Shown: positions 1 to 64,000 of the stretch, in pieces | Numbering within the stretch: the stretch's first letter is position 1 | Layout of the letters: the number at the start of each line of letters is the position of its first letter | NCBI GenBank assembly: GCA_965116905.1 | Contig: OZ220732.1 | Span: 288,001 to 352,000, forward strand | Reading direction: 5' to 3' | Source: Longimicrobiales bacterium | GTDB lineage: Bacteria; Gemmatimonadota; Gemmatimonadetes; Longimicrobiales; Gaopeijiaceae | Length of the DNA: 64,000 nucleotides | Notes under the pieces: generated by a model | Databases searched by the model: none | Told to the model about the DNA's origin: nothing | The model's input: only the letters and a program-made list of their open reading frames with translations | Position numbers and translations under genes: made by a program

Positions 1-1462
1 CGCGGTCAGCTACCTGAAGCCGTCGAACCGCACCGTCGGCATCTTCATCCCCGACGACAACCCCGACCGTGCGGAGATCCCCGTGGCGCCCGACGTGGCT
101 TCCATCGTCGAAGGCTACACCGGCGACGAGGCGGTAGCCGAGGGCGAGGCCTTCGATCCTTCGCCCGCCAACATCGACCGCCGCACGATGTCCAGCGCGT
201 TCGCGAGCGGCATGGAAATCGCGCTGCTCCCCAAGGACACCCGCGGCGAGACGGTCGTGGCGTCGGTGACGCTGCGGTTCGGAAACGAAGAAGCCCTCAC
301 GGGCCGTGGATCCGCGGGGTCGCTCGCCGCCTCGATGCTGATGCGCGGGACCGCGAACCGCACGCGTCAGGAGATCCAGGACGAGATGAACCGGCTTCAG
401 GCGCAGGTGTCGGTCGGCGGCGGCGGCACGACGGCATCGGGACGCGTGCAGGCCACGCGCGAGAACTTCCCGGACGCCCTGCGGCTCCTCACCGAGGTCC
501 TGCGGGAGCCCGCATTTCCCGAGGACGAGTTCGAGACCCTGAAGGAACAGCGGCTCGCGGCCCTGGAGAGCCAGAAGTCCGAGCCACAGATTCAGGCGAT
601 ATTGGCTCTGCAGCGGCACATGACTCCCCGCGAGCCCGGTCACCCCCAGTACACGGCCACGATCGAAGAGTCGATCGCCGAGATCGAGGCGCTGACCCTG
701 GACGATGTCAGGGACTTCTACGAGACGTTCTACGGCACCGGGGCCGCGACCATGTCCATCGTCGGCGACTTCGACGACGACGAAGCGCTGCGGATCGTCG
801 AAGAGGGGCTGGGCGACTGGACCGCGCCGGTGGCCTTCGCCCGCATCGGCCGGGGATTCGAGGAGATCGCCCCCGAGGACCTCCAGATCGAGACGCCGGA
901 CAAGGCCAACGCGTTCTTCGTAGCTGCCCAGGTCCTCCCCATGACCGACGCCCACGAGGACGTGGCCGCGCTGACGATGGCAAACTACCTGCTCGGCGGC
1001 GGATTCCTGAATTCGCGGCTCGCGACGCGGATCCGCCAGGAGGAAGGGCTGAGCTACGGCGTGGGGTCACAGCTGGGCTTCCACCCCATCGACGACGTCG
1101 GCCAGTTCATCGCCTTCGCCATCTACGCTCCCGAAAACCGGGACAAGGTCGAGGCCGCGTTCCGCGACGAAGTCCGCAAGATGCTCGACGAGGGCTTCAC
1201 CGCGGACGAGGTGGAGGCCGGCATCAACGGCTACCTGGAGAACGCAAGCCTCATGCGCGCGCAGGATCCGATTCTGGCCGGTGTTCTCGGCAACAACCTC
1301 TACTTCGACCGCACCATGGCGTGGCAGGCGGACCAGGAGGAAGCGATTCGTTCCCTGACCGCCGCACAGATCAATGCCGCCGCGCGCCGCTGGATCGACC
1401 CGGAGAAGATGACGTTCGTGAAGGCGGGAGACTTTGCCGAGGCCGCGCGCGTGATTCCGTGA
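1..1462 (+). CDS. M16 family zinc peptidase (pitrilysin/PqqL-like), 5'-truncated by window edge
   Basis: Frame is open from base 2 (AVSYLKPSNRTVG...). Contains M16 C-terminal features MLMRGT..RTRQEI and GGGFLNSRLATRIRQEEGLSYGVGS. Confidence 0.9.
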   Translation, partial: AVSYLKPSNRTVGIFIPDDNPDRAEIPVAPDVASIVEGYTGDEAVAEGEAFDPSPANIDRRTMSSAFASGMEIALLPKDTRGETVVASVTLRFGNEEALTGRGSAGSLAASMLMRGTANRTRQEIQDEMNRLQAQVSVGGGGTTASGRVQATRENFPDALRLLTEVLREPAFPEDEFETLKEQRLAALESQKSEPQIQAILALQRHMTPREPGHPQYTATIEESIAEIEALTLDDVRDFYETFYGTGAATMSIVGDFDDDEALRIVEEGLGDWTAPVAFARIGRGFEEIAPEDLQIETPDKANAFFVAAQVLPMTDAHEDVAALTMANYLLGGGFLNSRLATRIRQEEGLSYGVGSQLGFHPIDDVGQFIAFAIYAPENRDKVEAAFRDEVRKMLDEGFTADEVEAGINGYLENASLMRAQDPILAGVLGNNLYFDRTMAWQADQEEAIRSLTAAQINAAARRWIDPEKMTFVKAGDFAEAARVIP

Positions 1463-1485
1463 CCCCGGTCGCTGGCCGGTGGCCG

Positions 1486-1671
1486 CTACTGCACGTGGCC
1501 GGCCTCCTCCAGCAGCTCGCGAAGCCTGGCTTCCCGGTCCGGGAGGGCCGTCCGGGCAATCGCGCGCGCCAGTCTGATTCGCTCTTCCTTGTTCACCTTG
1601 TCCAGCACTGAAATCGGAGTGCCATAACGCAGCAGAATGCGCTTGGCATCGATCGCTACCGAGTCTTCCAC
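1486..1671 (-). CDS. small hypothetical protein (61 aa)
   Basis: GTG start preceded by AGGAGG; MEDSVAIDAKRILLRYG...EEAGHVQ. It is the only protein-like part of the long 1486..2646 ORF. Confidence 0.7.
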   Translation of the reverse strand: MEDSVAIDAKRILLRYGTPISVLDKVNKEERIRLARAIARTALPDREARLRELLEEAGHVQ

Positions 1672-1803
1672 GCGGGCCTCCTTAAGGGACTGCAACAGCC
1701 GGTACAGTACGAAGTATCGCCGTTTCCAAGGACACCTGCCAACGGACACCTGTTGTTCGCACGCCGCTGTCCGCCGGGCGCCCGGACCCATTATCTTCCC
1801 GCC

Positions 1804-2484
1804 ATGACATTCCCGGTGCTCTCCCCTTCCGTCGAAGACTACCTGAAGGCGGTCTACTCGCTGAACGAACGGGGCGGTGCGGCCGGAACGAACGAGTTGG
1901 CGCGGGCGCTGGAAATCCAGCCCGCGTCGGTCAGCGGCATGATCCGCCGCCTGGCTGAAGACGGGCTTCTCGAGCACGAACCCTACCGTGGTGTCCGCCT
2001 CACCCCGGAGGGCCACCGCGAGGCGCTCAGGATCCTGAGGCGTCACAGGATCATCGAGACGTTTCTGGTGCAGCGCCTCGGCTACCCGTGGGACGATGTC
2101 CACGACGAGGCCGAGCGGCTCGAGCACGCCGCTTCCGAGACCCTCATCGATCGCATGGCCGACTCGCTCGGCAACCCGGCGACCGACCCGCACGGCGCGC
2201 CGATCCCCACGCGGGAAGGCAAGATCGACCCCACCCCCAGCCGCTCTCTCGACGAGGTCCTGCCGGGCACACGCGTCCTGGTCCGGTCGGTCCCGGACAA
2301 CAATCGCGATCGCCTGCGCTACTGCAAGTCCGTCGGGCTGGTGCCGGGGGCGCAGGTGGCGGTCACGGACGCGATCGCCGACAGCGATTCCGTAGCCGTG
2401 GTCGTGGGTGCGGGAACCGAGCCCGTATGGATCGAGGGCACGGTCGCGCAGCGCGTCACGGTGTCGGAGTTGCCGCAGCCCTGA
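1804..2484 (+). CDS. DtxR/MntR family metal-dependent transcriptional regulator with C-terminal FeoA-like domain
   Basis: SVEDYLKAVY, RRHRIIETFL, VHDEAERLEH and DPHGAPIP motifs. Confidence 0.93.
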   Translation: MTFPVLSPSVEDYLKAVYSLNERGGAAGTNELARALEIQPASVSGMIRRLAEDGLLEHEPYRGVRLTPEGHREALRILRRHRIIETFLVQRLGYPWDDVHDEAERLEHAASETLIDRMADSLGNPATDPHGAPIPTREGKIDPTPSRSLDEVLPGTRVLVRSVPDNNRDRLRYCKSVGLVPGAQVAVTDAIADSDSVAVVVGAGTEPVWIEGTVAQRVTVSELPQP

Positions 2485-2491
2485 CGGCGCC

Positions 2492-3472
2492 GTGTTGAGC
2501 AGTCTGGCCGCAATCCCGCGCACCGAGTTGGCCAGCGTCCCGACGCCGCTGATCGCCGTCCCGTCCCTTGCCGCACACCTGGGGACCGCGGTGCGCGTCT
2601 TCGTCAAGGCCGACGACCGCACCGGACTGGGACTGGGTGGCAACAAGGTCCGGAAGCTGGAATACGAACTGGCCCCCGAGCGGCTTCACGGCGTGACCGA
2701 GCTTGTCACGGCGGGTGGCCCGCACTCCAATCACTGCCGCGTTGTGGCGGCCGCGGCCGCCCAGCTCGGCCTTCGGTGCACACTGGTCATCAACGGCCAG
2801 GCAGACGACCCGACGCGCGGGAATGCCCTCCTCCACCGGCTCCTCGGGGCGCGCATCGTGACCGTCGCGGAACGGCAGGACCGGGATCCCGCGATGGAGG
2901 AGGAGGCCCGCCGCACAGCCGCGGCCGGGGGCAGGGCACTGGTGGTCCCGGTGGGCGCGTCGACCCCGAGGGGCGCGCTGGGCTACGTGCACTCGGCGGT
3001 GGAGATGCACCGGCAACTCGACTCGCCGACGCGAGCCTGGATCTTTGTGTGCACCTCGTCGGGGGGCACTCTCGGCGGCCTGATTCTCGGGTGCGCCCTG
3101 CTGGACTGGCCCGTGCGGCTGGTGGGGGTGAGCGCCGACGAACCCGCCGCGGCGGCAAGGGACCAGGCGGTCGGCCTGGCGCTGGACGCTGCCCGCCTGC
3201 TCGGCCATCAGGGACTCGCCGACCGCGTTCGCGCCCTGTCCGACCACGTCGTGACGACGGACGCCTTCGTCGGGGAGGGGTACGGCGCGGCAACGCCCGC
3301 GGGTGACGAGGCGGCACGGGTCTTCGGTGCCCGCACGGGCCTGATTCTCGACCCGGTCTACACCGCCAAGGCTGCGGCCGCGATGATCACCTGGCTCGGA
3401 CAAGGGCGCATACCCGCGTCCGACCAGGCCGTTTTCGTGCACACCGGGGGACATCCGGCGCTGTTTCGCTGA
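2492..3472 (+). CDS. D-cysteine desulfhydrase / ACC deaminase family PLP enzyme
   Basis: GGNKVRKLEY PLP-lysine motif, SNHCR, SSGGT, LDPVYTAKA, FVHTGG. Confidence 0.9.
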   Translation: MLSSLAAIPRTELASVPTPLIAVPSLAAHLGTAVRVFVKADDRTGLGLGGNKVRKLEYELAPERLHGVTELVTAGGPHSNHCRVVAAAAAQLGLRCTLVINGQADDPTRGNALLHRLLGARIVTVAERQDRDPAMEEEARRTAAAGGRALVVPVGASTPRGALGYVHSAVEMHRQLDSPTRAWIFVCTSSGGTLGGLILGCALLDWPVRLVGVSADEPAAAARDQAVGLALDAARLLGHQGLADRVRALSDHVVTTDAFVGEGYGAATPAGDEAARVFGARTGLILDPVYTAKAAAAMITWLGQGRIPASDQAVFVHTGGHPALFR

Positions 3473-3521
3473 CCCGCCCCGGCGCCCCGCCCGGGAGTCA
3501 CATGCAGGAGCCCACGGGCGG

Positions 3522-4835
3522 CTATGACGGCTCCAGCCCCAACAGCCGGACCACGCGGACGGTCTGAACGTCCATCTCGTCGGATTCGATGTACGCCATC
3601 AACCCGTCGGGTCCGAAACCGTCGGGGATACGGAGCCCATCGGCGGGCAGGGTGCCCAGGTAGCGCCCATCCGGGGTCAGCACATCCGTCGGCCCCTCTC
3701 CGTCGCCTCCCGCTCCGGTGCGCGCAACCCAGATGCGGTCCTCGCGATCGACCGCCACCTCGGCGATCACCGGGATCTCCTGCGCGAAGGCCATCGACTC
3801 GACCTGGGCGAGCATCATCTCGCGCATCTGCTGCTGAAAGCCCTCGTCCATGGCCATCGATCCCCCGGGTCCCACGATGCGCATGCGAGGACCCCCGCCG
3901 GACTCGCTGAACGACTCCCGGCGGCGCGCCCGCTCTGCTTCCATGATGGCGTCCGTCACGGCCTCGGGTGCGATCGCACGGCCGACGCTGCCGGTCACCG
4001 TCCCGTCCGCGCCGATCAGCTTGACCTCGTACGCGGTGGAGTCCGCCACCAAGACCCGCCCGTCGGAGAGGACGCCGACGTGAAGTCCGGGATCGAAGGC
4101 GCGCATCCTGCCGAAGCGCATCTCCACGGTGCTCCGCCCCTCCTCGTCCCTGCCCGTCACCTCGTCCCCCGACTCGGTGGGGGGGAGGTTCCAGGCACGG
4201 TACAGCACCGTCTTTTCGGATCCGTCGAGCGAGAAGACGTCGATGGGGCGGCGATGATCCTCTTCCTCACCGTCGTCCTCCGACTCCTCGCCGGGTGCAC
4301 CGGTCCGGAACGTGGGACCGCCGGCAGACACCAGACGCCCGTCCGGCAGCGGAAGGAGCATCGACCCCGGCCCACCTCGCGAGAGGTCGACCGGCACGCT
4401 GCGGACGAACTCGCCCAGCTCGTCGAAGATCTCGAAGGCACCGGGCAGGCTGAAGTCGTAAACCACGAGGCTGCCGTCATCGAGCGCCGCCGCCGCCGTG
4501 GGGTTGCTGAACTCCCCCGGGCCGTCGCCCTGCGTCCCAAACGTACGCACGTGGCTGCCGTCGGGGCCGATCACGACGACGCGGCGAGCGCCTTCGTCGA
4601 CGATATGAAGGTTGCCGTCGGAATCGAAGACGGTCCCGGCGATGATGCCGAAGTTCTCCCAGTCGTCTCCGGCAAGCGCGCCCGCGGTGAAGACTTCCTC
4701 GATCGACGCAACGAGGGGCGTATCGGCGGCGGCCTCCCCGGCGCCGGGTCCCGATTCCCCACACGCGAGGGGGAAGAGGCAGACCACCGCGAGGATCGGG
4801 AGCGTGCGTTGCAGGAAGGATGGATGGTTACGCAT
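3522..4835 (-). CDS. 6-bladed beta-propeller (NHL-like) lipoprotein
   Basis: Lipobox LAC; G.QGDGPGEF repeat; DREDRIWV and DVLTPDGRYLG blades. Confidence 0.8.
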   Translation of the reverse strand: MRNHPSFLQRTLPILAVVCLFPLACGESGPGAGEAAADTPLVASIEEVFTAGALAGDDWENFGIIAGTVFDSDGNLHIVDEGARRVVVIGPDGSHVRTFGTQGDGPGEFSNPTAAAALDDGSLVVYDFSLPGAFEIFDELGEFVRSVPVDLSRGGPGSMLLPLPDGRLVSAGGPTFRTGAPGEESEDDGEEEDHRRPIDVFSLDGSEKTVLYRAWNLPPTESGDEVTGRDEEGRSTVEMRFGRMRAFDPGLHVGVLSDGRVLVADSTAYEVKLIGADGTVTGSVGRAIAPEAVTDAIMEAERARRRESFSESGGGPRMRIVGPGGSMAMDEGFQQQMREMMLAQVESMAFAQEIPVIAEVAVDREDRIWVARTGAGGDGEGPTDVLTPDGRYLGTLPADGLRIPDGFGPDGLMAYIESDEMDVQTVRVVRLLGLEPS

Positions 4836-5009
4836 CGGAGGCAGACCCGTGGTCGAGGGACAGTGAGATGCTCAGACAATTGGACGTTCGCGGCAACAAC
4901 ATCGTTGCACGGCGCCGGACGGCTTTCCACAACCGGCACCGGCGCATACCTTGTTCTCCCCGAAAAAGGCCAAACGACCAGCCGTACGCCACACCGTAGG
5001 AGGAATTCC

Positions 5010-7043
5010 ATGGCCAGGTCCACCACATCAGGACTGCTGCTCCTTGCCCTCGTCTCCCTCGCGATACCCGCGGGCCTGTCCGCCCAGAACGAACCGGACG
5101 GCACGCTCAAGCTCGAGACCTATCTCGACTGGGAATGGGTGGCCGACCCCCGGATCTCTCCGGACGGCAGCCAGATCATCTACACGCAGAGCTGGGTGGA
5201 CAAGCAGAACGACCGCCGCAGTTCGTCGATCTACATCATGGACGCGGACGGGGAGCGGAGGCGCCGGCTCGTGGAGGACGGCTCCTCGCCGAAGTGGTCG
5301 CCCTCCGGTGACCGGATCCTGTTTACCGCCGAGGGCGAACCCGAGGGGACCCAGATCTTCGTCCGCTACATGGACGCGGAAGGGGCCGTGACGCAGGTCA
5401 CGCATCTCGAGAACAGCCCCGGCAGCGTCGAGTGGTCTCCCGACGGAACGCAGATCGCCTTTACGATGTCGGTGGATTCGGACAACCCATGGCCGATCAG
5501 CCTGCCCGGACGGCCCGACGGCGCCAGCTGGACCGAGGCGCCGAAGGTGGTCGACCGGCTGGTCTACCGGCGCGACAGGCGCGGCTACATCGACGAGGGC
5601 TACTCCCACCTCTTCGTCGTGCCGGCCGACGGCGGCACCGCCCGCCAGCTCACCGACGGCGACTGGAATCACAACGGGGTGGCGTGGACCCCCGACGGGG
5701 CGGAAATCCTCTTCACCTCGCTCCGTGTCGAGGACGCCGACCACGAATGGCGCCAGTCCGACATCTATTCGGTGGCGGTGGCCAGCGGCGCCATCACCCG
5801 CCTGACCGATCGGTCGGGTCCCGACGGGTCACCCGTGCCCTCGCCCGACGGCAGCCTCATCGTCTATACCGGCAACGACCTGACCACCGATACCTACATC
5901 ACGCGCAAGATCTACGTCATGAACCGCGACGGTTCGAATTCGCGCATGATCAGCGACGGGTTCGACCGGCAGGCCTCGGGCATGATCTGGGCCCCGGACA
6001 ACAGCGGCGTGTACATGACCGTGAGGAGCGAGGGGACCAGCAACCTCCACTTCGCGTCCGTCGACGGAGGCGTCAGGCAGGTCACGGAAGGCAATCACAT
6101 GCTGAGCGTGGCGTCGGTCGCGGCGGGGATGGCCGTGGGGACGCTCTCCGACTATCACCAGCCCGGTGACGTCGTGGCGTTCGCCCTCGACAGCCCGGAC
6201 GAAGTCACCCGGCTGACCGACGTGAACTCGGATGTCCTGGCCGGAGTGACGCTGGGCGACGTCGAGGAAGTGTGGTACAAGTCGGTCGAGGACTACGACA
6301 TCCAGGGGTGGATCATCAAGCCGCCCGACTTCGACCCGTCGAACGAATACCCCCTCATCCTCGCGATCCACGGCGGGCCGCACGGCATGTACAACGTGGG
6401 ATTCAACTTCGGCTGGCAGAACCACGCCGCCAACGGGTACGTGGTGCTCTACACCAACCCCCGCGGCTCATCGGGCTATGGCAGCGCCTTCGGCAACTCG
6501 ATCAAGAACGCTTATCCCGGCAAGGACTTCGACGACCTGATGGCGGGCGTCGACCTCGTCGTCGAGCGGGGCTACATCGACGAGCAGAACATGTTCGTGT
6601 ACGGCTGCTCCGGCGGTGGCGTGCTGACCTCGTGGGTCGTCGGTCACACGGACCGCTTCGCGGCGGCCTCGGCGAACTGCCCGGTCACGAACTGGCTGTC
6701 CTTCGTCGGCACCACCGACGGCGCCAGCTGGTACCGCAACTTCGAGCACTTCCCGTGGGATGACCCGTCCGAGCATCTGCGCCGTTCGCCGCTCATGTAC
6801 GTGGGCAACGTCACCACGCCCACCATGCTCATGACCGGTGAGGGCGATCTCCGGACCCCGATGCCCCAGACGGAGGAGTACTACCAGGCGCTCAGGGTCC
6901 TGAAGGTCCCCACCGCGATGATCCGCTTCAAGAACGAGTGGCACGGCACGAGCTCGATGCCTTCGAACTTCCTGCGCACGCACATCTACCTGCGCGAGTG
7001 GTTCGAGAAGCACCGCAGGGGAGGACGCGTAACCGACCAGTAG
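5010..7043 (+). CDS. S9 family (acylaminoacyl/dipeptidyl) peptidase with PD40 propeller, secreted
   Basis: AGGAGG before ATG 5010; signal peptide; WSPDG repeats; IHGGPH, GCSGGG nucleophile, DLRTP, EWHG. Confidence 0.93.
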   Translation: MARSTTSGLLLLALVSLAIPAGLSAQNEPDGTLKLETYLDWEWVADPRISPDGSQIIYTQSWVDKQNDRRSSSIYIMDADGERRRRLVEDGSSPKWSPSGDRILFTAEGEPEGTQIFVRYMDAEGAVTQVTHLENSPGSVEWSPDGTQIAFTMSVDSDNPWPISLPGRPDGASWTEAPKVVDRLVYRRDRRGYIDEGYSHLFVVPADGGTARQLTDGDWNHNGVAWTPDGAEILFTSLRVEDADHEWRQSDIYSVAVASGAITRLTDRSGPDGSPVPSPDGSLIVYTGNDLTTDTYITRKIYVMNRDGSNSRMISDGFDRQASGMIWAPDNSGVYMTVRSEGTSNLHFASVDGGVRQVTEGNHMLSVASVAAGMAVGTLSDYHQPGDVVAFALDSPDEVTRLTDVNSDVLAGVTLGDVEEVWYKSVEDYDIQGWIIKPPDFDPSNEYPLILAIHGGPHGMYNVGFNFGWQNHAANGYVVLYTNPRGSSGYGSAFGNSIKNAYPGKDFDDLMAGVDLVVERGYIDEQNMFVYGCSGGGVLTSWVVGHTDRFAAASANCPVTNWLSFVGTTDGASWYRNFEHFPWDDPSEHLRRSPLMYVGNVTTPTMLMTGEGDLRTPMPQTEEYYQALRVLKVPTAMIRFKNEWHGTSSMPSNFLRTHIYLREWFEKHRRGGRVTDQ

Positions 7044-7074
7044 CCTGCGGGTCGCCCTGGCGGGCCTGCCGGGC

Positions 7075-7479
7075 CTACCGGGCCGCGTAGATTCCCAGCC
7101 TGAGCGGCGGGTCGACCCACCAGTGGAAATGGAAGCGGTTCTCGCCTTCGACGATTACCGCTTCGCGCCGTTCCCGCGTCTTGGGCCAGTCGTCGCGCCC
7201 GTTGTGGACGACCAGGACCTGTCCGGGCTCCAGGCGCGCGACCCATTGCGCGAGCGCCTGCTCCAGGTTGCGCAACAGGTCCCTCTCCGCGTGCCGCTGC
7301 ACCTCGGCGTCGGCCTCGGCTCCGACTTCGCCCGTCTCCAATTCCTCGTAGCGGGCATCGAAATCGGCGGCGGGCACCGAAAACGCACGGTCGCGCATGA
7401 AGCCGATCTCGTTGATCGCGGTCGGGTTGAAGTTCGTTTCGACGCTGTGGTAGGCGTTGCCGTATCGCCGCAGAATCAT
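7075..7479 (-). CDS. hypothetical protein (134 aa)
   Basis: Protein-like composition; start overlaps the helicase stop (ATGA coupling at 7476-7479). Confidence 0.75.
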   Translation of the reverse strand: MILRRYGNAYHSVETNFNPTAINEIGFMRDRAFSVPAADFDARYEELETGEVGAEADAEVQRHAERDLLRNLEQALAQWVARLEPGQVLVVHNGRDDWPKTRERREAVIVEGENRFHFHWWVDPPLRLGIYAAR

Positions 7480-8747
7480 CGTTTACGTCCTGGTGTGTCA
7501 TGACTTAGAAGCGCGGCCAGTTCCTCGGGCTCCAGACGCTTGCCCGCCTTGCTGCCCATGCCGCGTCCCGACCGTGAGCGCCTGCGCGCGGGCTCCTTCC
7601 GCTCCATCGCCTCCCCGCCCGCGAAGTCGAAGTCGGGGTGGTGCACCTTGTCGAGTCTGCGCTCGAGCTGGTGCTCCAGCGTACGGAACGCCCCCAGGTC
7701 CGCCGCCGTGACGAACGTGACGGCCTCGCCGGTCGCGCCCGCCCTGCCCGTGCGCCCGGTTCGGTGCACATAGTCGCCGGGGTCCAGGGGGACATCGTAG
7801 TTCACCACGTGCGAGATCCCCTCGATATCGAGCCCGCGCTGCGCGATGTCGGTGGCGACCAGAACCCGGACCTCGCCCGCCGTGAAGCGGTCGATCGCGC
7901 GGGTGCGGTGGCGCATGTGCCGGTCCGAGTGGATCACGTCGGAGGAGATCCGGGCGCCGTCCAGCCGCGATTTCAGCGTGTCCGCGCCGATCTTCGTCCG
8001 GGTGAAGACGAGCACCTGTTCCCAGCCGGGCTGGCCGAGCAGGTGAATCAGGAGGTCGGGCTTCCTGTCGGGCCGAACCGAATAGGCGATTTCGGAGATA
8101 CCCTGGGCCAGCGTGCCGGAAGGGGTCACCTCGACCCATGCGGGATCCCTGGTCATGCGCAGCGCCAGGTCGTGGACAGCGTTGGGCATGGTCGCCGAGA
8201 AGAGCAGGGTCTGTGGCCGCTTGCCCAGACCGCGCACCACGTCCTCGATCTGGGGACGGAATCCCATGTCGAGCATGCGGTCGGCCTCGTCCAGGATCAG
8301 GAACCGCACGCTCTTCAGCTTCGCCGTCCCACGATTCTGCAGGTCGATCAGCCGGCCGGGCGTGGCGACGATGACTTCATGCCCGCCCTTGAACGCCGCC
8401 ACCTGGGGACCATAGGAAACGCCCCCGCATACCACCGTTGCGCGCACGCCCGTGCCCAGAGCCAGCGCGTCCGTGTCGTCGCAGACCTGCTGCGCCAACT
8501 CCCGTGTGGGGCACAGGACCAGCACCTGAAGTCCCCCACCCTCCTCCAGCCGCTCCAGCGCGGGAAGCATGAACGCACCGGTCTTTCCGGTGCCGGTGCG
8601 GGCGATGCCAACGACGTCCCTGCCCGTCATGACCAGGGGGATCGCCTGCCGCTGGATGGAAGTCGGCTGCGTCCAGCCCTGAGCTTCCACCGCGGCCAGG
8701 CGCGTTTCCGAAAGGCCGAAGCCCGAGAATTCTGTTGATTCGGTCAA
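7476..8747 (-). CDS. DEAD-box RNA helicase (RhlE-like)
   Basis: Q motif, TGTGKT, PTRELA, TPGR, DEAD, SAT and HRTGRTGR are all present. Likely TTG start at 8747. Confidence 0.95.
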   Translation of the reverse strand: MTESTEFSGFGLSETRLAAVEAQGWTQPTSIQRQAIPLVMTGRDVVGIARTGTGKTGAFMLPALERLEEGGGLQVLVLCPTRELAQQVCDDTDALALGTGVRATVVCGGVSYGPQVAAFKGGHEVIVATPGRLIDLQNRGTAKLKSVRFLILDEADRMLDMGFRPQIEDVVRGLGKRPQTLLFSATMPNAVHDLALRMTRDPAWVEVTPSGTLAQGISEIAYSVRPDRKPDLLIHLLGQPGWEQVLVFTRTKIGADTLKSRLDGARISSDVIHSDRHMRHRTRAIDRFTAGEVRVLVATDIAQRGLDIEGISHVVNYDVPLDPGDYVHRTGRTGRAGATGEAVTFVTAADLGAFRTLEHQLERRLDKVHHPDFDFAGGEAMERKEPARRRSRSGRGMGSKAGKRLEPEELAALLSHDTPGRKR

Positions 8748-8809
8748 ATGCTGTTTCTTGGTGGAGGGATCCGCCCCATGCGCTGCGGTCCCCCGTTTGA
8801 AGAGGTCCG

Positions 8810-8852
8810 CCACGCGTTTTGGTCCCCGACCACGCGTTTCGGTCCCCGACCA
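8810..8852. repeat. 20-bp tandem duplication in divergent intergenic region
   Basis: ccacgcgttt(t/c)ggtccccga x2. Confidence 0.9.
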
Positions 8853-8869
8853 ATGTAATACCTTCAGGA

Positions 8870-9466
8870 ATGTCCGACTCGACAACCGGCTCCAGGACCT
8901 CGGTCCTGTTCGTCTGCCTCGGCAACATATGCCGCTCGCCGCTGGCCGAGGGAATCTTCAGCCACCAGGCGGAGATACGCGGGTTGGCCGACCGCTTCGA
9001 GGTGGACTCCGCCGGCACGGGCGCCTACCACGCCGGCGAGCCTCCCGACTCCCGTTCCGTCGCCGTGGCGGCGTCTCACGGCGTGCGGCTGTTCGGGACC
9101 GCCCGTCAGGTCGCCATGGACGACTTCGAACGATTCGATCTGATCGTGGCGATGGACAGGAGCAACCAGCGCTCGCTGGAAGGGCTGCGCGAGGGCGGAG
9201 CGCAGTGGGACCACAGGCGTCGGCGTCGTCAGCGGCGTCGTCGTCGGCAGCACCGTGGCGGCGGTGAAGGACGAGCCGGGCCGCAGGGAGACCGGGATCG
9301 GGCCCGCATCGTCATGATGCGCGACTACGACCACGACCCCGGCGGCGGCGATCCGGATGTGCCCGACCCCTACTATGGGGGACCCGGAGGCTTCGAAGAG
9401 GTCTATCACATTCTGGAGCGAGCCTGCGCCGCGCTACTCGACGAACTGGCCGGCCCGAACCGCTGA
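8870..9466 (+). CDS. low-molecular-weight protein-tyrosine/arginine phosphatase with Arg-rich insert
   Basis: FVCLGNICRS P-loop, DSAGT, DVPDPYYG. Confidence 0.93.
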   Translation: MSDSTTGSRTSVLFVCLGNICRSPLAEGIFSHQAEIRGLADRFEVDSAGTGAYHAGEPPDSRSVAVAASHGVRLFGTARQVAMDDFERFDLIVAMDRSNQRSLEGLREGGAQWDHRRRRRQRRRRRQHRGGGEGRAGPQGDRDRARIVMMRDYDHDPGGGDPDVPDPYYGGPGGFEEVYHILERACAALLDELAGPNR

Positions 9467-9470
9467 GGGT

Positions 9471-10448
9471 GTGGCGGGGGTGATCGAGGCCGTACTCGAA
9501 AGCGCCTGCCGGGGCGCGGGTCTGGACCGGTCGTCGGTGGAGTCCGCGCGGCCCATCGGTGGGGGATGCATCAGCAACGCGCTGAGGGTCCGCACAACCG
9601 GAGGCGACTACTGCCTCAAGTGGAATGCCGGGAACACCGGGGCCGGCCGGGATTTCTTCCGGATCGAGGCGGAGGGCCTGTCGGCGCTGGGAGACGCCGG
9701 GGCGGTCGACGTCCCGCGTGTCATCGCTGTCGGCGGTGACGACGACGAAGTCCCCTGGCTGCTTCTGGAGTGGATCGAGGAGGCAGCCGCGACCGGAGAC
9801 AACTGGCGGCGATTGGGGCATGGACTGGCTCGGTTGCACCGCACGCGCCGGCTCCCGCCGCCGGGACCGGCCTCGCCCGGCTTCGGCTGGCACCGCGACA
9901 ACGTCATCGGCTCACTGCCACAGCCGAACCGCTGGACGGACGAATGGCCGGCATTCTGGACCGAACTGCGCATCCTGACGCTGGCCCGGGAGCTGGGGGC
10001 GAACGGAACACTGTCGCGGAGCCGGCTCGCCCTGGTGGAACGGGCCGCGGCCCGGATGAGCAAGCTTCTTGGCCCCGCGGCCACCGTGGACGGGCCCTCC
10101 TTGCTGCACGGCGACTTCTGGTCCGGCAATGTCCTGTTCGGCCGGAGGCGGACGGCGCCGGATACGGATCCCCGGCCGTTCCTGATCGACCCGGCCGTCT
10201 ACATCGGTCACCGGGAGGTGGACCTCGCCATGTGCCGGCTGTTCGGCGGGTTCGCCGCGCCATTCCATGACGCCTACCACGCCGCCTGGCCACTGCAGCC
10301 GGATCACGAACGCCGCCTGCCGGCCTACCAGCTCTACCCTCTCCTCGTGCATGCGCGCCTTTTCGGCGGCGGGTACGTGGCGTCGGTCGCCAGGGCCGCC
10401 CAGGCCGTGATCGACGCCTCCAGCCGGGCCGGGCGGCTTCCCGGCTAG
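9471..10448 (+). CDS. fructosamine kinase family protein
   Basis: IGGGCIS, FGWHRDNVIG, LLHGDFWSGN, IDPAVYIGHREVDLAM, YQLYPLLVH. Start may be 9471 or 9480. Confidence 0.92.
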   Translation: MAGVIEAVLESACRGAGLDRSSVESARPIGGGCISNALRVRTTGGDYCLKWNAGNTGAGRDFFRIEAEGLSALGDAGAVDVPRVIAVGGDDDEVPWLLLEWIEEAAATGDNWRRLGHGLARLHRTRRLPPPGPASPGFGWHRDNVIGSLPQPNRWTDEWPAFWTELRILTLARELGANGTLSRSRLALVERAAARMSKLLGPAATVDGPSLLHGDFWSGNVLFGRRRTAPDTDPRPFLIDPAVYIGHREVDLAMCRLFGGFAAPFHDAYHAAWPLQPDHERRLPAYQLYPLLVHARLFGGGYVASVARAAQAVIDASSRAGRLPG

Positions 10449-11146
10449 CGCCGCACTGCGAGCAGCAGGCCGTCGCCGACGGGCAGGATCGTGGCGTCGA
10501 ACCGGTCGTCCGCCGAAACCACGCGGTTGAAGCGGTCCAGCTCGGCCGCCAGGTCGTTGGAGTCGGGGTCGAGCACCCTGCCCGCCCAGAACGCGTTGTC
10601 CGCCATGAGCAGCCCGCCGGGCCGCAGCAGTCCCGCCGCCATTTCCAGGTACGTGGTGTAGCGCTCCTTGTCGGCGTCCAGGAAGACCACATCGAACGAG
10701 CCGTCGGGTCCCAGCTCGGACATCACCGCCACCGCGTCCCCCAGGCGGATGTCGACCCTGTCGCTCACGCCCGCCGCCGCGACCGATTCGCGCGCGACCG
10801 CGGCGTGGTCGGCATTGATCTCGATCGTGATCAAGCGGCCTTGCGGGGGAAGCGCCCGCGCGATCCAGACCGCCGAGTAACCCGCCAGGGTGCCCACCTC
10901 CAGCACGCGGCGCGCGCCGGCCGCCCGGACCAGCACCTGAACCGCGCGCGCGGTGGCGGGCGGGAGCTGGATCCGGGGCATCCCCGCCCTGTCCGCGCGG
11001 CGACGTATCTCGCGCAGCACGGCGTCTTCGCCCGAAAAGTGGCGCTGGACGTACCGATCGAGCGCGTCGTGATCCAGCTCCGAGGGGTCCGGCGCGCCCG
11101 ACGGGACGCGTTCGGCCGGCCGCGCCGAATCGCCCTGCCCGCTCAC
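10445..11146 (-). CDS. O-methyltransferase (methyltransferase-3 / caffeoyl-CoA type)
   Basis: LEVGTLAGYS, FDVVFLDADK, GGLLMADN, VGDG. Confidence 0.92.
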   Translation of the reverse strand: MSGQGDSARPAERVPSGAPDPSELDHDALDRYVQRHFSGEDAVLREIRRRADRAGMPRIQLPPATARAVQVLVRAAGARRVLEVGTLAGYSAVWIARALPPQGRLITIEINADHAAVARESVAAAGVSDRVDIRLGDAVAVMSELGPDGSFDVVFLDADKERYTTYLEMAAGLLRPGGLLMADNAFWAGRVLDPDSNDLAAELDRFNRVVSADDRFDATILPVGDGLLLAVRR

Positions 11147-12333
11147 CGCCGCGACAGCACCCGCGCCATGCGCCGCACGCCCTCCTCGATCTCCTCGTCC
11201 GAAGACGCCGTGCTCATGCGTGCGTACCGCGCGTCACCGAACGCCTCGCCCGGCACGATGGCCACGCCCGCCTCCTCCAGGACGCGGGTGCACACGTCGC
11301 CGGCGCACGTCACCTCCCCATTGAAGAGCCCGTCCACGCGGAAATACAGGTAGAATGCGCCGCCCGGGAGGACATACGAACATCCCGGGAGGAGGTCGTC
11401 GAAGAGGCGCGCCACCAGGTCACGGCGGCGGCGGAACGCGGCCACCATGCGGTCCCGGTCGCGCACGCCCTCATCGCCCCGCGTCAGGCCCTTGAGCGCG
11501 GCGATCTGCGACGGCGTGGCCGCGTTCAGCGACACGTGGCTCTGCAGCGCGGACATCCTGGCCGCCAGTTCGCGGGTCGTGTACGAGAAGCCCACCCGCC
11601 ACCCCGTCATGGCGAAGGCCTTCGACATGCCGTTCGTCACGACCAGGTCACCCACGCGGTCGGGGTCCAGGTCGAGCGCGCCCGGGGCCTTCGCGCCGTC
11701 GCCGTAGTAGATCTCCTGGTAGATCTCGTCGGAGATCAGCGTGATGCCGCGCGCGCCCGCCCACTCCGCGATCGCGGCCAGCTCCGACTTCGAATAGACG
11801 GCTCCGGTCGGGTTCGAGGGCGTGGACAGGATCAGTCCCCTGGCGTTCGCGGTGGCGGCCGCTTCCAGGTCGTCGGGCGTGAGCAGGAAGTCGCGCTTCT
11901 CGCTGCCCATCACGGGCACCGAGTCGGCCCTGGCCAGCGTCACCATTTCGGGATAGGAGGTCCAGTACGGCGAGCCGATGAGCACGTCGTCGCCCGGCCC
12001 GAAGAGGCAGAAGCACGCGTTGAACAGCGACTGCTTCGCCCCCGCCGAGATCACCACGCGCGCCGGATCGGCCGGGTAGTCCGTGCCGGCGGTCATGTAC
12101 TCGGCCGCGGCAGCTCGCAACTCCGGCAGACCCGCCGCTGGAGTGTAGCGCGTGCGTCCCTGGCGAATGCCCTCGATCCCCGCCCCGGCAACCGGCTCCG
12201 GCGTGTGAAAGTCGGGCTCGCCCGCGCTCAGGTTGATGATGTCCCGCCCCTCGGCCGCCAGCTTCTTCGCCAGCGTGCTGACGGCAACGGTAGCGGAGGG
12301 CCGCAGCTTCGCAATGTTTTCGGAATAGGTCAT
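11143..12333 (-). CDS. class I/II PLP aminotransferase (aspartate aminotransferase-like)
   Basis: AGEPDF, PSNPTG, SDEIY, SKAFAMTGWRVG. Confidence 0.95.
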   Translation of the reverse strand: MTYSENIAKLRPSATVAVSTLAKKLAAEGRDIINLSAGEPDFHTPEPVAGAGIEGIRQGRTRYTPAAGLPELRAAAAEYMTAGTDYPADPARVVISAGAKQSLFNACFCLFGPGDDVLIGSPYWTSYPEMVTLARADSVPVMGSEKRDFLLTPDDLEAAATANARGLILSTPSNPTGAVYSKSELAAIAEWAGARGITLISDEIYQEIYYGDGAKAPGALDLDPDRVGDLVVTNGMSKAFAMTGWRVGFSYTTRELAARMSALQSHVSLNAATPSQIAALKGLTRGDEGVRDRDRMVAAFRRRRDLVARLFDDLLPGCSYVLPGGAFYLYFRVDGLFNGEVTCAGDVCTRVLEEAGVAIVPGEAFGDARYARMSTASSDEEIEEGVRRMARVLSRR

Positions 12334-12457
12334 GGGTTAGTCTTAGAGGTAGTGAATTCCCACCCGCGCACGTCCGACGAATCGCCTGCGCACGTCCGAC
12401 AATCGGCACAGCCCGGTGCGTTGGCAACCCCGAACACGCTGATCCCCGCTCCGGCAC

Positions 12458-13078
12458 ATGGCCACGCCGATGCCCGTCTTTTTCTTCGACTTCACGGATC
12501 CCGGATCCTACCTCGCCAGCCATCTCCTGCACGAGGCCGGCGTCGCCGAACGCTGCGAATGGCGCGGTCTCGAGCTGCGCCCCCCGCCCCGCGCACTCGT
12601 CGATCCGGCGGACCCCGATTGGCGGTCCTACCATGCGCTGATCGCCGACTGCGCGGGGAAGCGGGGCCTCCCGATGAACACGCCGAGCTTCGTTCCCTGG
12701 ACCCGCAAGGCGCACGAACTGGCCGAGTTCGCCCGCGAGCAGGATTGTTACCAGGCCGTGAAGATCGCACTTTTCGAGGCCCACTTTGTCGACCGCAGTG
12801 ACATTGGGCGGATAGATTTGCTGGTTGAAGTCGCGTCCGCGTCCGGGCTGGACCGCTCCGGCGCCAAGGCGACGCTGGATGTCGACCGCCTCGCCGCGGC
12901 GTTGTCGGCGCACCGCGAGCTTGCGAAGAACTGGAACGTGGCGGAGGTTCCGGCTCTCGTTCACGGCGCGTGGCGGATCGAGGGATTGAAGTCGCACGCG
13001 GACGTGTCGCGGTGGACGCGGCGCGTCGGGACCGGACGGTTTGCAGAGAGCGAACTGATTGCAGAGAAAGAGGAGTGA
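12458..13078 (+). CDS. DsbA/FrnE-like thioredoxin-fold protein
   Basis: FFFDFTDPGSY N-terminal motif (no CxxC), TRKAHELAEFA, V..VP cis-Pro region. Confidence 0.75.
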   Translation: MATPMPVFFFDFTDPGSYLASHLLHEAGVAERCEWRGLELRPPPRALVDPADPDWRSYHALIADCAGKRGLPMNTPSFVPWTRKAHELAEFAREQDCYQAVKIALFEAHFVDRSDIGRIDLLVEVASASGLDRSGAKATLDVDRLAAALSAHRELAKNWNVAEVPALVHGAWRIEGLKSHADVSRWTRRVGTGRFAESELIAEKEE

Positions 13079-13089
13079 CGGCCGACAAA

Positions 13090-13395
13090 ATGGCGGGATA
13101 CGAGCGCAAGACGGCACTGGCACCCGCGGAGGTGCTGAAAAAGGCTGAGGAACATCTGCCGGACTACATCGGTCTCCAGCGGTCCAAGGGCAGCTCCCAT
13201 GGAGCCACCTACACGGGCGAGGAGGGGACGGTCGTGCTGACCGCACACCGGCACGGTCCCTTCACCGAGGTCACCGCCCGCACCGACCGCCTGCGAACCT
13301 CGCGCATGGACTATGAGATCCAGCGCTTCCTGAACTGCCTGCCGTACGAATACGGCGACGCGGGCGGTCCCGGCTCGGGCGATCCGGACGGGTGA
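13090..13395 (+). CDS. hypothetical protein (101 aa)
   Basis: MAGYERKT... downstream of AGGAG; its stop overlaps the next start (GTGA). Confidence 0.7.
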   Translation: MAGYERKTALAPAEVLKKAEEHLPDYIGLQRSKGSSHGATYTGEEGTVVLTAHRHGPFTEVTARTDRLRTSRMDYEIQRFLNCLPYEYGDAGGPGSGDPDG

Positions 13396-15140
13396 CCGAA
13401 GCGGACCCCATGTCCTTCGAAGAACTGCCGCTCGGTCCCGAGACCGTGGCCGCGCTGGCGGCCGAGGGGATCGAGACGCCTACCCCCTTTCAGGCCGCGG
13501 CCATCCCCGTCATCGCCCGGGGCAATGATCTCCTCGGCCGCGCGGGTCCCGGCAGCGGCACGATGGTGGCCTACGCCGCCCCCCTGATCGAGCGCCTCGA
13601 GCGGGGCGCGGGCTCCCCGGTCTGCATCATCCTCTGCACGGGCCAGCGTCAGGCCACCGAACTCGCGCGTTCGCTCGCGGGCCTGTGCGAGGCGGCCGGT
13701 GCCCGCGCGGCGGCGCTGACCGACCGGTGGAACCTTCCCGAGCGGGCCGATTTCCTCGTCGTGCCCGCCGACCGCTTCCGAGCCGCGTACGACGGCACGG
13801 TTGTACTGGAACACCTCAGGGCCGTGGTCCTCCACGACGGCGACGGCGTCGTCGCCAGCGTCGCGGCAGACCAGCTGGAGACCTTTCTCGGGAGCCTGCA
13901 CGGCGATTGTCAGCGCATCGTGTGCGGTCTGCCCTTCGGCCCGGCGCTCCACTCGCTGGCCACCCGGTTCACGCGGCGTGCCGTCAGCGTCCCGCCGCGG
14001 CCGCGTCCCGGCACGACGACCGCGCGCGACCGGAAGCCGCCGAAGCGAGCCCCCGGGGGTACGGGACGTCACCCGGCCGCCGGCGACCAGCCCCGCCAGC
14101 TGCAGGTGGTGGCGTTCGGCGGCGACCGCTGGGAGGCCGTGCTCGACCAGGCCACCGAGCTGCTTCAGGACCCGGTGCGTCACCTGCTGGTGTTCACGGC
14201 TTCGGCCGATCAGGCGGCGGACCTGGGCGATTTCCTCTCGACCCACGGCTACCTTCCGGGGCCGCCGGGCGACCCGTCCGCGCCCGTGTGGATCTCCCCC
14301 GGCGAGGACGTGGCGGCCCGGGAGGCGCTGGATGCCGCGATCAATCCCGATACCGTCGCAACGCTGTCGGCGTCGGTCCCCGCGGGGGCGGCCATCGCGA
14401 CGATCCGCCACGCCGCCGGCGGGCCGGCCCGGGTGCTGGCGGAGATACGCGAACTCGGGCACCTGAAGGATGTCGCCGCCGACGCGGGCTTCGCCGTGAA
14501 GAGGATGCGTCCCGCGCGCCCGCAACGCGTCTCGGCCACGCTGGATCAATTGGCGGACGACCTCCACGAAGCCGTGCGGGCTCCGGAGATCGCGCCCTAC
14601 TACCTGCTCGTCGAGTCCCTGCTGGACCGTTTTGCGCCGGCCGAATTGGCCGCCGCCGCGCTTCTCCTGCTCGACCGCAAGACGCCGAAGAAGGGCAAGG
14701 CCGCGGTGGGCGCCGGCGTCGGAGCGGTTCCCGAGAGCTGGGTCAGGCTATTCGTGTCTGCGGGCCAGCGCGACGAAGTCGGGCCGCGCGAACTGCTCGG
14801 AGCGCTGACGAATCAGTCCGGCGTTCCGGGCAACAGGGTCGGCAGAATCGATGTGCGCGAGAGCCACTCCCTGATCGAGGTGCGGGAAGGTGACGCGAAG
14901 GCGGTGATCTCCGCGCTGAACGGCACCACGCTGGGCGGGCGCAGCCTGCGCGTCGACTACGACCGGGCCAAGGACAGGCGGCCAGCCGGCGGCGGCCGAC
15001 CGACCCATGGTGGCCGATCGCCCCATGGTGGCCGATCGCCCCGTGGGGGTCAGCGCCCGGTCAGACCGCCATTTCGTCCCGGCGGCGGCGGAACATCCGG
15101 TAAAGGAAGTAGCCGGCCGCGACGAACAGACCGATCTTGA
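13392..15140 (+). CDS. DeaD/CsdA-like protein with degenerate helicase motifs and C-terminal DbpA RNA-binding domain
   Basis: Q motif intact; motif I reads AGPGSGT and motif II reads LHDGD; C-terminal RLFVSAGQRDEVGP..GRIDVRESHSLIEV. Confidence 0.82.
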   Translation: MTEADPMSFEELPLGPETVAALAAEGIETPTPFQAAAIPVIARGNDLLGRAGPGSGTMVAYAAPLIERLERGAGSPVCIILCTGQRQATELARSLAGLCEAAGARAAALTDRWNLPERADFLVVPADRFRAAYDGTVVLEHLRAVVLHDGDGVVASVAADQLETFLGSLHGDCQRIVCGLPFGPALHSLATRFTRRAVSVPPRPRPGTTTARDRKPPKRAPGGTGRHPAAGDQPRQLQVVAFGGDRWEAVLDQATELLQDPVRHLLVFTASADQAADLGDFLSTHGYLPGPPGDPSAPVWISPGEDVAAREALDAAINPDTVATLSASVPAGAAIATIRHAAGGPARVLAEIRELGHLKDVAADAGFAVKRMRPARPQRVSATLDQLADDLHEAVRAPEIAPYYLLVESLLDRFAPAELAAAALLLLDRKTPKKGKAAVGAGVGAVPESWVRLFVSAGQRDEVGPRELLGALTNQSGVPGNRVGRIDVRESHSLIEVREGDAKAVISALNGTTLGGRSLRVDYDRAKDRRPAGGGRPTHGGRSPHGGRSPRGGQRPVRPPFRPGGGGTSGKGSSRPRRTDRS

Positions 15141-15267
15141 AGGCCAGCGCCATGAAGCCGAACAACATCCCGAGCAGGGGAATTGCGGCCGTCATGAGCA
15201 GCTTCAACAACACGACGCTCACGGCCCCCGTGACCGCGACCGCGCCCAAAGTCCTCACCATCTGCAT
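15061..15267 (-). CDS. small two-helix membrane protein
   Basis: Two hydrophobic segments, basic RRRR tail, AGGAG ribosome-binding site. Confidence 0.72.
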   Translation of the reverse strand: MQMVRTLGAVAVTGAVSVVLLKLLMTAAIPLLGMLFGFMALAFKIGLFVAAGYFLYRMFRRRRDEMAV

Positions 15268-15302
15268 CTCCTGATCTCCTGTATTGGCGGTTACGCGTCC
15301 CC

Positions 15303-17792
15303 CTACCGCCTGAACCGGTAGGAAAGTTTCACGAAGACCCCCTCGGCCTCGGGACGGATGTCACGGAAGCGGAACGCCTCCATGTCCTCCATGCGGCGTG
15401 TGTATCCGATGAAGAAGACCGTCCCCGGGGTTGGCTCGTAGCTGAGCAGCGTCTCGATCGAGAAATCGTTCGATTCGGTCGTGCCGCGGAAGCACGACAT
15501 GTCGGGGCACAGGGACAGCTCTCGTCCTGCGAGCGGACTCAGCAGCACGCCACGCCGCTGGCTCCCGTACTCCACGATGGCCCGAACGAACAGCGCGCGG
15601 TTGAACTGGTACTGTGCCCGGGCACGCGGGATCGTGGCCCTGGAAAAAAGGGATCCGTCGCGCTTCCGGAACAGGCTCGTGTGCCTGACACCCACTTCGC
15701 CGCTGAGGTTCGCGGTGGGAAACAGACTCAGGCTCACGTCGCCCGACCATGAATCCGCCAGGTCCACCGGCGTGTCGGTCGTGAACTCGAAGAGCGGTGA
15801 CTCGGAACGTGTGAGCCGAATGGTCCCGCGCAGCCGGTCGAACGAGTTCAACCACAGGAACACCGTGCCCGAATTCAGTCCCTGAAACAGCGACTGACTG
15901 GGGTAGAAGGGCTCGTAGTGCCCCCCCGGACCCAGGACGTAGAGCCCCCGATAGTCCTCCTGCCCCACGGAAAAGTAGGTCCGGGAGAAGTTGCCGAAGA
16001 CCGTGATGTTCCGGCGGAATGAGACGCTCCCGCCCAGACGGATCCGCTGTTCCTCCGGTCGGCCGAAACCCCAGAAATCGTCGTGATCCCAGAACCCCTC
16101 CGTCTCGATGCTCGGTCCCCAGCGCTCGATCAAGTCCCCCGGTCGTCCGCGGAAGTTGTAGCTGACCCGCGACCTGAACTGGGCGGTCCCGTTTCGCCGA
16201 ATGAAGCCGCTGCCCGCAACGAATTCGTTGCTCAGGTCCTGAAGACCGAGGTCGAACTGGAAACTGCGTCCGGAACGGGCCAGCTGCATCGAGAACAGCC
16301 CGCCGTTCGCCGCGTCCGGCTGCCCCGATGACGTGCGGCTGCCGGCGGCCAAGAGCGTGACCGTGTACCGATCCCTGATCTGAAACCGCCCGTCCACGCC
16401 CGCGACGCGGTTGAACCGGTTCCCGTGATACGTGCGGTCCGTGTAGACCATGCCGACGTTGGAGGTGCTGCCGATATCACGCCGCAGCCGGAAGATGTTG
16501 ACGACCGGGTTCGCGGTGCCGCCGGGGCTGTCGGGGTCACCAACTTCGTCGACCGCGCCCAGGTAGCCGGCGTTGAAACTCCCGATCTTGCCTTGCAGTT
16601 TGGCGCCCGCCACCGGGTTGATGATCGAGCGCGTGTACACGAGTTGCTGCGGAAGCCGGAAGATCTCTGTGCCCTCGAGGAAGAACGGGCGCTTCTCACG
16701 CAGGAAGAGGGCGAAACGTTCGTTGACCGCAATCTGGCCGGCGTCGGCCTCGACCTGTGAGAAATCCGGGTTGTACGTGCCGTCCAGCGTCAGGTTGGAG
16801 GTGATTCCATAGGTGAGATTGAGGCCGAAGTCGCCGTCCACGCCCCCCCGCTCGAGCCCGCCCGAATTGCTGTCGTACGTCCCCTGCTTCGAGAGGGTCT
16901 GTACCGGGTTGATTTCGAGGAACAGCCCGGGGTCGAGTTCGCGAAGACCGGTGAGTTTGCCGAACTGCTCCATCTTGTTGGCCACGTTGGCCGTCACGGG
17001 CGCCCAGGACTCGGAATAGCCGTTGCGCGCGATCCTGCGCTCGATCTGAAGTCCCCAGTCCTGCACCGGCGCTTCGCGGAAGCGTATGCTCTTCAGCGGC
17101 ACCTTGACCTCGATCGCGTAGCCCCAGTCGTGCAGCTTGCCGTCGGAGTCCCATACGAAGTCGGGATTCCAGTCGATGGGCGCGCCGAACCGGCGTTCCC
17201 GGCCGCCGCCACCCCCGACGACCCAGAGTCCATCCTGCTGAACGCCGTAGGGGTTGACCATGATCACGTAGCCGCGCCGGCGGTCGTTGAACGTGTCCAC
17301 GATGAACCGCACGTAGTCGTCGGAAAAGCCGAACGAGTCGCGGTCGCCCAACGTGGCGCGGACGCCGCCCTCGACGTCGTCGTAGGCCTTGACGCTGAAG
17401 TAGATCGCATCGTCCGTGAGCAGCACGCGCGCTTCCGTGCGCTGGGTTGCGGGCACGCCCTCGACGGGGTCGAACTGCGTGAAGCCCGTGAGGAGCGGGG
17501 CACTCTCCCAGGCGGCCTCGTCGATCTCGCCATCGATGTCGATCGAGGCATCCGCCACCCAGGGGTGCGGTACGTCCAGCTGCCCCGCGCTGCCGTCGTA
17601 GATGACGGCTTCCGCCGGATCGCCTGTCCCGCGGACGGGAGCGTTGTCATGGCGGAGCGCGGCGTCCTGCCCCACTCCCGCCGTTGCGACGGTCATCGTC
17701 GCCAGAAGTGCTATCATCGAATGCGTGATCTTTCGTTCGGAACTGGCCGTCCCGGTGCCGGAGCGTGGACCGGTGTCGGGGCGTGGAGACAA
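15303..17792 (-). CDS. DUF5916 / CBM9-like sugar-binding domain outer-membrane protein
   Basis: IDGEIDEAAW, DTFNDRR, YNPDFSQVEADA, EKRPFFLEG, YTRSI; C-terminal KLSYRFR. Start uncertain, possibly near 17717. Confidence 0.85.
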   Translation of the reverse strand: MSPRPDTGPRSGTGTASSERKITHSMIALLATMTVATAGVGQDAALRHDNAPVRGTGDPAEAVIYDGSAGQLDVPHPWVADASIDIDGEIDEAAWESAPLLTGFTQFDPVEGVPATQRTEARVLLTDDAIYFSVKAYDDVEGGVRATLGDRDSFGFSDDYVRFIVDTFNDRRRGYVIMVNPYGVQQDGLWVVGGGGGRERRFGAPIDWNPDFVWDSDGKLHDWGYAIEVKVPLKSIRFREAPVQDWGLQIERRIARNGYSESWAPVTANVANKMEQFGKLTGLRELDPGLFLEINPVQTLSKQGTYDSNSGGLERGGVDGDFGLNLTYGITSNLTLDGTYNPDFSQVEADAGQIAVNERFALFLREKRPFFLEGTEIFRLPQQLVYTRSIINPVAGAKLQGKIGSFNAGYLGAVDEVGDPDSPGGTANPVVNIFRLRRDIGSTSNVGMVYTDRTYHGNRFNRVAGVDGRFQIRDRYTVTLLAAGSRTSSGQPDAANGGLFSMQLARSGRSFQFDLGLQDLSNEFVAGSGFIRRNGTAQFRSRVSYNFRGRPGDLIERWGPSIETEGFWDHDDFWGFGRPEEQRIRLGGSVSFRRNITVFGNFSRTYFSVGQEDYRGLYVLGPGGHYEPFYPSQSLFQGLNSGTVFLWLNSFDRLRGTIRLTRSESPLFEFTTDTPVDLADSWSGDVSLSLFPTANLSGEVGVRHTSLFRKRDGSLFSRATIPRARAQYQFNRALFVRAIVEYGSQRRGVLLSPLAGRELSLCPDMSCFRGTTESNDFSIETLLSYEPTPGTVFFIGYTRRMEDMEAFRFRDIRPEAEGVFVKLSYRFRR

Positions 17793-17841
17793 GGGTGCGG
17801 ACGCGCAGGATTCGCGCTACCAGACCCAGAGGACACCTCGA

Positions 17842-18081
17842 ATGACGACACCGTTGAAGATGGACTCATTTCGCGATCGGGAAAAGCGGGCGCTGCTTGA
17901 GATGGTCGCCGGCGGCGCCGCGAATCCGGCGTGCCCCCGCTGCGGCGGGCGCTGTTCGGTGATCCGCACCGGGGCGCGGAAGGATGTCTCCTACGTGAGG
18001 GACAGGGTCGTGATCCGGTGTTCCGGGTGCATGCGGACCCTGGCCCTGGAGGCCGGGTACCTGGACGGGCGCGGCGATTGA
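17842..18081 (+). CDS. small Zn-ribbon protein (79 aa)
   Basis: CPRC...CSGC pair; GAGGA upstream of the start. Confidence 0.6.
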   Translation: MTTPLKMDSFRDREKRALLEMVAGGAANPACPRCGGRCSVIRTGARKDVSYVRDRVVIRCSGCMRTLALEAGYLDGRGD

Positions 18082-18160
18082 CGGGCGGGGCGATTGACGG
18101 GCGGGGCACGTGGTCCCCACAGTTGACGCCGCCGATTCTCGAAACGCGGAGTTAGTCGCG

Positions 18161-19120
18161 ATGGTGCGCCACAACCGCCGAATCGGGCTCGCTGCCGCCA
18201 GCCTGGTCGTCGTCTTCGTAGCGTTCACGAAGGGGCCGGTGCGGGCTCAGGTCGCAGATGGCAAAGACCCCGTTGCGGGCCCGCTTGTCCTGGGGCTGTC
18301 CTCCAGCACCCGGGCCATCGGCCTCGGCGGTGCGTTCTGGGCCGGGGACGGAGCGCACGCGGTCTTGCACCACCCGGCCCTGATCGCGGGCGAGGGGTTC
18401 GGCGGCTTCCGAACGAGGATCGGGGGGGCCACGCACCTCGCGCTGAGCGGAAGCCGGGCCTGGCTGGGGGGCACCGTCGCGGCCGGCGTCTCCTTTCTGG
18501 AGTACGGGACCTCGGCAAAATCGCCGCTGGCGCTGCCCCGCGACGCGTCCGCCCTGATCGGGGGCGGCCACGTGTCCGCGTCGGAGTACGTCGCGGCGCT
18601 GGGGTTCGCCGACGAGGTGTTCAGCGTGGACGTGGGCGTAGCGGCGAAGCTGGTCGGCCAGCGCCTGGGCGGGCTGGGAGGCAACACGGTGGCCGTGGAT
18701 CTCGGCGCGGCAAAGTCGATCGGGCGCGTGGTCACCGCTCTGACCGTGCAGAATCTGGGCCGCGGGCTGAAGCTGGGCCGCCACGAGGTGCCGTTGGCGC
18801 GGCGCGTGGTGGTCGGCGCAGGCACGGCCGGGCGGGCTCCGGTGGGGCCGCTCGACATTGGCGGCGCGGTCCAGGTCGCGCGCGAAGGCGACGGCGACAT
18901 CGCGCCGGGTGCGGGGCTGGAGGTCGCGTGGTGGCCGGTGCAGCGCCGCATCTTCATCGTGCGGATCGGCGCGGTCCGGGTGGTGGACGGCCGCAGCTCG
19001 CCATTGACCTTCGGGTTCGGGTTCGAGGGTGACCGCATCCGGATCGACTACGCGCACCGCGAGTACGCCTACGAGGATCTGGCGTCGTCGTCCCACAGCA
19101 TCGGGATCGCGTTCAGGTAG
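18161..19120 (+). CDS. PorV/PorQ-like outer-membrane beta-barrel
   Basis: Signal peptide; TRAIGLGGAF...HPA N-terminal motif; DLGA, VQNLG, RIDYA; terminal aromatic strand IGIAFR. Confidence 0.65.
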   Translation: MVRHNRRIGLAAASLVVVFVAFTKGPVRAQVADGKDPVAGPLVLGLSSSTRAIGLGGAFWAGDGAHAVLHHPALIAGEGFGGFRTRIGGATHLALSGSRAWLGGTVAAGVSFLEYGTSAKSPLALPRDASALIGGGHVSASEYVAALGFADEVFSVDVGVAAKLVGQRLGGLGGNTVAVDLGAAKSIGRVVTALTVQNLGRGLKLGRHEVPLARRVVVGAGTAGRAPVGPLDIGGAVQVAREGDGDIAPGAGLEVAWWPVQRRIFIVRIGAVRVVDGRSSPLTFGFGFEGDRIRIDYAHREYAYEDLASSSHSIGIAFR

Positions 19121-19126
19121 GGGGGC

Positions 19127-22100
19127 TCACCCCCGCGGCACACGCGCCGCCCTGAACCCCTGGTGGAGCTGCGCCAACCCGATTGGTACGGTCGAGGACT
19201 GCCTACCACGACCCTACGGTACCCGCGCTGGTTCCGTCGAAGACCAGCGCCACCGCTCGCAGCGCGGCCGGATCGAAGGCGGGGTTGTCGGCAGCGAAGT
19301 CGGCGAGGCGGGATCGAAAACTGTCGTGGCCCCGGAACCGCCGGAATGCGGAAACGCATTATCCGGATTTCCCGCTCTGCATCCAGGCGGATGCTGCAGG
19401 CTCATGTTGTGTCCCAGCTCGTGGGCGATGACGAACTCCGAACGTGTCCCGCGATCGACCACCGAGAAGGTTGAACGGCTGATACGCTCGCCCGTGGTGG
19501 TCCGCGACCCGTCGTCCTCGATGTCGCGGCGGCGGCAGCACGCGGATCGTGAGCGGTCTGCGCAACGGGCGCGTAGTCGGTGAGGGTCACGCGCGCGGTA
19601 TCGCCGTCCGCGCTTCGATCGCCGATCGACGATCACGATTTCCAGGCGGCTGCACGGTCGTTCCATCTATCTCGGCGTTGGCGCTGGTTTTCCTCGTCGC
19701 CGGCGCGGTCTCCGCGGCGGTCCGTGTCTGGCATCGTCTGCAGCGCGATTGCGGTCGCTCTCATCCCCCTCCCCCTCTGTCTCGTCGGAACACTCGCAAC
19801 ACCCGAAGTTCCCCGAAACTGCCTCGGACAGGTCCGGATTCTCGCTCAGGGCCAGTTCCTTCGTCAGCTTGCCGAGATCCGGCGGGATCTCACCGCGCGC
19901 GTTGTTCTGCAGGTAGAGCCCGACAACACGGTGATGGATGTCCACGTGCATCTCGAGCGTGGTCTCGGCCCCGACGGCCCACTCCCGCGATAGTCCGGCA
20001 GCTCTCCCTGTATGCGGCAGTGCAATGGTGAAAACCGATGGCGGACGGAGGCGCGGGCTCGTCGGAGCCGCTCACATCCCTGGCTTTCGCGGCAAGCCAC
20101 AGCACCTCGACCGGCGCAATGGTGTCGGCGGAAGGGGATACCGTGATGGATGACAGGAACGGAAACACGGACACACTGAAACTCTGTGTCGCCGACGCCC
20201 CGTCCGGGTCGCGTGCCGTTACCGAGACCGTTGCCACTCCCTCTGCAACCCCGGACAGGATTACTGCGTCGCCGGACACCGTGGCTTTCGCCACTGCCGC
20301 GTCCGACGTTGGGACGACGATGTGTTGGCACGGGGTTGCTGGAGCGGATGGCTCGATCCATGCGGCCTTCGCGCCAGGTGCTGCAAGTGAACCCCTGGTG
20401 GAGCTGCGCCAACCCCCGTGGACCCGCGTTGGTTCCGTCAGCGCCACCGCTGCCGATCGAAGGCGGGGTTGTCGGCAGCGAAGTCGGCGAGCGGGATCGA
20501 AAAATGCTGGAGGATCAACTCCCAGGGATTCGAAGCGGTTGTCCTCGATGTCGCAGCCGGATCGTGAGCGGGCGCGGTAGTCGGTGAGGACGCGCGCGAT
20601 CGCCGTCCGCGTCGTCCGTGCAGAGGCGGTTTTTCCTCGTCGCCGGCGCGGTCTCCGCGGCGGTCCGTGTCGCATCGTCTGCAGCGCGATTGCGGTCGCT
20701 CTATCCCCCTCCCCCTCTGTCTCGTATCCACGCCTCCGGGGCCCCGGCTCGTCGTCGAGGCCGCCCACGTGCATCTCGAGCGTGGTTCGGCCCCGACGGC
20801 CCACTCCCGCGATAGTCCGGCGGGCAGTGCAATGGTGAAAACGGACGGAGGCGCGGGCTCGTCGGAGCCGCGGTAGCTGTTGTTCCAGCCCAGCCAGAGT
20901 GCCTGGTTGAGTTGGGACGACGACGTGTTGGCACGGTTGCTGGAGCGGAGATCCATGCGGCCTTCGCGCCAGGTGCTGAAGTCTGCGCCGTGGAGCGTCA
21001 CGCCCGCTGCCGATCCGGTGGTGACGTCGATGTCCTCCTCGAAGTCGGCCAGAGAAACGCCGAGCGCGTGATATACATGGTCTTCGGCAGCCAGCCGCCC
21101 GCCACGCGGTGGTCCGGAAGAGGGGCCTGTAGCGGTCGTCTCCCTTCAGCGTGATGTCCAGGAACGCCGAGACGAAGACGCGGCCGAACTCGCGCTGGTC
21201 CTCGGGCGGGAGCAGGCCGCGGAGCTCGAGGATGCGCGGGCTGCGCGGACCGTTGTCGTGCGCCCCCCAGACCGTGTTCCACTGTCCGTGGTTGGCCCGG
21301 TACACGTAGACGGCCGATTTGAACATGCCGCTGTCCGCTCCGCGCGTGAACCGCACACGGTTGAAGAGCCGCAACCCGTGAAAACTCGTGACGTCGCCGT
21401 CGTGCGAGCCGTGAAAGACCAGGTAGTTGATGTCGCTGAGCGGGGCCCGCTGATCGGCGGGCAGGTACTGGCCGTCCACGGGGGCGATCGAGATCACCGA
21501 CCTGATGTCGAAGCCGAAATCGAATTCGAGCGACGCGTCGTCGGGGTAGCGGGTCAGCCGGTTGAAGGCGGCCGCGAGGGCCACCGCTTCGCCGCCGCGG
21601 GAGTGGCCGATGAGCGCGATGTTGTCCATGTCGACCCGGCCGTGGAAGGGCCCGTCCGGGTCCTCGTTGAAGCGCTGCCAGGCCTGCAGGTGCTTGAGCA
21701 GCAGCCAGCCGCGCCCGTCGTTCTCCTGGCGGATGCCGCCGTTGATGAAGTTCATGTCCACCGACGCGAGGATATGGCCGCGGCTGGCCAGGAGCTCGCC
21801 GAGCCAGTCGTACCCGGGGTCCGAGAAGTCGCGCATGTTGTGGTTGCCGTGCACGACCAGGACGAGCGGGTGCGGCCCGGGATCGTCCGGGTACCAGACA
21901 CGCGCGTTGATGGGGAAGCTGTCGGGCGAGAACCCCCAATAGCTGTTCCGAGACTCCGCCGAAGCCCCGAGGCTGACCAGCCTGGAGGCGTCCACGGTCT
22001 CGGTCACGATCGCTACCGAGTCACGGTACTCGGGGCGGTTCCTGTCCGTGCCGCTGCCGTAGTAGAGGGTGAGCACGTCGTGGGGGCCGGCAAGGGCGGG

Positions 22101-22262
22101 GTTGGGGTGGTCGAGGTGGTGGCCGGACAGCACGGTGGCCGCGTCCGAGGGACTGAGTTCGAGCGAGCCGGCGCATGCGGTCACGAGGACTGTGACGAGG
22201 CCGGCGGGCGCGGCGAGCGTGACGGCGCGAGGCCTCCTGGGGGCGTGTCTCATGCGGGGCAT
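19127..22262 (-). pseudogene. secreted alpha/beta hydrolase lipoprotein (chlorophyllase-like); 3' third frameshifted and duplicated (pseudogene or consensus error)
   Basis: Lipobox TAC, VHGNH, GHSRGG, HDGDV, ANHGQWN intact to ~21115. Continuation lies in other frames (DHRVAGGWLPKTMYITR; LADFEEDIDVTTG). Apparent true C-terminus GLAQLHQGFRAARVPRG* ends at 19127. Confidence 0.75.
19153..20982. repeat. imperfect direct duplication: 19153-20388 versus 20388-20982, with foreign sequence interleaved in the first copy
   Basis: About 12 collinear shared blocks, e.g. tgaacccctggtggagctgcgccaaccc at 19153 and 20388; ~100-bp block at 19686 and 20628; ccacgtgcatctcgagcgtggt at 19942 and 20765. Confidence 0.92.
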
Positions 22263-22341
22263 ACTCGGGGAGATTCGCCCGCGGAGCAAGCGCCCGGCTA
22301 TCCTTCGGGGGGCGATCACCCACCACCGGCACGGACGGCCA

Positions 22342-24471
22342 ATGGCGACACTCAAGCGCGAACTCGGTCTCTTCGACGTGTACGCGATCGCGACCGGCGC
22401 CACGCTGAGTTCCGGCTTCTTCCTGCTGCCCGGTCTCGCGGCCGCGCAGGCCGGAAGCGCAATCCCCTTCGCGTACCTGCTGGCGGGCCTCGTGCTTCTG
22501 CCGGGCATCCTCAGCATGGCGGAGCTGTCGACCGCCATGCCACGGGCCGGCGGCATCTACTATTTCCTCGACCGCAGCATGGGCCAGCGGGTGGGAGCGA
22601 TCGGCGGCTTCGGCACCTGGACCACGCTGACGCTCAAGTCCGCTTTCGCGCTGGTGGGCCTCGGCGCCTACCTGCAGGTCTACTACCCCGAGGCGCCCGC
22701 GGGCCCGATCGCGCTCGCCTTCGCTTCGGCCTTCGCCGCGGTCAACCTCTTCGGCGCCAAGGCGACAAGCGCGGTGCAGCGCGTCCTGACGGTGGTTCTC
22801 CTGGCCATGCTCGGCTGGCTGATCGGCACCGGAGTGACGGCGGTGGACCCACGTGCCTTCGACGGTGCGTTCGACCTCGGCACCTCGCCGTTCTTCGCCA
22901 CCGTGGGACTGGTGATCGTGTCCTACATGGGGCTCACCCACGTGGCGTCGGTCTCGGAAGAGGTGAAGAACCCGGACCGCAACCTCGCGCTGGGCATGCT
23001 GCTGGCATTCGCGACGGTGCTGCTCGTGTATGTGCTGGGCACGTGGGCGATGGTGGGGGCGGTCGGCGTGGAGGCGCTCTCGGTGGGCGAGGGCAACCTG
23101 GCGCCCGCGGCGTCCATGGCCAGAGTGGTCGCGGGCTCCGCCGGAGAGGCCGTCATGACCGTGGCCGCGATCCTCGCCTTCATTTCGGTCGGCAACGCCG
23201 GGGTCCTGTCCGCAAGCCGCTACCCGCTGGCCATGAGCCGCGATCACGTGCTGCCGGCCGCCCTGCGCCGGATCAGCCGCTGGGGCACCCCCTGGGTCGC
23301 CGTCCTCGCTACCGTGGGCCTGATCGTCCTGTGGCTGTCGCTCTTCGACCCGTCCGGCATTGCGAAGCTGGCGAGCGCCTTCCAGCTCATCATGTTTGCG
23401 CTGGCGTGCCTGGCCGTGATCGTCATGCGCGAAAGCGGCCTCGCGCCCTACGACCCCGGCTTCCGCGCTCCGTTCTACCCATGGGTTCAGATCATCGGCA
23501 TCGTCATTCCGCTGCCGCTGATCGTCCAGATGGGCTGGATGGCCACCCTCCTGAGCGTGGTGTTCGTCGCCTTCGGCATCCTCTGGTACAACGTCTACGC
23601 CCGCAACCACGTCCGCCGCGAGGGCGCGATCTACCACGTATTCGAGCGGCTGGGGCAGCAGCGCAACCAGGGGCTGGAGCGTGAACTGCGCCAGATCCTG
23701 AAGGAGAAGGGCGTGCGCGACGCCGACCCCTTCGAGGAACTCATCGCGTCTTCGGATGTTTTGGACTACGAGGGCGCTGTTCCCTTCTCGGAGTTGGTGG
23801 ACCGCGCGTCACAGGCGCTTTCGCGACAGTTGGGGGTGAATGCCACCATCCTCGCGCAGGGACTTCTCGAGGGCGTGGGCACCGGCCTCACGCCGATGTC
23901 CCAGGGCGTCGTCCTGCCGCACCTGCATCTGGACTCCATTCCAGGGCCCCGCATGGTGCTCGCGCGCGTTCGCGACGGGATTGTGATCGACACCGGCGAG
24001 CCCGACGTGGCCCCGGCCGAAGACGAACTCATCCAGGCCGCCTTCTTCCTGGCGAGCCCCGCGGCCGACCACGGCCGCCATCTGCGCACCCTGGCCCAGA
24101 TCGCCGGGCGCGTGGACGACGAGAGCTTCCTGACCGAGTGGCTCGAGGCCGAGGACAACCTGGAGCTGCGCGAGGTCATGCTGCGCGACGAACGCATGCT
24201 CGTGGTGGAGGTGCTGCCCGAGGGGGCGAGCAGCGCTTTGGCGGGGATGACGATCGCGGACATGGCACTGCCCGAGAGCACGCTCGCCGCGATGATCCGC
24301 CGGCGCGGGCAGCTCGTCGTGCCCCACGACGACACCATTGTCGAGCAGGGCGACCGCCTGACGATCCTGGGCTCGCCCCGCGACATCATCGACCTGCGGC
24401 ATCGTTACGACGTGCACGCGACAACCGCGCCGCGCTGGTGGCGTGGCAGGAGGCAGGGGCGAACACAATGA
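22342..24471 (+). CDS. APC family amino-acid permease fused to PTS EIIA-like and TrkA-C (RCK_C) domains
   Basis: LKRELGLF..GATLSSGFF, ELSTAMPRAGG, SEEVKNP, ASRYPLAMSRD; then GVVLPH..HLRTLAQIA; then MIRRRGQLVVP..GDRLTILG. Confidence 0.88.
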   Translation: MATLKRELGLFDVYAIATGATLSSGFFLLPGLAAAQAGSAIPFAYLLAGLVLLPGILSMAELSTAMPRAGGIYYFLDRSMGQRVGAIGGFGTWTTLTLKSAFALVGLGAYLQVYYPEAPAGPIALAFASAFAAVNLFGAKATSAVQRVLTVVLLAMLGWLIGTGVTAVDPRAFDGAFDLGTSPFFATVGLVIVSYMGLTHVASVSEEVKNPDRNLALGMLLAFATVLLVYVLGTWAMVGAVGVEALSVGEGNLAPAASMARVVAGSAGEAVMTVAAILAFISVGNAGVLSASRYPLAMSRDHVLPAALRRISRWGTPWVAVLATVGLIVLWLSLFDPSGIAKLASAFQLIMFALACLAVIVMRESGLAPYDPGFRAPFYPWVQIIGIVIPLPLIVQMGWMATLLSVVFVAFGILWYNVYARNHVRREGAIYHVFERLGQQRNQGLERELRQILKEKGVRDADPFEELIASSDVLDYEGAVPFSELVDRASQALSRQLGVNATILAQGLLEGVGTGLTPMSQGVVLPHLHLDSIPGPRMVLARVRDGIVIDTGEPDVAPAEDELIQAAFFLASPAADHGRHLRTLAQIAGRVDDESFLTEWLEAEDNLELREVMLRDERMLVVEVLPEGASSALAGMTIADMALPESTLAAMIRRRGQLVVPHDDTIVEQGDRLTILGSPRDIIDLRHRYDVHATTAPRWWRGRRQGRTQ

Positions 24472-25196
24472 GACTCTGGACCGGCACCAGCGGCTTCTCC
24501 TACAAGGAGTGGAAGGGCCCTTTCTACCCCGAAAAGCTGGCGGCCAACAAGATGCTGGCGTACTACTCGCGCCGGCTCAGCAGCGTCGAGATCAACAACA
24601 CCTTCTACCGGCTGCCCCGCGCCGAGCTGCTCGACAAGTGGGCAGCGCAGGTGCCCGACGACTTCGCTTTTGTCCTGAAGGCGAGCCGAAGGATCACCCA
24701 CATGAAGCGCCTCAAGGACGCGGGCGATCCCCTGGAATACCTGGTCACGACCGCGGTCGGGGCTCTCGGACCCCGGCTCGGCCCGATCCTCTTCCAGCTG
24801 CCCCCGTACCTGCGCGCCGATGTCGAGCGCCTCAGCGACTTCCTGGCCCTCCTCTCCGAAGGCGTGGGAGCGCCCGAGGGCTTTCGCGCCGCCTTCGAGT
24901 TCCGCCACGCCAGCTGGTTCAGCGACGAGGTCTACCAGGCGCTGGCCGATCACGGCGCGGCGCTCGTCACCGCCGACACCGGCGAGGGCGAGGCCCCGGT
25001 CGTGGCGACCGCCCCGTTCGGCTACGCGAGACTGCGGCGTCCCGGCTACACCGACGACCAACTGCGCGATTGGGCGGAGGCGCTGCGGCAACCCGAGTGG
25101 AGCGACGTCTTCGCGTTCTTCAAGCACGAGGACGCGGGCGCGGGGCCGAGGATGGCGGCGGGCTTCCGGGAGCTGTGGCAGTCCCTCCACGCTTGA
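24468..25196 (+). CDS. DUF72 family protein
   Basis: GTSGFSYKEW, VEINNTFY, LFQLPP, FEFRHASW, FFKHED. Confidence 0.93.
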   Translation: MRLWTGTSGFSYKEWKGPFYPEKLAANKMLAYYSRRLSSVEINNTFYRLPRAELLDKWAAQVPDDFAFVLKASRRITHMKRLKDAGDPLEYLVTTAVGALGPRLGPILFQLPPYLRADVERLSDFLALLSEGVGAPEGFRAAFEFRHASWFSDEVYQALADHGAALVTADTGEGEAPVVATAPFGYARLRRPGYTDDQLRDWAEALRQPEWSDVFAFFKHEDAGAGPRMAAGFRELWQSLHA

Positions 25197-25287
25197 CACA
25201 CCCGGAACCCGGGACCGAACATCCACCCACGGGTGTACCCCGATACAGCAACACGAACACCCGCCCCTGGCAGCAGGAGCCACCAAT

Positions 25288-26217
25288 ATGATCATCAAGG
25301 TCCGCAAGCCCAGCGATGTCCCGTCCTCCGAGATCACTCCGGAGTCGGTCTACATCAACCGCCGCAAGTTCCTGGGGACTTCGGCAGGAATCGGCGCGGC
25401 AACGTTCCTGGGCGCGGGCAAGGCCCACGCCGCCCCCCAGGACGACGAGCCCAACACCTGGGAAGAGATCACCAGCTACAACAACTTCTACGAGTTCGGG
25501 ACCGGCAAGGGGGATCCCGCGAAGAACGCCCCCGACCGGCTCATCACCGATCCGTGGACCGTGAAGGTGGACGGACTCTGCAACAACCCCGCCGACTACC
25601 ACCTGGAAGACTTCATCAACCCCTCGACCATCGAGGACCGCACCTATCGCCTGCGCTGCGTGGAGGCGTGGTCCATGGTCGTGCCGTGGCGCGGCTTTCC
25701 GCTGGTGGACGTGATCAACCGGGCCGAGCCCACCGCCGCCGCAAGGTACGTCGCCTTCGAGACGCTGTGGGACCCCGAGCAGATGCCCGAGCGCAGCTGG
25801 CGTCCCCGGATCGACTGGCCCTACCGCGAGGGGCTGCGGCTGGACGAGGCCATGCACCCGCTCTCCCTCCTCGTCACCGGCCTCTACGGCAGGGACCTCC
25901 CCGCGCAGAACGGGGCGCCGCTCAGGCTGGCCGTGCCATGGAAGTACGGGTTCAAGAGCATCAAGTCGATCGTGCGCATCACCTTCACCGAGGACCAGCC
26001 GCCCACGACCTGGGCCACCCAGACCCCCCGCGAGTACGGGTTCTACTCCAACGTGAACCCCGACGTCGACCACCCGCGCTGGAGTCAGAAGACCGAAAAG
26101 CGGATCGATAGCAGCAAGCTGTTCGGGTCCCGCCGTATCGACACGCAGTTCCTGAACGGCTACGCCGACGAGGTGGCGCACCTGTACGAAGGGATGGACC
26201 TCCGGAAGAACTTCTGA
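25288..26217 (+). CDS. msrP: protein-methionine-sulfoxide reductase catalytic subunit MsrP (Tat-exported molybdoenzyme)
   Basis: SEITPE..NRRKFL Tat signal, YNNFYEFG, RLRCVEAWSMV, QNGAPLRL.VPWKYGFKSIK. Confidence 0.96.
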   Translation: MIIKVRKPSDVPSSEITPESVYINRRKFLGTSAGIGAATFLGAGKAHAAPQDDEPNTWEEITSYNNFYEFGTGKGDPAKNAPDRLITDPWTVKVDGLCNNPADYHLEDFINPSTIEDRTYRLRCVEAWSMVVPWRGFPLVDVINRAEPTAAARYVAFETLWDPEQMPERSWRPRIDWPYREGLRLDEAMHPLSLLVTGLYGRDLPAQNGAPLRLAVPWKYGFKSIKSIVRITFTEDQPPTTWATQTPREYGFYSNVNPDVDHPRWSQKTEKRIDSSKLFGSRRIDTQFLNGYADEVAHLYEGMDLRKNF

Positions 26218-26219
26218 CG

Positions 26220-26861
26220 GTGGAGGCGAAGGAGTCCACGCAATCGCGCCCGCCGCGTGCGCGAAGCCCCGCCAACCCGAAGCGCCGGATCCTCCTCGCC
26301 AAGACTGCGATCTGGATCGTCGGTCTGGCCCCGCCCGTCTGGCTGACCACGGCCCTCTTCCGCCGCACGCTCGGGATCAACCCGATCGAGACGATCATCC
26401 TCGTCGAGGGGCGCTGGACCCTGGTCTTTCTGCTCGCGACGCTGGCCGTGACGCCCATCCGCCGCCTCACCGGCTGGAACCGGATCGTCCAGCTGCGGCG
26501 CCTGCTGGGACTGTTCGCCTTCTTCCACGCGTGCGTCCACTTCCTGTCGTACGTGGGGATCGACCACCTCTTCGCGCTCTCGATCATCGTCGAGGACGTC
26601 CTGGAGCGGCGTTACATCACGGCGGGCTTCACGGCGCTGGTCCTGCTGGTCCCGCTCGCGGTCACCTCCACGAAGGGATGGATCCGGCGCCTGGGCAAAC
26701 GCTGGCAGCGGCTGCACCGTCTATCCTACGTTGCGGCATCGCTGGGCGTCCTCCATTTCTACTGGAAGGTCAAGGCGGACACCTTCTGGCCGCTGGTGGC
26801 GGCGCTGACCCTGGCGGGACTGTTCGCGGTGCGGCTGGTGTACAGGAAGAAGAGACGTTGA
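26220..26861 (+). CDS. msrQ: heme-binding membrane subunit MsrQ
   Basis: LAVTP, RRLLGLFAF, PLAVTS, WQRLHRLSY, LHFYW; directly follows msrP. Confidence 0.95.
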   Translation: MEAKESTQSRPPRARSPANPKRRILLAKTAIWIVGLAPPVWLTTALFRRTLGINPIETIILVEGRWTLVFLLATLAVTPIRRLTGWNRIVQLRRLLGLFAFFHACVHFLSYVGIDHLFALSIIVEDVLERRYITAGFTALVLLVPLAVTSTKGWIRRLGKRWQRLHRLSYVAASLGVLHFYWKVKADTFWPLVAALTLAGLFAVRLVYRKKRR

Positions 26862-27814
26862 AACGAGGAAGCGCGAAGTTGGCACGTTCGACATGGCCCG
26901 AGCGGGCACGTCCGAGGTGGACCACCGCCGTGCTCTTCGGTGTGCCGCTCGCGGGCGGGATACTGACCGCGATGCTGGCCGCACTTCTGCCCGGAGGCCC
27001 GCCCGCGCCGGACCAGGACGGCCCCACCGAGCCCGAACTCGCCGCACCGGCCCCGGCGGCCCTCCCCCCGCCCCGCACGACCCGCTTCGTCGCCCCGCTG
27101 CCCGCCACCTTGGCCGCGAACGCCACGGTCGCCCTGGGTCCTCCCCAACGTCCCCCACCCGAGTGGCACGAGTTCTACTTCACGCGGGCGGCATACAGCA
27201 GCTACGGATGGGGACGCCGGTCGTGGTCCACCGACTATCCCAAGTCCGACCGCCAGTTCCTGACCGTCCTGCAGCGGCTCACCAACCTGGACGCCTTCAG
27301 CTACGAAAACGCGATCCTGCTAACCGACGAGAACATCCGCCGCTACCCCTTCCTCTACGCCCTCGAAGTGGGGTACATGAGTCTCTCGGCTGGCGAGATC
27401 GAGGGGCTCCGCGACTACCTCAAGGCAGGCGGGTTCCTGGTCATCGACGACTTCTGGGGCACGCGCGAGTGGGCCCAGTTCGAGTATCAGATGAGCCTCG
27501 TGTTTCCGAGTCATCCGATCATCGACCTGGAACTCGATCACCCGGTCTTCAACACCTTCTACGACATCGACGAGATCCTGCAGGTGCCCGCCTACGGGCG
27601 GTACTGGCGCGGCCGGACGAGCGAGCGCGACGGGTACGTGCCCTATGTGAAGGGGATTCTGGACGACGATGGCCGGCTGATGGTCATCATCAACTGGAAT
27701 ACCGACCTGGGCGACGCCTGGGAGTGGGCGGAACGCCCCGACTACCCGGTCCAGTACTCCACCTTCGCGTTCCAGATGGGCGTCAACATGATCATCTACG
27801 CGATGAGTCACTGA
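26858..27814 (+). CDS. DUF4159 domain protein (copy 1)
   Basis: WSTDYPKSD, YPFLY, LRDYLKAGGFLVIDDFWG, GRLMVIINWNTDLGDAWEW, MGVNMIIYAMSH. TTG start overlaps the msrQ stop. Confidence 0.88.
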   Translation: MKRGSAKLARSTWPERARPRWTTAVLFGVPLAGGILTAMLAALLPGGPPAPDQDGPTEPELAAPAPAALPPPRTTRFVAPLPATLAANATVALGPPQRPPPEWHEFYFTRAAYSSYGWGRRSWSTDYPKSDRQFLTVLQRLTNLDAFSYENAILLTDENIRRYPFLYALEVGYMSLSAGEIEGLRDYLKAGGFLVIDDFWGTREWAQFEYQMSLVFPSHPIIDLELDHPVFNTFYDIDEILQVPAYGRYWRGRTSERDGYVPYVKGILDDDGRLMVIINWNTDLGDAWEWAERPDYPVQYSTFAFQMGVNMIIYAMSH

Positions 27815-27841
27815 GTGATGAGTCACTGAGCATATGAGTAT

Positions 27842-30166
27842 ATGAGCAGCTTTTTCGAATTCCTCTTCAAATACCGGCCCGTGCTGTACCAGGAGGGCGA
27901 CTTCACCTTCCTGTCGCCGTGGCCGCTGGCGATCGCCGGTGCTCTGGCCGCGCTCCTGGCCGTGCCTGCGGTCCTCAGCTATACCCGCGCCCGCGCCAAG
28001 AGCAGCGCGACCGACCGCTGGGTACTGGGGGCGCTCCGCGGCGCCGCCTTCCTGCTCCTCTTCTTTATCGTGATGCAGCCGGCGCTCGTCCTGACCTCGG
28101 TCGTGCCCCAGCGGAACTTCCTGGCCGTCCTCGTCGACGACTCCCGCAGCATGACCATCGACGACCGCGACGGAACCTCGCGCGCCGACAAGGCTGCCGG
28201 GCTCCTCGACCCCGAAGGCGAGCTCGTCACCGCGCTGCACGACGACTTCGCGCTCCGCTATTTCCGCTTCTCGTCGGCGACCGCGCGGGTGGGGGGCGTG
28301 GACGCGCTCACGTACGACGGCAGCCAGACCCGGATCGGCGACGCGCTCGCCCAGGCCCGCGACGAACTGCAGGGTGTGCCGCTTTCCGGGATCGTGGTGG
28401 TCTCCGACGGAGGCGACAACACCGAAGAGGCCATCGGCGAGGCGCTGCTGCCGCTGCGGGCGGCGTCGGTCCCGGTCTTCACCGTGGGGTTGGGCGACGA
28501 CGAGATGGAGGCCGACGTGCAGACCAGCCGGGCGGACGTGCCGGGTCACGCGCTCACGGGCACGTCAATGGTTGTAAACGTCACGGTCGAGGCCCGGGGC
28601 TACGACGGACGCACGGTGCCGATCATCGTCGAGGACATGGGGCGCATCGTGACCAGCGAGGAGGTCGAGCTTCCCGACGACGGCCAGACCCTGGTCGCCC
28701 CGATCGCGATCACCCTGGAGACCGCCGGCGCGCGCGAGCTGACCTTCCGGATCCCCGGGCAGCCCGGCGAACGGGTGCTGCAGAACAACGAACTGCACAC
28801 GGTCGTCCAGGTGCGCGACCGCACCGAGAAGGTCCTGTACTTCGAGGGCGAGCCCCGCCACGAGGTCGCTTTCACGCTGCGCGCGATCCAGGCCGACGAG
28901 AACCTGCAGGTCGTACTCCTCCAGCGCACCGCCGAAAACAAGTTCTTCCGCCGCAACCTCGACGATCCGCTCGAGCTCGTCGAAGGCTTCCCCACCACCC
29001 GCGAGGAGCTCTACGGCTACCGCGCGCTCATCCTCGGATCCGTCGAGGCCAGCTTCTTCACCCACGACCAGCTCGACATGATCGCCGACTTCGTCTCCTC
29101 CCGGGGCGGCGCCCTGCTCATGCTGGGGGGCCGCCGGGCCTTCACCGAGGGGGGCTACAAGGGCACACCCCTCGAGGACGTCCTCCCGGTCGTGCTCGGC
29201 GAACCCACCGGGACCACGCCCACCGAGCGCCTCGCCTTCGTCAAGGTGGCGCCCACGCCCGCCGGCGCGAACCATCCCGTGACCCGGATCGACGGGTCGG
29301 TGGAGACGTCGGCCGCCCGCTGGGACTCGCTCCCGCCCGTGTCCACGACCAACATCCTGACCGGTTTGAAGGCGGGAGCCACCGAGTTGCTCAGCGGGAC
29401 CGTGGTGGAGGACCCCATGGCCGACGGGGCCGACGCGCAGTTCGCGGCCGACGAGAGCGACCGGGTCGTGATGGCGTTCCAGCGCTACGGCAAGGGGCGC
29501 GCGGTGGTGCTGGCGGTGCAGGACACGTGGCTGTGGCAGATGGACCACACCGTCGCGCTCGAAGACCAGAGCCACGAGAACTTCTGGAAGCAGCTGCTGA
29601 GATGGCTGGTCGCCGAGACCCCCGACCCCGTCGAGGCCGCCCCAACCCGCGAATCCGTCGAGGCCGGCGAGCCGGTGACCTTCGAGGCGACCGTTCTCGA
29701 CGAGGGCTTCGTCGAAGTGAACGGCGCCAGCGTGACCGCGCGCATCACCAATCCCGCCGGAGAGGCGCGCGAGCTGCCCATGGACTGGTCCGTCACCGAG
29801 GACGGCCGCTACAGCGCGACCTTCACCCCCGAAATGGACGGCATCTTCGAGGTGTCGGTGCACGCCGGCCGCGACACCCTGACCCTCGGTGAATCCGAGA
29901 CCGGCATCCGCGTGGCCCCCGGCCTCGAGGAGTTCCGCGACCCGCACCAGCGCCGCAGCCTCATGGAACGGATCGCCGACGAAACCGGCGGCCGCTACTA
30001 CACCCTCGAAACCGCCAACCGCCTGCCCGAGGACCTGCAGTTCACCGGCGGCGGCGTGACCGTCACAGAGGAAAGGGACCTGTGGGACATGCCAATCCTC
30101 TTCCTGTTGTTGGCGGGACTGCTGGGGGCCGAGTGGGGATACCGCCGGAAGCGGGGGATGGCGTGA
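27842..30166 (+). CDS. membrane-anchored vWA + glutamine-amidotransferase-like (DUF1355-type) domain protein
   Basis: N-terminal TM helices; MIDAS-like LVDDSRSM and VVSDG; GGALLMLGG, QRYGKGR, FWKQLLRWL; C-terminal TM then EWGYRRK. Confidence 0.8.
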   Translation: MSSFFEFLFKYRPVLYQEGDFTFLSPWPLAIAGALAALLAVPAVLSYTRARAKSSATDRWVLGALRGAAFLLLFFIVMQPALVLTSVVPQRNFLAVLVDDSRSMTIDDRDGTSRADKAAGLLDPEGELVTALHDDFALRYFRFSSATARVGGVDALTYDGSQTRIGDALAQARDELQGVPLSGIVVVSDGGDNTEEAIGEALLPLRAASVPVFTVGLGDDEMEADVQTSRADVPGHALTGTSMVVNVTVEARGYDGRTVPIIVEDMGRIVTSEEVELPDDGQTLVAPIAITLETAGARELTFRIPGQPGERVLQNNELHTVVQVRDRTEKVLYFEGEPRHEVAFTLRAIQADENLQVVLLQRTAENKFFRRNLDDPLELVEGFPTTREELYGYRALILGSVEASFFTHDQLDMIADFVSSRGGALLMLGGRRAFTEGGYKGTPLEDVLPVVLGEPTGTTPTERLAFVKVAPTPAGANHPVTRIDGSVETSAARWDSLPPVSTTNILTGLKAGATELLSGTVVEDPMADGADAQFAADESDRVVMAFQRYGKGRAVVLAVQDTWLWQMDHTVALEDQSHENFWKQLLRWLVAETPDPVEAAPTRESVEAGEPVTFEATVLDEGFVEVNGASVTARITNPAGEARELPMDWSVTEDGRYSATFTPEMDGIFEVSVHAGRDTLTLGESETGIRVAPGLEEFRDPHQRRSLMERIADETGGRYYTLETANRLPEDLQFTGGGVTVTEERDLWDMPILFLLLAGLLGAEWGYRRKRGMA

Positions 30167-31221
30167 AGGGGGGTGCGGCACACGCGCCGTGGCTGGCCGC
30201 CCTCCTGGCACGCGCTGCCGCCCTGGCACGCGCCGCCGCCCTCCTGGCCCTCGCCGCCCTCCTTCCGCCTGCCCTTCAGGCCCAGGACGCCCGGAACACC
30301 CACGTGCTCCTGATCTCGGGGCTCGGCGGCGATCCCGAATACACCGAGGCGTTTCACGGCTGGCTCAGCCGGTTCGCGGACGCGGCGACGGAGCAGCACG
30401 GCGTACCCGCCGCGAGGATCACGTACCTCGGCGAGACGACCGAACTCGACCCCACTCGGATCCGCGCACGCTCGACGGGTGACAACATCCGGGCGGTCTT
30501 CGCCGAGTTGGGCGGGTCAATGGCCCCGCGGGACGAACTCGTCGTTCTCCTGGCCGGCCACGGGACGTTCCGGGACGGGACCGCACGCTTCAACATCCCC
30601 GGACCGGATCTCACCCCGGACGAGTGGAACGCGATGCTGGCGAGCCTCGGCGACCGGCGGATCACCTTCGTCAACACGGCCAGCGCCTCGGGTCCGTTCA
30701 TCGAAGCGCTCTCGGGCCCGAACCGCACGATCATCACGGCCACGCGCAGCGGCCGCGAACGCAACCTGACCCGCTTCGGACTCCACTTCGTCGACGCGTT
30801 CGCCAACGAGGGCGCCGACGTGGACAGGGACGAGCGCATCTCGATGTTCGAGGCTTTCGGCTACGCCCTCCGCGAGGTCGAGCGCCAGTACGAGGGCGAC
30901 AACCAGTTGCTCACCGAGCACGCGATGCTCGACGACAACGGCGACGGTGAGGGAAGCCGCGAGCTCGACGACTTTGAAGGCGACGGCGCGCTGGCCCGGA
31001 CGGTGTTCCTGGGGTCCATCGGAGGCGCGGCGGGCGAAGCGGTCGGATCACCCGCGCTCAGGGCGCTGTACGAGGAGAAGGCCGAGATCGAGGCGCGGAT
31101 CGCGGAGCTGCGGCGGGTCAAGGCGCAGCTGCCGATCGCGCGCTACGAGGACGAACTGGAAGCGCTGCTCATCGAACTGGCGCTCAAGAACCGGGAGATC
31201 AGGGCGGCGGAGGGGAGCTGA
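30163..31221 (+). CDS. secreted caspase/C13-fold-like hypothetical protein with C-terminal coiled coil
   Basis: Signal peptide; LLISGLGG, LLAGHGT, NTASASG (Ser/Ala where a caspase Cys is expected), ITATRS, ADVDRDERIS. Confidence 0.7.
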   Translation: MKGGAAHAPWLAALLARAAALARAAALLALAALLPPALQAQDARNTHVLLISGLGGDPEYTEAFHGWLSRFADAATEQHGVPAARITYLGETTELDPTRIRARSTGDNIRAVFAELGGSMAPRDELVVLLAGHGTFRDGTARFNIPGPDLTPDEWNAMLASLGDRRITFVNTASASGPFIEALSGPNRTIITATRSGRERNLTRFGLHFVDAFANEGADVDRDERISMFEAFGYALREVERQYEGDNQLLTEHAMLDDNGDGEGSRELDDFEGDGALARTVFLGSIGGAAGEAVGSPALRALYEEKAEIEARIAELRRVKAQLPIARYEDELEALLIELALKNREIRAAEGS

Positions 31222-31353
31222 GGGGAAGCTGACGGGTGAGTGCGGACGGCGGACGGTGGGTCGCGGACGGGCTGTGGGCGCGGGCGGGCGGGCGCGTCGG
31301 CGGGCGGGCGCGTCCAGCGGGCGGGCGCGTCGGCGGGCGGGCGCCCATACGAG

Positions 31354-31390
31354 CATGCCTGTGTCCCGGGATTTGCCGCGGAAACGTGGG
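31354..31390 (+). repeat. left inverted repeat
   Basis: catgcctgtgtcccgggatttgccgcggaaacgtggg. Confidence 0.92.
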
Positions 31391-31773
31391 GGGGGCGAGC
31401 CCAGGAGCTGTGGTGCCGTACGCCGATGCCCGGCGCTGGCCTGAGGCGAGGCAGTCGGCCCGCCCGTGCGCATCTCTCCGGCCTCCAACGCCACGCCGCT
31501 GTCCCAAACCACCGAAACACAGGCCGATCCTGCTATAGACGGGTTTTGAAACGGCGGTTTCGGCGAGGTCCGGGACCCGCTGGCGGATGACCCCCAGGAG
31601 CCACCGGCGGCCCGCTGGCGGGCGATCGGGCATCGGCGACCCTTCCACGTCATCCCGACCCGAGATCGTGCGTCCTGGGCCATCACAGAGGGCCGGAAAT
31701 CGGCCGTTATCTTTCAGGTGCGCGGAAGCACGATTCACATAAGCCGTTGCCGGACTTGAACCTGGAGGATCAC

Positions 31774-33258
31774 ATGAACACCACGCAACTCGGAGAACGG
31801 ATCGCCGAACTCGCCGCCCGGATCAACATCGCCACCCACGAGATGCTCACCCTCGTCGCCGAGTTCGACCGCCGCGAGGGATGGGCCGACGCCTTCGACT
31901 CCTGCGCCGAGTGGCTCGCCTGGCGGACCGGACGCACGGTCGCCACCTGCCGCGAGAACGTGCGCGTCGCGCATGCGCTCGAGGACCTGCCCGCCACCTC
32001 GGCCGAGATGAAGGCCGGGCGCCTCTCCTACGCCAAGGCGCGGGCCATCACCCGGGTGGCCACGCCCCGGACCGAGGCCGAACTCCTCGACTACGCCCGC
32101 AAGGGCTCGGCCGCGGCGGTGGAGCGCATGGTGCGGGGGGTGAAGCACCTGTCGCGCGACGGCGAGATCGGGGCCGAAGAGGCCCGGCACCGGGCCCGCA
32201 CGTTGTCGGTCGTCATCGCCGCGGACGGGACGTACGTGGTGCGGGGCCGGCTCGAGCCCGAGGCGGGGGCCGTGCTGATGCGGGCCATCGAGGCCGCGAG
32301 CGACGCGCTGTACCGGGGCGAGGACCCCGATGCGCGGCCACGGAGCCGCCAGCGCAGGGCCGATGCGATGGGGCTCGTCGCCGAGCGGGCGCTGGCGGCG
32401 GGGCTGGGAGCGGGGGCCGATGCGAGAGAGGAGGCCGACGCGGGGGAAGCGATCGCGGAAGCGACGCCGAGCGGGACGCGGGCCGAGCGGTACCAGGTGA
32501 CGGTGCACACCGAGATGGCCACGCTGGAGGAGGGCGGCGAGGGGGGCCGGTCGGAGCTCGACGGGGTGCGGGTGAGCGCCGAGACCTCGCGGCGCATGGC
32601 GTGCGATGCGTCGCTGGTGGGGATGCTGCACCGGGAGGGCAAGGTCGTCAGCGTGGGGCGGAAGACGCGGACCATCCCGCCGCACCTCCGCCGGGCGCTC
32701 GAGGAACGGGACCGGGGCTGCCGGTACCCGGCCTGCGGGAGCCGGTTCACCGAGGCGCATCATGTCCGGCACTGGGCCGACGGCGGCGAGACGAGTCTGG
32801 CGAACACGGTGCTGCTCTGCCGGCGGCACCACCGGCTCGTGCACGAGGGCAGGGTCCGGATGGCGCTCGACCGGCACGGCCGGGCGGTGTTCTTCGCGCG
32901 CAGCGGGGCGGCGGTCGCGAGGTGGGCGAGGCGGGCGGCGAGCCAGACAAGGCGGTGGAGCAGGCCGGCGAGCCAGGCGATGCGGTGGAGCAGGCCGGCA
33001 GGGCCGACCGCAGAACCGACCGCCGACGCGAGGACACCCCGCCACCCGCCCAGGCCGCCTGAGTCCCGCGTTTCCGCGGCAAATCCAGGGACACAGGCAT
33101 GTCGGGATGGGACGGGCTGGGGTCAACGGGACAGCCGAAACAACCGGACAGGCCGGGAAAGCCGGCGTGCGACTACCCGGGCCGGCAAGGCACCGTGGGC
33201 GGGTCCCCTCGCGCGGCCTCGATCGGCTCGAGGGGAATCAACTCCACCCGCCCCTTGA
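31774..33258 (+). CDS. DUF222 domain / HNH endonuclease (REP13E12-like family)
   Basis: GGAGG before ATG; EFDRREGW..SCAEWLAWRTG, GRLSYAKARAITR, RRMACDA, RDRGCRYPAC..AHHVRHWADGGETSLANTVLLCRRHHRLVHEG. The low-complexity tail runs through the right inverted repeat. Confidence 0.92.
   Translation: MNTTQLGERIAELAARINIATHEMLTLVAEFDRREGWADAFDSCAEWLAWRTGRTVATCRENVRVAHALEDLPATSAEMKAGRLSYAKARAITRVATPRTEAELLDYARKGSAAAVERMVRGVKHLSRDGEIGAEEARHRARTLSVVIAADGTYVVRGRLEPEAGAVLMRAIEAASDALYRGEDPDARPRSRQRRADAMGLVAERALAAGLGAGADAREEADAGEAIAEATPSGTRAERYQVTVHTEMATLEEGGEGGRSELDGVRVSAETSRRMACDASLVGMLHREGKVVSVGRKTRTIPPHLRRALEERDRGCRYPACGSRFTEAHHVRHWADGGETSLANTVLLCRRHHRLVHEGRVRMALDRHGRAVFFARSGAAVARWARRAASQTRRWSRPASQAMRWSRPAGPTAEPTADARTPRHPPRPPESRVSAANPGTQACRDGTGWGQRDSRNNRTGRESRRATTRAGKAPWAGPLARPRSARGESTPPAP
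33065..33101 (-). repeat. right inverted repeat
   Basis: Reverse complement is catgcctgtgtccctggatttgccgcggaaacgcggg. Confidence 0.92.
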
Positions 33259-33401
33259 ACGGAAGCGCCTGCATTCTCTGGCCGGGCGTCAGTTCGAGCC
33301 GACTGGACGACCACAAGCCGGCCACGCCCCGTGCGAGGGCCCGACCGACCTCCGAGCGCCCCCACATTGGCAACCACGGGCCGACCGTTACACCTTTGGG
33401 C

Positions 33402-36194
33402 ATGACCCATGCCCCGACTCCGGACCGCGGGCACATCCCCCGGTTGACGCCGATCAGGCGGATCGTGTTTCTCGCGCTGCTCTGGCTGGGCGCCGGCGCG
33501 GGCGCGGCCACTCCGTTCGCCGCCGCCACAGCCCAGGAGGCCGCCGGCCTCGCCGGCCTCCGCGCGGGCCGGTACGACGAAGCCGTGCGCACACTCCGCC
33601 CGCAGGCACTCGGCGGCAATGGCCCCGCGCTGGCTGGATGGGTGACCACCCTCCGCGAGACCGGCGACTACGCGGGTGCGGTTCGGGCCGCCGAGCAGGG
33701 CGTGGAACGGGACGTCGCGGGCGCGCATGCACTCCTCGGCGCCGCCCTGCTGGACCTCGGCCGAGTCCCCGACGCCCGCGCCGCGCTCGAAACCGGTGCC
33801 GCCGACCCCGGCGAGTCCGGGGCGCTCGCGCGCGTTGAACTGGGCATCCTCGAATACGACTACGGCGACCGCGACCGCGCCCGCGGCATCTTCGACGGCT
33901 TCATCGACTACTACAACAGCGCCGCCAGCCGCACGGCGGCCGAAATCACGACGGCAGAACTCACGGCTGTCGGGCGCGCGCTCGTCCACCTCTCGCGCTG
34001 GAACTACGAGTACGCCCACGACGCCCTCACCGCCCTGGACGAAGCCATCGCGGCCGGCCCGCTCGACCACGCGGCGCAACTCACCGTCGGCGAACTCTTC
34101 CTGGAGCGCTACGACGCGAGACAGGCCGCCGAGGCCTTTCAGCAGGTGCTCTCCGAACATCCCGCGCACCCGCGCGCCCTCCTCGGACTGGCCCGAGTGG
34201 CAAGGCTGGAAGGCGGCGGCAGCCCGGCGGCCGCGCTGGAGGCTGCCCTGGAAACAAACCCGGATCTGGCGGAAGCGCGCATCCTGCTGGCCCGCATCCG
34301 TCTGCTGGGCGGGAGCCGGGACCAGGCGCTGGAGCAGGTCGACCGGGTGCTCGACGTGAATCCGGCGCACCTGGAGGCCCTGGGCACGAAGGCCGCGATC
34401 CTCCACCTGGCGCGAGACGACGCGGGACTGCGCACCGTGATGGACCGCATCGGCGCACTGACCGACGCCCCTACCGCGGCGCTCGTCGTCCTTTCGGAAC
34501 TCTCCGCCGACCACCGCAAGTACGAGGACGCGCTGGACTTCGCCCGCCAGGCCGCCAACGCCGACCCCGCCAGCTGGACGGCGTGGGGTCTCATGGGGCT
34601 CAACCAGGTCCGCCTGGGCAGGGTCGACGAGGGGCGGACCAACCTCGAGCGGGCGTTCGCCGGCGATCCCTTCAACCTCTGGTTCAAGAACACGCTCGAC
34701 CTCCTGGACACCTTCCCCGAATACCGCGTCGTCGAGACGCCGCACTTCCGCCTCGTGCTGCACGAATCCGAGGCCGATCTGCTGGCGCCGTACATGGAAG
34801 CGGTGGCGGAACGGGCGTATGCAGAGATGTCGCGGCGGTACGGTTACGCCCCTGAAGAACCCATCCGCGTCGAGGTCTATCCGCGCCACGCCGACTTCTC
34901 CGTGCGCACCGTCGGACTGGTCGGCATCGGGGCGCTCGGCGTGAGCTTCGGGCCCGCGCTCGCCATAGACTCGCCGACTGCGCGAACGCGGGGGGACTTC
35001 AACTGGGCTTCGACGCTGTGGCACGAGATCGCGCACTCCTTCCACATCGCCGTGTCCGACAGCGAGGTGCCGCGCTGGTTCTCGGAGGGGCTGGCGGTAC
35101 ACGAGCAGCGCAAGGCCGACATCGAGGGTCAGGGCTGGGGTCACCAGGCGGGCGTGAGCTTCGTCCGTTCACTGGCGGCGGGCGAGCTGCGCCCGGTCAG
35201 CGAGCTGGACAGGGGGTTTTCGAGCCCGCGGCATCCCGGCGAGGTGGGCGACAGCTACTACCAGTCGTCGCTGGTGTTCGAGCTGATCGAGGAGCGGCAC
35301 GGCTTCGGCGCCATCGTGGACATGCTGCGGGCATACCGCGACGGCGCTTCCAACGAAGAGGTGTTCGAACGCGCCCTGGGCGTGCGTCTGGAGGACTTCG
35401 ACGCCGACTTCGAGGACTTCCTGCAGGAGCGTTTCTCGGCGGCGATCGCCTCGGTGGGGAGCGATGGCGGAGAGGGAAGCGAGATGATCGCGCCGGCCAA
35501 CCCGCTGGCGGTCCTCGACATTGCGACCCTCGAGGCCGCGGTGGCGCGCGATCCGGGCCGCTTCGTGCCCCGCATGACCCTCGGGCAGGCCCTCTTCCGC
35601 GATGGCCGCAGGGCCGATGCGGCGGAGCACTTCGAGGCCGCGCTCGAGCTGTTCCCCCAGTACGGCGGCCCCGACGGCGCGCACTGGTTCCTGGGGCGCA
35701 TCCGGGAGGAGCAGGGTGACGCGGACGCCGCGATCGCGCACTACCGGGCCCTCCTCGCGCTCAACGAGAGCCACTACGACGCGCGGCTCGCGCTCGGGGG
35801 CTTGCTCGCGGGGAACGCCGGCGGCGCAGGGGACACGCGGCACGCGGGGGACGCGGGCGGCGCGGGGAACGCGGGAGACATCACGGCCGCGGCCGAGGTG
35901 CTTCGGGAGCTGGCGCATATTCACCCTTACGAGATCGAGGACCACGAGCGCCTGGCCGCGCTCCTGGAGAGGATCGGCGACCTCGAGGGCGCGGTGGCGG
36001 AGCGCAGGGCCGTCGTCGCGCTGGACCCCGTCGACCTGGCGTCGGCGCACTTCCGACTGGCCCGCGTGCTGCACAGCAGCGGCGACGCCGCCGCCGCCCG
36101 CAGCGCCGTCCTCGCGGCGCTGGAGATCGCGCCCAACTACGAGGAGGCGCTCGATCTGCTGCTGGAGCTTCGGCGCGGGAGCCCCGGGCGATGA
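33402..36194 (+). CDS. TPR-repeat protein with central peptidase MA-like (gluzincin) domain, exported
   Basis: Signal peptide; many TPR-like helices; WHEIAH followed by PRWFSEGLA. Confidence 0.88.
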   Translation: MTHAPTPDRGHIPRLTPIRRIVFLALLWLGAGAGAATPFAAATAQEAAGLAGLRAGRYDEAVRTLRPQALGGNGPALAGWVTTLRETGDYAGAVRAAEQGVERDVAGAHALLGAALLDLGRVPDARAALETGAADPGESGALARVELGILEYDYGDRDRARGIFDGFIDYYNSAASRTAAEITTAELTAVGRALVHLSRWNYEYAHDALTALDEAIAAGPLDHAAQLTVGELFLERYDARQAAEAFQQVLSEHPAHPRALLGLARVARLEGGGSPAAALEAALETNPDLAEARILLARIRLLGGSRDQALEQVDRVLDVNPAHLEALGTKAAILHLARDDAGLRTVMDRIGALTDAPTAALVVLSELSADHRKYEDALDFARQAANADPASWTAWGLMGLNQVRLGRVDEGRTNLERAFAGDPFNLWFKNTLDLLDTFPEYRVVETPHFRLVLHESEADLLAPYMEAVAERAYAEMSRRYGYAPEEPIRVEVYPRHADFSVRTVGLVGIGALGVSFGPALAIDSPTARTRGDFNWASTLWHEIAHSFHIAVSDSEVPRWFSEGLAVHEQRKADIEGQGWGHQAGVSFVRSLAAGELRPVSELDRGFSSPRHPGEVGDSYYQSSLVFELIEERHGFGAIVDMLRAYRDGASNEEVFERALGVRLEDFDADFEDFLQERFSAAIASVGSDGGEGSEMIAPANPLAVLDIATLEAAVARDPGRFVPRMTLGQALFRDGRRADAAEHFEAALELFPQYGGPDGAHWFLGRIREEQGDADAAIAHYRALLALNESHYDARLALGGLLAGNAGGAGDTRHAGDAGGAGNAGDITAAAEVLRELAHIHPYEIEDHERLAALLERIGDLEGAVAERRAVVALDPVDLASAHFRLARVLHSSGDAAAARSAVLAALEIAPNYEEALDLLLELRRGSPGR

Positions 36195-36210
36195 GCCGGG
36201 AGGTCGGGCG

Positions 36211-37041
36211 ATGAGCCGGGCAAACCGACTCATGGGCGCGGCAATGGCTGCCGGGGCCACCCTGCTGACCCTTTCCCTTGCCGCCGCGGCCATTCGGGCG
36301 CCGCAGGGCGCAACGGTCGCGGCCGCGCCGGGGACATCGCTCTCCTCTCCTCCCCAGCACTTCCTCAATGTCCCCTACGACGGCAGCTACACGTTCGTGC
36401 GGGTGCGCTTCAACACCTTTCGCAGGCGGGGGTTTTCGGCCGGATTCGGGCGCGGCGGCGGGCCCGGGTGGGCTCACGACTATCCGTACGCAGACGACAA
36501 CTTCATCAAGATTCTGGACGAGGTGACCCTGCTGGGACCGAATACCGAGGGCACCAACGTGATCGACGCCGACGACCCCGAACTCCACCGCTACCCGATC
36601 GCGTACGTCTCCGAGCCGGGAGAGTGGTCGCCGTCGCAGGCCGAAATCGACAACGTGACCGCCTACCTGCGGAAAGGCGGCTTCCTGATCCTCGACGACT
36701 TCCGCAGCATCCGCGAGTGGCAGAACGTCGAGGCGATCTTCCGCGCGATGCTCCCGGACCACCGCTTCCGGCCGCTGGTGCTGGAGGAGCCGATCTTCAA
36801 CGCGTTCTTCCAGATCGAGACGCTGGACCTGCCCCCGCCCACCTTTCAGCAGTACCGCCCGCAGTTTCTCGGGCTGCACGAGGGTGACGATCCGGACGCG
36901 CGCCTCATGGTGATCGCCAACTTCAACAACGACATCGGCGACTACTGGGAGTACTCCGACATGGGCTACTACCCCATCGACCTGTCTAACGAAGCGTACA
37001 AGTTCGGTGTCAACTATGTGATCTACGCGATGAACCGCTAG
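36211..37041 (+). CDS. DUF4159 domain protein (copy 2)
   Basis: WAHDYPYAD, YPIAYVSEPG, YLRKGGFLILDDF, NNDIGDYWE, FGVNYVIYAM. Confidence 0.9.
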   Translation: MSRANRLMGAAMAAGATLLTLSLAAAAIRAPQGATVAAAPGTSLSSPPQHFLNVPYDGSYTFVRVRFNTFRRRGFSAGFGRGGGPGWAHDYPYADDNFIKILDEVTLLGPNTEGTNVIDADDPELHRYPIAYVSEPGEWSPSQAEIDNVTAYLRKGGFLILDDFRSIREWQNVEAIFRAMLPDHRFRPLVLEEPIFNAFFQIETLDLPPPTFQQYRPQFLGLHEGDDPDARLMVIANFNNDIGDYWEYSDMGYYPIDLSNEAYKFGVNYVIYAMNR

Positions 37042-37189
37042 CCGTGGCGATGCCGCACTCCGCTTCGGCTGTCCGGTGTCCGCCGCACCGATTACGTTTG
37101 TTTCCCACGGCACCGCGCCGACGGGCGCGTCCGTCCACGGAGCACGGACGGTCAGCCGCGACTGATCCCACCTACACCATCCGCTGCCC

Positions 37190-38218
37190 GTGAACGAGAC
37201 CCTGCAAGCCGCACCCGAACCCCAGGCCGACGTGGCCCTCGCCCGCCGCATCCAGGAAGGACGCAAGAAGATCCTCTCCGAGGTCCGCAAGGTCATTGTC
37301 GGACAGGACGAGGCGGTCGACCAGGTCCTGCTGACCCTTTTCGTGGGGGGCAACAGCCTGATCGTGGGCGTGCCCGGACTGGCCAAGACACTGCTGATAC
37401 ACACGATCGCGCAGGTGCTGGACCTGGATTTCTCGCGCATTCAGTTCACGCCGGACCTCATGCCGTCCGACATCACCGGGACGGACATCATCCAGCAGCG
37501 CGAGGACGGCAGCCGGGGACTTGAATTCGCCGCGGGACCGATCTTCGCCAACGTCGTCCTGGCCGACGAGATCAACCGTACGCCGCCGAAGACCCAGGCG
37601 GCGCTCCTGGAGGCCATGCAGGAACACCGCGTCACCGTGCAGGCCAACACCTACGAGCTGGATCCTCCGTTTTACGTCTTCGCCACGCAGAACCCGATCG
37701 AGCTCGAGGGGACCTACCCGCTGCCCGAGGCGCAGCTGGACCGTTTCATGTTCCACATCCGCATGGACCACCTGGAAGAGGACGAGGAGATGGAGGTCGT
37801 GCGGGAGACCACCGACGAGGTCGAACCGGAGCTGGGGGCGGTGGTGTCGAAGGCCGACATGATCGCCTTCCAGGAGCTGGTGCGGCGCGTGCCGGTGGCC
37901 GAGCCCGTGATGCGCTACGCGGTGAACCTCGTGCGGGCGAGCCGGCCGAATCCGAACGGGAGTCACGACTTCGTGAAGAAGTGGGTGTCCTACGGGGCCA
38001 GCGTGCGCGCGGCCCAGTACCTGATCCTGGGCGGGAAGGCGCGCGCGCTCACCGAGGGTCGCCTCACGGTCAGCTTCGACGACATCCGGGCCCTGGCGCT
38101 GCCGGTGATGCGTCACCGGATCCTGACCAACTTCCACGCCGAATCCGAAGGGCGCACGACCGAAGAGCTGGTTGCGAGGCTCCTCGAAGCGGTTCCGGTT
38201 CCGCAATCCGGAATGTAG
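37190..38218 (+). CDS. moxR: MoxR family AAA+ ATPase
   Basis: GVPGLAKT, RIQFTPDLMPSDITG, LADEINRTPPKTQAALLEAMQE, ATQNPIELEGTYPLPEAQLDRF. Confidence 0.97.
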   Translation: MNETLQAAPEPQADVALARRIQEGRKKILSEVRKVIVGQDEAVDQVLLTLFVGGNSLIVGVPGLAKTLLIHTIAQVLDLDFSRIQFTPDLMPSDITGTDIIQQREDGSRGLEFAAGPIFANVVLADEINRTPPKTQAALLEAMQEHRVTVQANTYELDPPFYVFATQNPIELEGTYPLPEAQLDRFMFHIRMDHLEEDEEMEVVRETTDEVEPELGAVVSKADMIAFQELVRRVPVAEPVMRYAVNLVRASRPNPNGSHDFVKKWVSYGASVRAAQYLILGGKARALTEGRLTVSFDDIRALALPVMRHRILTNFHAESEGRTTEELVARLLEAVPVPQSGM

Positions 38219-38228
38219 GGAGGGCCGC

Positions 38229-39137
38229 GTGACCGCCTCGCCCGCGTCCAGGGCGTCCTTCCTGGACCCCGACGTCCTGGCGAGAATCGACAACCTGGAG
38301 CTGCTCGCACGGACCGTCGTGGACGGGTTTCTGCAGGGGATCCACCGCTCCCCCTACCTGGGCGTGAGCATGGACTTCGCGGAGCACCGGCCGTACATGC
38401 CGGGCGACGACATCCGGAAGATCGACTGGCGGCTCTATGCCCGCACCGACCGGTTCTACATCAAGCAGTTCGAGGCGGAGACGAACGCCGACGTAGGCTT
38501 CCTCCTCGACGTCTCGGCCTCGATGGGGTACGGCTCCGGCGAGACGAGCAAGCTCGACTACGGACGCTTCCTGACCGCCAGCCTCGCGTACTTTTCTGCT
38601 GGCCAGAAGGACCGCGTGGGACTGTATGCGTTCGACGACGACGTGGTGGAGCACGTCCGGCCCTCGGCGGCACACCTGGACAAGGTCCTCTACGCCGTGG
38701 CGCGGGTGAAGGCGGAGCGGGAGGGAAGCTGGGACAAGCCGCTCGCACGGGTCGCGAACACCTTTCGGCGGCGCGGCATTATGGTCGTGATTTCGGATTT
38801 CTACGCCGACCCCGACGAGATCTCGGCGACTCTGGGGTTCTTCCAGGCCCAGGGGCACGACGTGGTGGCGTTCCACGTGCTCGATCCCGCGGAGATCGAT
38901 TTCCCGTTTGCGCAGGCCTCCAACTTCCAGGACCTCGAGACGCGCGAAGTCCTGCAGGTGGTGCCCGAGAAGTTCGTCGAGGCCTACCGCGGCCATGTGC
39001 GCGCACACATCGAGGAACTGGGCAGGGGCTTCGGACGGCACGGGGTGGACTACGTCCTCCTCAACTCGGGGAAGCCCCTGGACGAGGCGCTCTACGCGTA
39101 CCTCACGTTCCGGCAGAAGTCGACCAGGGTCCGCTAG
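38229..39137 (+). CDS. DUF58 domain protein (vWA-like MoxR partner)
   Basis: G.HRS..G.SMDFAEHRPYMPGDDIRKIDW, LDVSASM, VISDF. Confidence 0.95.
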   Translation: MTASPASRASFLDPDVLARIDNLELLARTVVDGFLQGIHRSPYLGVSMDFAEHRPYMPGDDIRKIDWRLYARTDRFYIKQFEAETNADVGFLLDVSASMGYGSGETSKLDYGRFLTASLAYFSAGQKDRVGLYAFDDDVVEHVRPSAAHLDKVLYAVARVKAEREGSWDKPLARVANTFRRRGIMVVISDFYADPDEISATLGFFQAQGHDVVAFHVLDPAEIDFPFAQASNFQDLETREVLQVVPEKFVEAYRGHVRAHIEELGRGFGRHGVDYVLLNSGKPLDEALYAYLTFRQKSTRVR

Positions 39138-39143
39138 CCGCCC

Positions 39144-41258
39144 GTGGGATTCCTGACGCCCCTCTTCCTGATCGCGCTGGCCGGACTGGCGATCCCGGTC
39201 CTGATCCACCTCACGCGCCAGGAACGCGGCAAGCCGATCCGGTTCCCCTCGCTGATGTTCCTGGAACGGATCCCCTTCGAGGAGACCGCGCGCCGCCGCA
39301 TTCGGCACTGGCTCCTCCTGTTGATCCGGCTGGCGGCGCTCGCGGTGCTGGTCGCCGCGTTCGCACGCCCGTTCGTGCGGGGCGGAAGCCTTGCGGCCAT
39401 CGGCGGGCCGGGTCCGGAAGAGGTGGTGATCCTGCTCGACGTCTCCTACTCGATGGAACTGGGCGACAGCTGGGGCGACGCGGTGGCACACGCGCGTTCC
39501 GTTGCCGGGTCGCTCAGGGCACAGGACCGCGCGTCGCTTATCGCCTTTGCCGAAACGCCGACGCTGCTGCACCGCTCCGAGAGCGACCCGGCGCGTGTCC
39601 TGGCCACCCTGGACACCCTCCGGCCCGGCTCCCTCTCCACACGCATCGCGCCCGCCGTGAAGCTCGCGGCGACGACCCTCGCGGCCTCGACCCTGTCGCG
39701 GCACCGCGTGGTCGTGATCAGCGACTTCCAGCGCACGGGGTGGCAGCCCGACCCGGACGCGACGTTCCCGGGCGCGGTAACGGTCGAACCGGTCGTGATC
39801 GGCGACGCGGAGGCCGGGAATCTGGCGCTCACCGACCTCGCGCTGCGGCGGCGGTCCGAGGGCGGCCGCGAGCGCGTGGCGGTCGAGGCGCGGCTCGTCA
39901 ACTCGGGCGCCGACGAGGCCACAACCGAGGTGTCGCTGTGGATCGACGAGAGCGAGGTCGCCACGGCCACCGCGGTGGTATCCGGCGGCGGTGCGGCCCC
40001 GGTTCGCTTCGATCCGTTCACGCTGACGAACATGTTCACCCGGGGAGAGGTCCGCATCTCCGATCCCGCAGGCGTGGGACTCCCGGCGGACAACACCCTG
40101 AGCTTCGTGACCTCGCCCGGAGGCGACCTCGCCGTGCTCGTCGTCGATCCTCTGGGCACGGGCGAGTCCAACCTGTACCTGCGCGGGGCGCTGGGCATCG
40201 CCGAGGACGCGGGCTTCACGGCGACGGTGCAGGCCGGCAGCCCCAGCGCGGCGCAGCTCGACGCCGCGGACGTGGTCGTCCTGAACGCGGGTCCCTTTCC
40301 CGGCGGAGACGCGGGCAACCGGTTGCGCGCCTTCGTGGAGGACGGCGGCGGGCTGCTGATGGTCCTTGGCGAGCGCAGCACCGTGCCCGCCGTACACGCC
40401 GACTTCCTGCCCGCAACGGTCGGTGGGGTGTCGGACGCCGCGGGCGAACGCCGCCTCGGTTTCGTGGACTATGATCACGCGGTCTTCGAGGCGTTCCGAG
40501 GCCCCCGGTCCGGAGACTTTTCCCAGGCTTCCTTCTACCGGACCCGCACCCTCTCGGTCGGCGACGGCCAGGTGCTCGCACGCTTCGCGGACGGCGGCGC
40601 CGCACTGGTCGAGGGCCGTCGCGGCAGGGGCCGGGTGCTCGTATGGGCGACGGGCCTGGACCGCTTCTGGAACAATCTGCCGCTACAGCCGGTCTACCTT
40701 CCGTTCGTGCACCGCGTCACCCGGTATCTCGGGGGGCGCGGCGAGGCGCCGCCCTGGTACCTGGCCGGCTCGACCGTGAACCTGACCACCTTTGCCGAAG
40801 CGGCCGGTTCGGTGGAGATCCCGGCGGGAGCGGCGGCGATGGAGCCGGGGGGCGGAGCCGTGGCGGTCGACCCCGCGACCTCCATTCTGCGGCTGCACAA
40901 GCGCGGAATCTGGGAGATCCGCCCGCCGGGGCAGCGTTCCGATCATCCGCTCGCGCTGGCAGCGAACGTCGACGTCGGCGAATCGGATCTGGCGAAAGTG
41001 GACGTGGAGGAGTTCCAGTCGGCCATCGGGGCCGGCACCGCAGCCGATTTGGCGACGGACGACGCGGAGGCCATCTTGGAGGTACCGGAGGAAGACTTCG
41101 AAAAGCGACAGTCCTTCTGGCGCTACTTGCTTGTCGCGGCCTTCCTGCTGATGGTCTCCGAGACGGTGTTGGCCAACCGCCTGTCGAGGAACAGAATCAA
41201 AGAAAGGGCGGGAGGCGCCCGACATCGACGCCCGCGGGAGGTGAAGACGGAGTCGTGA
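39144..41258 (+). CDS. BatA-type N-terminal membrane anchor + vWA domain protein
   Basis: FLTPLFL..IPVLIHL..FPSLMFL, AFARP, LDVSYSM, VISDFQ; C-terminal TM helix. Confidence 0.92.
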   Translation: MGFLTPLFLIALAGLAIPVLIHLTRQERGKPIRFPSLMFLERIPFEETARRRIRHWLLLLIRLAALAVLVAAFARPFVRGGSLAAIGGPGPEEVVILLDVSYSMELGDSWGDAVAHARSVAGSLRAQDRASLIAFAETPTLLHRSESDPARVLATLDTLRPGSLSTRIAPAVKLAATTLAASTLSRHRVVVISDFQRTGWQPDPDATFPGAVTVEPVVIGDAEAGNLALTDLALRRRSEGGRERVAVEARLVNSGADEATTEVSLWIDESEVATATAVVSGGGAAPVRFDPFTLTNMFTRGEVRISDPAGVGLPADNTLSFVTSPGGDLAVLVVDPLGTGESNLYLRGALGIAEDAGFTATVQAGSPSAAQLDAADVVVLNAGPFPGGDAGNRLRAFVEDGGGLLMVLGERSTVPAVHADFLPATVGGVSDAAGERRLGFVDYDHAVFEAFRGPRSGDFSQASFYRTRTLSVGDGQVLARFADGGAALVEGRRGRGRVLVWATGLDRFWNNLPLQPVYLPFVHRVTRYLGGRGEAPPWYLAGSTVNLTTFAEAAGSVEIPAGAAAMEPGGGAVAVDPATSILRLHKRGIWEIRPPGQRSDHPLALAANVDVGESDLAKVDVEEFQSAIGAGTAADLATDDAEAILEVPEEDFEKRQSFWRYLLVAAFLLMVSETVLANRLSRNRIKERAGGARHRRPREVKTES

Positions 41259-41288
41259 GCGATTCCGTGACAGACTGAAGGGGGGAAC

Positions 41289-44200
41289 ATGTCCATAGCG
41301 GACAACTGGCGCTCCAGAGACCAGATCCTGCGCGTCGTGCGGCGCGTCCGGCGCCGGTGGCGCCTCAAGCTCATCCTGCGGGGCCTTGCCCTGACCATCG
41401 CCGGGGCGCTGGTCACTTTCCTGGTCTCGGCGTCCAGTCTCGAATTCCTGCGCTTTCAGCCGGAAGCCGTGACCGCGTTTCGAATCGTCCTGTGGCTGGT
41501 TGTCGGCTTCTTCCTTGTTCGCTGGGTGCTTTGGCCCCTGTTGCGGCGCATCTCCGATGAGAGGGTCGCACTGTACCTGGAGGAGAACGAACCCTCCCTG
41601 CAGGCCCGTGTCCTGGCTGCCGTGGAGTCGGCCGGCAACGCCGACGAACTGGAGCGCTCGCCCCTCCTTCAGGAGGTCGTGAAGCGCGCGGTGAAGGAAT
41701 GCCGACGCATCGACTATGGCAGCCGTATCGAGCAGCAATCCCTCCGTCGCTCCGCGGGAGCGCTCGGCGGCCTCACGCTGGCGTCGGTGGCCGTCCTTCT
41801 CCTTGGCCCGGGCTTTCTTCGCCACGGCATGTCGGCCCTGCTCTTCCCGAACCGCTCGGCAGAGTCCGTCAACCCGTACAGCGTCGCGGTGACGCCCGGC
41901 GACACCACCATCTCACGCAACTCCGACCTCCTCGTCTCGGCTATCCTGCACGGCTTCGCCTCGGACGATGTCGTGCTCTACACCCGGGAGACGGGTGCCA
42001 ACGGCTTCGTCGACACGCCCATGATCGAGGACGGCGCGGGTGCGTTCGAGGGGCTGCTCCTGAACGTTGCCGAAGAGACCACGTATTATGTCGAGGCCAA
42101 CGGCGTCCGGTCCGGGACCTTCACCCTGGGCGTCGCCGACCTACCGGCGGTGGACCGGCTGGCGATGGTGTATCACTTCCCGCGCTACACGGGCCTGGCG
42201 CCGCGCCGGTTCGAATACGGCGGAGACGTGGCGGCCCTCGCCGGGACCCGGGTCGAGCTCGAGGTGACCTCCACGATCCCCTCGCCCGGCGCCCTGATCG
42301 TGATGGACGCGGGCGACACGATTGCCATGGAAGCCGGGCCGGAGGGCACCTTCGGCGGGGCGTTCACCGTGCGCGACGAAGGGTTCTACGGCATCCGCCT
42401 CCAGACGCACGATGGCGCATGGGTCACGGGCGCGCCGGACTACCGGATCGACGTGCTCACGGACCAGGGGCCGTCGATCTCGTTCAGCAAGCCGGGACGC
42501 GACACCGACGTCAGCGCCATCGAGGAGGTGTTCATCGAGGCGCGCGCCGACGACGATCTGGGCGTGGCGGACGTGCGGCTGGTCTACAGCGTGAACGGCG
42601 GGCCCTCCGACACCGTGCGGCTGTACGCCTCCGGGGGAGCGCCCGTCACCGAGTTGACGGCGAGTCACACGCTCTTCCTGGAGGACTTCGAGCTGGAGAC
42701 CGGCGACCTCGTGGCCTACCACGGGATCGCGCGCGACAACGCGCCTGCGCCGCGCGAGGCCATGACCGACATCTTTTTCCTGAAGGTGCGGCCGTTCCGC
42801 CGTGACTTCCGGGAAGCCGAGGGCGGGGGCGGCGGCGGCGGTGGTGGCGGCGGCGGCGGCATGGACCAGGACCTGTCGGCCATCCAGCGCCAGATCATCG
42901 CGGCCTCGTTCAACCTCGTGCGGGACCGCGACAGCTATTCGCCGGACGTGTGGGAAGAGAACGTCGTCAGCGTCGCCCTCAACCAGGAGCGGCTGCGGGA
43001 GCAGGTGCAGACGCTGCGGCAGCGGATCGTGAACCGCGGCATCGCGGGGGCGGACGAGACGTTCGAGCGGATCGCCGAGACCCTGCCGATTGCGGTTGAA
43101 TCGATGTCCGAAGCCATCGACTCGCTGCGGGCACTGAACCCCGCGGGCGCGATCGCCGCCGAGCAGCGCGGGCTCCGCCAGCTCCAGAAGGCCGAGGAGA
43201 CGTACGAGCGCTTCGTATCGATGGAGAGGCAGCAGGGCGGCGGCGGTGGCGGTGGCCAGCAGGGCCCCAGCGCCGAGGACCTCGCCGACCTGTTCGAGCT
43301 GGAGACCGACGCACTTCGCAACCAGTATGAAACCGTCCAGCGAAGCCAGCAGGAAAGCGCCGACCAGGGTGTCGACGAGGCCCTCGAGAAGCTCCGCGAA
43401 CTGGCCAGGCGCCAGGAACAGGAGCTGGAACGCCAGCGGCTCAGGGCGTCGGCCCAGCAGGGCGGCGGTGGCGGCGGGAGCCAGGCTGCCCGGGACCTCG
43501 CGGACGAGGCCGAAGAGGCGGCGCGCCAACTGGAGCGGCTGTCACGAGAGACGGGCGACCGCCAGCTGGAAGAGGTCGCGCGCGGGCTGCAGCAGGCGGC
43601 CGACGCGATGCGCCGGTCCGCGGCGAACCGCGGGAATACCGGTGTGACGGAGGCTCGTTCGGCCCTCGAGCGGCTGCGCGACGCGCGGGACCGCCTGGAA
43701 GGAGTGCAGGACGACCGCCTGGAACGGGATCTGGCGGACGCGCGCGAGCGCGTGGCGGGCCTGTCCCGCCAGCAGGAGGATGTCCAGAATCGCATGGCTG
43801 CCATGCGGCGGGCGGGGCGTCCTTCCGCCGACCAGGTCGGGCGGATCAATCAGACCAAGGAAGAAATGGCCGAAGAGGTGGGCGACCTGCTGTCCCAATT
43901 GGATCAGCTCGGCGCCAGCGCGAGGCGGGACGGCACGGCGGGCGCCAGGGAGCTGGAAGAAGCCGCCGAGACGATCCGCGAGACCCAGTTGCGGGAACGG
44001 ATCCTCTGGTCGCGCAGCCTGGTGGGACGTCAGGGCCAGGAGGAATACGCCGAGGCGTTCGAGGACCAGAATGCGCAAGCCATTCAGTCGCTTGCGAACC
44101 GGCTGGAAGAAGCCGCCGATGCCGTTGGCGACCGGGTCACCGAAGACCTGGCGACCGAGGCGCTCGAGTCGGCGCGGGACCTGATGCGAAGCCTGGAGTC

Positions 44201-44861
44201 GTTGGAGCGCCGCACGCAAAACGATGCGCGCGGTGGCGAGGGCAACCCCCAGGAAGGTGAGGGCAACCCCCAGGAAGGCCAGGCCAACGCCCAGGAAGGC
44301 CAGGGTGGCGAGCAGCAGGGCGAGCGTGGCGGGGGTAATCCCGGCGAGCGCGCAGGCGATCCGGGAACCCGGCAAGGGGACCCGGGAGCTCGCACCGGTG
44401 CCCCCGGACCGAGGGACTACGACGACCGTGTCGGCGCGGGAGGGCCACGCCAGTTCGACCCCGACGCGATCCGGCAAATGCGCCGGGAGATCCGCGAGCG
44501 CGCCGGCGACGCGCGGGCACTGGCGGGTCTGGTCGAGCGCGCGGGCGCGGACCCCCGCGAACTGCAGGCCATGATCGACGCAATGCGCATGCTCGACCGC
44601 CAGGGCACCTACGCCGACACGGAAGAAGTACTGCGTCTTCAGAGCGAGCTGGTGCAGACGATCAAGCAGCTCGAGTTCCGTCTGCGGCGTGAGTTCGCCG
44701 CCGGCGACGAGGAGCGGATCTTCCTGTACCAGTCCGGAGACGTCCCCGAGGAATACCGCGCCCTGGTCGAGGAATACTATCGTGCACTGTCGCGCGACGA
44801 GGGCAGCCGGGCGCGTGACGGCGCGAACCGGGGAGGCAACCCCGGAAACAATCGGCCGTGA
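41289..44861 (+). CDS. large membrane protein with Ig-like middle and long Gln/Glu-rich coiled coil (DUF4175-like)
   Basis: N-terminal TM helices; P.YTGL, D..P.I.F..PGRD, ARADDDLGV; Gly/Gln linkers; C-terminal VPEEYRALVEEYYRAL. Confidence 0.82.
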   Translation: MSIADNWRSRDQILRVVRRVRRRWRLKLILRGLALTIAGALVTFLVSASSLEFLRFQPEAVTAFRIVLWLVVGFFLVRWVLWPLLRRISDERVALYLEENEPSLQARVLAAVESAGNADELERSPLLQEVVKRAVKECRRIDYGSRIEQQSLRRSAGALGGLTLASVAVLLLGPGFLRHGMSALLFPNRSAESVNPYSVAVTPGDTTISRNSDLLVSAILHGFASDDVVLYTRETGANGFVDTPMIEDGAGAFEGLLLNVAEETTYYVEANGVRSGTFTLGVADLPAVDRLAMVYHFPRYTGLAPRRFEYGGDVAALAGTRVELEVTSTIPSPGALIVMDAGDTIAMEAGPEGTFGGAFTVRDEGFYGIRLQTHDGAWVTGAPDYRIDVLTDQGPSISFSKPGRDTDVSAIEEVFIEARADDDLGVADVRLVYSVNGGPSDTVRLYASGGAPVTELTASHTLFLEDFELETGDLVAYHGIARDNAPAPREAMTDIFFLKVRPFRRDFREAEGGGGGGGGGGGGGMDQDLSAIQRQIIAASFNLVRDRDSYSPDVWEENVVSVALNQERLREQVQTLRQRIVNRGIAGADETFERIAETLPIAVESMSEAIDSLRALNPAGAIAAEQRGLRQLQKAEETYERFVSMERQQGGGGGGGQQGPSAEDLADLFELETDALRNQYETVQRSQQESADQGVDEALEKLRELARRQEQELERQRLRASAQQGGGGGGSQAARDLADEAEEAARQLERLSRETGDRQLEEVARGLQQAADAMRRSAANRGNTGVTEARSALERLRDARDRLEGVQDDRLERDLADARERVAGLSRQQEDVQNRMAAMRRAGRPSADQVGRINQTKEEMAEEVGDLLSQLDQLGASARRDGTAGARELEEAAETIRETQLRERILWSRSLVGRQGQEEYAEAFEDQNAQAIQSLANRLEEAADAVGDRVTEDLATEALESARDLMRSLESLERRTQNDARGGEGNPQEGEGNPQEGQANAQEGQGGEQQGERGGGNPGERAGDPGTRQGDPGARTGAPGPRDYDDRVGAGGPRQFDPDAIRQMRREIRERAGDARALAGLVERAGADPRELQAMIDAMRMLDRQGTYADTEEVLRLQSELVQTIKQLEFRLRREFAAGDEERIFLYQSGDVPEEYRALVEEYYRALSRDEGSRARDGANRGGNPGNNRP

Positions 44862-45676
44862 AGAACGGATCAGCGGCAGCTCCCGGCACTCGGACGATCG
44901 CGCTGTCCGTAGACATCGGCGCGTCGCCCGAGTCGGTGTGGCAAGCGCTGTCGGAGAGCGACCGGCTCGCCAGCTGGTTCTCGCCCATCGCTTCGGTCGA
45001 CCCGGGGGAGGGCGGCACGGTCACCGTGGCCTGGGCGGAGGGAGCCGCGTGGACGAGCGACATTGCGGTGTGGCGTCCCGCCGAACACCTGCAGCTCGTC
45101 GACAATCCGCCCGAAGACGCAGCCGCGGAGGGTGCCGTTCCCATGGTCCTCGACTACCACCTGGAGCCGCGCGAGGGCGGCACGCGTGTGCATCTCGTCA
45201 ACTCGGGACTGTTGGCCAGCAAGGACTGGGACGACGCGTTCCACATGATGACCAACGGCTGGCGCTTCTTCCTCTGGAACCTCAGGCACTACCTGGAGCG
45301 CCATTCGGACACGCGCCGCACCATGATCAGCGAGCGGCCCTGGGTGACGGGGACGCGCGACGTCGTCTGGGACACGATCTTCGGGAAGGACGGCGTCGGG
45401 ACCGTGCCCGCGCGGACGGGCGACGCGTTCAGCCTTCGCCTCGATGACGGCACGGCGCTGGAGGGGACAACCGTACTGTCCGACCGCCCCTGGGCGTTCG
45501 CCGGAATGGTGAGCTCGCTGAACGACGGCATACTGCACGTCGAACTGGAAGGCTCCGGCGAGCGATGGAAGATGGGTGTGTGGCTTTCGGCCTACGGATT
45601 GGATGAAGAGCGATGCAGCAAGACCGGCAAGGCCCTCGAACAAACGATATCGCGGCTCTTCCCCGGGCAGGAGTGA
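44858..45676 (+). CDS. SRPBCC/AHSA1 domain protein
   Basis: IGASPESVWQALS..WF, GGTRVHLVNSG, GWRFFLWNLRHYLE. Confidence 0.85.
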   Translation: MKNGSAAAPGTRTIALSVDIGASPESVWQALSESDRLASWFSPIASVDPGEGGTVTVAWAEGAAWTSDIAVWRPAEHLQLVDNPPEDAAAEGAVPMVLDYHLEPREGGTRVHLVNSGLLASKDWDDAFHMMTNGWRFFLWNLRHYLERHSDTRRTMISERPWVTGTRDVVWDTIFGKDGVGTVPARTGDAFSLRLDDGTALEGTTVLSDRPWAFAGMVSSLNDGILHVELEGSGERWKMGVWLSAYGLDEERCSKTGKALEQTISRLFPGQE

Positions 45677-48600
45677 TGGCGACGGCCCGGCGCCGGGGCG
45701 TTCGCATGCTCCTGGCGGCCGGGCTGTGCGCGACCACGCTCAACCCGGCACCCCGCCCCCTCGGCGCCCAGGAAGCCGGCGAGGACGAGACCCATCCCCA
45801 GCAGGAGGGCCTCCCCCTCGTCCCCGGGCGCACCATCTCCACAAGCTTCACCGAGGGCTCGTGGATGTCGGTCGATGTCAGCCCCGACGGCCAGACCGTG
45901 GTCTTCGACTTCCTCGGCGACCTCTACACGATGCCGATCACCGGGGGCACCGCCACGCCGCTCACCCGGGGCATGGCCTTCGACGGGCAGCCCCGCTTCA
46001 GCCCCGACGGCACCCGCGTCGTCTTCACCTCGGACAGGAGCGGCGGCGAGGGGATCCACATCATCTCGCTCGACAAGAGCGACACGGTGCAGGTCACGCA
46101 GGGCAAGTCGAGCTCCTACCAGTCCCCCGAGTGGACCCCCGACGGCGACTACGTGATCGCCACCAGGCAGGGCCCGGGCCAAGGCAAGCTGTGGCTCTAC
46201 CACGTCGACGGCGGCACGGGGATCCAGCTCATCGACGAGCCCGCCAACCGCCGCACCACCGGCGCCGCCTTCGGAAACAACGGGCGCTACATCTGGTACG
46301 CGTACCGCACCGGCAGCTGGGAGTACAACTCGGCGATGCGGCAATACCAGCTCGCCGTCTACGACCGCGAGACCGGCGAATCCGCCACCCGCTCGTTCCG
46401 CTACGGCGGCGCCTTCCGCCCGACGCTCAGCCCCGATGGCCGCTGGCTGGTCTACGGTTCCCGGCACATCGCGGACACCGGCCTCCGCATCCGCGATCTC
46501 GACACGGGCGACGAGCGCTGGCTGGCCTTCCCCGTGCAGCGCGACGACCAGGAGTCTCGCGCCACCCGCGACGCCTACCCCGGGATGTCCTTCACCCCGG
46601 ACTCGCGCGAGGTGATCGCCTACTACGGCGGCGGCCTGTGGCGCGTTCCCGTCGACGGCTCCGAACCCACGCCGATCCCCTTCCGCGTCGACGTGGACAT
46701 GGCGATCGGCCCCGATGTCGACTTCGACTACCGTATCGAGGACACCGAGACCTTCGTCGCCAAGCAGGTCCGCGACGCCGTGCCTTCGCCCAGCGGCGAC
46801 CGCATCGCGTTCTCGCTGCTCGCCCGCGTCTACGTCATGGAGTGGCCCGGTGGAACGCCCGAGCGCCTCACCGGGTCCGACGCCAACGAGCACATGCCCA
46901 CCTGGTCGCCCGACGGCGAGGACATCGCCTACACCACCTGGGACGACGCCACCGGCGGACACCTCTACCGCGTGGACTCGGGCGGCGGCGACCCCACCCG
47001 CCTCACCACCGCGCCGGGGCTCTACAACAACCCCGTATGGTCACCCGACGGTGAGCGCATCATCGCGGTGCGCGGTCCCGGCCGCGCCTACGACGAGGCC
47101 CTGACCCGCGGCGTCCCCGGCGGCGCCGACGACCTCGTGTGGATCCCGGCCACGGGCGGCGACGCGACGGTGATCGCCCCGGCGCGCGACGGCAACCACC
47201 ACTTCACGAGCAACGCTGATCGCATCTACGCATACAATCCCGGCGACGGCCTCGTCTCCTTCCGCTGGGACGGCACCGACCGCAAGCAGCACGTGCGCGT
47301 GGTGGGCGCCGGTCCCCCCGGCTCGAGCACGCCGCCCCCCGCGACGCTCGTCACCATGGCCCCGCGTGGCGACCAGGCGCTCGCCCGCGTGTACAACCAC
47401 CTCTACACGGTCACGGTGCCCGTGGTGGGCGGCGACGTCCCCACCATCAACGTCGGCAACCCCGACAACGCCTCGGTCCCGGCACGCCAGGTCACCGAGA
47501 TCGGCGGCGAGTTCCCGGCGTGGGCATCGGACGGCCGCAAGATCCACTGGACGATCGGCAACGCCCACCTCGTGTACGACCTCGACGCCGCGCGCGCCTT
47601 CGAGGACTCGGTCGCAGCGGCGGCGGAGTCGGACGAGGGCGGGGACGACCCCGGCGCAGCGCAGGCTGAGGAGGAGGAAGAGGGCGAGAGCAGCGACGAG
47701 TCCGACACCGAGCACGACGCCCCCCGCTACGCCCCGGAGGAAGTTCGCATCCGCGTCGAATTCCCCCGCGACATCCCCAGCGGCGTGGCCGTCCTGTCGG
47801 GAGCGCGAGTCGTGACCATGAACGGCGACGAGGTGCTGGAGCGGGGCGACATCGTCGTGCGCAACAACCGCATCGCCGAGGTGGGGGCCACGGGTACGGT
47901 CGCCCACCCGGATGAGGCGACCGTGATCGACCTTGCGGGCAAGACCATCGTGCCCGGCTTCGTCGACACGCACGCCCACCTGAGGGCCCAGATCAACATC
48001 CTCCGTACCCAGCCGTGGTCCTACGCGGCCAACCTGGCCTACGGCGTGACCACCACCCGGGATCCCCAGACCGGCACCACCGACGTCATCAGCTACGAGG
48101 ACCTGGTGCGCGCGGGACGGATCCTGTCGCCGCGCATCTATTCGACCGGCCCCGGCGTCTTCTCGTCCGAGAACGTGAAGGACCTGGACCATGCACGGCA
48201 TGTGCTGCGCCGATACAGCGACTACTACGACACCAAGACGATCAAGATGTACGCTGCGGGCAACCGCGAGCAGCGCCAGTGGATACTCCAGGCGGCCCGC
48301 GAACTGGAGCTGATGCCCACGACCGAGGGCGGCCTCGACACCAAGGTCAACATGACGATGGCCATCGACGGCTACTCGGGGGTGGAGCACAACATGCCGG
48401 GCTTCCCGATGTACGCCGACATGGTCGAACTCGTGGCGCGCTCCACGATGGCCTACACGCCCACGATCCTCGTCACCTACGGCGGCCCCTGGGCCGAGAA
48501 CTACTTCTACGTAACCGAGGACGTGCTCGGCGACGAGAAGCTCGCGCGTTTCACGCCCATGGAGGAGATCCTCCAGAAGGCGCTGCGCCGTCCCGGACCC

Positions 48601-49041
48601 GGACCGGGGCCTTCCGGCTGGTTCCACCCCGAGGTACACACCTTCGACCAGGTGTCGGCGTTCGTACGCGACGTGATTCGGGCGGGGGGAAGGGCCGGCG
48701 TGGGCAGTCACGGCCAGCTCCAGGGGCTCAGTTACCACTGGGAGCTCTGGGCAACCCAGGCCGGCGGAATGACCGAGCACGAGGCGCTGCAGGTGGCCAC
48801 GATCCTCGGAGCGCACTCGATCGGTCTGGACCGCGACCTCGGCTCCATAGAGATGGGCAAGCTGGCGGACCTGGTCGTCCTCGACGGCAACCCGCTCGAC
48901 GACATCCGCAACAGCAACACGGTGCACCGCGTCATGATGAACGGCCGGCTGTACGACGGGGACACGCTGGACCAGGTCTGGCCGGACCAGGTGACGGCGG
49001 GGCCGTTCTACTGGCTGCGGGAGGCCCCGCCCGGGCGGTGA
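45676..49041 (+). CDS. secreted amidohydrolase with TolB/PD40 beta-propellers
   Basis: SVDVSPDG, PRFSPDG repeats; PGFVDTHAH, GSHGQLQG, GKLADLVVLDGNPL. Confidence 0.92.
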   Translation: MATARRRGVRMLLAAGLCATTLNPAPRPLGAQEAGEDETHPQQEGLPLVPGRTISTSFTEGSWMSVDVSPDGQTVVFDFLGDLYTMPITGGTATPLTRGMAFDGQPRFSPDGTRVVFTSDRSGGEGIHIISLDKSDTVQVTQGKSSSYQSPEWTPDGDYVIATRQGPGQGKLWLYHVDGGTGIQLIDEPANRRTTGAAFGNNGRYIWYAYRTGSWEYNSAMRQYQLAVYDRETGESATRSFRYGGAFRPTLSPDGRWLVYGSRHIADTGLRIRDLDTGDERWLAFPVQRDDQESRATRDAYPGMSFTPDSREVIAYYGGGLWRVPVDGSEPTPIPFRVDVDMAIGPDVDFDYRIEDTETFVAKQVRDAVPSPSGDRIAFSLLARVYVMEWPGGTPERLTGSDANEHMPTWSPDGEDIAYTTWDDATGGHLYRVDSGGGDPTRLTTAPGLYNNPVWSPDGERIIAVRGPGRAYDEALTRGVPGGADDLVWIPATGGDATVIAPARDGNHHFTSNADRIYAYNPGDGLVSFRWDGTDRKQHVRVVGAGPPGSSTPPPATLVTMAPRGDQALARVYNHLYTVTVPVVGGDVPTINVGNPDNASVPARQVTEIGGEFPAWASDGRKIHWTIGNAHLVYDLDAARAFEDSVAAAAESDEGGDDPGAAQAEEEEEGESSDESDTEHDAPRYAPEEVRIRVEFPRDIPSGVAVLSGARVVTMNGDEVLERGDIVVRNNRIAEVGATGTVAHPDEATVIDLAGKTIVPGFVDTHAHLRAQINILRTQPWSYAANLAYGVTTTRDPQTGTTDVISYEDLVRAGRILSPRIYSTGPGVFSSENVKDLDHARHVLRRYSDYYDTKTIKMYAAGNREQRQWILQAARELELMPTTEGGLDTKVNMTMAIDGYSGVEHNMPGFPMYADMVELVARSTMAYTPTILVTYGGPWAENYFYVTEDVLGDEKLARFTPMEEILQKALRRPGPGPGPSGWFHPEVHTFDQVSAFVRDVIRAGGRAGVGSHGQLQGLSYHWELWATQAGGMTEHEALQVATILGAHSIGLDRDLGSIEMGKLADLVVLDGNPLDDIRNSNTVHRVMMNGRLYDGDTLDQVWPDQVTAGPFYWLREAPPGR

Positions 49042-50267
49042 GCAAACGGGCCACAACCCGATCGACCGTCATCCCCGGTCTCGACGTCTTCCTCGGCGGG
49101 GGCGGCGACGCGGCGGGCGTTCGTGCCGCGGTCGCCGGGCTCCGCCATGCTCGTTTGGGACTGATCGCCCACCCCGCCTCGGTCACTTCGGAGCTGCAGT
49201 TCTCCGCCGAGGCCGTCCGCGCGACCGGATTCAACCTGCGCGCCCTCTTCGGCCCCCAGCACGGCGCCCGCGGCGAGAAGCAGGACAACATGATCGAGTC
49301 GGACCCCTACACCGACCCGGTGACCGGTCTCCCGGTCCACTCCCTCTACGGCGAGGTTCGCAAGCCGACCCCCGCCATGCTCGACGGAATCGACGCCCTG
49401 CTCTTCGACCTCCAGGACGTGGGGGTGCGCGTCTATACCTTCATGTGGACGATGGCGCTGGCGATGGAGGCGTGTGCCGAGGCAGGCGTACGGTTCGTCG
49501 TACTGGACCGTCCCAATCCGATCGGCGGCGTCAGGCGGGAGGGGCCGGTGCTGCGCGAGGACTACCGGTCGTTCGTCGGCCTCCACACGGTCCCGCTGCG
49601 GCACGGCCTGACCTGCGGCGAGATGGCGCGGTGGCTGAACGGGGAACGCGGCATCGGCTGCGACCTGACGGTCATCCCGTGCGAAGGCTGGCGGCGCGAC
49701 ATGTCGTGGGACGACACCGGCCTGCCCTGGGTGATGCCCAGCCCCAACCTGCCCACGCCCGACTCCTGCGTCGTTTATCCCGGCATGGTGCTGATCGAAG
49801 GCACCAACCTCTCGGAAGGCCGTGGCACCACGAGGCCCTTCGAACTTTTCGGCGCCCCATGGCTCGACCCCACCGCGCTCGTCACCCGCCTGAGCCGCGC
49901 CCACCTGCCCGGCGTCGCGTTCCGCCCCTGCCACTTCGAGCCGACCTTCCAGAAGCAAGCAGGCGCGCTTTGCGGAGGTGCACAGCTGCACGTTACCGAT
50001 CCCGGCACGTTCGAGCCGGTTCGCACGGCGGTGGAGGTCCTCGTTGCGGCGTGTCATCTCGCCCCCGACGACTTCGCCTGGCTCGAACCACCCTACGAGT
50101 ACGAGGAAACGCTGGCCCCGATCGACATCCTGTGGGGTAGCCCGGAACTACGGGAAGGCGTGGACGCGGGAGCCACGGCATCCGATATCCTGGCAGGTGT
50201 CGACGCCGAACTTGAGACCTTCAGTGAGTCGGTAGAGCGTTACCTGCTGATTGAAACCGACCCGTGA
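49038..50267 (+). CDS. namZ: DUF1343 family exo-beta-N-acetylmuramidase NamZ-like
   Basis: LFGPQHG, SLYG..RKP, FDLQDVGVR.YTF, LDRPNP, RHGLTCGE, PSPNLP, SEGRGTTRPF. Confidence 0.88.
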   Translation: MSKRATTRSTVIPGLDVFLGGGGDAAGVRAAVAGLRHARLGLIAHPASVTSELQFSAEAVRATGFNLRALFGPQHGARGEKQDNMIESDPYTDPVTGLPVHSLYGEVRKPTPAMLDGIDALLFDLQDVGVRVYTFMWTMALAMEACAEAGVRFVVLDRPNPIGGVRREGPVLREDYRSFVGLHTVPLRHGLTCGEMARWLNGERGIGCDLTVIPCEGWRRDMSWDDTGLPWVMPSPNLPTPDSCVVYPGMVLIEGTNLSEGRGTTRPFELFGAPWLDPTALVTRLSRAHLPGVAFRPCHFEPTFQKQAGALCGGAQLHVTDPGTFEPVRTAVEVLVAACHLAPDDFAWLEPPYEYEETLAPIDILWGSPELREGVDAGATASDILAGVDAELETFSESVERYLLIETDP

Positions 50268-50268
50268 A

Positions 50269-50586
50269 TCACTCCGGCTGGTAGCGCTCGACCGTGATCT
50301 CGGCAGCCCGCGCCCGCATCCGGGCAGCGTCGTGCCAGGCTTGCATCCTCAGCAACATTTCCATGTCCACGCCGAACGCCTTTTCGATTCGGAGAGCCAT
50401 CTCGGGGGACAGGGCGGCATGGCCGTGAAGCAGATCGGAGATTGTGGCCCGCCGTACTCCAAGTATCTCGGCCGTCCTCGTCACATTGAGTCCCAGTGCC
50501 TCGACAACCTCTGTCCGAATGAAATCGCCGGGATTCGACGGAGTCATCCGGACTGCAATGGATGATTCGGTCCTGCTTATCGCCAT
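50269..50586 (-). CDS. higA: HigA family antitoxin (HTH)
   Basis: NPGDFIRTEV..LGLNVTRTAEILGVRR..LSPEMALRIEKAFG..LRMQ. TGATG coupling to the toxin. Confidence 0.93.
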   Translation of the reverse strand: MAISRTESSIAVRMTPSNPGDFIRTEVVEALGLNVTRTAEILGVRRATISDLLHGHAALSPEMALRIEKAFGVDMEMLLRMQAWHDAARMRARAAEITVERYQPE

Positions 50587-50876
50587 CAGTGGTAGTCCTC
50601 CAGGTCCAGGTGCCTCAGTAAGCCGTCTTCCTCCACAAAGGTGATCCTCCAGTTCCGGGACACGGAGATGCTCCAGACACCATGGCGAGAGCCCGAGAGC
50701 CGATGAACCCGCCAACCCGGCGGCGCACCTTCGACCAAAGCGTGAATCGACTTTGAGACTATCAATGCCGTCAGGATCTTTCTCACCCGGTCGACTTGGG
50801 TGGCCTGAAGGAATCTGGGATCATCCTGCTCCAACAGCGTTCGAAGTCCTCTATGCCGCACGGAACAAACGATCAT
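50586..50876 (-). CDS. higB: HigB (RelE-fold) toxin
   Basis: RHRGLR, PGWRVHRLSG, WSISVSRNWRITF, LDLEDYH. Confidence 0.93.
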   Translation of the reverse strand: MIVCSVRHRGLRTLLEQDDPRFLQATQVDRVRKILTALIVSKSIHALVEGAPPGWRVHRLSGSRHGVWSISVSRNWRITFVEEDGLLRHLDLEDYH

Positions 50877-50890
50877 GCTCTAGATCCACA

Positions 50891-50919
50891 AACGTACGGT
50901 ATTACCGTACACACAGCAA
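50891..50919 (-). promoter_or_regulatory. putative higBA promoter with overlapping palindromic operator
   Basis: Minus strand TTGCTG-N17-TACGTT; perfect inverted repeat gtacggta-t-taccgtac at 50894-50910. Confidence 0.65.
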
Positions 50920-51042
50920 GTTTGGGCCACAGCGATCGGCTCCGAAAAGAAAGGGCTCGGGGTAAAGCGTCAGGGAATCTCGCTTCCCCTGATCATTCGG
51001 CTGTCATCGTCCAACCCATCGAGACCGGAAAGCCCTGGCGAC

Positions 51043-52695
51043 TCACCTCACCCCGAAATCCACCACCAGCGGCAAGTGATCCGACTTCTCCGTATCCGAC
51101 TCGAGGATCCCGAGTGCGTCCCGTGCACTCCCCGACAGGTCTGCCGCGTCGAAGAGGAACGCCCGCTCGACCCGTAGCACCGCCCCACGGTACAGCAGGT
51201 AGTCCAGCCTGCCGGGAGAGAACGGGTCCTCTCCCCAGGTGCTGCGCCAGGTGGCCAGGGAGCGGTCGCGGAGCCGTTCCGGGCGCGCCACCTCCAGATC
51301 GCGCCCGCCAACGCCCAGTCCGCGCCTCAGCTCGTCCAGGGGACGCGCGGACCCCACCAGGTTGAGGTCGCCCGCCACGACGAGTCCCGCGCCGGGCCGA
51401 TCGGCCAGCGCCGCGGCAATTGCGTAGTTCAGGGTGCGGGCCTGCAGCTCGCGCAGCCGGTCCCGCGGTGAGCCGTCGTACCCCGCGCTCTGCAGGTCAA
51501 CGGGAACGAACAGGATGTCCCGCCCGCCGACCGTCACCCAGGCTCCCGTCGCCGAGAGACCGCCCTCCGCTTCTGCGCGCGCCAGGACCGACGGCGGCGC
51601 CATCCCGGGAACCTCCGGCTCATCCCCAACCTCGGCCAGCCAGCGCTCCAGCGCGCCCAACGGGTAGCCGATCCTGCCCATTCCGCCCTCCCCCCTTACC
51701 TCCCGACCGCCGGCCCCGACAGCCGTCCGCTGCCGTCCGCCGCCCGAGGCCAGCCACCACGTCCAGCCTCCTCGCTCTCCGGCAAGGTCCCGCGTGAAGC
51801 GCGCAAGATCCTCCGGTGTCACGGTGAAGTGGATTTCATCAAGCAGGAGGATGTCGGGTGCGAGCGCCGCGACCACGCGGCGAAACGCATCCTGATTGTT
51901 GCGGAAGCTCATGCTGGAGACGTTCCAGGCCACGACGCGGAGGGCCCCCGGAACCCTGGCCACCGCGTCGGCGCCGAGCAGGGACGGCGGTTCACCCGGG
52001 GCAGTTGTGAGCGCATGCCGGAACACGGCCGTCTCGTCCACGACTGCGCCGGCGCGCAGGTAGCGCAGTCTGCCAGCCACCGCGTCCCCCGGCCCGACCG
52101 TTGCTCGCTGCCCCACCACCCCTCGCCCCCCGGTTGCCTTCACGACCGCCGCCCGGTCCAGCCGCACCTCGAAACGGTCGGACGAGTGCGTGGGAGACAC
52201 CAGCAGGCCCACCCGGGACGCCTGCTCCATCTCGCCCGGCCCATCCGGCCCGATCCGGCGAATCCCCACCCCTGCTCCGTGACCATCGCGATCCGGCTCG
52301 GGCTGGCGCGTCAGGATGACGACCAGATCAGCGCCATCCACACCACCGTAGGCCCCGCCCGTGCCCCTGTCCCCGCCCGTGCCCCTGTCCCCGCCCGAGC
52401 CCGCGTCCCCGTCCGTGTCCAGCACCAGTTCGACCGAGCCGCGCATACCCTGCACCGTCACCGTGTCGCCCAGGTCGATCAGGAAGTGGAGGAAGCGGGG
52501 GTCGTCCTGTACGGCAACGGCGCCCAGGTCCACCGGGGAGCCGGCCGGGACGTCGCCGGTCGGGTCGACCACCAGCGCCGCGACCCCTTCCCAGTCGTCG
52601 AAGTCGCCGTCGGTCCAGATGGGGGGCCGCTCCGTGGGGGGCTCGGCAGCGCACCCGAGGGTCAGGGCGACAAGGGCGACCCGCGGCAACCCCAT
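51043..52695 (-). CDS. endonuclease/exonuclease/phosphatase family lipoprotein
   Basis: Lipobox LGC; RVVAWNV, DILLLDE, AGDLN, RLDY, SDHLP. Confidence 0.85.
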   Translation of the reverse strand: MGLPRVALVALTLGCAAEPPTERPPIWTDGDFDDWEGVAALVVDPTGDVPAGSPVDLGAVAVQDDPRFLHFLIDLGDTVTVQGMRGSVELVLDTDGDAGSGGDRGTGGDRGTGGAYGGVDGADLVVILTRQPEPDRDGHGAGVGIRRIGPDGPGEMEQASRVGLLVSPTHSSDRFEVRLDRAAVVKATGGRGVVGQRATVGPGDAVAGRLRYLRAGAVVDETAVFRHALTTAPGEPPSLLGADAVARVPGALRVVAWNVSSMSFRNNQDAFRRVVAALAPDILLLDEIHFTVTPEDLARFTRDLAGERGGWTWWLASGGGRQRTAVGAGGREVRGEGGMGRIGYPLGALERWLAEVGDEPEVPGMAPPSVLARAEAEGGLSATGAWVTVGGRDILFVPVDLQSAGYDGSPRDRLRELQARTLNYAIAAALADRPGAGLVVAGDLNLVGSARPLDELRRGLGVGGRDLEVARPERLRDRSLATWRSTWGEDPFSPGRLDYLLYRGAVLRVERAFLFDAADLSGSARDALGILESDTEKSDHLPLVVDFGVR

Positions 52696-54293
52696 CAGCC
52701 GCCCTGCCGCACGATCAACCACCCTCCCCGGTAGTCGGGCGGGAAGATCCCCTCGCGCACCACCGTCGTCCTGCGCCCGCCGCCCACATAGGTGACCCGG
52801 ACATCGACGCGCTCGACGCCCGCCGGAATCCCGAAGTGCGCCGGCGTGGCGCCCTGGGAGCAGTAGCCGCCGCCGGTGTCCACCAGCCGCGTACCGAGAA
52901 TCCGTCCGGTGTCGTGGTCCAGGAGCTGCACCTCGGCGCCGGGCACCATGGTCCGCCCGTCGGCGTCGGTCGCCGCAACCTGCAGCGAGCGCGCGGCAGC
53001 CTCGGCCGAAAGCAGGTTCCGGGACAGGTGGTGTGTGCCGCCCGTCTGGTCGTTGTTGGCAATCGCGAGATCCTGGTCGCCGTCGCGATCGAAGTCGGCC
53101 CAGGCTACGCCGTGGCTGGGGCCGTGCTCCAGGAGGTTGGCGGGAAGCGCGTTTCGGAACCGCCCGTCGCCGTCGTTCATGAACAAATGATCCTCGACGG
53201 CGGCGATGCCCGACAGGTATGAAGTCACGACCAGATCGGGCAGGCCATTGTGATCGACATCCGCCCAGGCCGCCGTCGTCGAATGGTAGTCCACACCCAT
53301 GGTGGCCGGATCGGTGACGTCCGTGAATGTGCCGTCGCCGTTGTTGCTCCACAGGATGTCCGGGCCGTAGGTGGCGATGAACAGGTCGAGATCGCCGTCG
53401 TTGTCGTAGTCGGTCACCGCCGGCGCGACGCTGCCGTACTCCTCACCCCGGTTCGGGTGGTTCATCCCCAGCGCGGGTGCCACATCGACGAACGTCCCGT
53501 CGCCCTCGTTGCGGTAGAAGGCGTCCTCGTCGCCGTTCTGGTTCGAGACGTGGACATCCAGGTCGCCGTCGCGGTCGTAGTCGAACCAGACGACTCCCAC
53601 CGTTCGACGCGGGTCCCCGAGGCCCGACTCCGTGGTCACGTCGGTGAAGGTCCAGACGGGGTCACCGGGGCCGCGGTCGCTGGCGGCGAGGTCATCGGCG
53701 GCCGGATCGTCCGCCGGCCCGTCGTTCCGGAACAGCCGGTTGGGCTGGTCGCGCATCGCCACGAACAGGTCCAGATCCTGGTCCCCGTCGTAGTCGATCC
53801 AGCTTGGTTGCCTCGTATTGCCCAGCAGGTCAACGCCAAGTCCGCTCGTCACGTCCGCGAAGATCTGATCGTCGTTGCGGTACAGGCGATTGGGTGTCTC
53901 GGCCGTGGCGGAATGCCCGACGTAGAGATCCAGGTCGCCGTCGCCGTCATAATCCCCCCACGCAGCGGCGCGCGTGTCCTCCAAGTCGGCCAGACCGAAC
54001 TCGGGCGCGACGTCGACGAAGGTGCCGGCGTCGTTCCGGTACAGTCGGTTCTCCGAGTACCGCATGCCCACGAAGAGGTCGAGGTCGCCGTCGCGGTCGA
54101 AGTCGGCCCATGCGTTCGGCTGGGCGCCGGGGGTGGCGAAGAGCTCCGGCTGCACGCGGTCGAACGCGGGGAGCGCGCCCGCGTCGCCATCCGGCTCGCC
54201 ACACGCCGTCAGGAAGGCAGTGGCAAGCAGCAGGAAGCAACGCGTCGCCCCGGCCCGGGCCTGTTCCGCACTCACGGCCTGCTCCGCACTCAC
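52695..54293 (-). CDS. CRTAC1-like FG-GAP/VCBS repeat + ASPIC/UnbV lipoprotein
   Basis: Lipobox TAC; repeated DxDxDGDLD and LYRN motifs; GGGYCSQ..HFG. Start approximate. Confidence 0.9.
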   Translation of the reverse strand: MSAEQAVSAEQARAGATRCFLLLATAFLTACGEPDGDAGALPAFDRVQPELFATPGAQPNAWADFDRDGDLDLFVGMRYSENRLYRNDAGTFVDVAPEFGLADLEDTRAAAWGDYDGDGDLDLYVGHSATAETPNRLYRNDDQIFADVTSGLGVDLLGNTRQPSWIDYDGDQDLDLFVAMRDQPNRLFRNDGPADDPAADDLAASDRGPGDPVWTFTDVTTESGLGDPRRTVGVVWFDYDRDGDLDVHVSNQNGDEDAFYRNEGDGTFVDVAPALGMNHPNRGEEYGSVAPAVTDYDNDGDLDLFIATYGPDILWSNNGDGTFTDVTDPATMGVDYHSTTAAWADVDHNGLPDLVVTSYLSGIAAVEDHLFMNDGDGRFRNALPANLLEHGPSHGVAWADFDRDGDQDLAIANNDQTGGTHHLSRNLLSAEAAARSLQVAATDADGRTMVPGAEVQLLDHDTGRILGTRLVDTGGGYCSQGATPAHFGIPAGVERVDVRVTYVGGGRRTTVVREGIFPPDYRGGWLIVRQGG

Positions 54294-54458
54294 GATTGTC
54301 TTGCACCAGGACCCACCGACCTCATACTCAGTCCGGATTCTCACCCTTCACCTCCTTCAAGGCGCATAGCGACATGGCGGACGGCTCCATGCTCGATCTC
54401 GGACGGAAGATACTCGACTTCGCGAGCGCCTCCAGCTGGTCCACCGGACTCCTACCGC

Positions 54459-57287
54459 CTACCGCCGCCCCCTGCGCCCGAGCCCGCGGCCCCGGCCGCC
54501 CATCTGATTCCCCAGCCGGTACATGACCCTGAGCATGAAATACTGGCCCAGCGACTCCGTGCGCGACTCCTCGATGTAGTTCGCGGAGTTGGTGACGGCA
54601 ACGCCCTGATTCTGATTCAGCAGATCGTAGGCCTGCAGCTCGATCTCGGCCCGGCCGTCGATCACGCGCCGGGTGATGGTGGCGTCCCAGCGTGCAATGT
54701 TCCGCGATTCCGCGAAGAGCCCCTGGTCATAGGTGCGGTAGCGGAAGTCCGTCTCCAGCTCCCAGGCGCCGAGATACCAGGTGCCTTCGGCCTGGTACTC
54801 GCTGTTCACGTAGCTCCGGTTCAGCTCCTGGTTCAGCGAGTACTTGACATCGTTGAAACCGAATTCCGCGGACACTTCCACATCGAACCGGTCCTTCACC
54901 CGGTTGTCCACGCCGATCTCGACGGTGTTGCGCAGGATCCGGCTCTCGTTGGCGGCGAGGTTGACCAGCTCGGTGCCCTCCGAATACGTGACCCGGTACT
55001 CCAGGTCGAGGTCGATACCGAGCTTTCTGACGGGGGTGCCGAAACTCGCTCCCAGGTTGCCGGACCACTCGCCGTCGGTGTTCACCGGCATCCGGGTCTG
55101 GAACCCCCGTTCGTCGAAGAAGCGCGACGTCGAAATGCTGTTGTCGTTGTATGTGAAGCCGGCGAAGGTGAAGAGGTTGATGAAGCTGAACTGGTCGAAG
55201 AAACGGTAGTCGGCGTTGAGCCGGTGCCGGTACTCGGGGCGCAGGTCCGGGTTGCCCGAATAGACGTTGAGCGGATCGCGGTTGTCCGAGTAGGGCTGGA
55301 GTTGCGTCAGCGAGGGCTCGCGGCTGGAGCCGCTGTAACGGAACTCCAGGTTCTGTCCTTCCTTGATCTCGTTCTTGAACTGGGCGTTCGCCAGGATGTG
55401 GGTGTAGCCGTTTTCGATCGTCTGGTCGCGGTCCAGGATGACGCCGTCGAGCTGCGACCTCTGCAGCCGGAGGCCGACCGTGAACCAGGAGCGGTCGTTG
55501 TTGCGGCTGTAGCGCGCCCCGCCCAGCAGATACGTGTACGCCCGCTCGAACCCGGAACTCAGCCGGTCGTTGAGCAGGGGCACGCCGTCGACCAGATCGT
55601 AGACCGAGTTGCTGCGGTCCTCGCGCGTCGAGTTGCGCTGGCCGAAGAGCTCCATGGTGTGGCCATCGGCGAGCGGCTGCGTCAGGGAGAGCCGCGCCGA
55701 GTTGTTCCAGGTCCGCCCCACCCGCGTCTGCTCCTGCAGGATCTCCTCAAGATCCCCGTCGTGATCCCGCTCGCCGCGCACCTCGCCCGTCACCACCGAC
55801 GACAGGTCCGACACCAGGTCCGAATCCTGCAGGCCGCTTCGCAGCTCCGCGACGAGGCTGCGGCCGTCCCCGTTCAGCCGTTTGCGCCACGTGAGGCGCG
55901 CGTTGCCGCCCAGGTCGTCCCCGTCCACGAGATAGTCCGTGGTGGCCGAATTGAGCATGCTGCCGCTCAGCGTGTGCGTCTGCCGGTTCGCGAAGGAGGT
56001 GAGCGACGACGCACGCGTGTTTCCGTCCATGCGCAACCGCATGTCGTGGCCTTCCGAGAAGGTGACCTGCGCGTTGAGGTTCACCCGCTGGTTCAGGTTG
56101 CCGGTCTCCTGGTTGCTGGTCTGGTCGACGAACGACGCGACATTCGATCCGAAGAGCGCCTGCTGCTGCAGCGTCCGGTCCTGGAGATTGTCGAGCTGGC
56201 TGACGAAATAGCTTCCCCGTACCCAGGTGTCGTCGCCGCCGCCGAAGTCCCGGCTCGCGTTGAGTCCCACGCTCATCGTCTCGGTAAAGCCGTCGTTGCC
56301 CCCGCCTCCGCGTCCGCCGCCGCCCGCAAAGTCCGCAAAGTCCCGCCAGCTGAACCCGGCCCGGTTGACGTTGTTGGCGTTCGCGGTCAGCGCAAGCTGC
56401 GTGTTGGGCGAGAATCGGTTCAGCGTCAGCGAGCCGTCGTAGCGCGCCTCGTTGCCCACCGGTCCCGCGAGCCGGCCCTGGGCGTTGACGTCACCGCCGA
56501 CGCCGCCCCTGGCCCGGCCGAAGTATCCACGGCGCGCCTCCTCCCTCAGCCTGAGGTCGATCGTGCGCTCGTCCTCGCCGTCGGGGATCCCGGTGAACTC
56601 CGCCATGTCGGACTGCTTGTCATAGACATCGACCTGCGCGACCGCATCGGCCGGCAGGTTCTGGGTCGCAACCGTCGCATCGCCGCCGAAGAACTCCTTG
56701 CCGTCCACGAGGAGGTTCTGCACCTCTTCGCCCTGCGCCGTAATCGTGCCGTCCGTGCCGACCTGGATCCCTGGAAGTCTGCGCAGGAGGTCCTCGACGG
56801 ATGCGTTGGGGGGCGTCGGAAAGGCCAGCGCGTTGTAGCTGAGCGTATCGCGCCGGTTCACGAAGGGGACGTGCTCCACGCTGACCACCAGCGAGTCCAT
56901 CTCCAGCGCCGTGACCGAAAGCACGACCTCTCCGGCGTCCACATCGGCGTCCGCCACGTCGAAGTCGCGGCGGAGCGTCTGGTATCCGATCAGAGTGACC
57001 TGCAGGATGTACGCGCCCGGCGTCAGCCCCGGGATCGTGAAGCCGCCGTCGCCCGAGCTGAGCGTGTACCTGGTCAACACGGAATCCGGCCGCGTCAGCG
57101 CGACCACCATCGCGTTCTGGAGGCCGGTGCCCAGCGAGTCGGCAACGACGCCCTGTACGCTGTATTCCGCCGTTTCCTCCTGCCCGCTCACCGGCGTCAC
57201 CGGCGTGAATACGGCGTGGCAGACCAACGCCGCTGCAAGTATCAATCCTCGTCTCACCCTCTGTCTCCTACTCCCGGCCGCCCCCAC
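54459..57287 (-). CDS. outer-membrane beta-barrel protein with N-terminal carboxypeptidase-regulatory-like domain (TonB-receptor-like)
   Basis: DTLSYNA..VEDLLRRLPG..VDGKEFFGGD..NLPAD, GNPDLRPE, YFMLRVMYRL. Confidence 0.9.
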   Translation of the reverse strand: MGAAGSRRQRVRRGLILAAALVCHAVFTPVTPVSGQEETAEYSVQGVVADSLGTGLQNAMVVALTRPDSVLTRYTLSSGDGGFTIPGLTPGAYILQVTLIGYQTLRRDFDVADADVDAGEVVLSVTALEMDSLVVSVEHVPFVNRRDTLSYNALAFPTPPNASVEDLLRRLPGIQVGTDGTITAQGEEVQNLLVDGKEFFGGDATVATQNLPADAVAQVDVYDKQSDMAEFTGIPDGEDERTIDLRLREEARRGYFGRARGGVGGDVNAQGRLAGPVGNEARYDGSLTLNRFSPNTQLALTANANNVNRAGFSWRDFADFAGGGGRGGGGNDGFTETMSVGLNASRDFGGGDDTWVRGSYFVSQLDNLQDRTLQQQALFGSNVASFVDQTSNQETGNLNQRVNLNAQVTFSEGHDMRLRMDGNTRASSLTSFANRQTHTLSGSMLNSATTDYLVDGDDLGGNARLTWRKRLNGDGRSLVAELRSGLQDSDLVSDLSSVVTGEVRGERDHDGDLEEILQEQTRVGRTWNNSARLSLTQPLADGHTMELFGQRNSTREDRSNSVYDLVDGVPLLNDRLSSGFERAYTYLLGGARYSRNNDRSWFTVGLRLQRSQLDGVILDRDQTIENGYTHILANAQFKNEIKEGQNLEFRYSGSSREPSLTQLQPYSDNRDPLNVYSGNPDLRPEYRHRLNADYRFFDQFSFINLFTFAGFTYNDNSISTSRFFDERGFQTRMPVNTDGEWSGNLGASFGTPVRKLGIDLDLEYRVTYSEGTELVNLAANESRILRNTVEIGVDNRVKDRFDVEVSAEFGFNDVKYSLNQELNRSYVNSEYQAEGTWYLGAWELETDFRYRTYDQGLFAESRNIARWDATITRRVIDGRAEIELQAYDLLNQNQGVAVTNSANYIEESRTESLGQYFMLRVMYRLGNQMGGRGRGLGRRGRR

Positions 57288-58116
57288 GACGCCGATTCAG
57301 TCTCTCGATCTCGTCGAGCTTCTCCTCGACGATGCCTTCATATTCCTCGCGCGACACCTCGTCGCCGTCCTCCGGCGCGCGGATCAGCCCCACGTCCACC
57401 TCCCCTAGCACGATCTCCGACGCGAAGTACTGCGTGCGGCCGCCATCCAGCGACAGCACCAGGATCATCCCCGGCAGACCGCCGTACGAGGCGGGACCCC
57501 CGGAAACGGGGATCTCCGGGGTAAACCACGCCTCGATCGAGGTCCCGTCCTGCTCGACCGTGGCCTTGATGACCATGCGCCCCAGGTGCTCCGCCTGCTC
57601 GCTCGTGAGACGCCACGCGTACTGCGGCGGCGACCCCGCGATGCGGAACGTCCGTCCCATGAATTCGCGGGTCTCGACCAGGGTCCCCTGCTCGTAGCTG
57701 ACCCAGGTATCGCGCACGATCTCCTGGTCGCGCCTCGACGCGGACTGCCTCTTCATCCACAGCATCCGCCGAAGCCAGCGATCCGAGACCATCCGGCCAC
57801 TCGACCCGGCCGAGTCGTCCCCCTTGTCGGGTGCCGGGGTCATGAGCGAGGCCGACGGGCCGAAGTGAAGGACCACGGTGCCGGTTTCGGAGTCCGCCAT
57901 CATTTCTTCCCACCCCTCCGGCACCTCGAAGTCGTACTGGTGGGAAAAGGTGTAGGCGATCGTCCCCTGTTGCTGAGCGGAGAGCGCGGCCGGCAAGTAC
58001 AGCGCCGGCGCGACGCACGCCACTGCGCAAGCGAGGGCGATCGGCAGCGCAAGCCGCCCAGTCGCGGGTGCCGGCCCAATGCGGATCTGTGGTGCGGAGT
58101 CCATGCCCATGTTCAT
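57268..58116 (-). CDS. GLPGLI family protein
   Basis: WRLT.E...LG..V.KAT, IEAWFTPEIPVSGGP..YGGLPGMIL; signal peptide. Confidence 0.88.
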   Translation of the reverse strand: MNMGMDSAPQIRIGPAPATGRLALPIALACAVACVAPALYLPAALSAQQQGTIAYTFSHQYDFEVPEGWEEMMADSETGTVVLHFGPSASLMTPAPDKGDDSAGSSGRMVSDRWLRRMLWMKRQSASRRDQEIVRDTWVSYEQGTLVETREFMGRTFRIAGSPPQYAWRLTSEQAEHLGRMVIKATVEQDGTSIEAWFTPEIPVSGGPASYGGLPGMILVLSLDGGRTQYFASEIVLGEVDVGLIRAPEDGDEVSREEYEGIVEEKLDEIERLNRRRGGGRE

Positions 58117-58204
58117 ACCGTTAGGACAGGGGACCCGTTCCAAACGTTGCTGCCGGGTGCGTCCTGCAGATGCACGGACGACCCTGGTGTCCGGGACCCG
58201 ACCC

Positions 58205-58240
58205 TTGAATGATATATGGCTGCCATATACCATATATGGC
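58205..58240 (+). promoter_or_regulatory. putative leaderless sigma70-type promoter with antitoxin operator repeats
   Basis: TTGAAT-N17-TACCAT-N7-ATG; three alternating tatatggc/gccatata half-sites. Confidence 0.7.
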
Positions 58241-58555
58241 ATGACGACGATCAAGACGACGGTGTACCTGCACGCAGCGGATTACCGCCGGCTGAAATCG
58301 CTGGCAGCCGATCAGGGGCGCCCGGCGGCGGAACTGGTGCGCGAGGCGGTGGCCGAGTACACGGCGCGCGCAACGGAGCGCGAGTGGCCGAGGTCCATCG
58401 GGATAATGGACAGCGGCGATCCGCACTTCGCCGAGAACTACGAGGACTATCTCGATGGCTTCGGGGAGGACGGCCTGGAGGATTACTTCGCGAGCCTGGA
58501 GTCCGATGGTGCCGGCGAGGACGCGGTGAAAAAGCCCCATGGACTTTCGGAGTAG
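58241..58555 (+). CDS. ribbon-helix-helix (CopG-like) antitoxin, VapB-type
   Basis: KTTVYL..RLKSLAA..PAAELVREAVAEY; acidic C-terminus; lies upstream of a PIN gene. Confidence 0.88.
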   Translation: MTTIKTTVYLHAADYRRLKSLAADQGRPAAELVREAVAEYTARATEREWPRSIGIMDSGDPHFAENYEDYLDGFGEDGLEDYFASLESDGAGEDAVKKPHGLSE

Positions 58556-58564
58556 CACGCCCCG

Positions 58565-59023
58565 GTGATCGTTGCCGACACGAGTGCGGTTCTCGCGCTT
58601 TTGGACTCTCGCAGTCCTGGCCATACGCCGGTGCGAAAGGCCTTTCGCGCCTACCGAAGTGAATGCGTATTGCCATGGGCCATACTGCCCGAACTCGACT
58701 ACATGGTGTTGCAGAGGGGTGGCCCAAGGTCCGTCCACGCCCTGCGGGCCGACCTGGCGGAAGGCCGCTACCTCGTCGAGTGGGGTGAAGGCGACGACCT
58801 GCGGAGAGCACTCGAACTTGACCGCACCTATCGCGATCTGTCACTGGGCCTGGTCGATTGCGTCGTCATGGCCGTGGCAGAGCGAATCGAGGCCCGCGCG
58901 ATAATGACCCTCGACGTGCGCGACTTCGGCGCGGTCACGCTGAAGGGCGAGCCGGAGATCTGGCCGCGCGATCTGTCGGCAGGTCCGGACCCCGAACCGA
59001 CCCGACCTGTCTGGCCCGGTTAG
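58565..59023 (+). CDS. vapC: PIN domain toxin VapC
   Basis: IVADTS, ILPELDY, LGLVDCVVMAVAE, TLDVRDF. Confidence 0.9.
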   Translation: MIVADTSAVLALLDSRSPGHTPVRKAFRAYRSECVLPWAILPELDYMVLQRGGPRSVHALRADLAEGRYLVEWGEGDDLRRALELDRTYRDLSLGLVDCVVMAVAERIEARAIMTLDVRDFGAVTLKGEPEIWPRDLSAGPDPEPTRPVWPG

Positions 59024-59056
59024 CGCGGCGGCCCGGGGGCCGGCTGGCCTCGGACG

Positions 59057-60502
59057 TTACGCCCCCACCACCGGCCAGGGCTCCCACTCCCGCCACTTGC
59101 CACGCGTAAAGTCCGGGAACTCCACCGGCTGGCTCCCGTTCGCCACGCTGATCTCGGACAGCTCGCACACCGCGCTCAACGCCGCCGCGTCGTAGACGTT
59201 CATGTCGAGCGGAAGCCCCTCGCTCAGACACTTGATGAGCCGGTAGTCCTCCATGAAGTCCATGCCGCCGTGGCCCGCGCCGATCGAGGCCTCGCGGAGC
59301 GCGCGCCACAGGGGGTGCTCGAATTCGTCCTGGTAGGTCCCGGCTTCCTCCCAGCGGTGCGACGGGCTGCGGCCCTCGATGTACACGCGGTCGGGATAGC
59401 CCTGGAAGATCCCCCTCGTCCCCTGAACCTTGTTGATGCGGTCGTACGGGCGCGGGAGGTTGGTGTCGTGGGCCACGTAGATCGTCTTGCCGAGCGCGGT
59501 CTGGATCAGGCTGCCGTTCACGTCGCCCAGCGCGAAGGTCTCGGCGCGCTTCGGATGGCCGTCCGGGTAGTTGGCGGCCGCCCACTCCTGCAGGCCGCGC
59601 GAGGGACTGCTCATCGAGACGAGGAGGGCGAAGCGGTCCCCGCGGTTGATGTCCATGCAGTTGGCGACCGGACCGAGCCCGTGCGTGGGATAGAGGTTGC
59701 CGTTCCGGGTCCAGGAGTGATCCCGGCGCCAGAGTCCCTCCCCCTCGTCGGCGAACTTGATGCCTCGCAGATCGTGCAGATACCCGCACTCGGCGTGCAG
59801 GATCTCGCCGAGCAGGCCCTGCCGCACGAGGTTCAGACAGAGGAGCTCGGCGCGCCCGTAGTTGACGTTCTCCATCATGGCGCAATGCCGCCCGGTGCGC
59901 TCGGCCGTCTCGACCAGCCGCCAGCAGTCGTCCAGCGTGTAGGCCGCGGGGACCTCGGTGGCCGCGTGCTTGCCGTTCTCCATGGCCGCAACGCAGACGG
60001 GGACGTGCCAGCGCCAGGGCGTCGCCGTGTAGACGAGGTCGACGTCGGCCTCGGCGCAGAGGCGCTCGAAGTCGGTCTCGCCGGCGGTGTAGAGTGTGGG
60101 CCGCGGGTGGCCGGCCTCTTCGATGATCGCCGCCGCGCGCTCCGCGTGGGCCTCGCGGATGTCGCAAACGGCGGTGACCGTGCACCCGTCGATGCGCACC
60201 AGGTTGCGGACGTGCGCGGTGCCCATCCCGCCGACGCCCACGTAGCCGATCCGCACGTGGTCGATCGCCGGGGCGGCGAGGGGGTGCGCGGGGGCTGCGG
60301 GCAGGTCCTGTGGCACGGCGGCCGAGCGGGTCAGCGCACCCGTGCCCGATCCGGGCTCGCCGCAGCCGGCAACCGCCCCGGCAGCCACGCCCAGGGCGCC
60401 CACCTTCAGGAAGTCGCGGCGATCGAGGCCGGCAGCACGGTCGGCAGCACCGTCGGCAGCACGGCCGGCGGTGGTCGGCATGGTGTCGCGGTCGTCTTTC
60501 AT
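59057..60502 (-). CDS. Gfo/Idh/MocA-fold GH109 alpha-N-acetylgalactosaminidase-like protein, Tat-exported
   Basis: DRRDFLK signal, GVGGMG, ATPW.WH, ENVNY, YPTHGLGP, GHGGMD, FPDFTRG. Confidence 0.9.
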   Translation of the reverse strand: MKDDRDTMPTTAGRAADGAADRAAGLDRRDFLKVGALGVAAGAVAGCGEPGSGTGALTRSAAVPQDLPAAPAHPLAAPAIDHVRIGYVGVGGMGTAHVRNLVRIDGCTVTAVCDIREAHAERAAAIIEEAGHPRPTLYTAGETDFERLCAEADVDLVYTATPWRWHVPVCVAAMENGKHAATEVPAAYTLDDCWRLVETAERTGRHCAMMENVNYGRAELLCLNLVRQGLLGEILHAECGYLHDLRGIKFADEGEGLWRRDHSWTRNGNLYPTHGLGPVANCMDINRGDRFALLVSMSSPSRGLQEWAAANYPDGHPKRAETFALGDVNGSLIQTALGKTIYVAHDTNLPRPYDRINKVQGTRGIFQGYPDRVYIEGRSPSHRWEEAGTYQDEFEHPLWRALREASIGAGHGGMDFMEDYRLIKCLSEGLPLDMNVYDAAALSAVCELSEISVANGSQPVEFPDFTRGKWREWEPWPVVGA

Positions 60503-60578
60503 CGTTCGCCGTCCTTTGGGCTGCGGTGGGGCTTCGGGGACTCCGGGTGCCGCAAGGTTGTGCGTCGTTCGCGCCCGG

Positions 60579-61949
60579 TCAACGTGACCTCCCCGTCGGC
60601 AGCCACCTCAGCGCGGGGTGCAGCGCAAGCAGGGCCGCGATCCCCGCCGCCGGCATCGACATGAGCGTGGCGGCGTGCGGGCCCAACACATCCGCGACCG
60701 CCCCCGTCCCCATCACCCCGATCGAGCCGACCGTCCAGGCCAGTCCCATCACGATGCCGGAACTGGCCCCGGGCGCCCGTGGCAGCATCTCCTGCGCCAT
60801 GACCACGATGGGCGGCAGCGTCGCCATTCCCAGGAAACCCGCCACCGCAATCGCGGCAAAGCCGAGGCCGGTCCAGGGTCCGAGCCAGACCGCAGCCAGG
60901 TGGGCAGGAAGTGCGAGCGCGCAAAGACGAAACAGGAGGCGGGCACGGTCCATCCGGTCGGCGAGAAGCCCGCCAGCCAGCGTGCCGAAGGCCTGCGAGC
61001 CCAGATAGACCGACAGCGCGGCCGCGCCGAGGGCTTCCGACCCACCCATCTCGGCGACGATGATCGGCTCCATCGTCAGGAACGCCCGCTGTACGAAGGT
61101 CATCACCGCGCTCACGCCAAAGATGATCCCGAGGGGGCCGGCCAGCTGACGGACGACGTAGGACGGCGGTGGAGCCGGTGCCGCGTTCCGCACTTCGAGC
61201 CGACCGCTGGGGAGTCCGAAGAAGAAGAGGGGGGCGAGCAGGAGGGCCGGAATCATCGCGACCCACAGTCCCTCCATCCCGCCCCAGGCGACCAGTCCCA
61301 CGGCCACCAGCGGGCCCGCCGAGTAGCCGACGGCTCCGCCGAACGAGAAGATCGAATAGCGGCCGCCGCCGCCCTTCCCCGCGGTCAGCCGCACCGCATA
61401 GGACGCGCCGGGCGGGTGGAAGGCCGCACCCCCCAGTCCCCCGACGACGAGAAGCAGCATCAGGATCCAGTACGACGACGCGAAGCCCATGAGCGACACG
61501 AAAACGCCGCTGACGACCACGCCACCCACCGCCAGCGCCCGGCGGCCGAAACGATCGGCCACGTACCCGAAGAAGGGCTGCGGGAGTGCCGTCGCGATGG
61601 CAAACGCCACCCCCAGCGACGCCGCCGCCGCAATCGAAATCCCCATTCCGTCCATGATGCGCGGCAACAGGGGATGCACGAACGCGGCGTAGGCATCGTT
61701 GATCCCGTGGGCCAGCGCGATGATGACGGTGATTCGGACGGTGGAAACGCCCGCGGAAACGCCCGCGGAATCCGGGCTGCGTTTCGCCTTGCCCGGGACG
61801 AGGGCTGGGTCGGGAGTCTTCAGAGTCGAAGCTGTCCTCGGCAGACGTTGAGTCGCTCTCCGTTGGCCTGTGATCCGTGTGAGCTTCCGCCGATCGGCCG
61901 GGCGGGTCAAGTGGCGCGAGCACCGTGGTCTGGAAACCCGGCGCGCCAA
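60579..61949 (-). CDS. MFS transporter (Fsr-like)
   Basis: HGINDAY, QPFFGYVADRFGRR, AAFHPPG, GGLLADR. True start is probably downstream of the ORF start. Confidence 0.9.
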   Translation of the reverse strand: MARRVSRPRCSRHLTRPADRRKLTRITGQRRATQRLPRTASTLKTPDPALVPGKAKRSPDSAGVSAGVSTVRITVIIALAHGINDAYAAFVHPLLPRIMDGMGISIAAAASLGVAFAIATALPQPFFGYVADRFGRRALAVGGVVVSGVFVSLMGFASSYWILMLLLVVGGLGGAAFHPPGASYAVRLTAGKGGGGRYSIFSFGGAVGYSAGPLVAVGLVAWGGMEGLWVAMIPALLLAPLFFFGLPSGRLEVRNAAPAPPPSYVVRQLAGPLGIIFGVSAVMTFVQRAFLTMEPIIVAEMGGSEALGAAALSVYLGSQAFGTLAGGLLADRMDRARLLFRLCALALPAHLAAVWLGPWTGLGFAAIAVAGFLGMATLPPIVVMAQEMLPRAPGASSGIVMGLAWTVGSIGVMGTGAVADVLGPHAATLMSMPAAGIAALLALHPALRWLPTGRSR

Positions 61950-62074
61950 GGCCTAGTATGGATGACCTGAGACCCTGGACTTCCCGCAGCACCGGCCTCC
62001 AACGAACCGTTGCCGGGAATTGTCCCCTGAATTGCCCCCTGAAGTATGCCGAATCTCCACACCAGGACATCGCA

Positions 62075-64000
62075 ATGACCTTGATCGCAGTCCCGACCGA
62101 CCGCTTCATCACGCGCGCGCGCTCCACCGCGCTCCTCGCACTCCCCGCTCTCCTCGCGACGCTGTCCGGCTGCGCATCGCAGCCCGGCGGCGCTTCCGGC
62201 ATGGCCGCCGAGATGGCCCCGGCTGCTCCGGCCACCTTCGCCAATCCCGCGGGCCTCCACGTCAACCCGCCCACTCCCGACCCGCGCGTCGGCCTGGCGC
62301 CCGGACTCTTCGACGCGGGCGAGGCGATCTGGAACATGCGGATGCTGTCGACCACGCCGCCCGAGGAGCCGTTCGTCGGACAGACCAACTCCGACCTGGC
62401 CTTCACGGGCAACTACGCCATCCAGGGCAACTATGACGGCATACAGGTCTGGGACATCTCCGACCCGGCGAACCCGGTGTCGGTGATCACCTACGTTTGC
62501 CCCGCCTCCCAGAGTGACGTGTCGGTGTACGACAACCTGCTCTTCGTCTCCGGCGAAGGGTTTGCGGGACGGCTGGATTGCAGCGGCGAAGGCGTGCAGG
62601 AAGCTGTCAGCCACCACCGGCTCCGAGGCATCCGCATCTTCGATATCTCCGACATCGCGAACCCGGAGTACGTCGCCAACGTGCAGACCTGCCGGGGGTC
62701 GCACACGCACACCGTGCTCAAGCACCCCGACGACGACGACAACGTCTACATCTACGTCTCCGGGTCCGCTCCGGTGCGCCCCGCCGAGGAACTGGCCGGG
62801 TGCTCCGGCGGCATGCCCGACGAGGACCCCAACACCGCCCTCTTCCGAATCGAGGTCATACGGGTGCCGCTGGACAACCCGCAGGCCGCCGCCATCGTGA
62901 GTTCACCCCGGATCTTCCAGGATCTGGTGGCGCCGCCCAGGCACGGACCCGGGCCCGCCGATATAGCGGCCGCGGAGCAGGCGCGTGAGCAGGCCCTTGC
63001 AACAGGTGGTTTCGTGATCGAGATCCAGGGAGAGGTGCAGGTCCTTCCCGATCAGTTCGTCACGCCGATGCTCGACAGCATCGTTGCGGCACGAGGAGGC
63101 GAAGGCGCCCCCACCGCCGCCGACAGCACCGCGCTGCGCGAGTACGTCGACGAGATGGTTGCGCAGATGATGGGCGCGGCCGGCGGCGGCGACGGTCCGG
63201 CACCGGGCCCGACCCAGTGCCATGACATCACGGTCTACCCTGCGATCGGTCTGGCGGGCGGAGCCTGCGTCGGCTATGGGCTCCTTCTCGATATCACGGA
63301 CCCCGCCAACCCGACGCGTCTCCAGGCGGTGGCCGACTCCAACTTCGCAATATGGCACTCGGCTACCTTCAACAACGACGGAACCGCGATCCTGTTCACC
63401 GACGAATGGGGTGGTGGTGGCGCGCCGAAGTGTCGAGCCGACGACCCGGTGGAATGGGGCGCCAACGCGATCTTCACCATCGAAGACGGCGAGATGGTCT
63501 TCCAGAGCTACTACAAGCTGCCTGCGCCTCAGACCTCGCTGGAGAACTGTGTCGCCCACAACGGATCGCTTATTCCGATCCCCGGCCGCGACATCATGAT
63601 CCAGGGCTGGTACCAGGGCGGTATCTCGCTGATCGACTGGACCGACCCCACCAATCCGGTCGAGATCGGGTTCCACGACCGTGGCCCGTCGAACGCCACC
63701 AGCCAGGGGCCCGGCGGCAGCTGGTCCGTCTACTGGTACAACGGCGTGATCGTCAACTCGGAGATCGCGCGTGGGATGGACATCTTCGAGCTGGTGCCCA
63801 GCGATGTCCTCACCCGGAATGAAATCGACGCGGCGAATTCGGTCGTCCTCACCCAGCTCAACTCGCAGGGCCAGCCCATCTTCGAATGGCCGGCGACTTT
63901 TGCGCTGGCCAGGGCGTACCTTGACCAGTTGGAGCGCTGGCACGGCATGACGGCCCCACAGATCGCCTCGGCGCGCGCGGCGCTGGCCGCCGCCGAGAGC
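62075..64000 (+). CDS. LVIVD-repeat lipoprotein, 3'-truncated by window edge
   Basis: Absent from the ORF track because it has no stop. Reads MTLIAVP..LSGC, NSDLAF, QVWDISDP, CPASQSDVSVY, CRGSHTHT, CHDITVY, WHSATF, ENCVAHNG. Confidence 0.88.
   Translation, partial: MTLIAVPTDRFITRARSTALLALPALLATLSGCASQPGGASGMAAEMAPAAPATFANPAGLHVNPPTPDPRVGLAPGLFDAGEAIWNMRMLSTTPPEEPFVGQTNSDLAFTGNYAIQGNYDGIQVWDISDPANPVSVITYVCPASQSDVSVYDNLLFVSGEGFAGRLDCSGEGVQEAVSHHRLRGIRIFDISDIANPEYVANVQTCRGSHTHTVLKHPDDDDNVYIYVSGSAPVRPAEELAGCSGGMPDEDPNTALFRIEVIRVPLDNPQAAAIVSSPRIFQDLVAPPRHGPGPADIAAAEQAREQALATGGFVIEIQGEVQVLPDQFVTPMLDSIVAARGGEGAPTAADSTALREYVDEMVAQMMGAAGGGDGPAPGPTQCHDITVYPAIGLAGGACVGYGLLLDITDPANPTRLQAVADSNFAIWHSATFNNDGTAILFTDEWGGGGAPKCRADDPVEWGANAIFTIEDGEMVFQSYYKLPAPQTSLENCVAHNGSLIPIPGRDIMIQGWYQGGISLIDWTDPTNPVEIGFHDRGPSNATSQGPGGSWSVYWYNGVIVNSEIARGMDIFELVPSDVLTRNEIDAANSVVLTQLNSQGQPIFEWPATFALARAYLDQLERWHGMTAPQIASARAALAAAES

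What the first reader, a model, noticed from the sequence alone, without database searches (positions are those of the whole stretch)
26858..44861. Uncharacterised nine-gene MoxR-vWA envelope system with two DUF4159 paralogues, a TPR-gluzincin and a giant coiled-coil protein
Seen: co-oriented and largely coupled genes in the order DUF4159, vWA-GATase-like membrane protein, caspase-fold protein lacking the Cys, TPR-HExxH peptidase, DUF4159, MoxR, DUF58, BatA-vWA, 1190-aa TM-Ig-coiled-coil. Most have signal peptides or TM anchors while MoxR and DUF58 look cytoplasmic. Known: MoxR with vWA partners act as chaperone or metal-insertion systems (Bat, RavA-ViaA). To my knowledge no function is assigned to this DUF4159-containing subtype. 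Inference: a trans-envelope assembly or quality-control machine coupling cytoplasmic ATP hydrolysis to periplasmic proteolysis or scaffolding.
Basis: partly seen in the sequence, partly recalled or inferred. Interest (0 to 1): 0.7.

Follow-up and report, generated by a model that had tools for sequence, protein, structure and literature searches.

The report
Enlarged MoxR-VWA envelope machine, unstudied version
This gene cluster, conserved in many Gemmatimonadota and Acidobacteriota, likely builds an ATP-driven inner-membrane machine that matures or clears exported proteins; it is likely an enlarged, unstudied version of a Rhizobium envelope operon whose mechanism is still unexplained.

Summary
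All nine genes are real and co-oriented. The conserved core is eight genes; the upstream DUF4159 is optional. Three marker genes travel together: 56-57 of 151 Gemmatimonadota and 28-29 of 121 Acidobacteriota genomes, the same genomes each time. The ATPase motifs, three MIDAS sites and the zinc-peptidase motif are intact across homologues. The caspase-fold protein is a pseudo-metacaspase (0 of 150 distant homologues have the Cys). Five of the components match a four-gene proteobacterial operon (MoxR, DUF58, BatA-DUF4159 fusion, VWA-GATase), which is likely the Rhizobium cmd operon. An unlinked DUF4175 gene occurs in all 28 sampled genomes that carry the fusion. Best reading: cytoplasmic MoxR/DUF58 drives a membrane complex whose periplasmic VWA pair remodels exported clients. 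Coupling and client are inferred, not shown, and no client gene lies nearby. I found no paper on this version (10 searches). The scan has reported the same system before on other genomes. New variant of a known kind.

The parts
26858..27814 (+). D1: DUF4159 protein with an N-terminal hydrophobic segment; optional member
   Evidence: PF13709 E 1.6e-45; homologue with solved structure 4i66, E 1e-8; no Cys; adjacent in 11 of 20 fetched Gemmatimonadota clusters
27842..30166 (+). VG: 774 aa, two N-terminal TMs, VWA with MIDAS (D99-x-S-x-S, T163, D189), GATase1-like domain without Cys, C-terminal TM with basic tail; paralogue of B
   Evidence: MIDAS D-S-S-[T/S]-D in 39 of 40 rows, 1 gap; B profile hits VG at E 4e-14; directly upstream of C in 78 of 80 loci
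30163..31221 (+). C: predicted-exported pseudo-metacaspase (clan CD fold) with invariant His133, Ser174 at the catalytic Cys position, conserved acidic loops and a C-terminal helical hairpin
   Evidence: model pLDDT 88.6; Z 21.2 to metacaspase-4, 20.9 to legumain, 19.4 to PIG-K; register from profile alignment to metacaspase-4; of 150 representatives His 150, nucleophile position Ser 123, Pro 14, Ala 9, Thr 2, Asn 2, Cys 0
31344..33111 (+). Inserted mobile element bounded by 47-nt inverted repeats (31344-31390, 33065-33111); its DUF222-HNH ORF (31747-33258) runs past the right repeat; not part of the system
   Evidence: other copies 91-95% identical in DNA elsewhere in the genome, 96-99.7% in protein
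33402..36194 (+). T: predicted-exported TPR - gluzincin zinc peptidase - TPR (H541-E-x-x-H545, E562)
   Evidence: H-E-H-E in 39 of 39 rows; PF13485 E 1.5e-5, below cut-off; only a non-significant PDB match (4gaa, E 0.44)
36211..37041 (+). D2: predicted-exported DUF4159, the core copy
   Evidence: PF13709 E 3.3e-43; present in 19 of 20 fetched Gemmatimonadota clusters; DUF4159 is fused to the BatA protein in the four-gene operon
37190..38218 (+). M: MoxR AAA+ ATPase, Walker A K66 and Walker B D126/E127
   Evidence: PF07726 E 3e-61; K-D-E in 40 of 40 rows; cluster MoxRs form a clade, 96/91
38229..39137 (+). DUF58 VWA-fold adaptor, predicted cytoplasmic, MIDAS D94-x-S-x-S and D190
   Evidence: PF01882 E 2e-47; D-S-S-D in 41 of 41 rows; no hydrophobic segment
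39144..41258 (+). B: BatA double-TM anchor with a basic loop (conserved H22, F34, F39), VWA with MIDAS (D99, T166, D194), C-terminal TM
   Evidence: PF07584, TIGR02226; D-S-S-T-D in 38 of 40 rows; loop conservation
41289..44861 (+). G: DUF4175-like giant; three TMs with a helical domain (about 90-140, conserved E98/E99) predicted cytoplasmic, three Ig-like domains, long helical bundles, Gln/Gly linker, conserved C-terminal helix
   Evidence: PF13779 E 3.5e-11; model pLDDT 82, pTM 0.47; tandem-Ig matches only; E98 and E99 each in 38 of 41 rows; Atlas clusters named DUF4175

Best explanation
These co-inherited genes likely encode one inner-membrane machine in which a cytoplasmic MoxR ATPase and its DUF58 adaptor would pull on a membrane complex, so that periplasm-facing VWA domains remodel, mature or hand over exported proteins. 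Shown: gene set, co-inheritance of three markers, intact motifs, folds of C and G, homology to the four-gene proteobacterial operon. Inferred steps: (1) MoxR hexamer plus DUF58 act in the cytoplasm as NorQ/NorD do. (2) The DUF58 MIDAS grips an acidic residue on the cytoplasmic face of the complex; the best candidate is E98/E99 of G just after its second TM, with the conserved BatA loop as a second anchor. (3) Motion passes through the TMs to the paralogous pair B and VG, whose two intact MIDAS sites hold acidic loops of a client. (4) DUF4159 is a non-catalytic subunit bound to B, and G is a rod-like periplasmic scaffold. (5) The add-ons of this version are C, a catalytically dead peptide-binding adaptor, and T, a zinc peptidase that trims or degrades clients. 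The client is not identified.
For: Co-inheritance: C and T in the same 57 of 151 Gemmatimonadota genomes, G in 56 of them; C and T in the same 28 of 121 Acidobacteriota, G in those plus one. All three lie within 16 kb in 48 of 51 and 23 of 25 genomes where they share a contig (for three genomes with two copies I used the copy that has T). Motifs are conserved. The topology of a BatA-type protein with a periplasmic VWA domain was measured for Borrelia BB0173 (PMC5700661, abstract). NorD uses its MIDAS to bind D220/E222 on the cytoplasmic face of a membrane client (PMC9976466, passages; PMC13036017, passages). MxaR, S, A, C, K and L are all needed for Ca2+ loading of a periplasmic enzyme (PMC12276312, passages). 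G E98 aligns to E or D in the 3 of 7 distant giants that the profile aligned over that stretch. BatA-DUF4159 is one protein in the four-gene operon. In a Rhodobacter CenR table both a TIGR02302 gene and a MoxR gene are listed as envelope-regulator targets (PMC9275681, table passages).
Against: No physical interaction is demonstrated by any search. No client gene is conserved beside the cluster in 86 loci: the three largest non-core ORF clusters, judged by one representative each, lie antisense over core genes, and the rest occur in at most 6 loci, unlike mxa where the client is adjacent. Four of 7 distant giants did not align at E98. In the four-gene operon the BatA protein has no DxSxS in 3 of 3 copies examined, so a periplasmic MIDAS on B is not universal. 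The Caulobacter control has DUF4159 but gave no DUF4175 hit. Paralogous clusters without T exist, so T is not needed in every copy. Leptospira bat deletions showed no phenotype (PMC3557215, passages). Topologies rest on hydropathy and charge, not on a dedicated predictor.
Confidence: 0.45

Rival explanations
1. A dedicated metal-insertion system of the Mxa type: the machine loads a metal into one periplasmic enzyme, either the zinc peptidase T itself or an unlinked metalloenzyme.
For: The one MoxR/VWA set with a periplasmic client that I read about does this. T is the only protein of the cluster with an intact catalytic motif besides MoxR, and T and C were found in exactly the same genomes of both samples.
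Against: The four-gene relatives lack a C orthologue (full-length hit only in the seed genome of 151). Copies without T persist. No conserved neighbouring enzyme. A 1190-aa rod is hard to explain for one client.
Confidence: 0.2
2. A structural envelope tether or scaffold: G, B, VG and DUF4159 form a static inner-membrane-to-wall or outer-membrane link, and MoxR/DUF58 only assembles or disassembles it.
For: G is modelled as three Ig domains plus long helical bundles. DUF4159, VG and C lack catalytic Cys. Rhizobium mutants have morphology and envelope-integrity defects.
Against: No outer-membrane or wall-binding family was detected in any of the nine proteins. The system is missing from 94 of 151 sampled genomes of the phylum, though most carry a sister DUF4159 system. 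An intact peptidase and invariant MIDAS sites point to turnover of ligands.
Confidence: 0.2
3. C is an active serine variant (PIG-K-like transamidase or ligase) that attaches or cyclises exported proteins, with the rest of the complex presenting substrates.
For: His is invariant (150 of 150) and Ser fills the Cys position in 123 of 150; the next-but-one Ser is present in 149 of 150. PIG-K and plant peptide ligases are among the top fold matches.
Against: Pro, Ala or Asn at the nucleophile position in 25 of 150. The acidic residue two positions before the Cys in metacaspase-4 is Thr or Ala in most homologues.
Confidence: 0.07
4. An outside-in sensing or anti-phage conflict system in which periplasmic domains trigger MoxR or the peptidase.
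For: Patchy all-or-none distribution, also within genera; a caspase fold; toxin-antitoxin and mobile genes gather at the C|T junction in close relatives.
Against: No PADLOC hit for any of nine proteins at E 1e-5. Fixed gene content without variable effectors. The caspase fold lacks its Cys. The junction insertions are nearly confined to one lineage (gap over 300 nt in 20 of 26 close relatives against 2 of 32 others).
Confidence: 0.06

Closest known systems
Rhizobium leguminosarum RL3499-RL3502 (cmdA-D) type operon
   Same: Five anonymous proteobacterial loci carry MoxR - DUF58 - BatA/DUF4159 fusion - GATase1-like membrane protein. Window profiles hit them: B E 6e-28 to 1e-13, VG E 1e-35 to 2e-22 (Pfam). 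Their MoxRs group with the window's MoxR apart from the genome's own Bat MoxR. That these loci are the cmd operon is from recall and earlier scan notes; the primary paper was not held.
   Different: Here DUF4159 is a separate protein (often two), the DUF4175 giant is inside the operon, both membrane VWA domains keep a MIDAS, and C and T are added. No full-length C outside the seed genome in 151 Pseudomonadota.
Bacteroides/spirochaete Bat operon (MoxR-DUF58-BatA-BatB-BatC-BatD-BatE)
   Same: MoxR, DUF58, a BatA double-TM anchor and a pair of paralogous membrane VWA proteins, plus TPR proteins.
   Different: No BatD domain in the cluster. The same genome has a separate canonical Bat operon (L087) whose MoxR is 46% identical and falls elsewhere in the tree.
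MxaR/S/A/C/K/L calcium-insertion system of methanol dehydrogenase
   Same: A MoxR ATPase with three VWA proteins is needed to mature a periplasmic enzyme. That MxaS is a DUF58 protein is recalled, not tested.
   Different: No adjacent client enzyme; DUF4159, DUF4175, GATase-like domains, C and T were not part of the mxa set described in the passages read.
NorQ/NorD (and CbbQ/CbbO) MoxR-VWA motors
   Same: Intact Walker and MIDAS motifs; model for MIDAS-to-acidic-residue gripping of a membrane client.
   Different: Different MoxR subfamily (CGN); two-component and cytoplasmic, with no periplasmic subunits.
Sister DUF4159/giant system of the same genome (L085, L089, L090)
   Same: Homologous DUF4159, giant (E 4e-35), BatA (E 1e-55), DUF58 and MoxR; DUF4159 found in 144 of 151 genomes of the phylum.
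   Different: Scattered over three loci, no C or T homologue among its seven tested proteins; itself uncharacterised.

Membership tests
MoxR AAA+ / VWA systems | AAA_3 ATPase with intact Walker A and B | tested here: met
   PF07726 E 3e-61; K66, D126, E127 in 40 of 40 rows
MoxR AAA+ / VWA systems | Adjacent VWA partner with MIDAS (DxSxS-T-D) | tested here: met
   Full motif in VG and B; DxSxS and D in DUF58, whose Thr position was not assigned
MoxR-proper (MRP) subfamily | Phylogenetic placement with named MRP references | tested here: inconclusive
   Tree of 24 unnamed rows, no named reference sequence included; DUF58/BatA context fits, from recall
cmd (RL3499-RL3502) type operon | MoxR, DUF58, BatA-anchored protein, DUF4159 domain and GATase1-like membrane protein all present | tested here: met
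   Profile homology to five four-gene loci; identity of those loci with cmd is recalled
cmd (RL3499-RL3502) type operon | Four-gene layout with BatA-DUF4159 fused | tested here: not met
   DUF4159 is free-standing and the cluster has eight or nine genes
cmd (RL3499-RL3502) type operon | Envelope and morphology defect on loss | not testable with these tools
   Needs a mutant
Canonical Bat operon | BatD (PF13584) with BatC/BatE TPR genes after BatA-BatB | tested here: not met
   No PF13584 in the nine proteins; present in the separate operon L087
Mxa-type metal insertase | Dedicated periplasmic client enzyme encoded alongside | tested here: inconclusive
   No conserved non-core neighbour in 86 loci with limited flanks; T itself or an unlinked client is not excluded
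Clan CD cysteine peptidases (C13/C14), protein C | Caspase-haemoglobinase fold | tested here: met
   Z 21.2, rmsd 2.8, 212 aligned to 6w8r
Clan CD cysteine peptidases (C13/C14), protein C | His-Cys catalytic dyad | tested here: not met
   His 150 of 150, Cys 0 of 150 at the aligned position
Gluzincin (clan MA) peptidases, protein T | HExxH plus downstream Glu ligand | tested here: met
   39 of 39 rows; Pfam MA_2 score below cut-off
Gluzincin (clan MA) peptidases, protein T | Zinc binding and proteolysis | not testable with these tools
   Needs an assay
Class I glutamine amidotransferases (DUF4159 and VG domains) | Nucleophile Cys | tested here: not met
   No Cys in D1, D2 or VG of the window; no column with Cys above 30% in D1 or D2 alignments. 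Clan link is structural (PMC4702930, passage)
Known anti-phage systems | PADLOC protein model match | tested here: not met
   0 of 9 proteins at E 1e-5; the library dates from 2023

The most novel reading that the evidence does not exclude
MoxR/DUF58 plus a DUF4175 giant plus a BatA-type VWA pair form a general trans-inner-membrane motor: a way of delivering cytoplasmic ATP work to the periplasm without a transporter or a proton-driven TonB/Tol system. DUF58 grips a conserved cytoplasmic acid of the giant (E98/E99). This locus is the most complete single-operon form, with its own pseudo-caspase adaptor and protease, and the unlinked TIGR02302/DUF4175 gene is the missing subunit of the Rhizobium cmd system.
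Probability: 0.3. Interest if true: 0.8.

Novelty: new variant of a known kind. Interest (0 to 1): 0.5.

Why it matters
MoxR operons with DUF58 and BatA-type proteins (cmd, Bat, Mxa) give envelope, stress or enzyme-maturation phenotypes, yet how a cytoplasmic ATPase acts on periplasmic VWA domains is unexplained in the papers I read. This version gathers the parts in one operon, keeps every motif intact, and has a cultured carrier: Gemmatirosa kalamazoonensis KBS708 plasmid 1 holds the eight-gene core. It gives two cheap tests in model bacteria: whether the unlinked DUF4175 gene acts with the cmd-type operon, and whether its cytoplasmic acidic residue is the DUF58 ligand. The score is held down because the kind of system is known, the mechanism is inferred, and the scan has reported this cluster several times.

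Tried and rejected
Complex prediction of DUF58 with the BatA anchor (residues 1-82): no verdict, score 0.16 against a mark of 0.32; not used for or against binding. Expression: the one RNA run holding the stretch gave contigs with flat depth like the two runs of unrecorded kind, so it shows no transcription. An apparent G-DUF4159 fusion in L128 was rejected because the linking stretch reads like an off-frame read-through; two apparent C-T fusions (P0226, P0235) were rejected for the same reason. The promoter and terminator scan gave nothing above shuffles. PDB sequence searches gave only generic coiled-coil or low-complexity matches for G, weak matches for VG and none significant for T. msrPQ adjacency is limited to Longimicrobiales-level relatives and was rejected as part of the system. 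Plasmid searches found no four-gene operon with names. The Rhizobium paper was not held. The Kaur et al. conflict-system paper has none of five terms searched (PMC7159879). In one search the HNH ORF was given on the wrong strand; searches used the right one. Presence-absence was tested for three of nine genes only, kin are not independent, and the 40 fetched clusters were chosen for having C and G close together, so they overstate synteny.
Full report
Observation. The nine ORFs lie on the + strand in the stated order. Family scans confirm two DUF4159 proteins, a VWA/GATase1-like membrane protein (VG), a TPR protein with a sub-threshold Peptidase_MA_2 match (T), MoxR, DUF58, a BatA-VWA protein (B) and a DUF4175-like giant (G); the third protein (C) has no Pfam or NCBIfam match. 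The element has at least three more copies in the genome, so it is a recent insertion. Named relatives at up to 94% identity place the window in Longimicrobiales, Gemmatimonadota.

Conservation. In 80 loci found with C, VG is directly upstream in 78. In an even sample of 151 Gemmatimonadota genomes (own genome included), strong hits to C and to the T peptidase domain fall in the same 57 genomes, and G in 56 of them; 5 weak C hits and 8 weak G hits were set aside as other families. In 121 Acidobacteriota (seed included), C and T fall in the same 28 and G in those plus one; 2 weak T hits were set aside. All three lie within 16 kb in 48 of 51 and 23 of 25 genomes where they share a contig. The pattern is patchy inside families and some genera, which implies repeated joint gain or loss, but kin are not independent and only three markers were profiled. 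Forty fetched stretches, chosen for close C and G, show a core of VG, C, T, one DUF4159, MoxR, DUF58, B and G. The upstream DUF4159 is optional, a permuted order exists (L120, L129, L131, L132), and some Acidobacteriota have copies without T while T lies elsewhere in the genome. Gemmatirosa kalamazoonensis plasmid 1 carries the eight-gene core. The C|T junction is an insertion hot spot in close relatives: a gap over 300 nt in 20 of 26 against 2 of 32 in others, filled with toxin-antitoxin pairs, transposases or HNH elements, and three genomes of the genus have the halves 21-152 kb apart. This suggests two separable transcription units in this lineage (inference).

Anatomy. MoxR Walker residues are invariant in 40 rows; MIDAS residues are conserved in VG, B and DUF58; T keeps H-E-x-x-H and the third ligand Glu in 39 of 39. 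B and VG are paralogues. By hydropathy and charge each has two N-terminal TMs with a basic loop, a VWA domain outside, and a C-terminal TM, matching the measured topology of Borrelia BB0173 (PMC5700661, abstract). C folds like metacaspases, legumain and PIG-K. Its profile aligns Ser174 with the catalytic Cys of metacaspase-4; among 150 representatives below 50% mutual identity none has Cys there and 25 have Pro, Ala or Asn, while His133 is invariant. It is best read as a pseudo-enzyme. G is modelled as three TMs enclosing a helical domain, three Ig-like domains and long helical bundles; pTM 0.47 leaves the overall shape open. E98 and E99, predicted cytoplasmic, are each kept in 38 of 41 rows, and E98 aligns to E or D in the three of seven distant giants that aligned there. 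D1, D2 and VG have no Cys, so their GATase-like folds are probably not amidotransferases.

Relation to other systems. The genome also has a canonical Bat operon, a MoxR-DUF58-RDD locus and a scattered sister DUF4159/giant system, so the cluster is an accessory paralogue, not the Bat orthologue. In 151 Pseudomonadota genomes, 28 of 32 DUF4159 hits lie in frames of 918 aa or more. Five of these were fetched and are MoxR - DUF58 - BatA-type protein with C-terminal DUF4159 - VG homologue (Pfam on two of them). From recall and earlier scan notes this is the Rhizobium cmd layout; the primary paper was not held, and I saw only its title and others' statements that RL3499 is an MRP-type MoxR needed for membrane integrity and morphology. 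All 28 genomes also carry DUF4175 (29 hits in all), unlinked in the five checked. Against generality, these are probably close kin and the Caulobacter control has DUF4159 without a DUF4175 hit. A full-length C was found only in the seed genome; T was not searched in that phylum. In a 24-row tree the cluster MoxRs form a clade (96/91) that sits with the sister-system and four-gene MoxRs, apart from the genome's Bat and RDD MoxRs; with only two outside rows and a midpoint root this is modest evidence.

Mechanism. MoxR motors act through a VWA adaptor whose MIDAS binds acidic surface residues of a client, as for NorD on NorB D220/E222 (PMC9976466 and PMC13036017, passages). MxaR with three VWA proteins is needed for Ca2+ loading of a periplasmic enzyme, by an unresolved route (PMC12276312, passages). 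I therefore favour a motor in the cytoplasm (MoxR + DUF58) gripping the cytoplasmic face of a B/VG/G membrane complex, with work delivered to clients held by the two periplasmic MIDAS sites, DUF4159 as a subunit on B, C as a peptide-binding adaptor and T as the trimming or disposal protease (0.45). None of these contacts is shown. Rivals: a dedicated metal insertase (0.2), a static tether that MoxR only assembles (0.2), an active Ser-type transamidase role for C (0.07), a defence or sensing system (0.06). No conserved client gene was found next to the cluster in 86 loci, and no protein matches PADLOC.

Literature. Ten full-text searches found no description of this cluster. DUF4159 occurs in one paper, as an unconnected member of a Pfam clan. 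Most subscription papers and all supplements were outside what I read, so a naming elsewhere is not excluded. Papers were seen as passages or abstracts, none as whole text. Earlier scan notes describe the same system in other genomes and reached a similar reading. The additions here are the genome-level co-inheritance counts, the fusion and unlinked-DUF4175 evidence, the residue census of C, the E98/E99 candidate and the mobile-element interruption.

Verdict. Real, conserved, uncharacterised in this form; a new variant of the MoxR-DUF58-BatA envelope systems. Interest 0.5.

Noticed in passing
window 31344-33111; genome C1 near 4178600, 1011000-1013100, 633600-638250: Multi-copy DUF222-HNH element of about 1.8 kb with 37-47 nt terminal inverted repeats; one copy appears split by a further insertion; two more distant copies at 43-44% protein identity.
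   Followed up: partly
L005-L036, L047, downstream of gene C: The C|T junction collects unrelated cargo in close Longimicrobiales: PIN/MazE-type pairs, IS110 transposase, DUF222-HNH, AAA_21 ATPases, Vsr, helicases.
   Followed up: partly
L085 4862-12022, L090 7009-9913, L089 7064-8101: Sister system in the same genome: DUF4159 - 1117-aa giant - 590-aa and 443-aa proteins without Pfam match, with DUF58-BatA and MoxR at other loci.
   Followed up: partly
L086 9811-10677: A fourth, lone DUF4159 (39% to D1) between DUF3179 and DUF1326, near a PpoB2 copper-chaperone gene.
   Followed up: no
window 25294-26861: An msrP/msrQ-like pair (molybdopterin oxidoreductase and ferric-reductase-like membrane protein; names recalled) overlaps D1 by 4 nt; in another genus of the family msrP lies on the far side of G instead.
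   Followed up: partly
L144, L145, L147: A further layout in Pseudomonadota: free DUF4159 - MoxR - DUF58 - short BatA protein - 750-aa DUF4175-like protein.
   Followed up: partly
L092 (Planctomyces sp. SH-PL62 plasmid pPL62-3): MoxR - DUF58 - BatA - VG homologue - G homologue cluster on an 81-kb plasmid, DUF58 apparently frameshifted.
   Followed up: partly
window 44858-45676: AHSA1/SRPBCC gene overlapping the end of G by 4 nt; it did not appear in the 40 fetched clusters, whose flanks beyond G are short.
   Followed up: no
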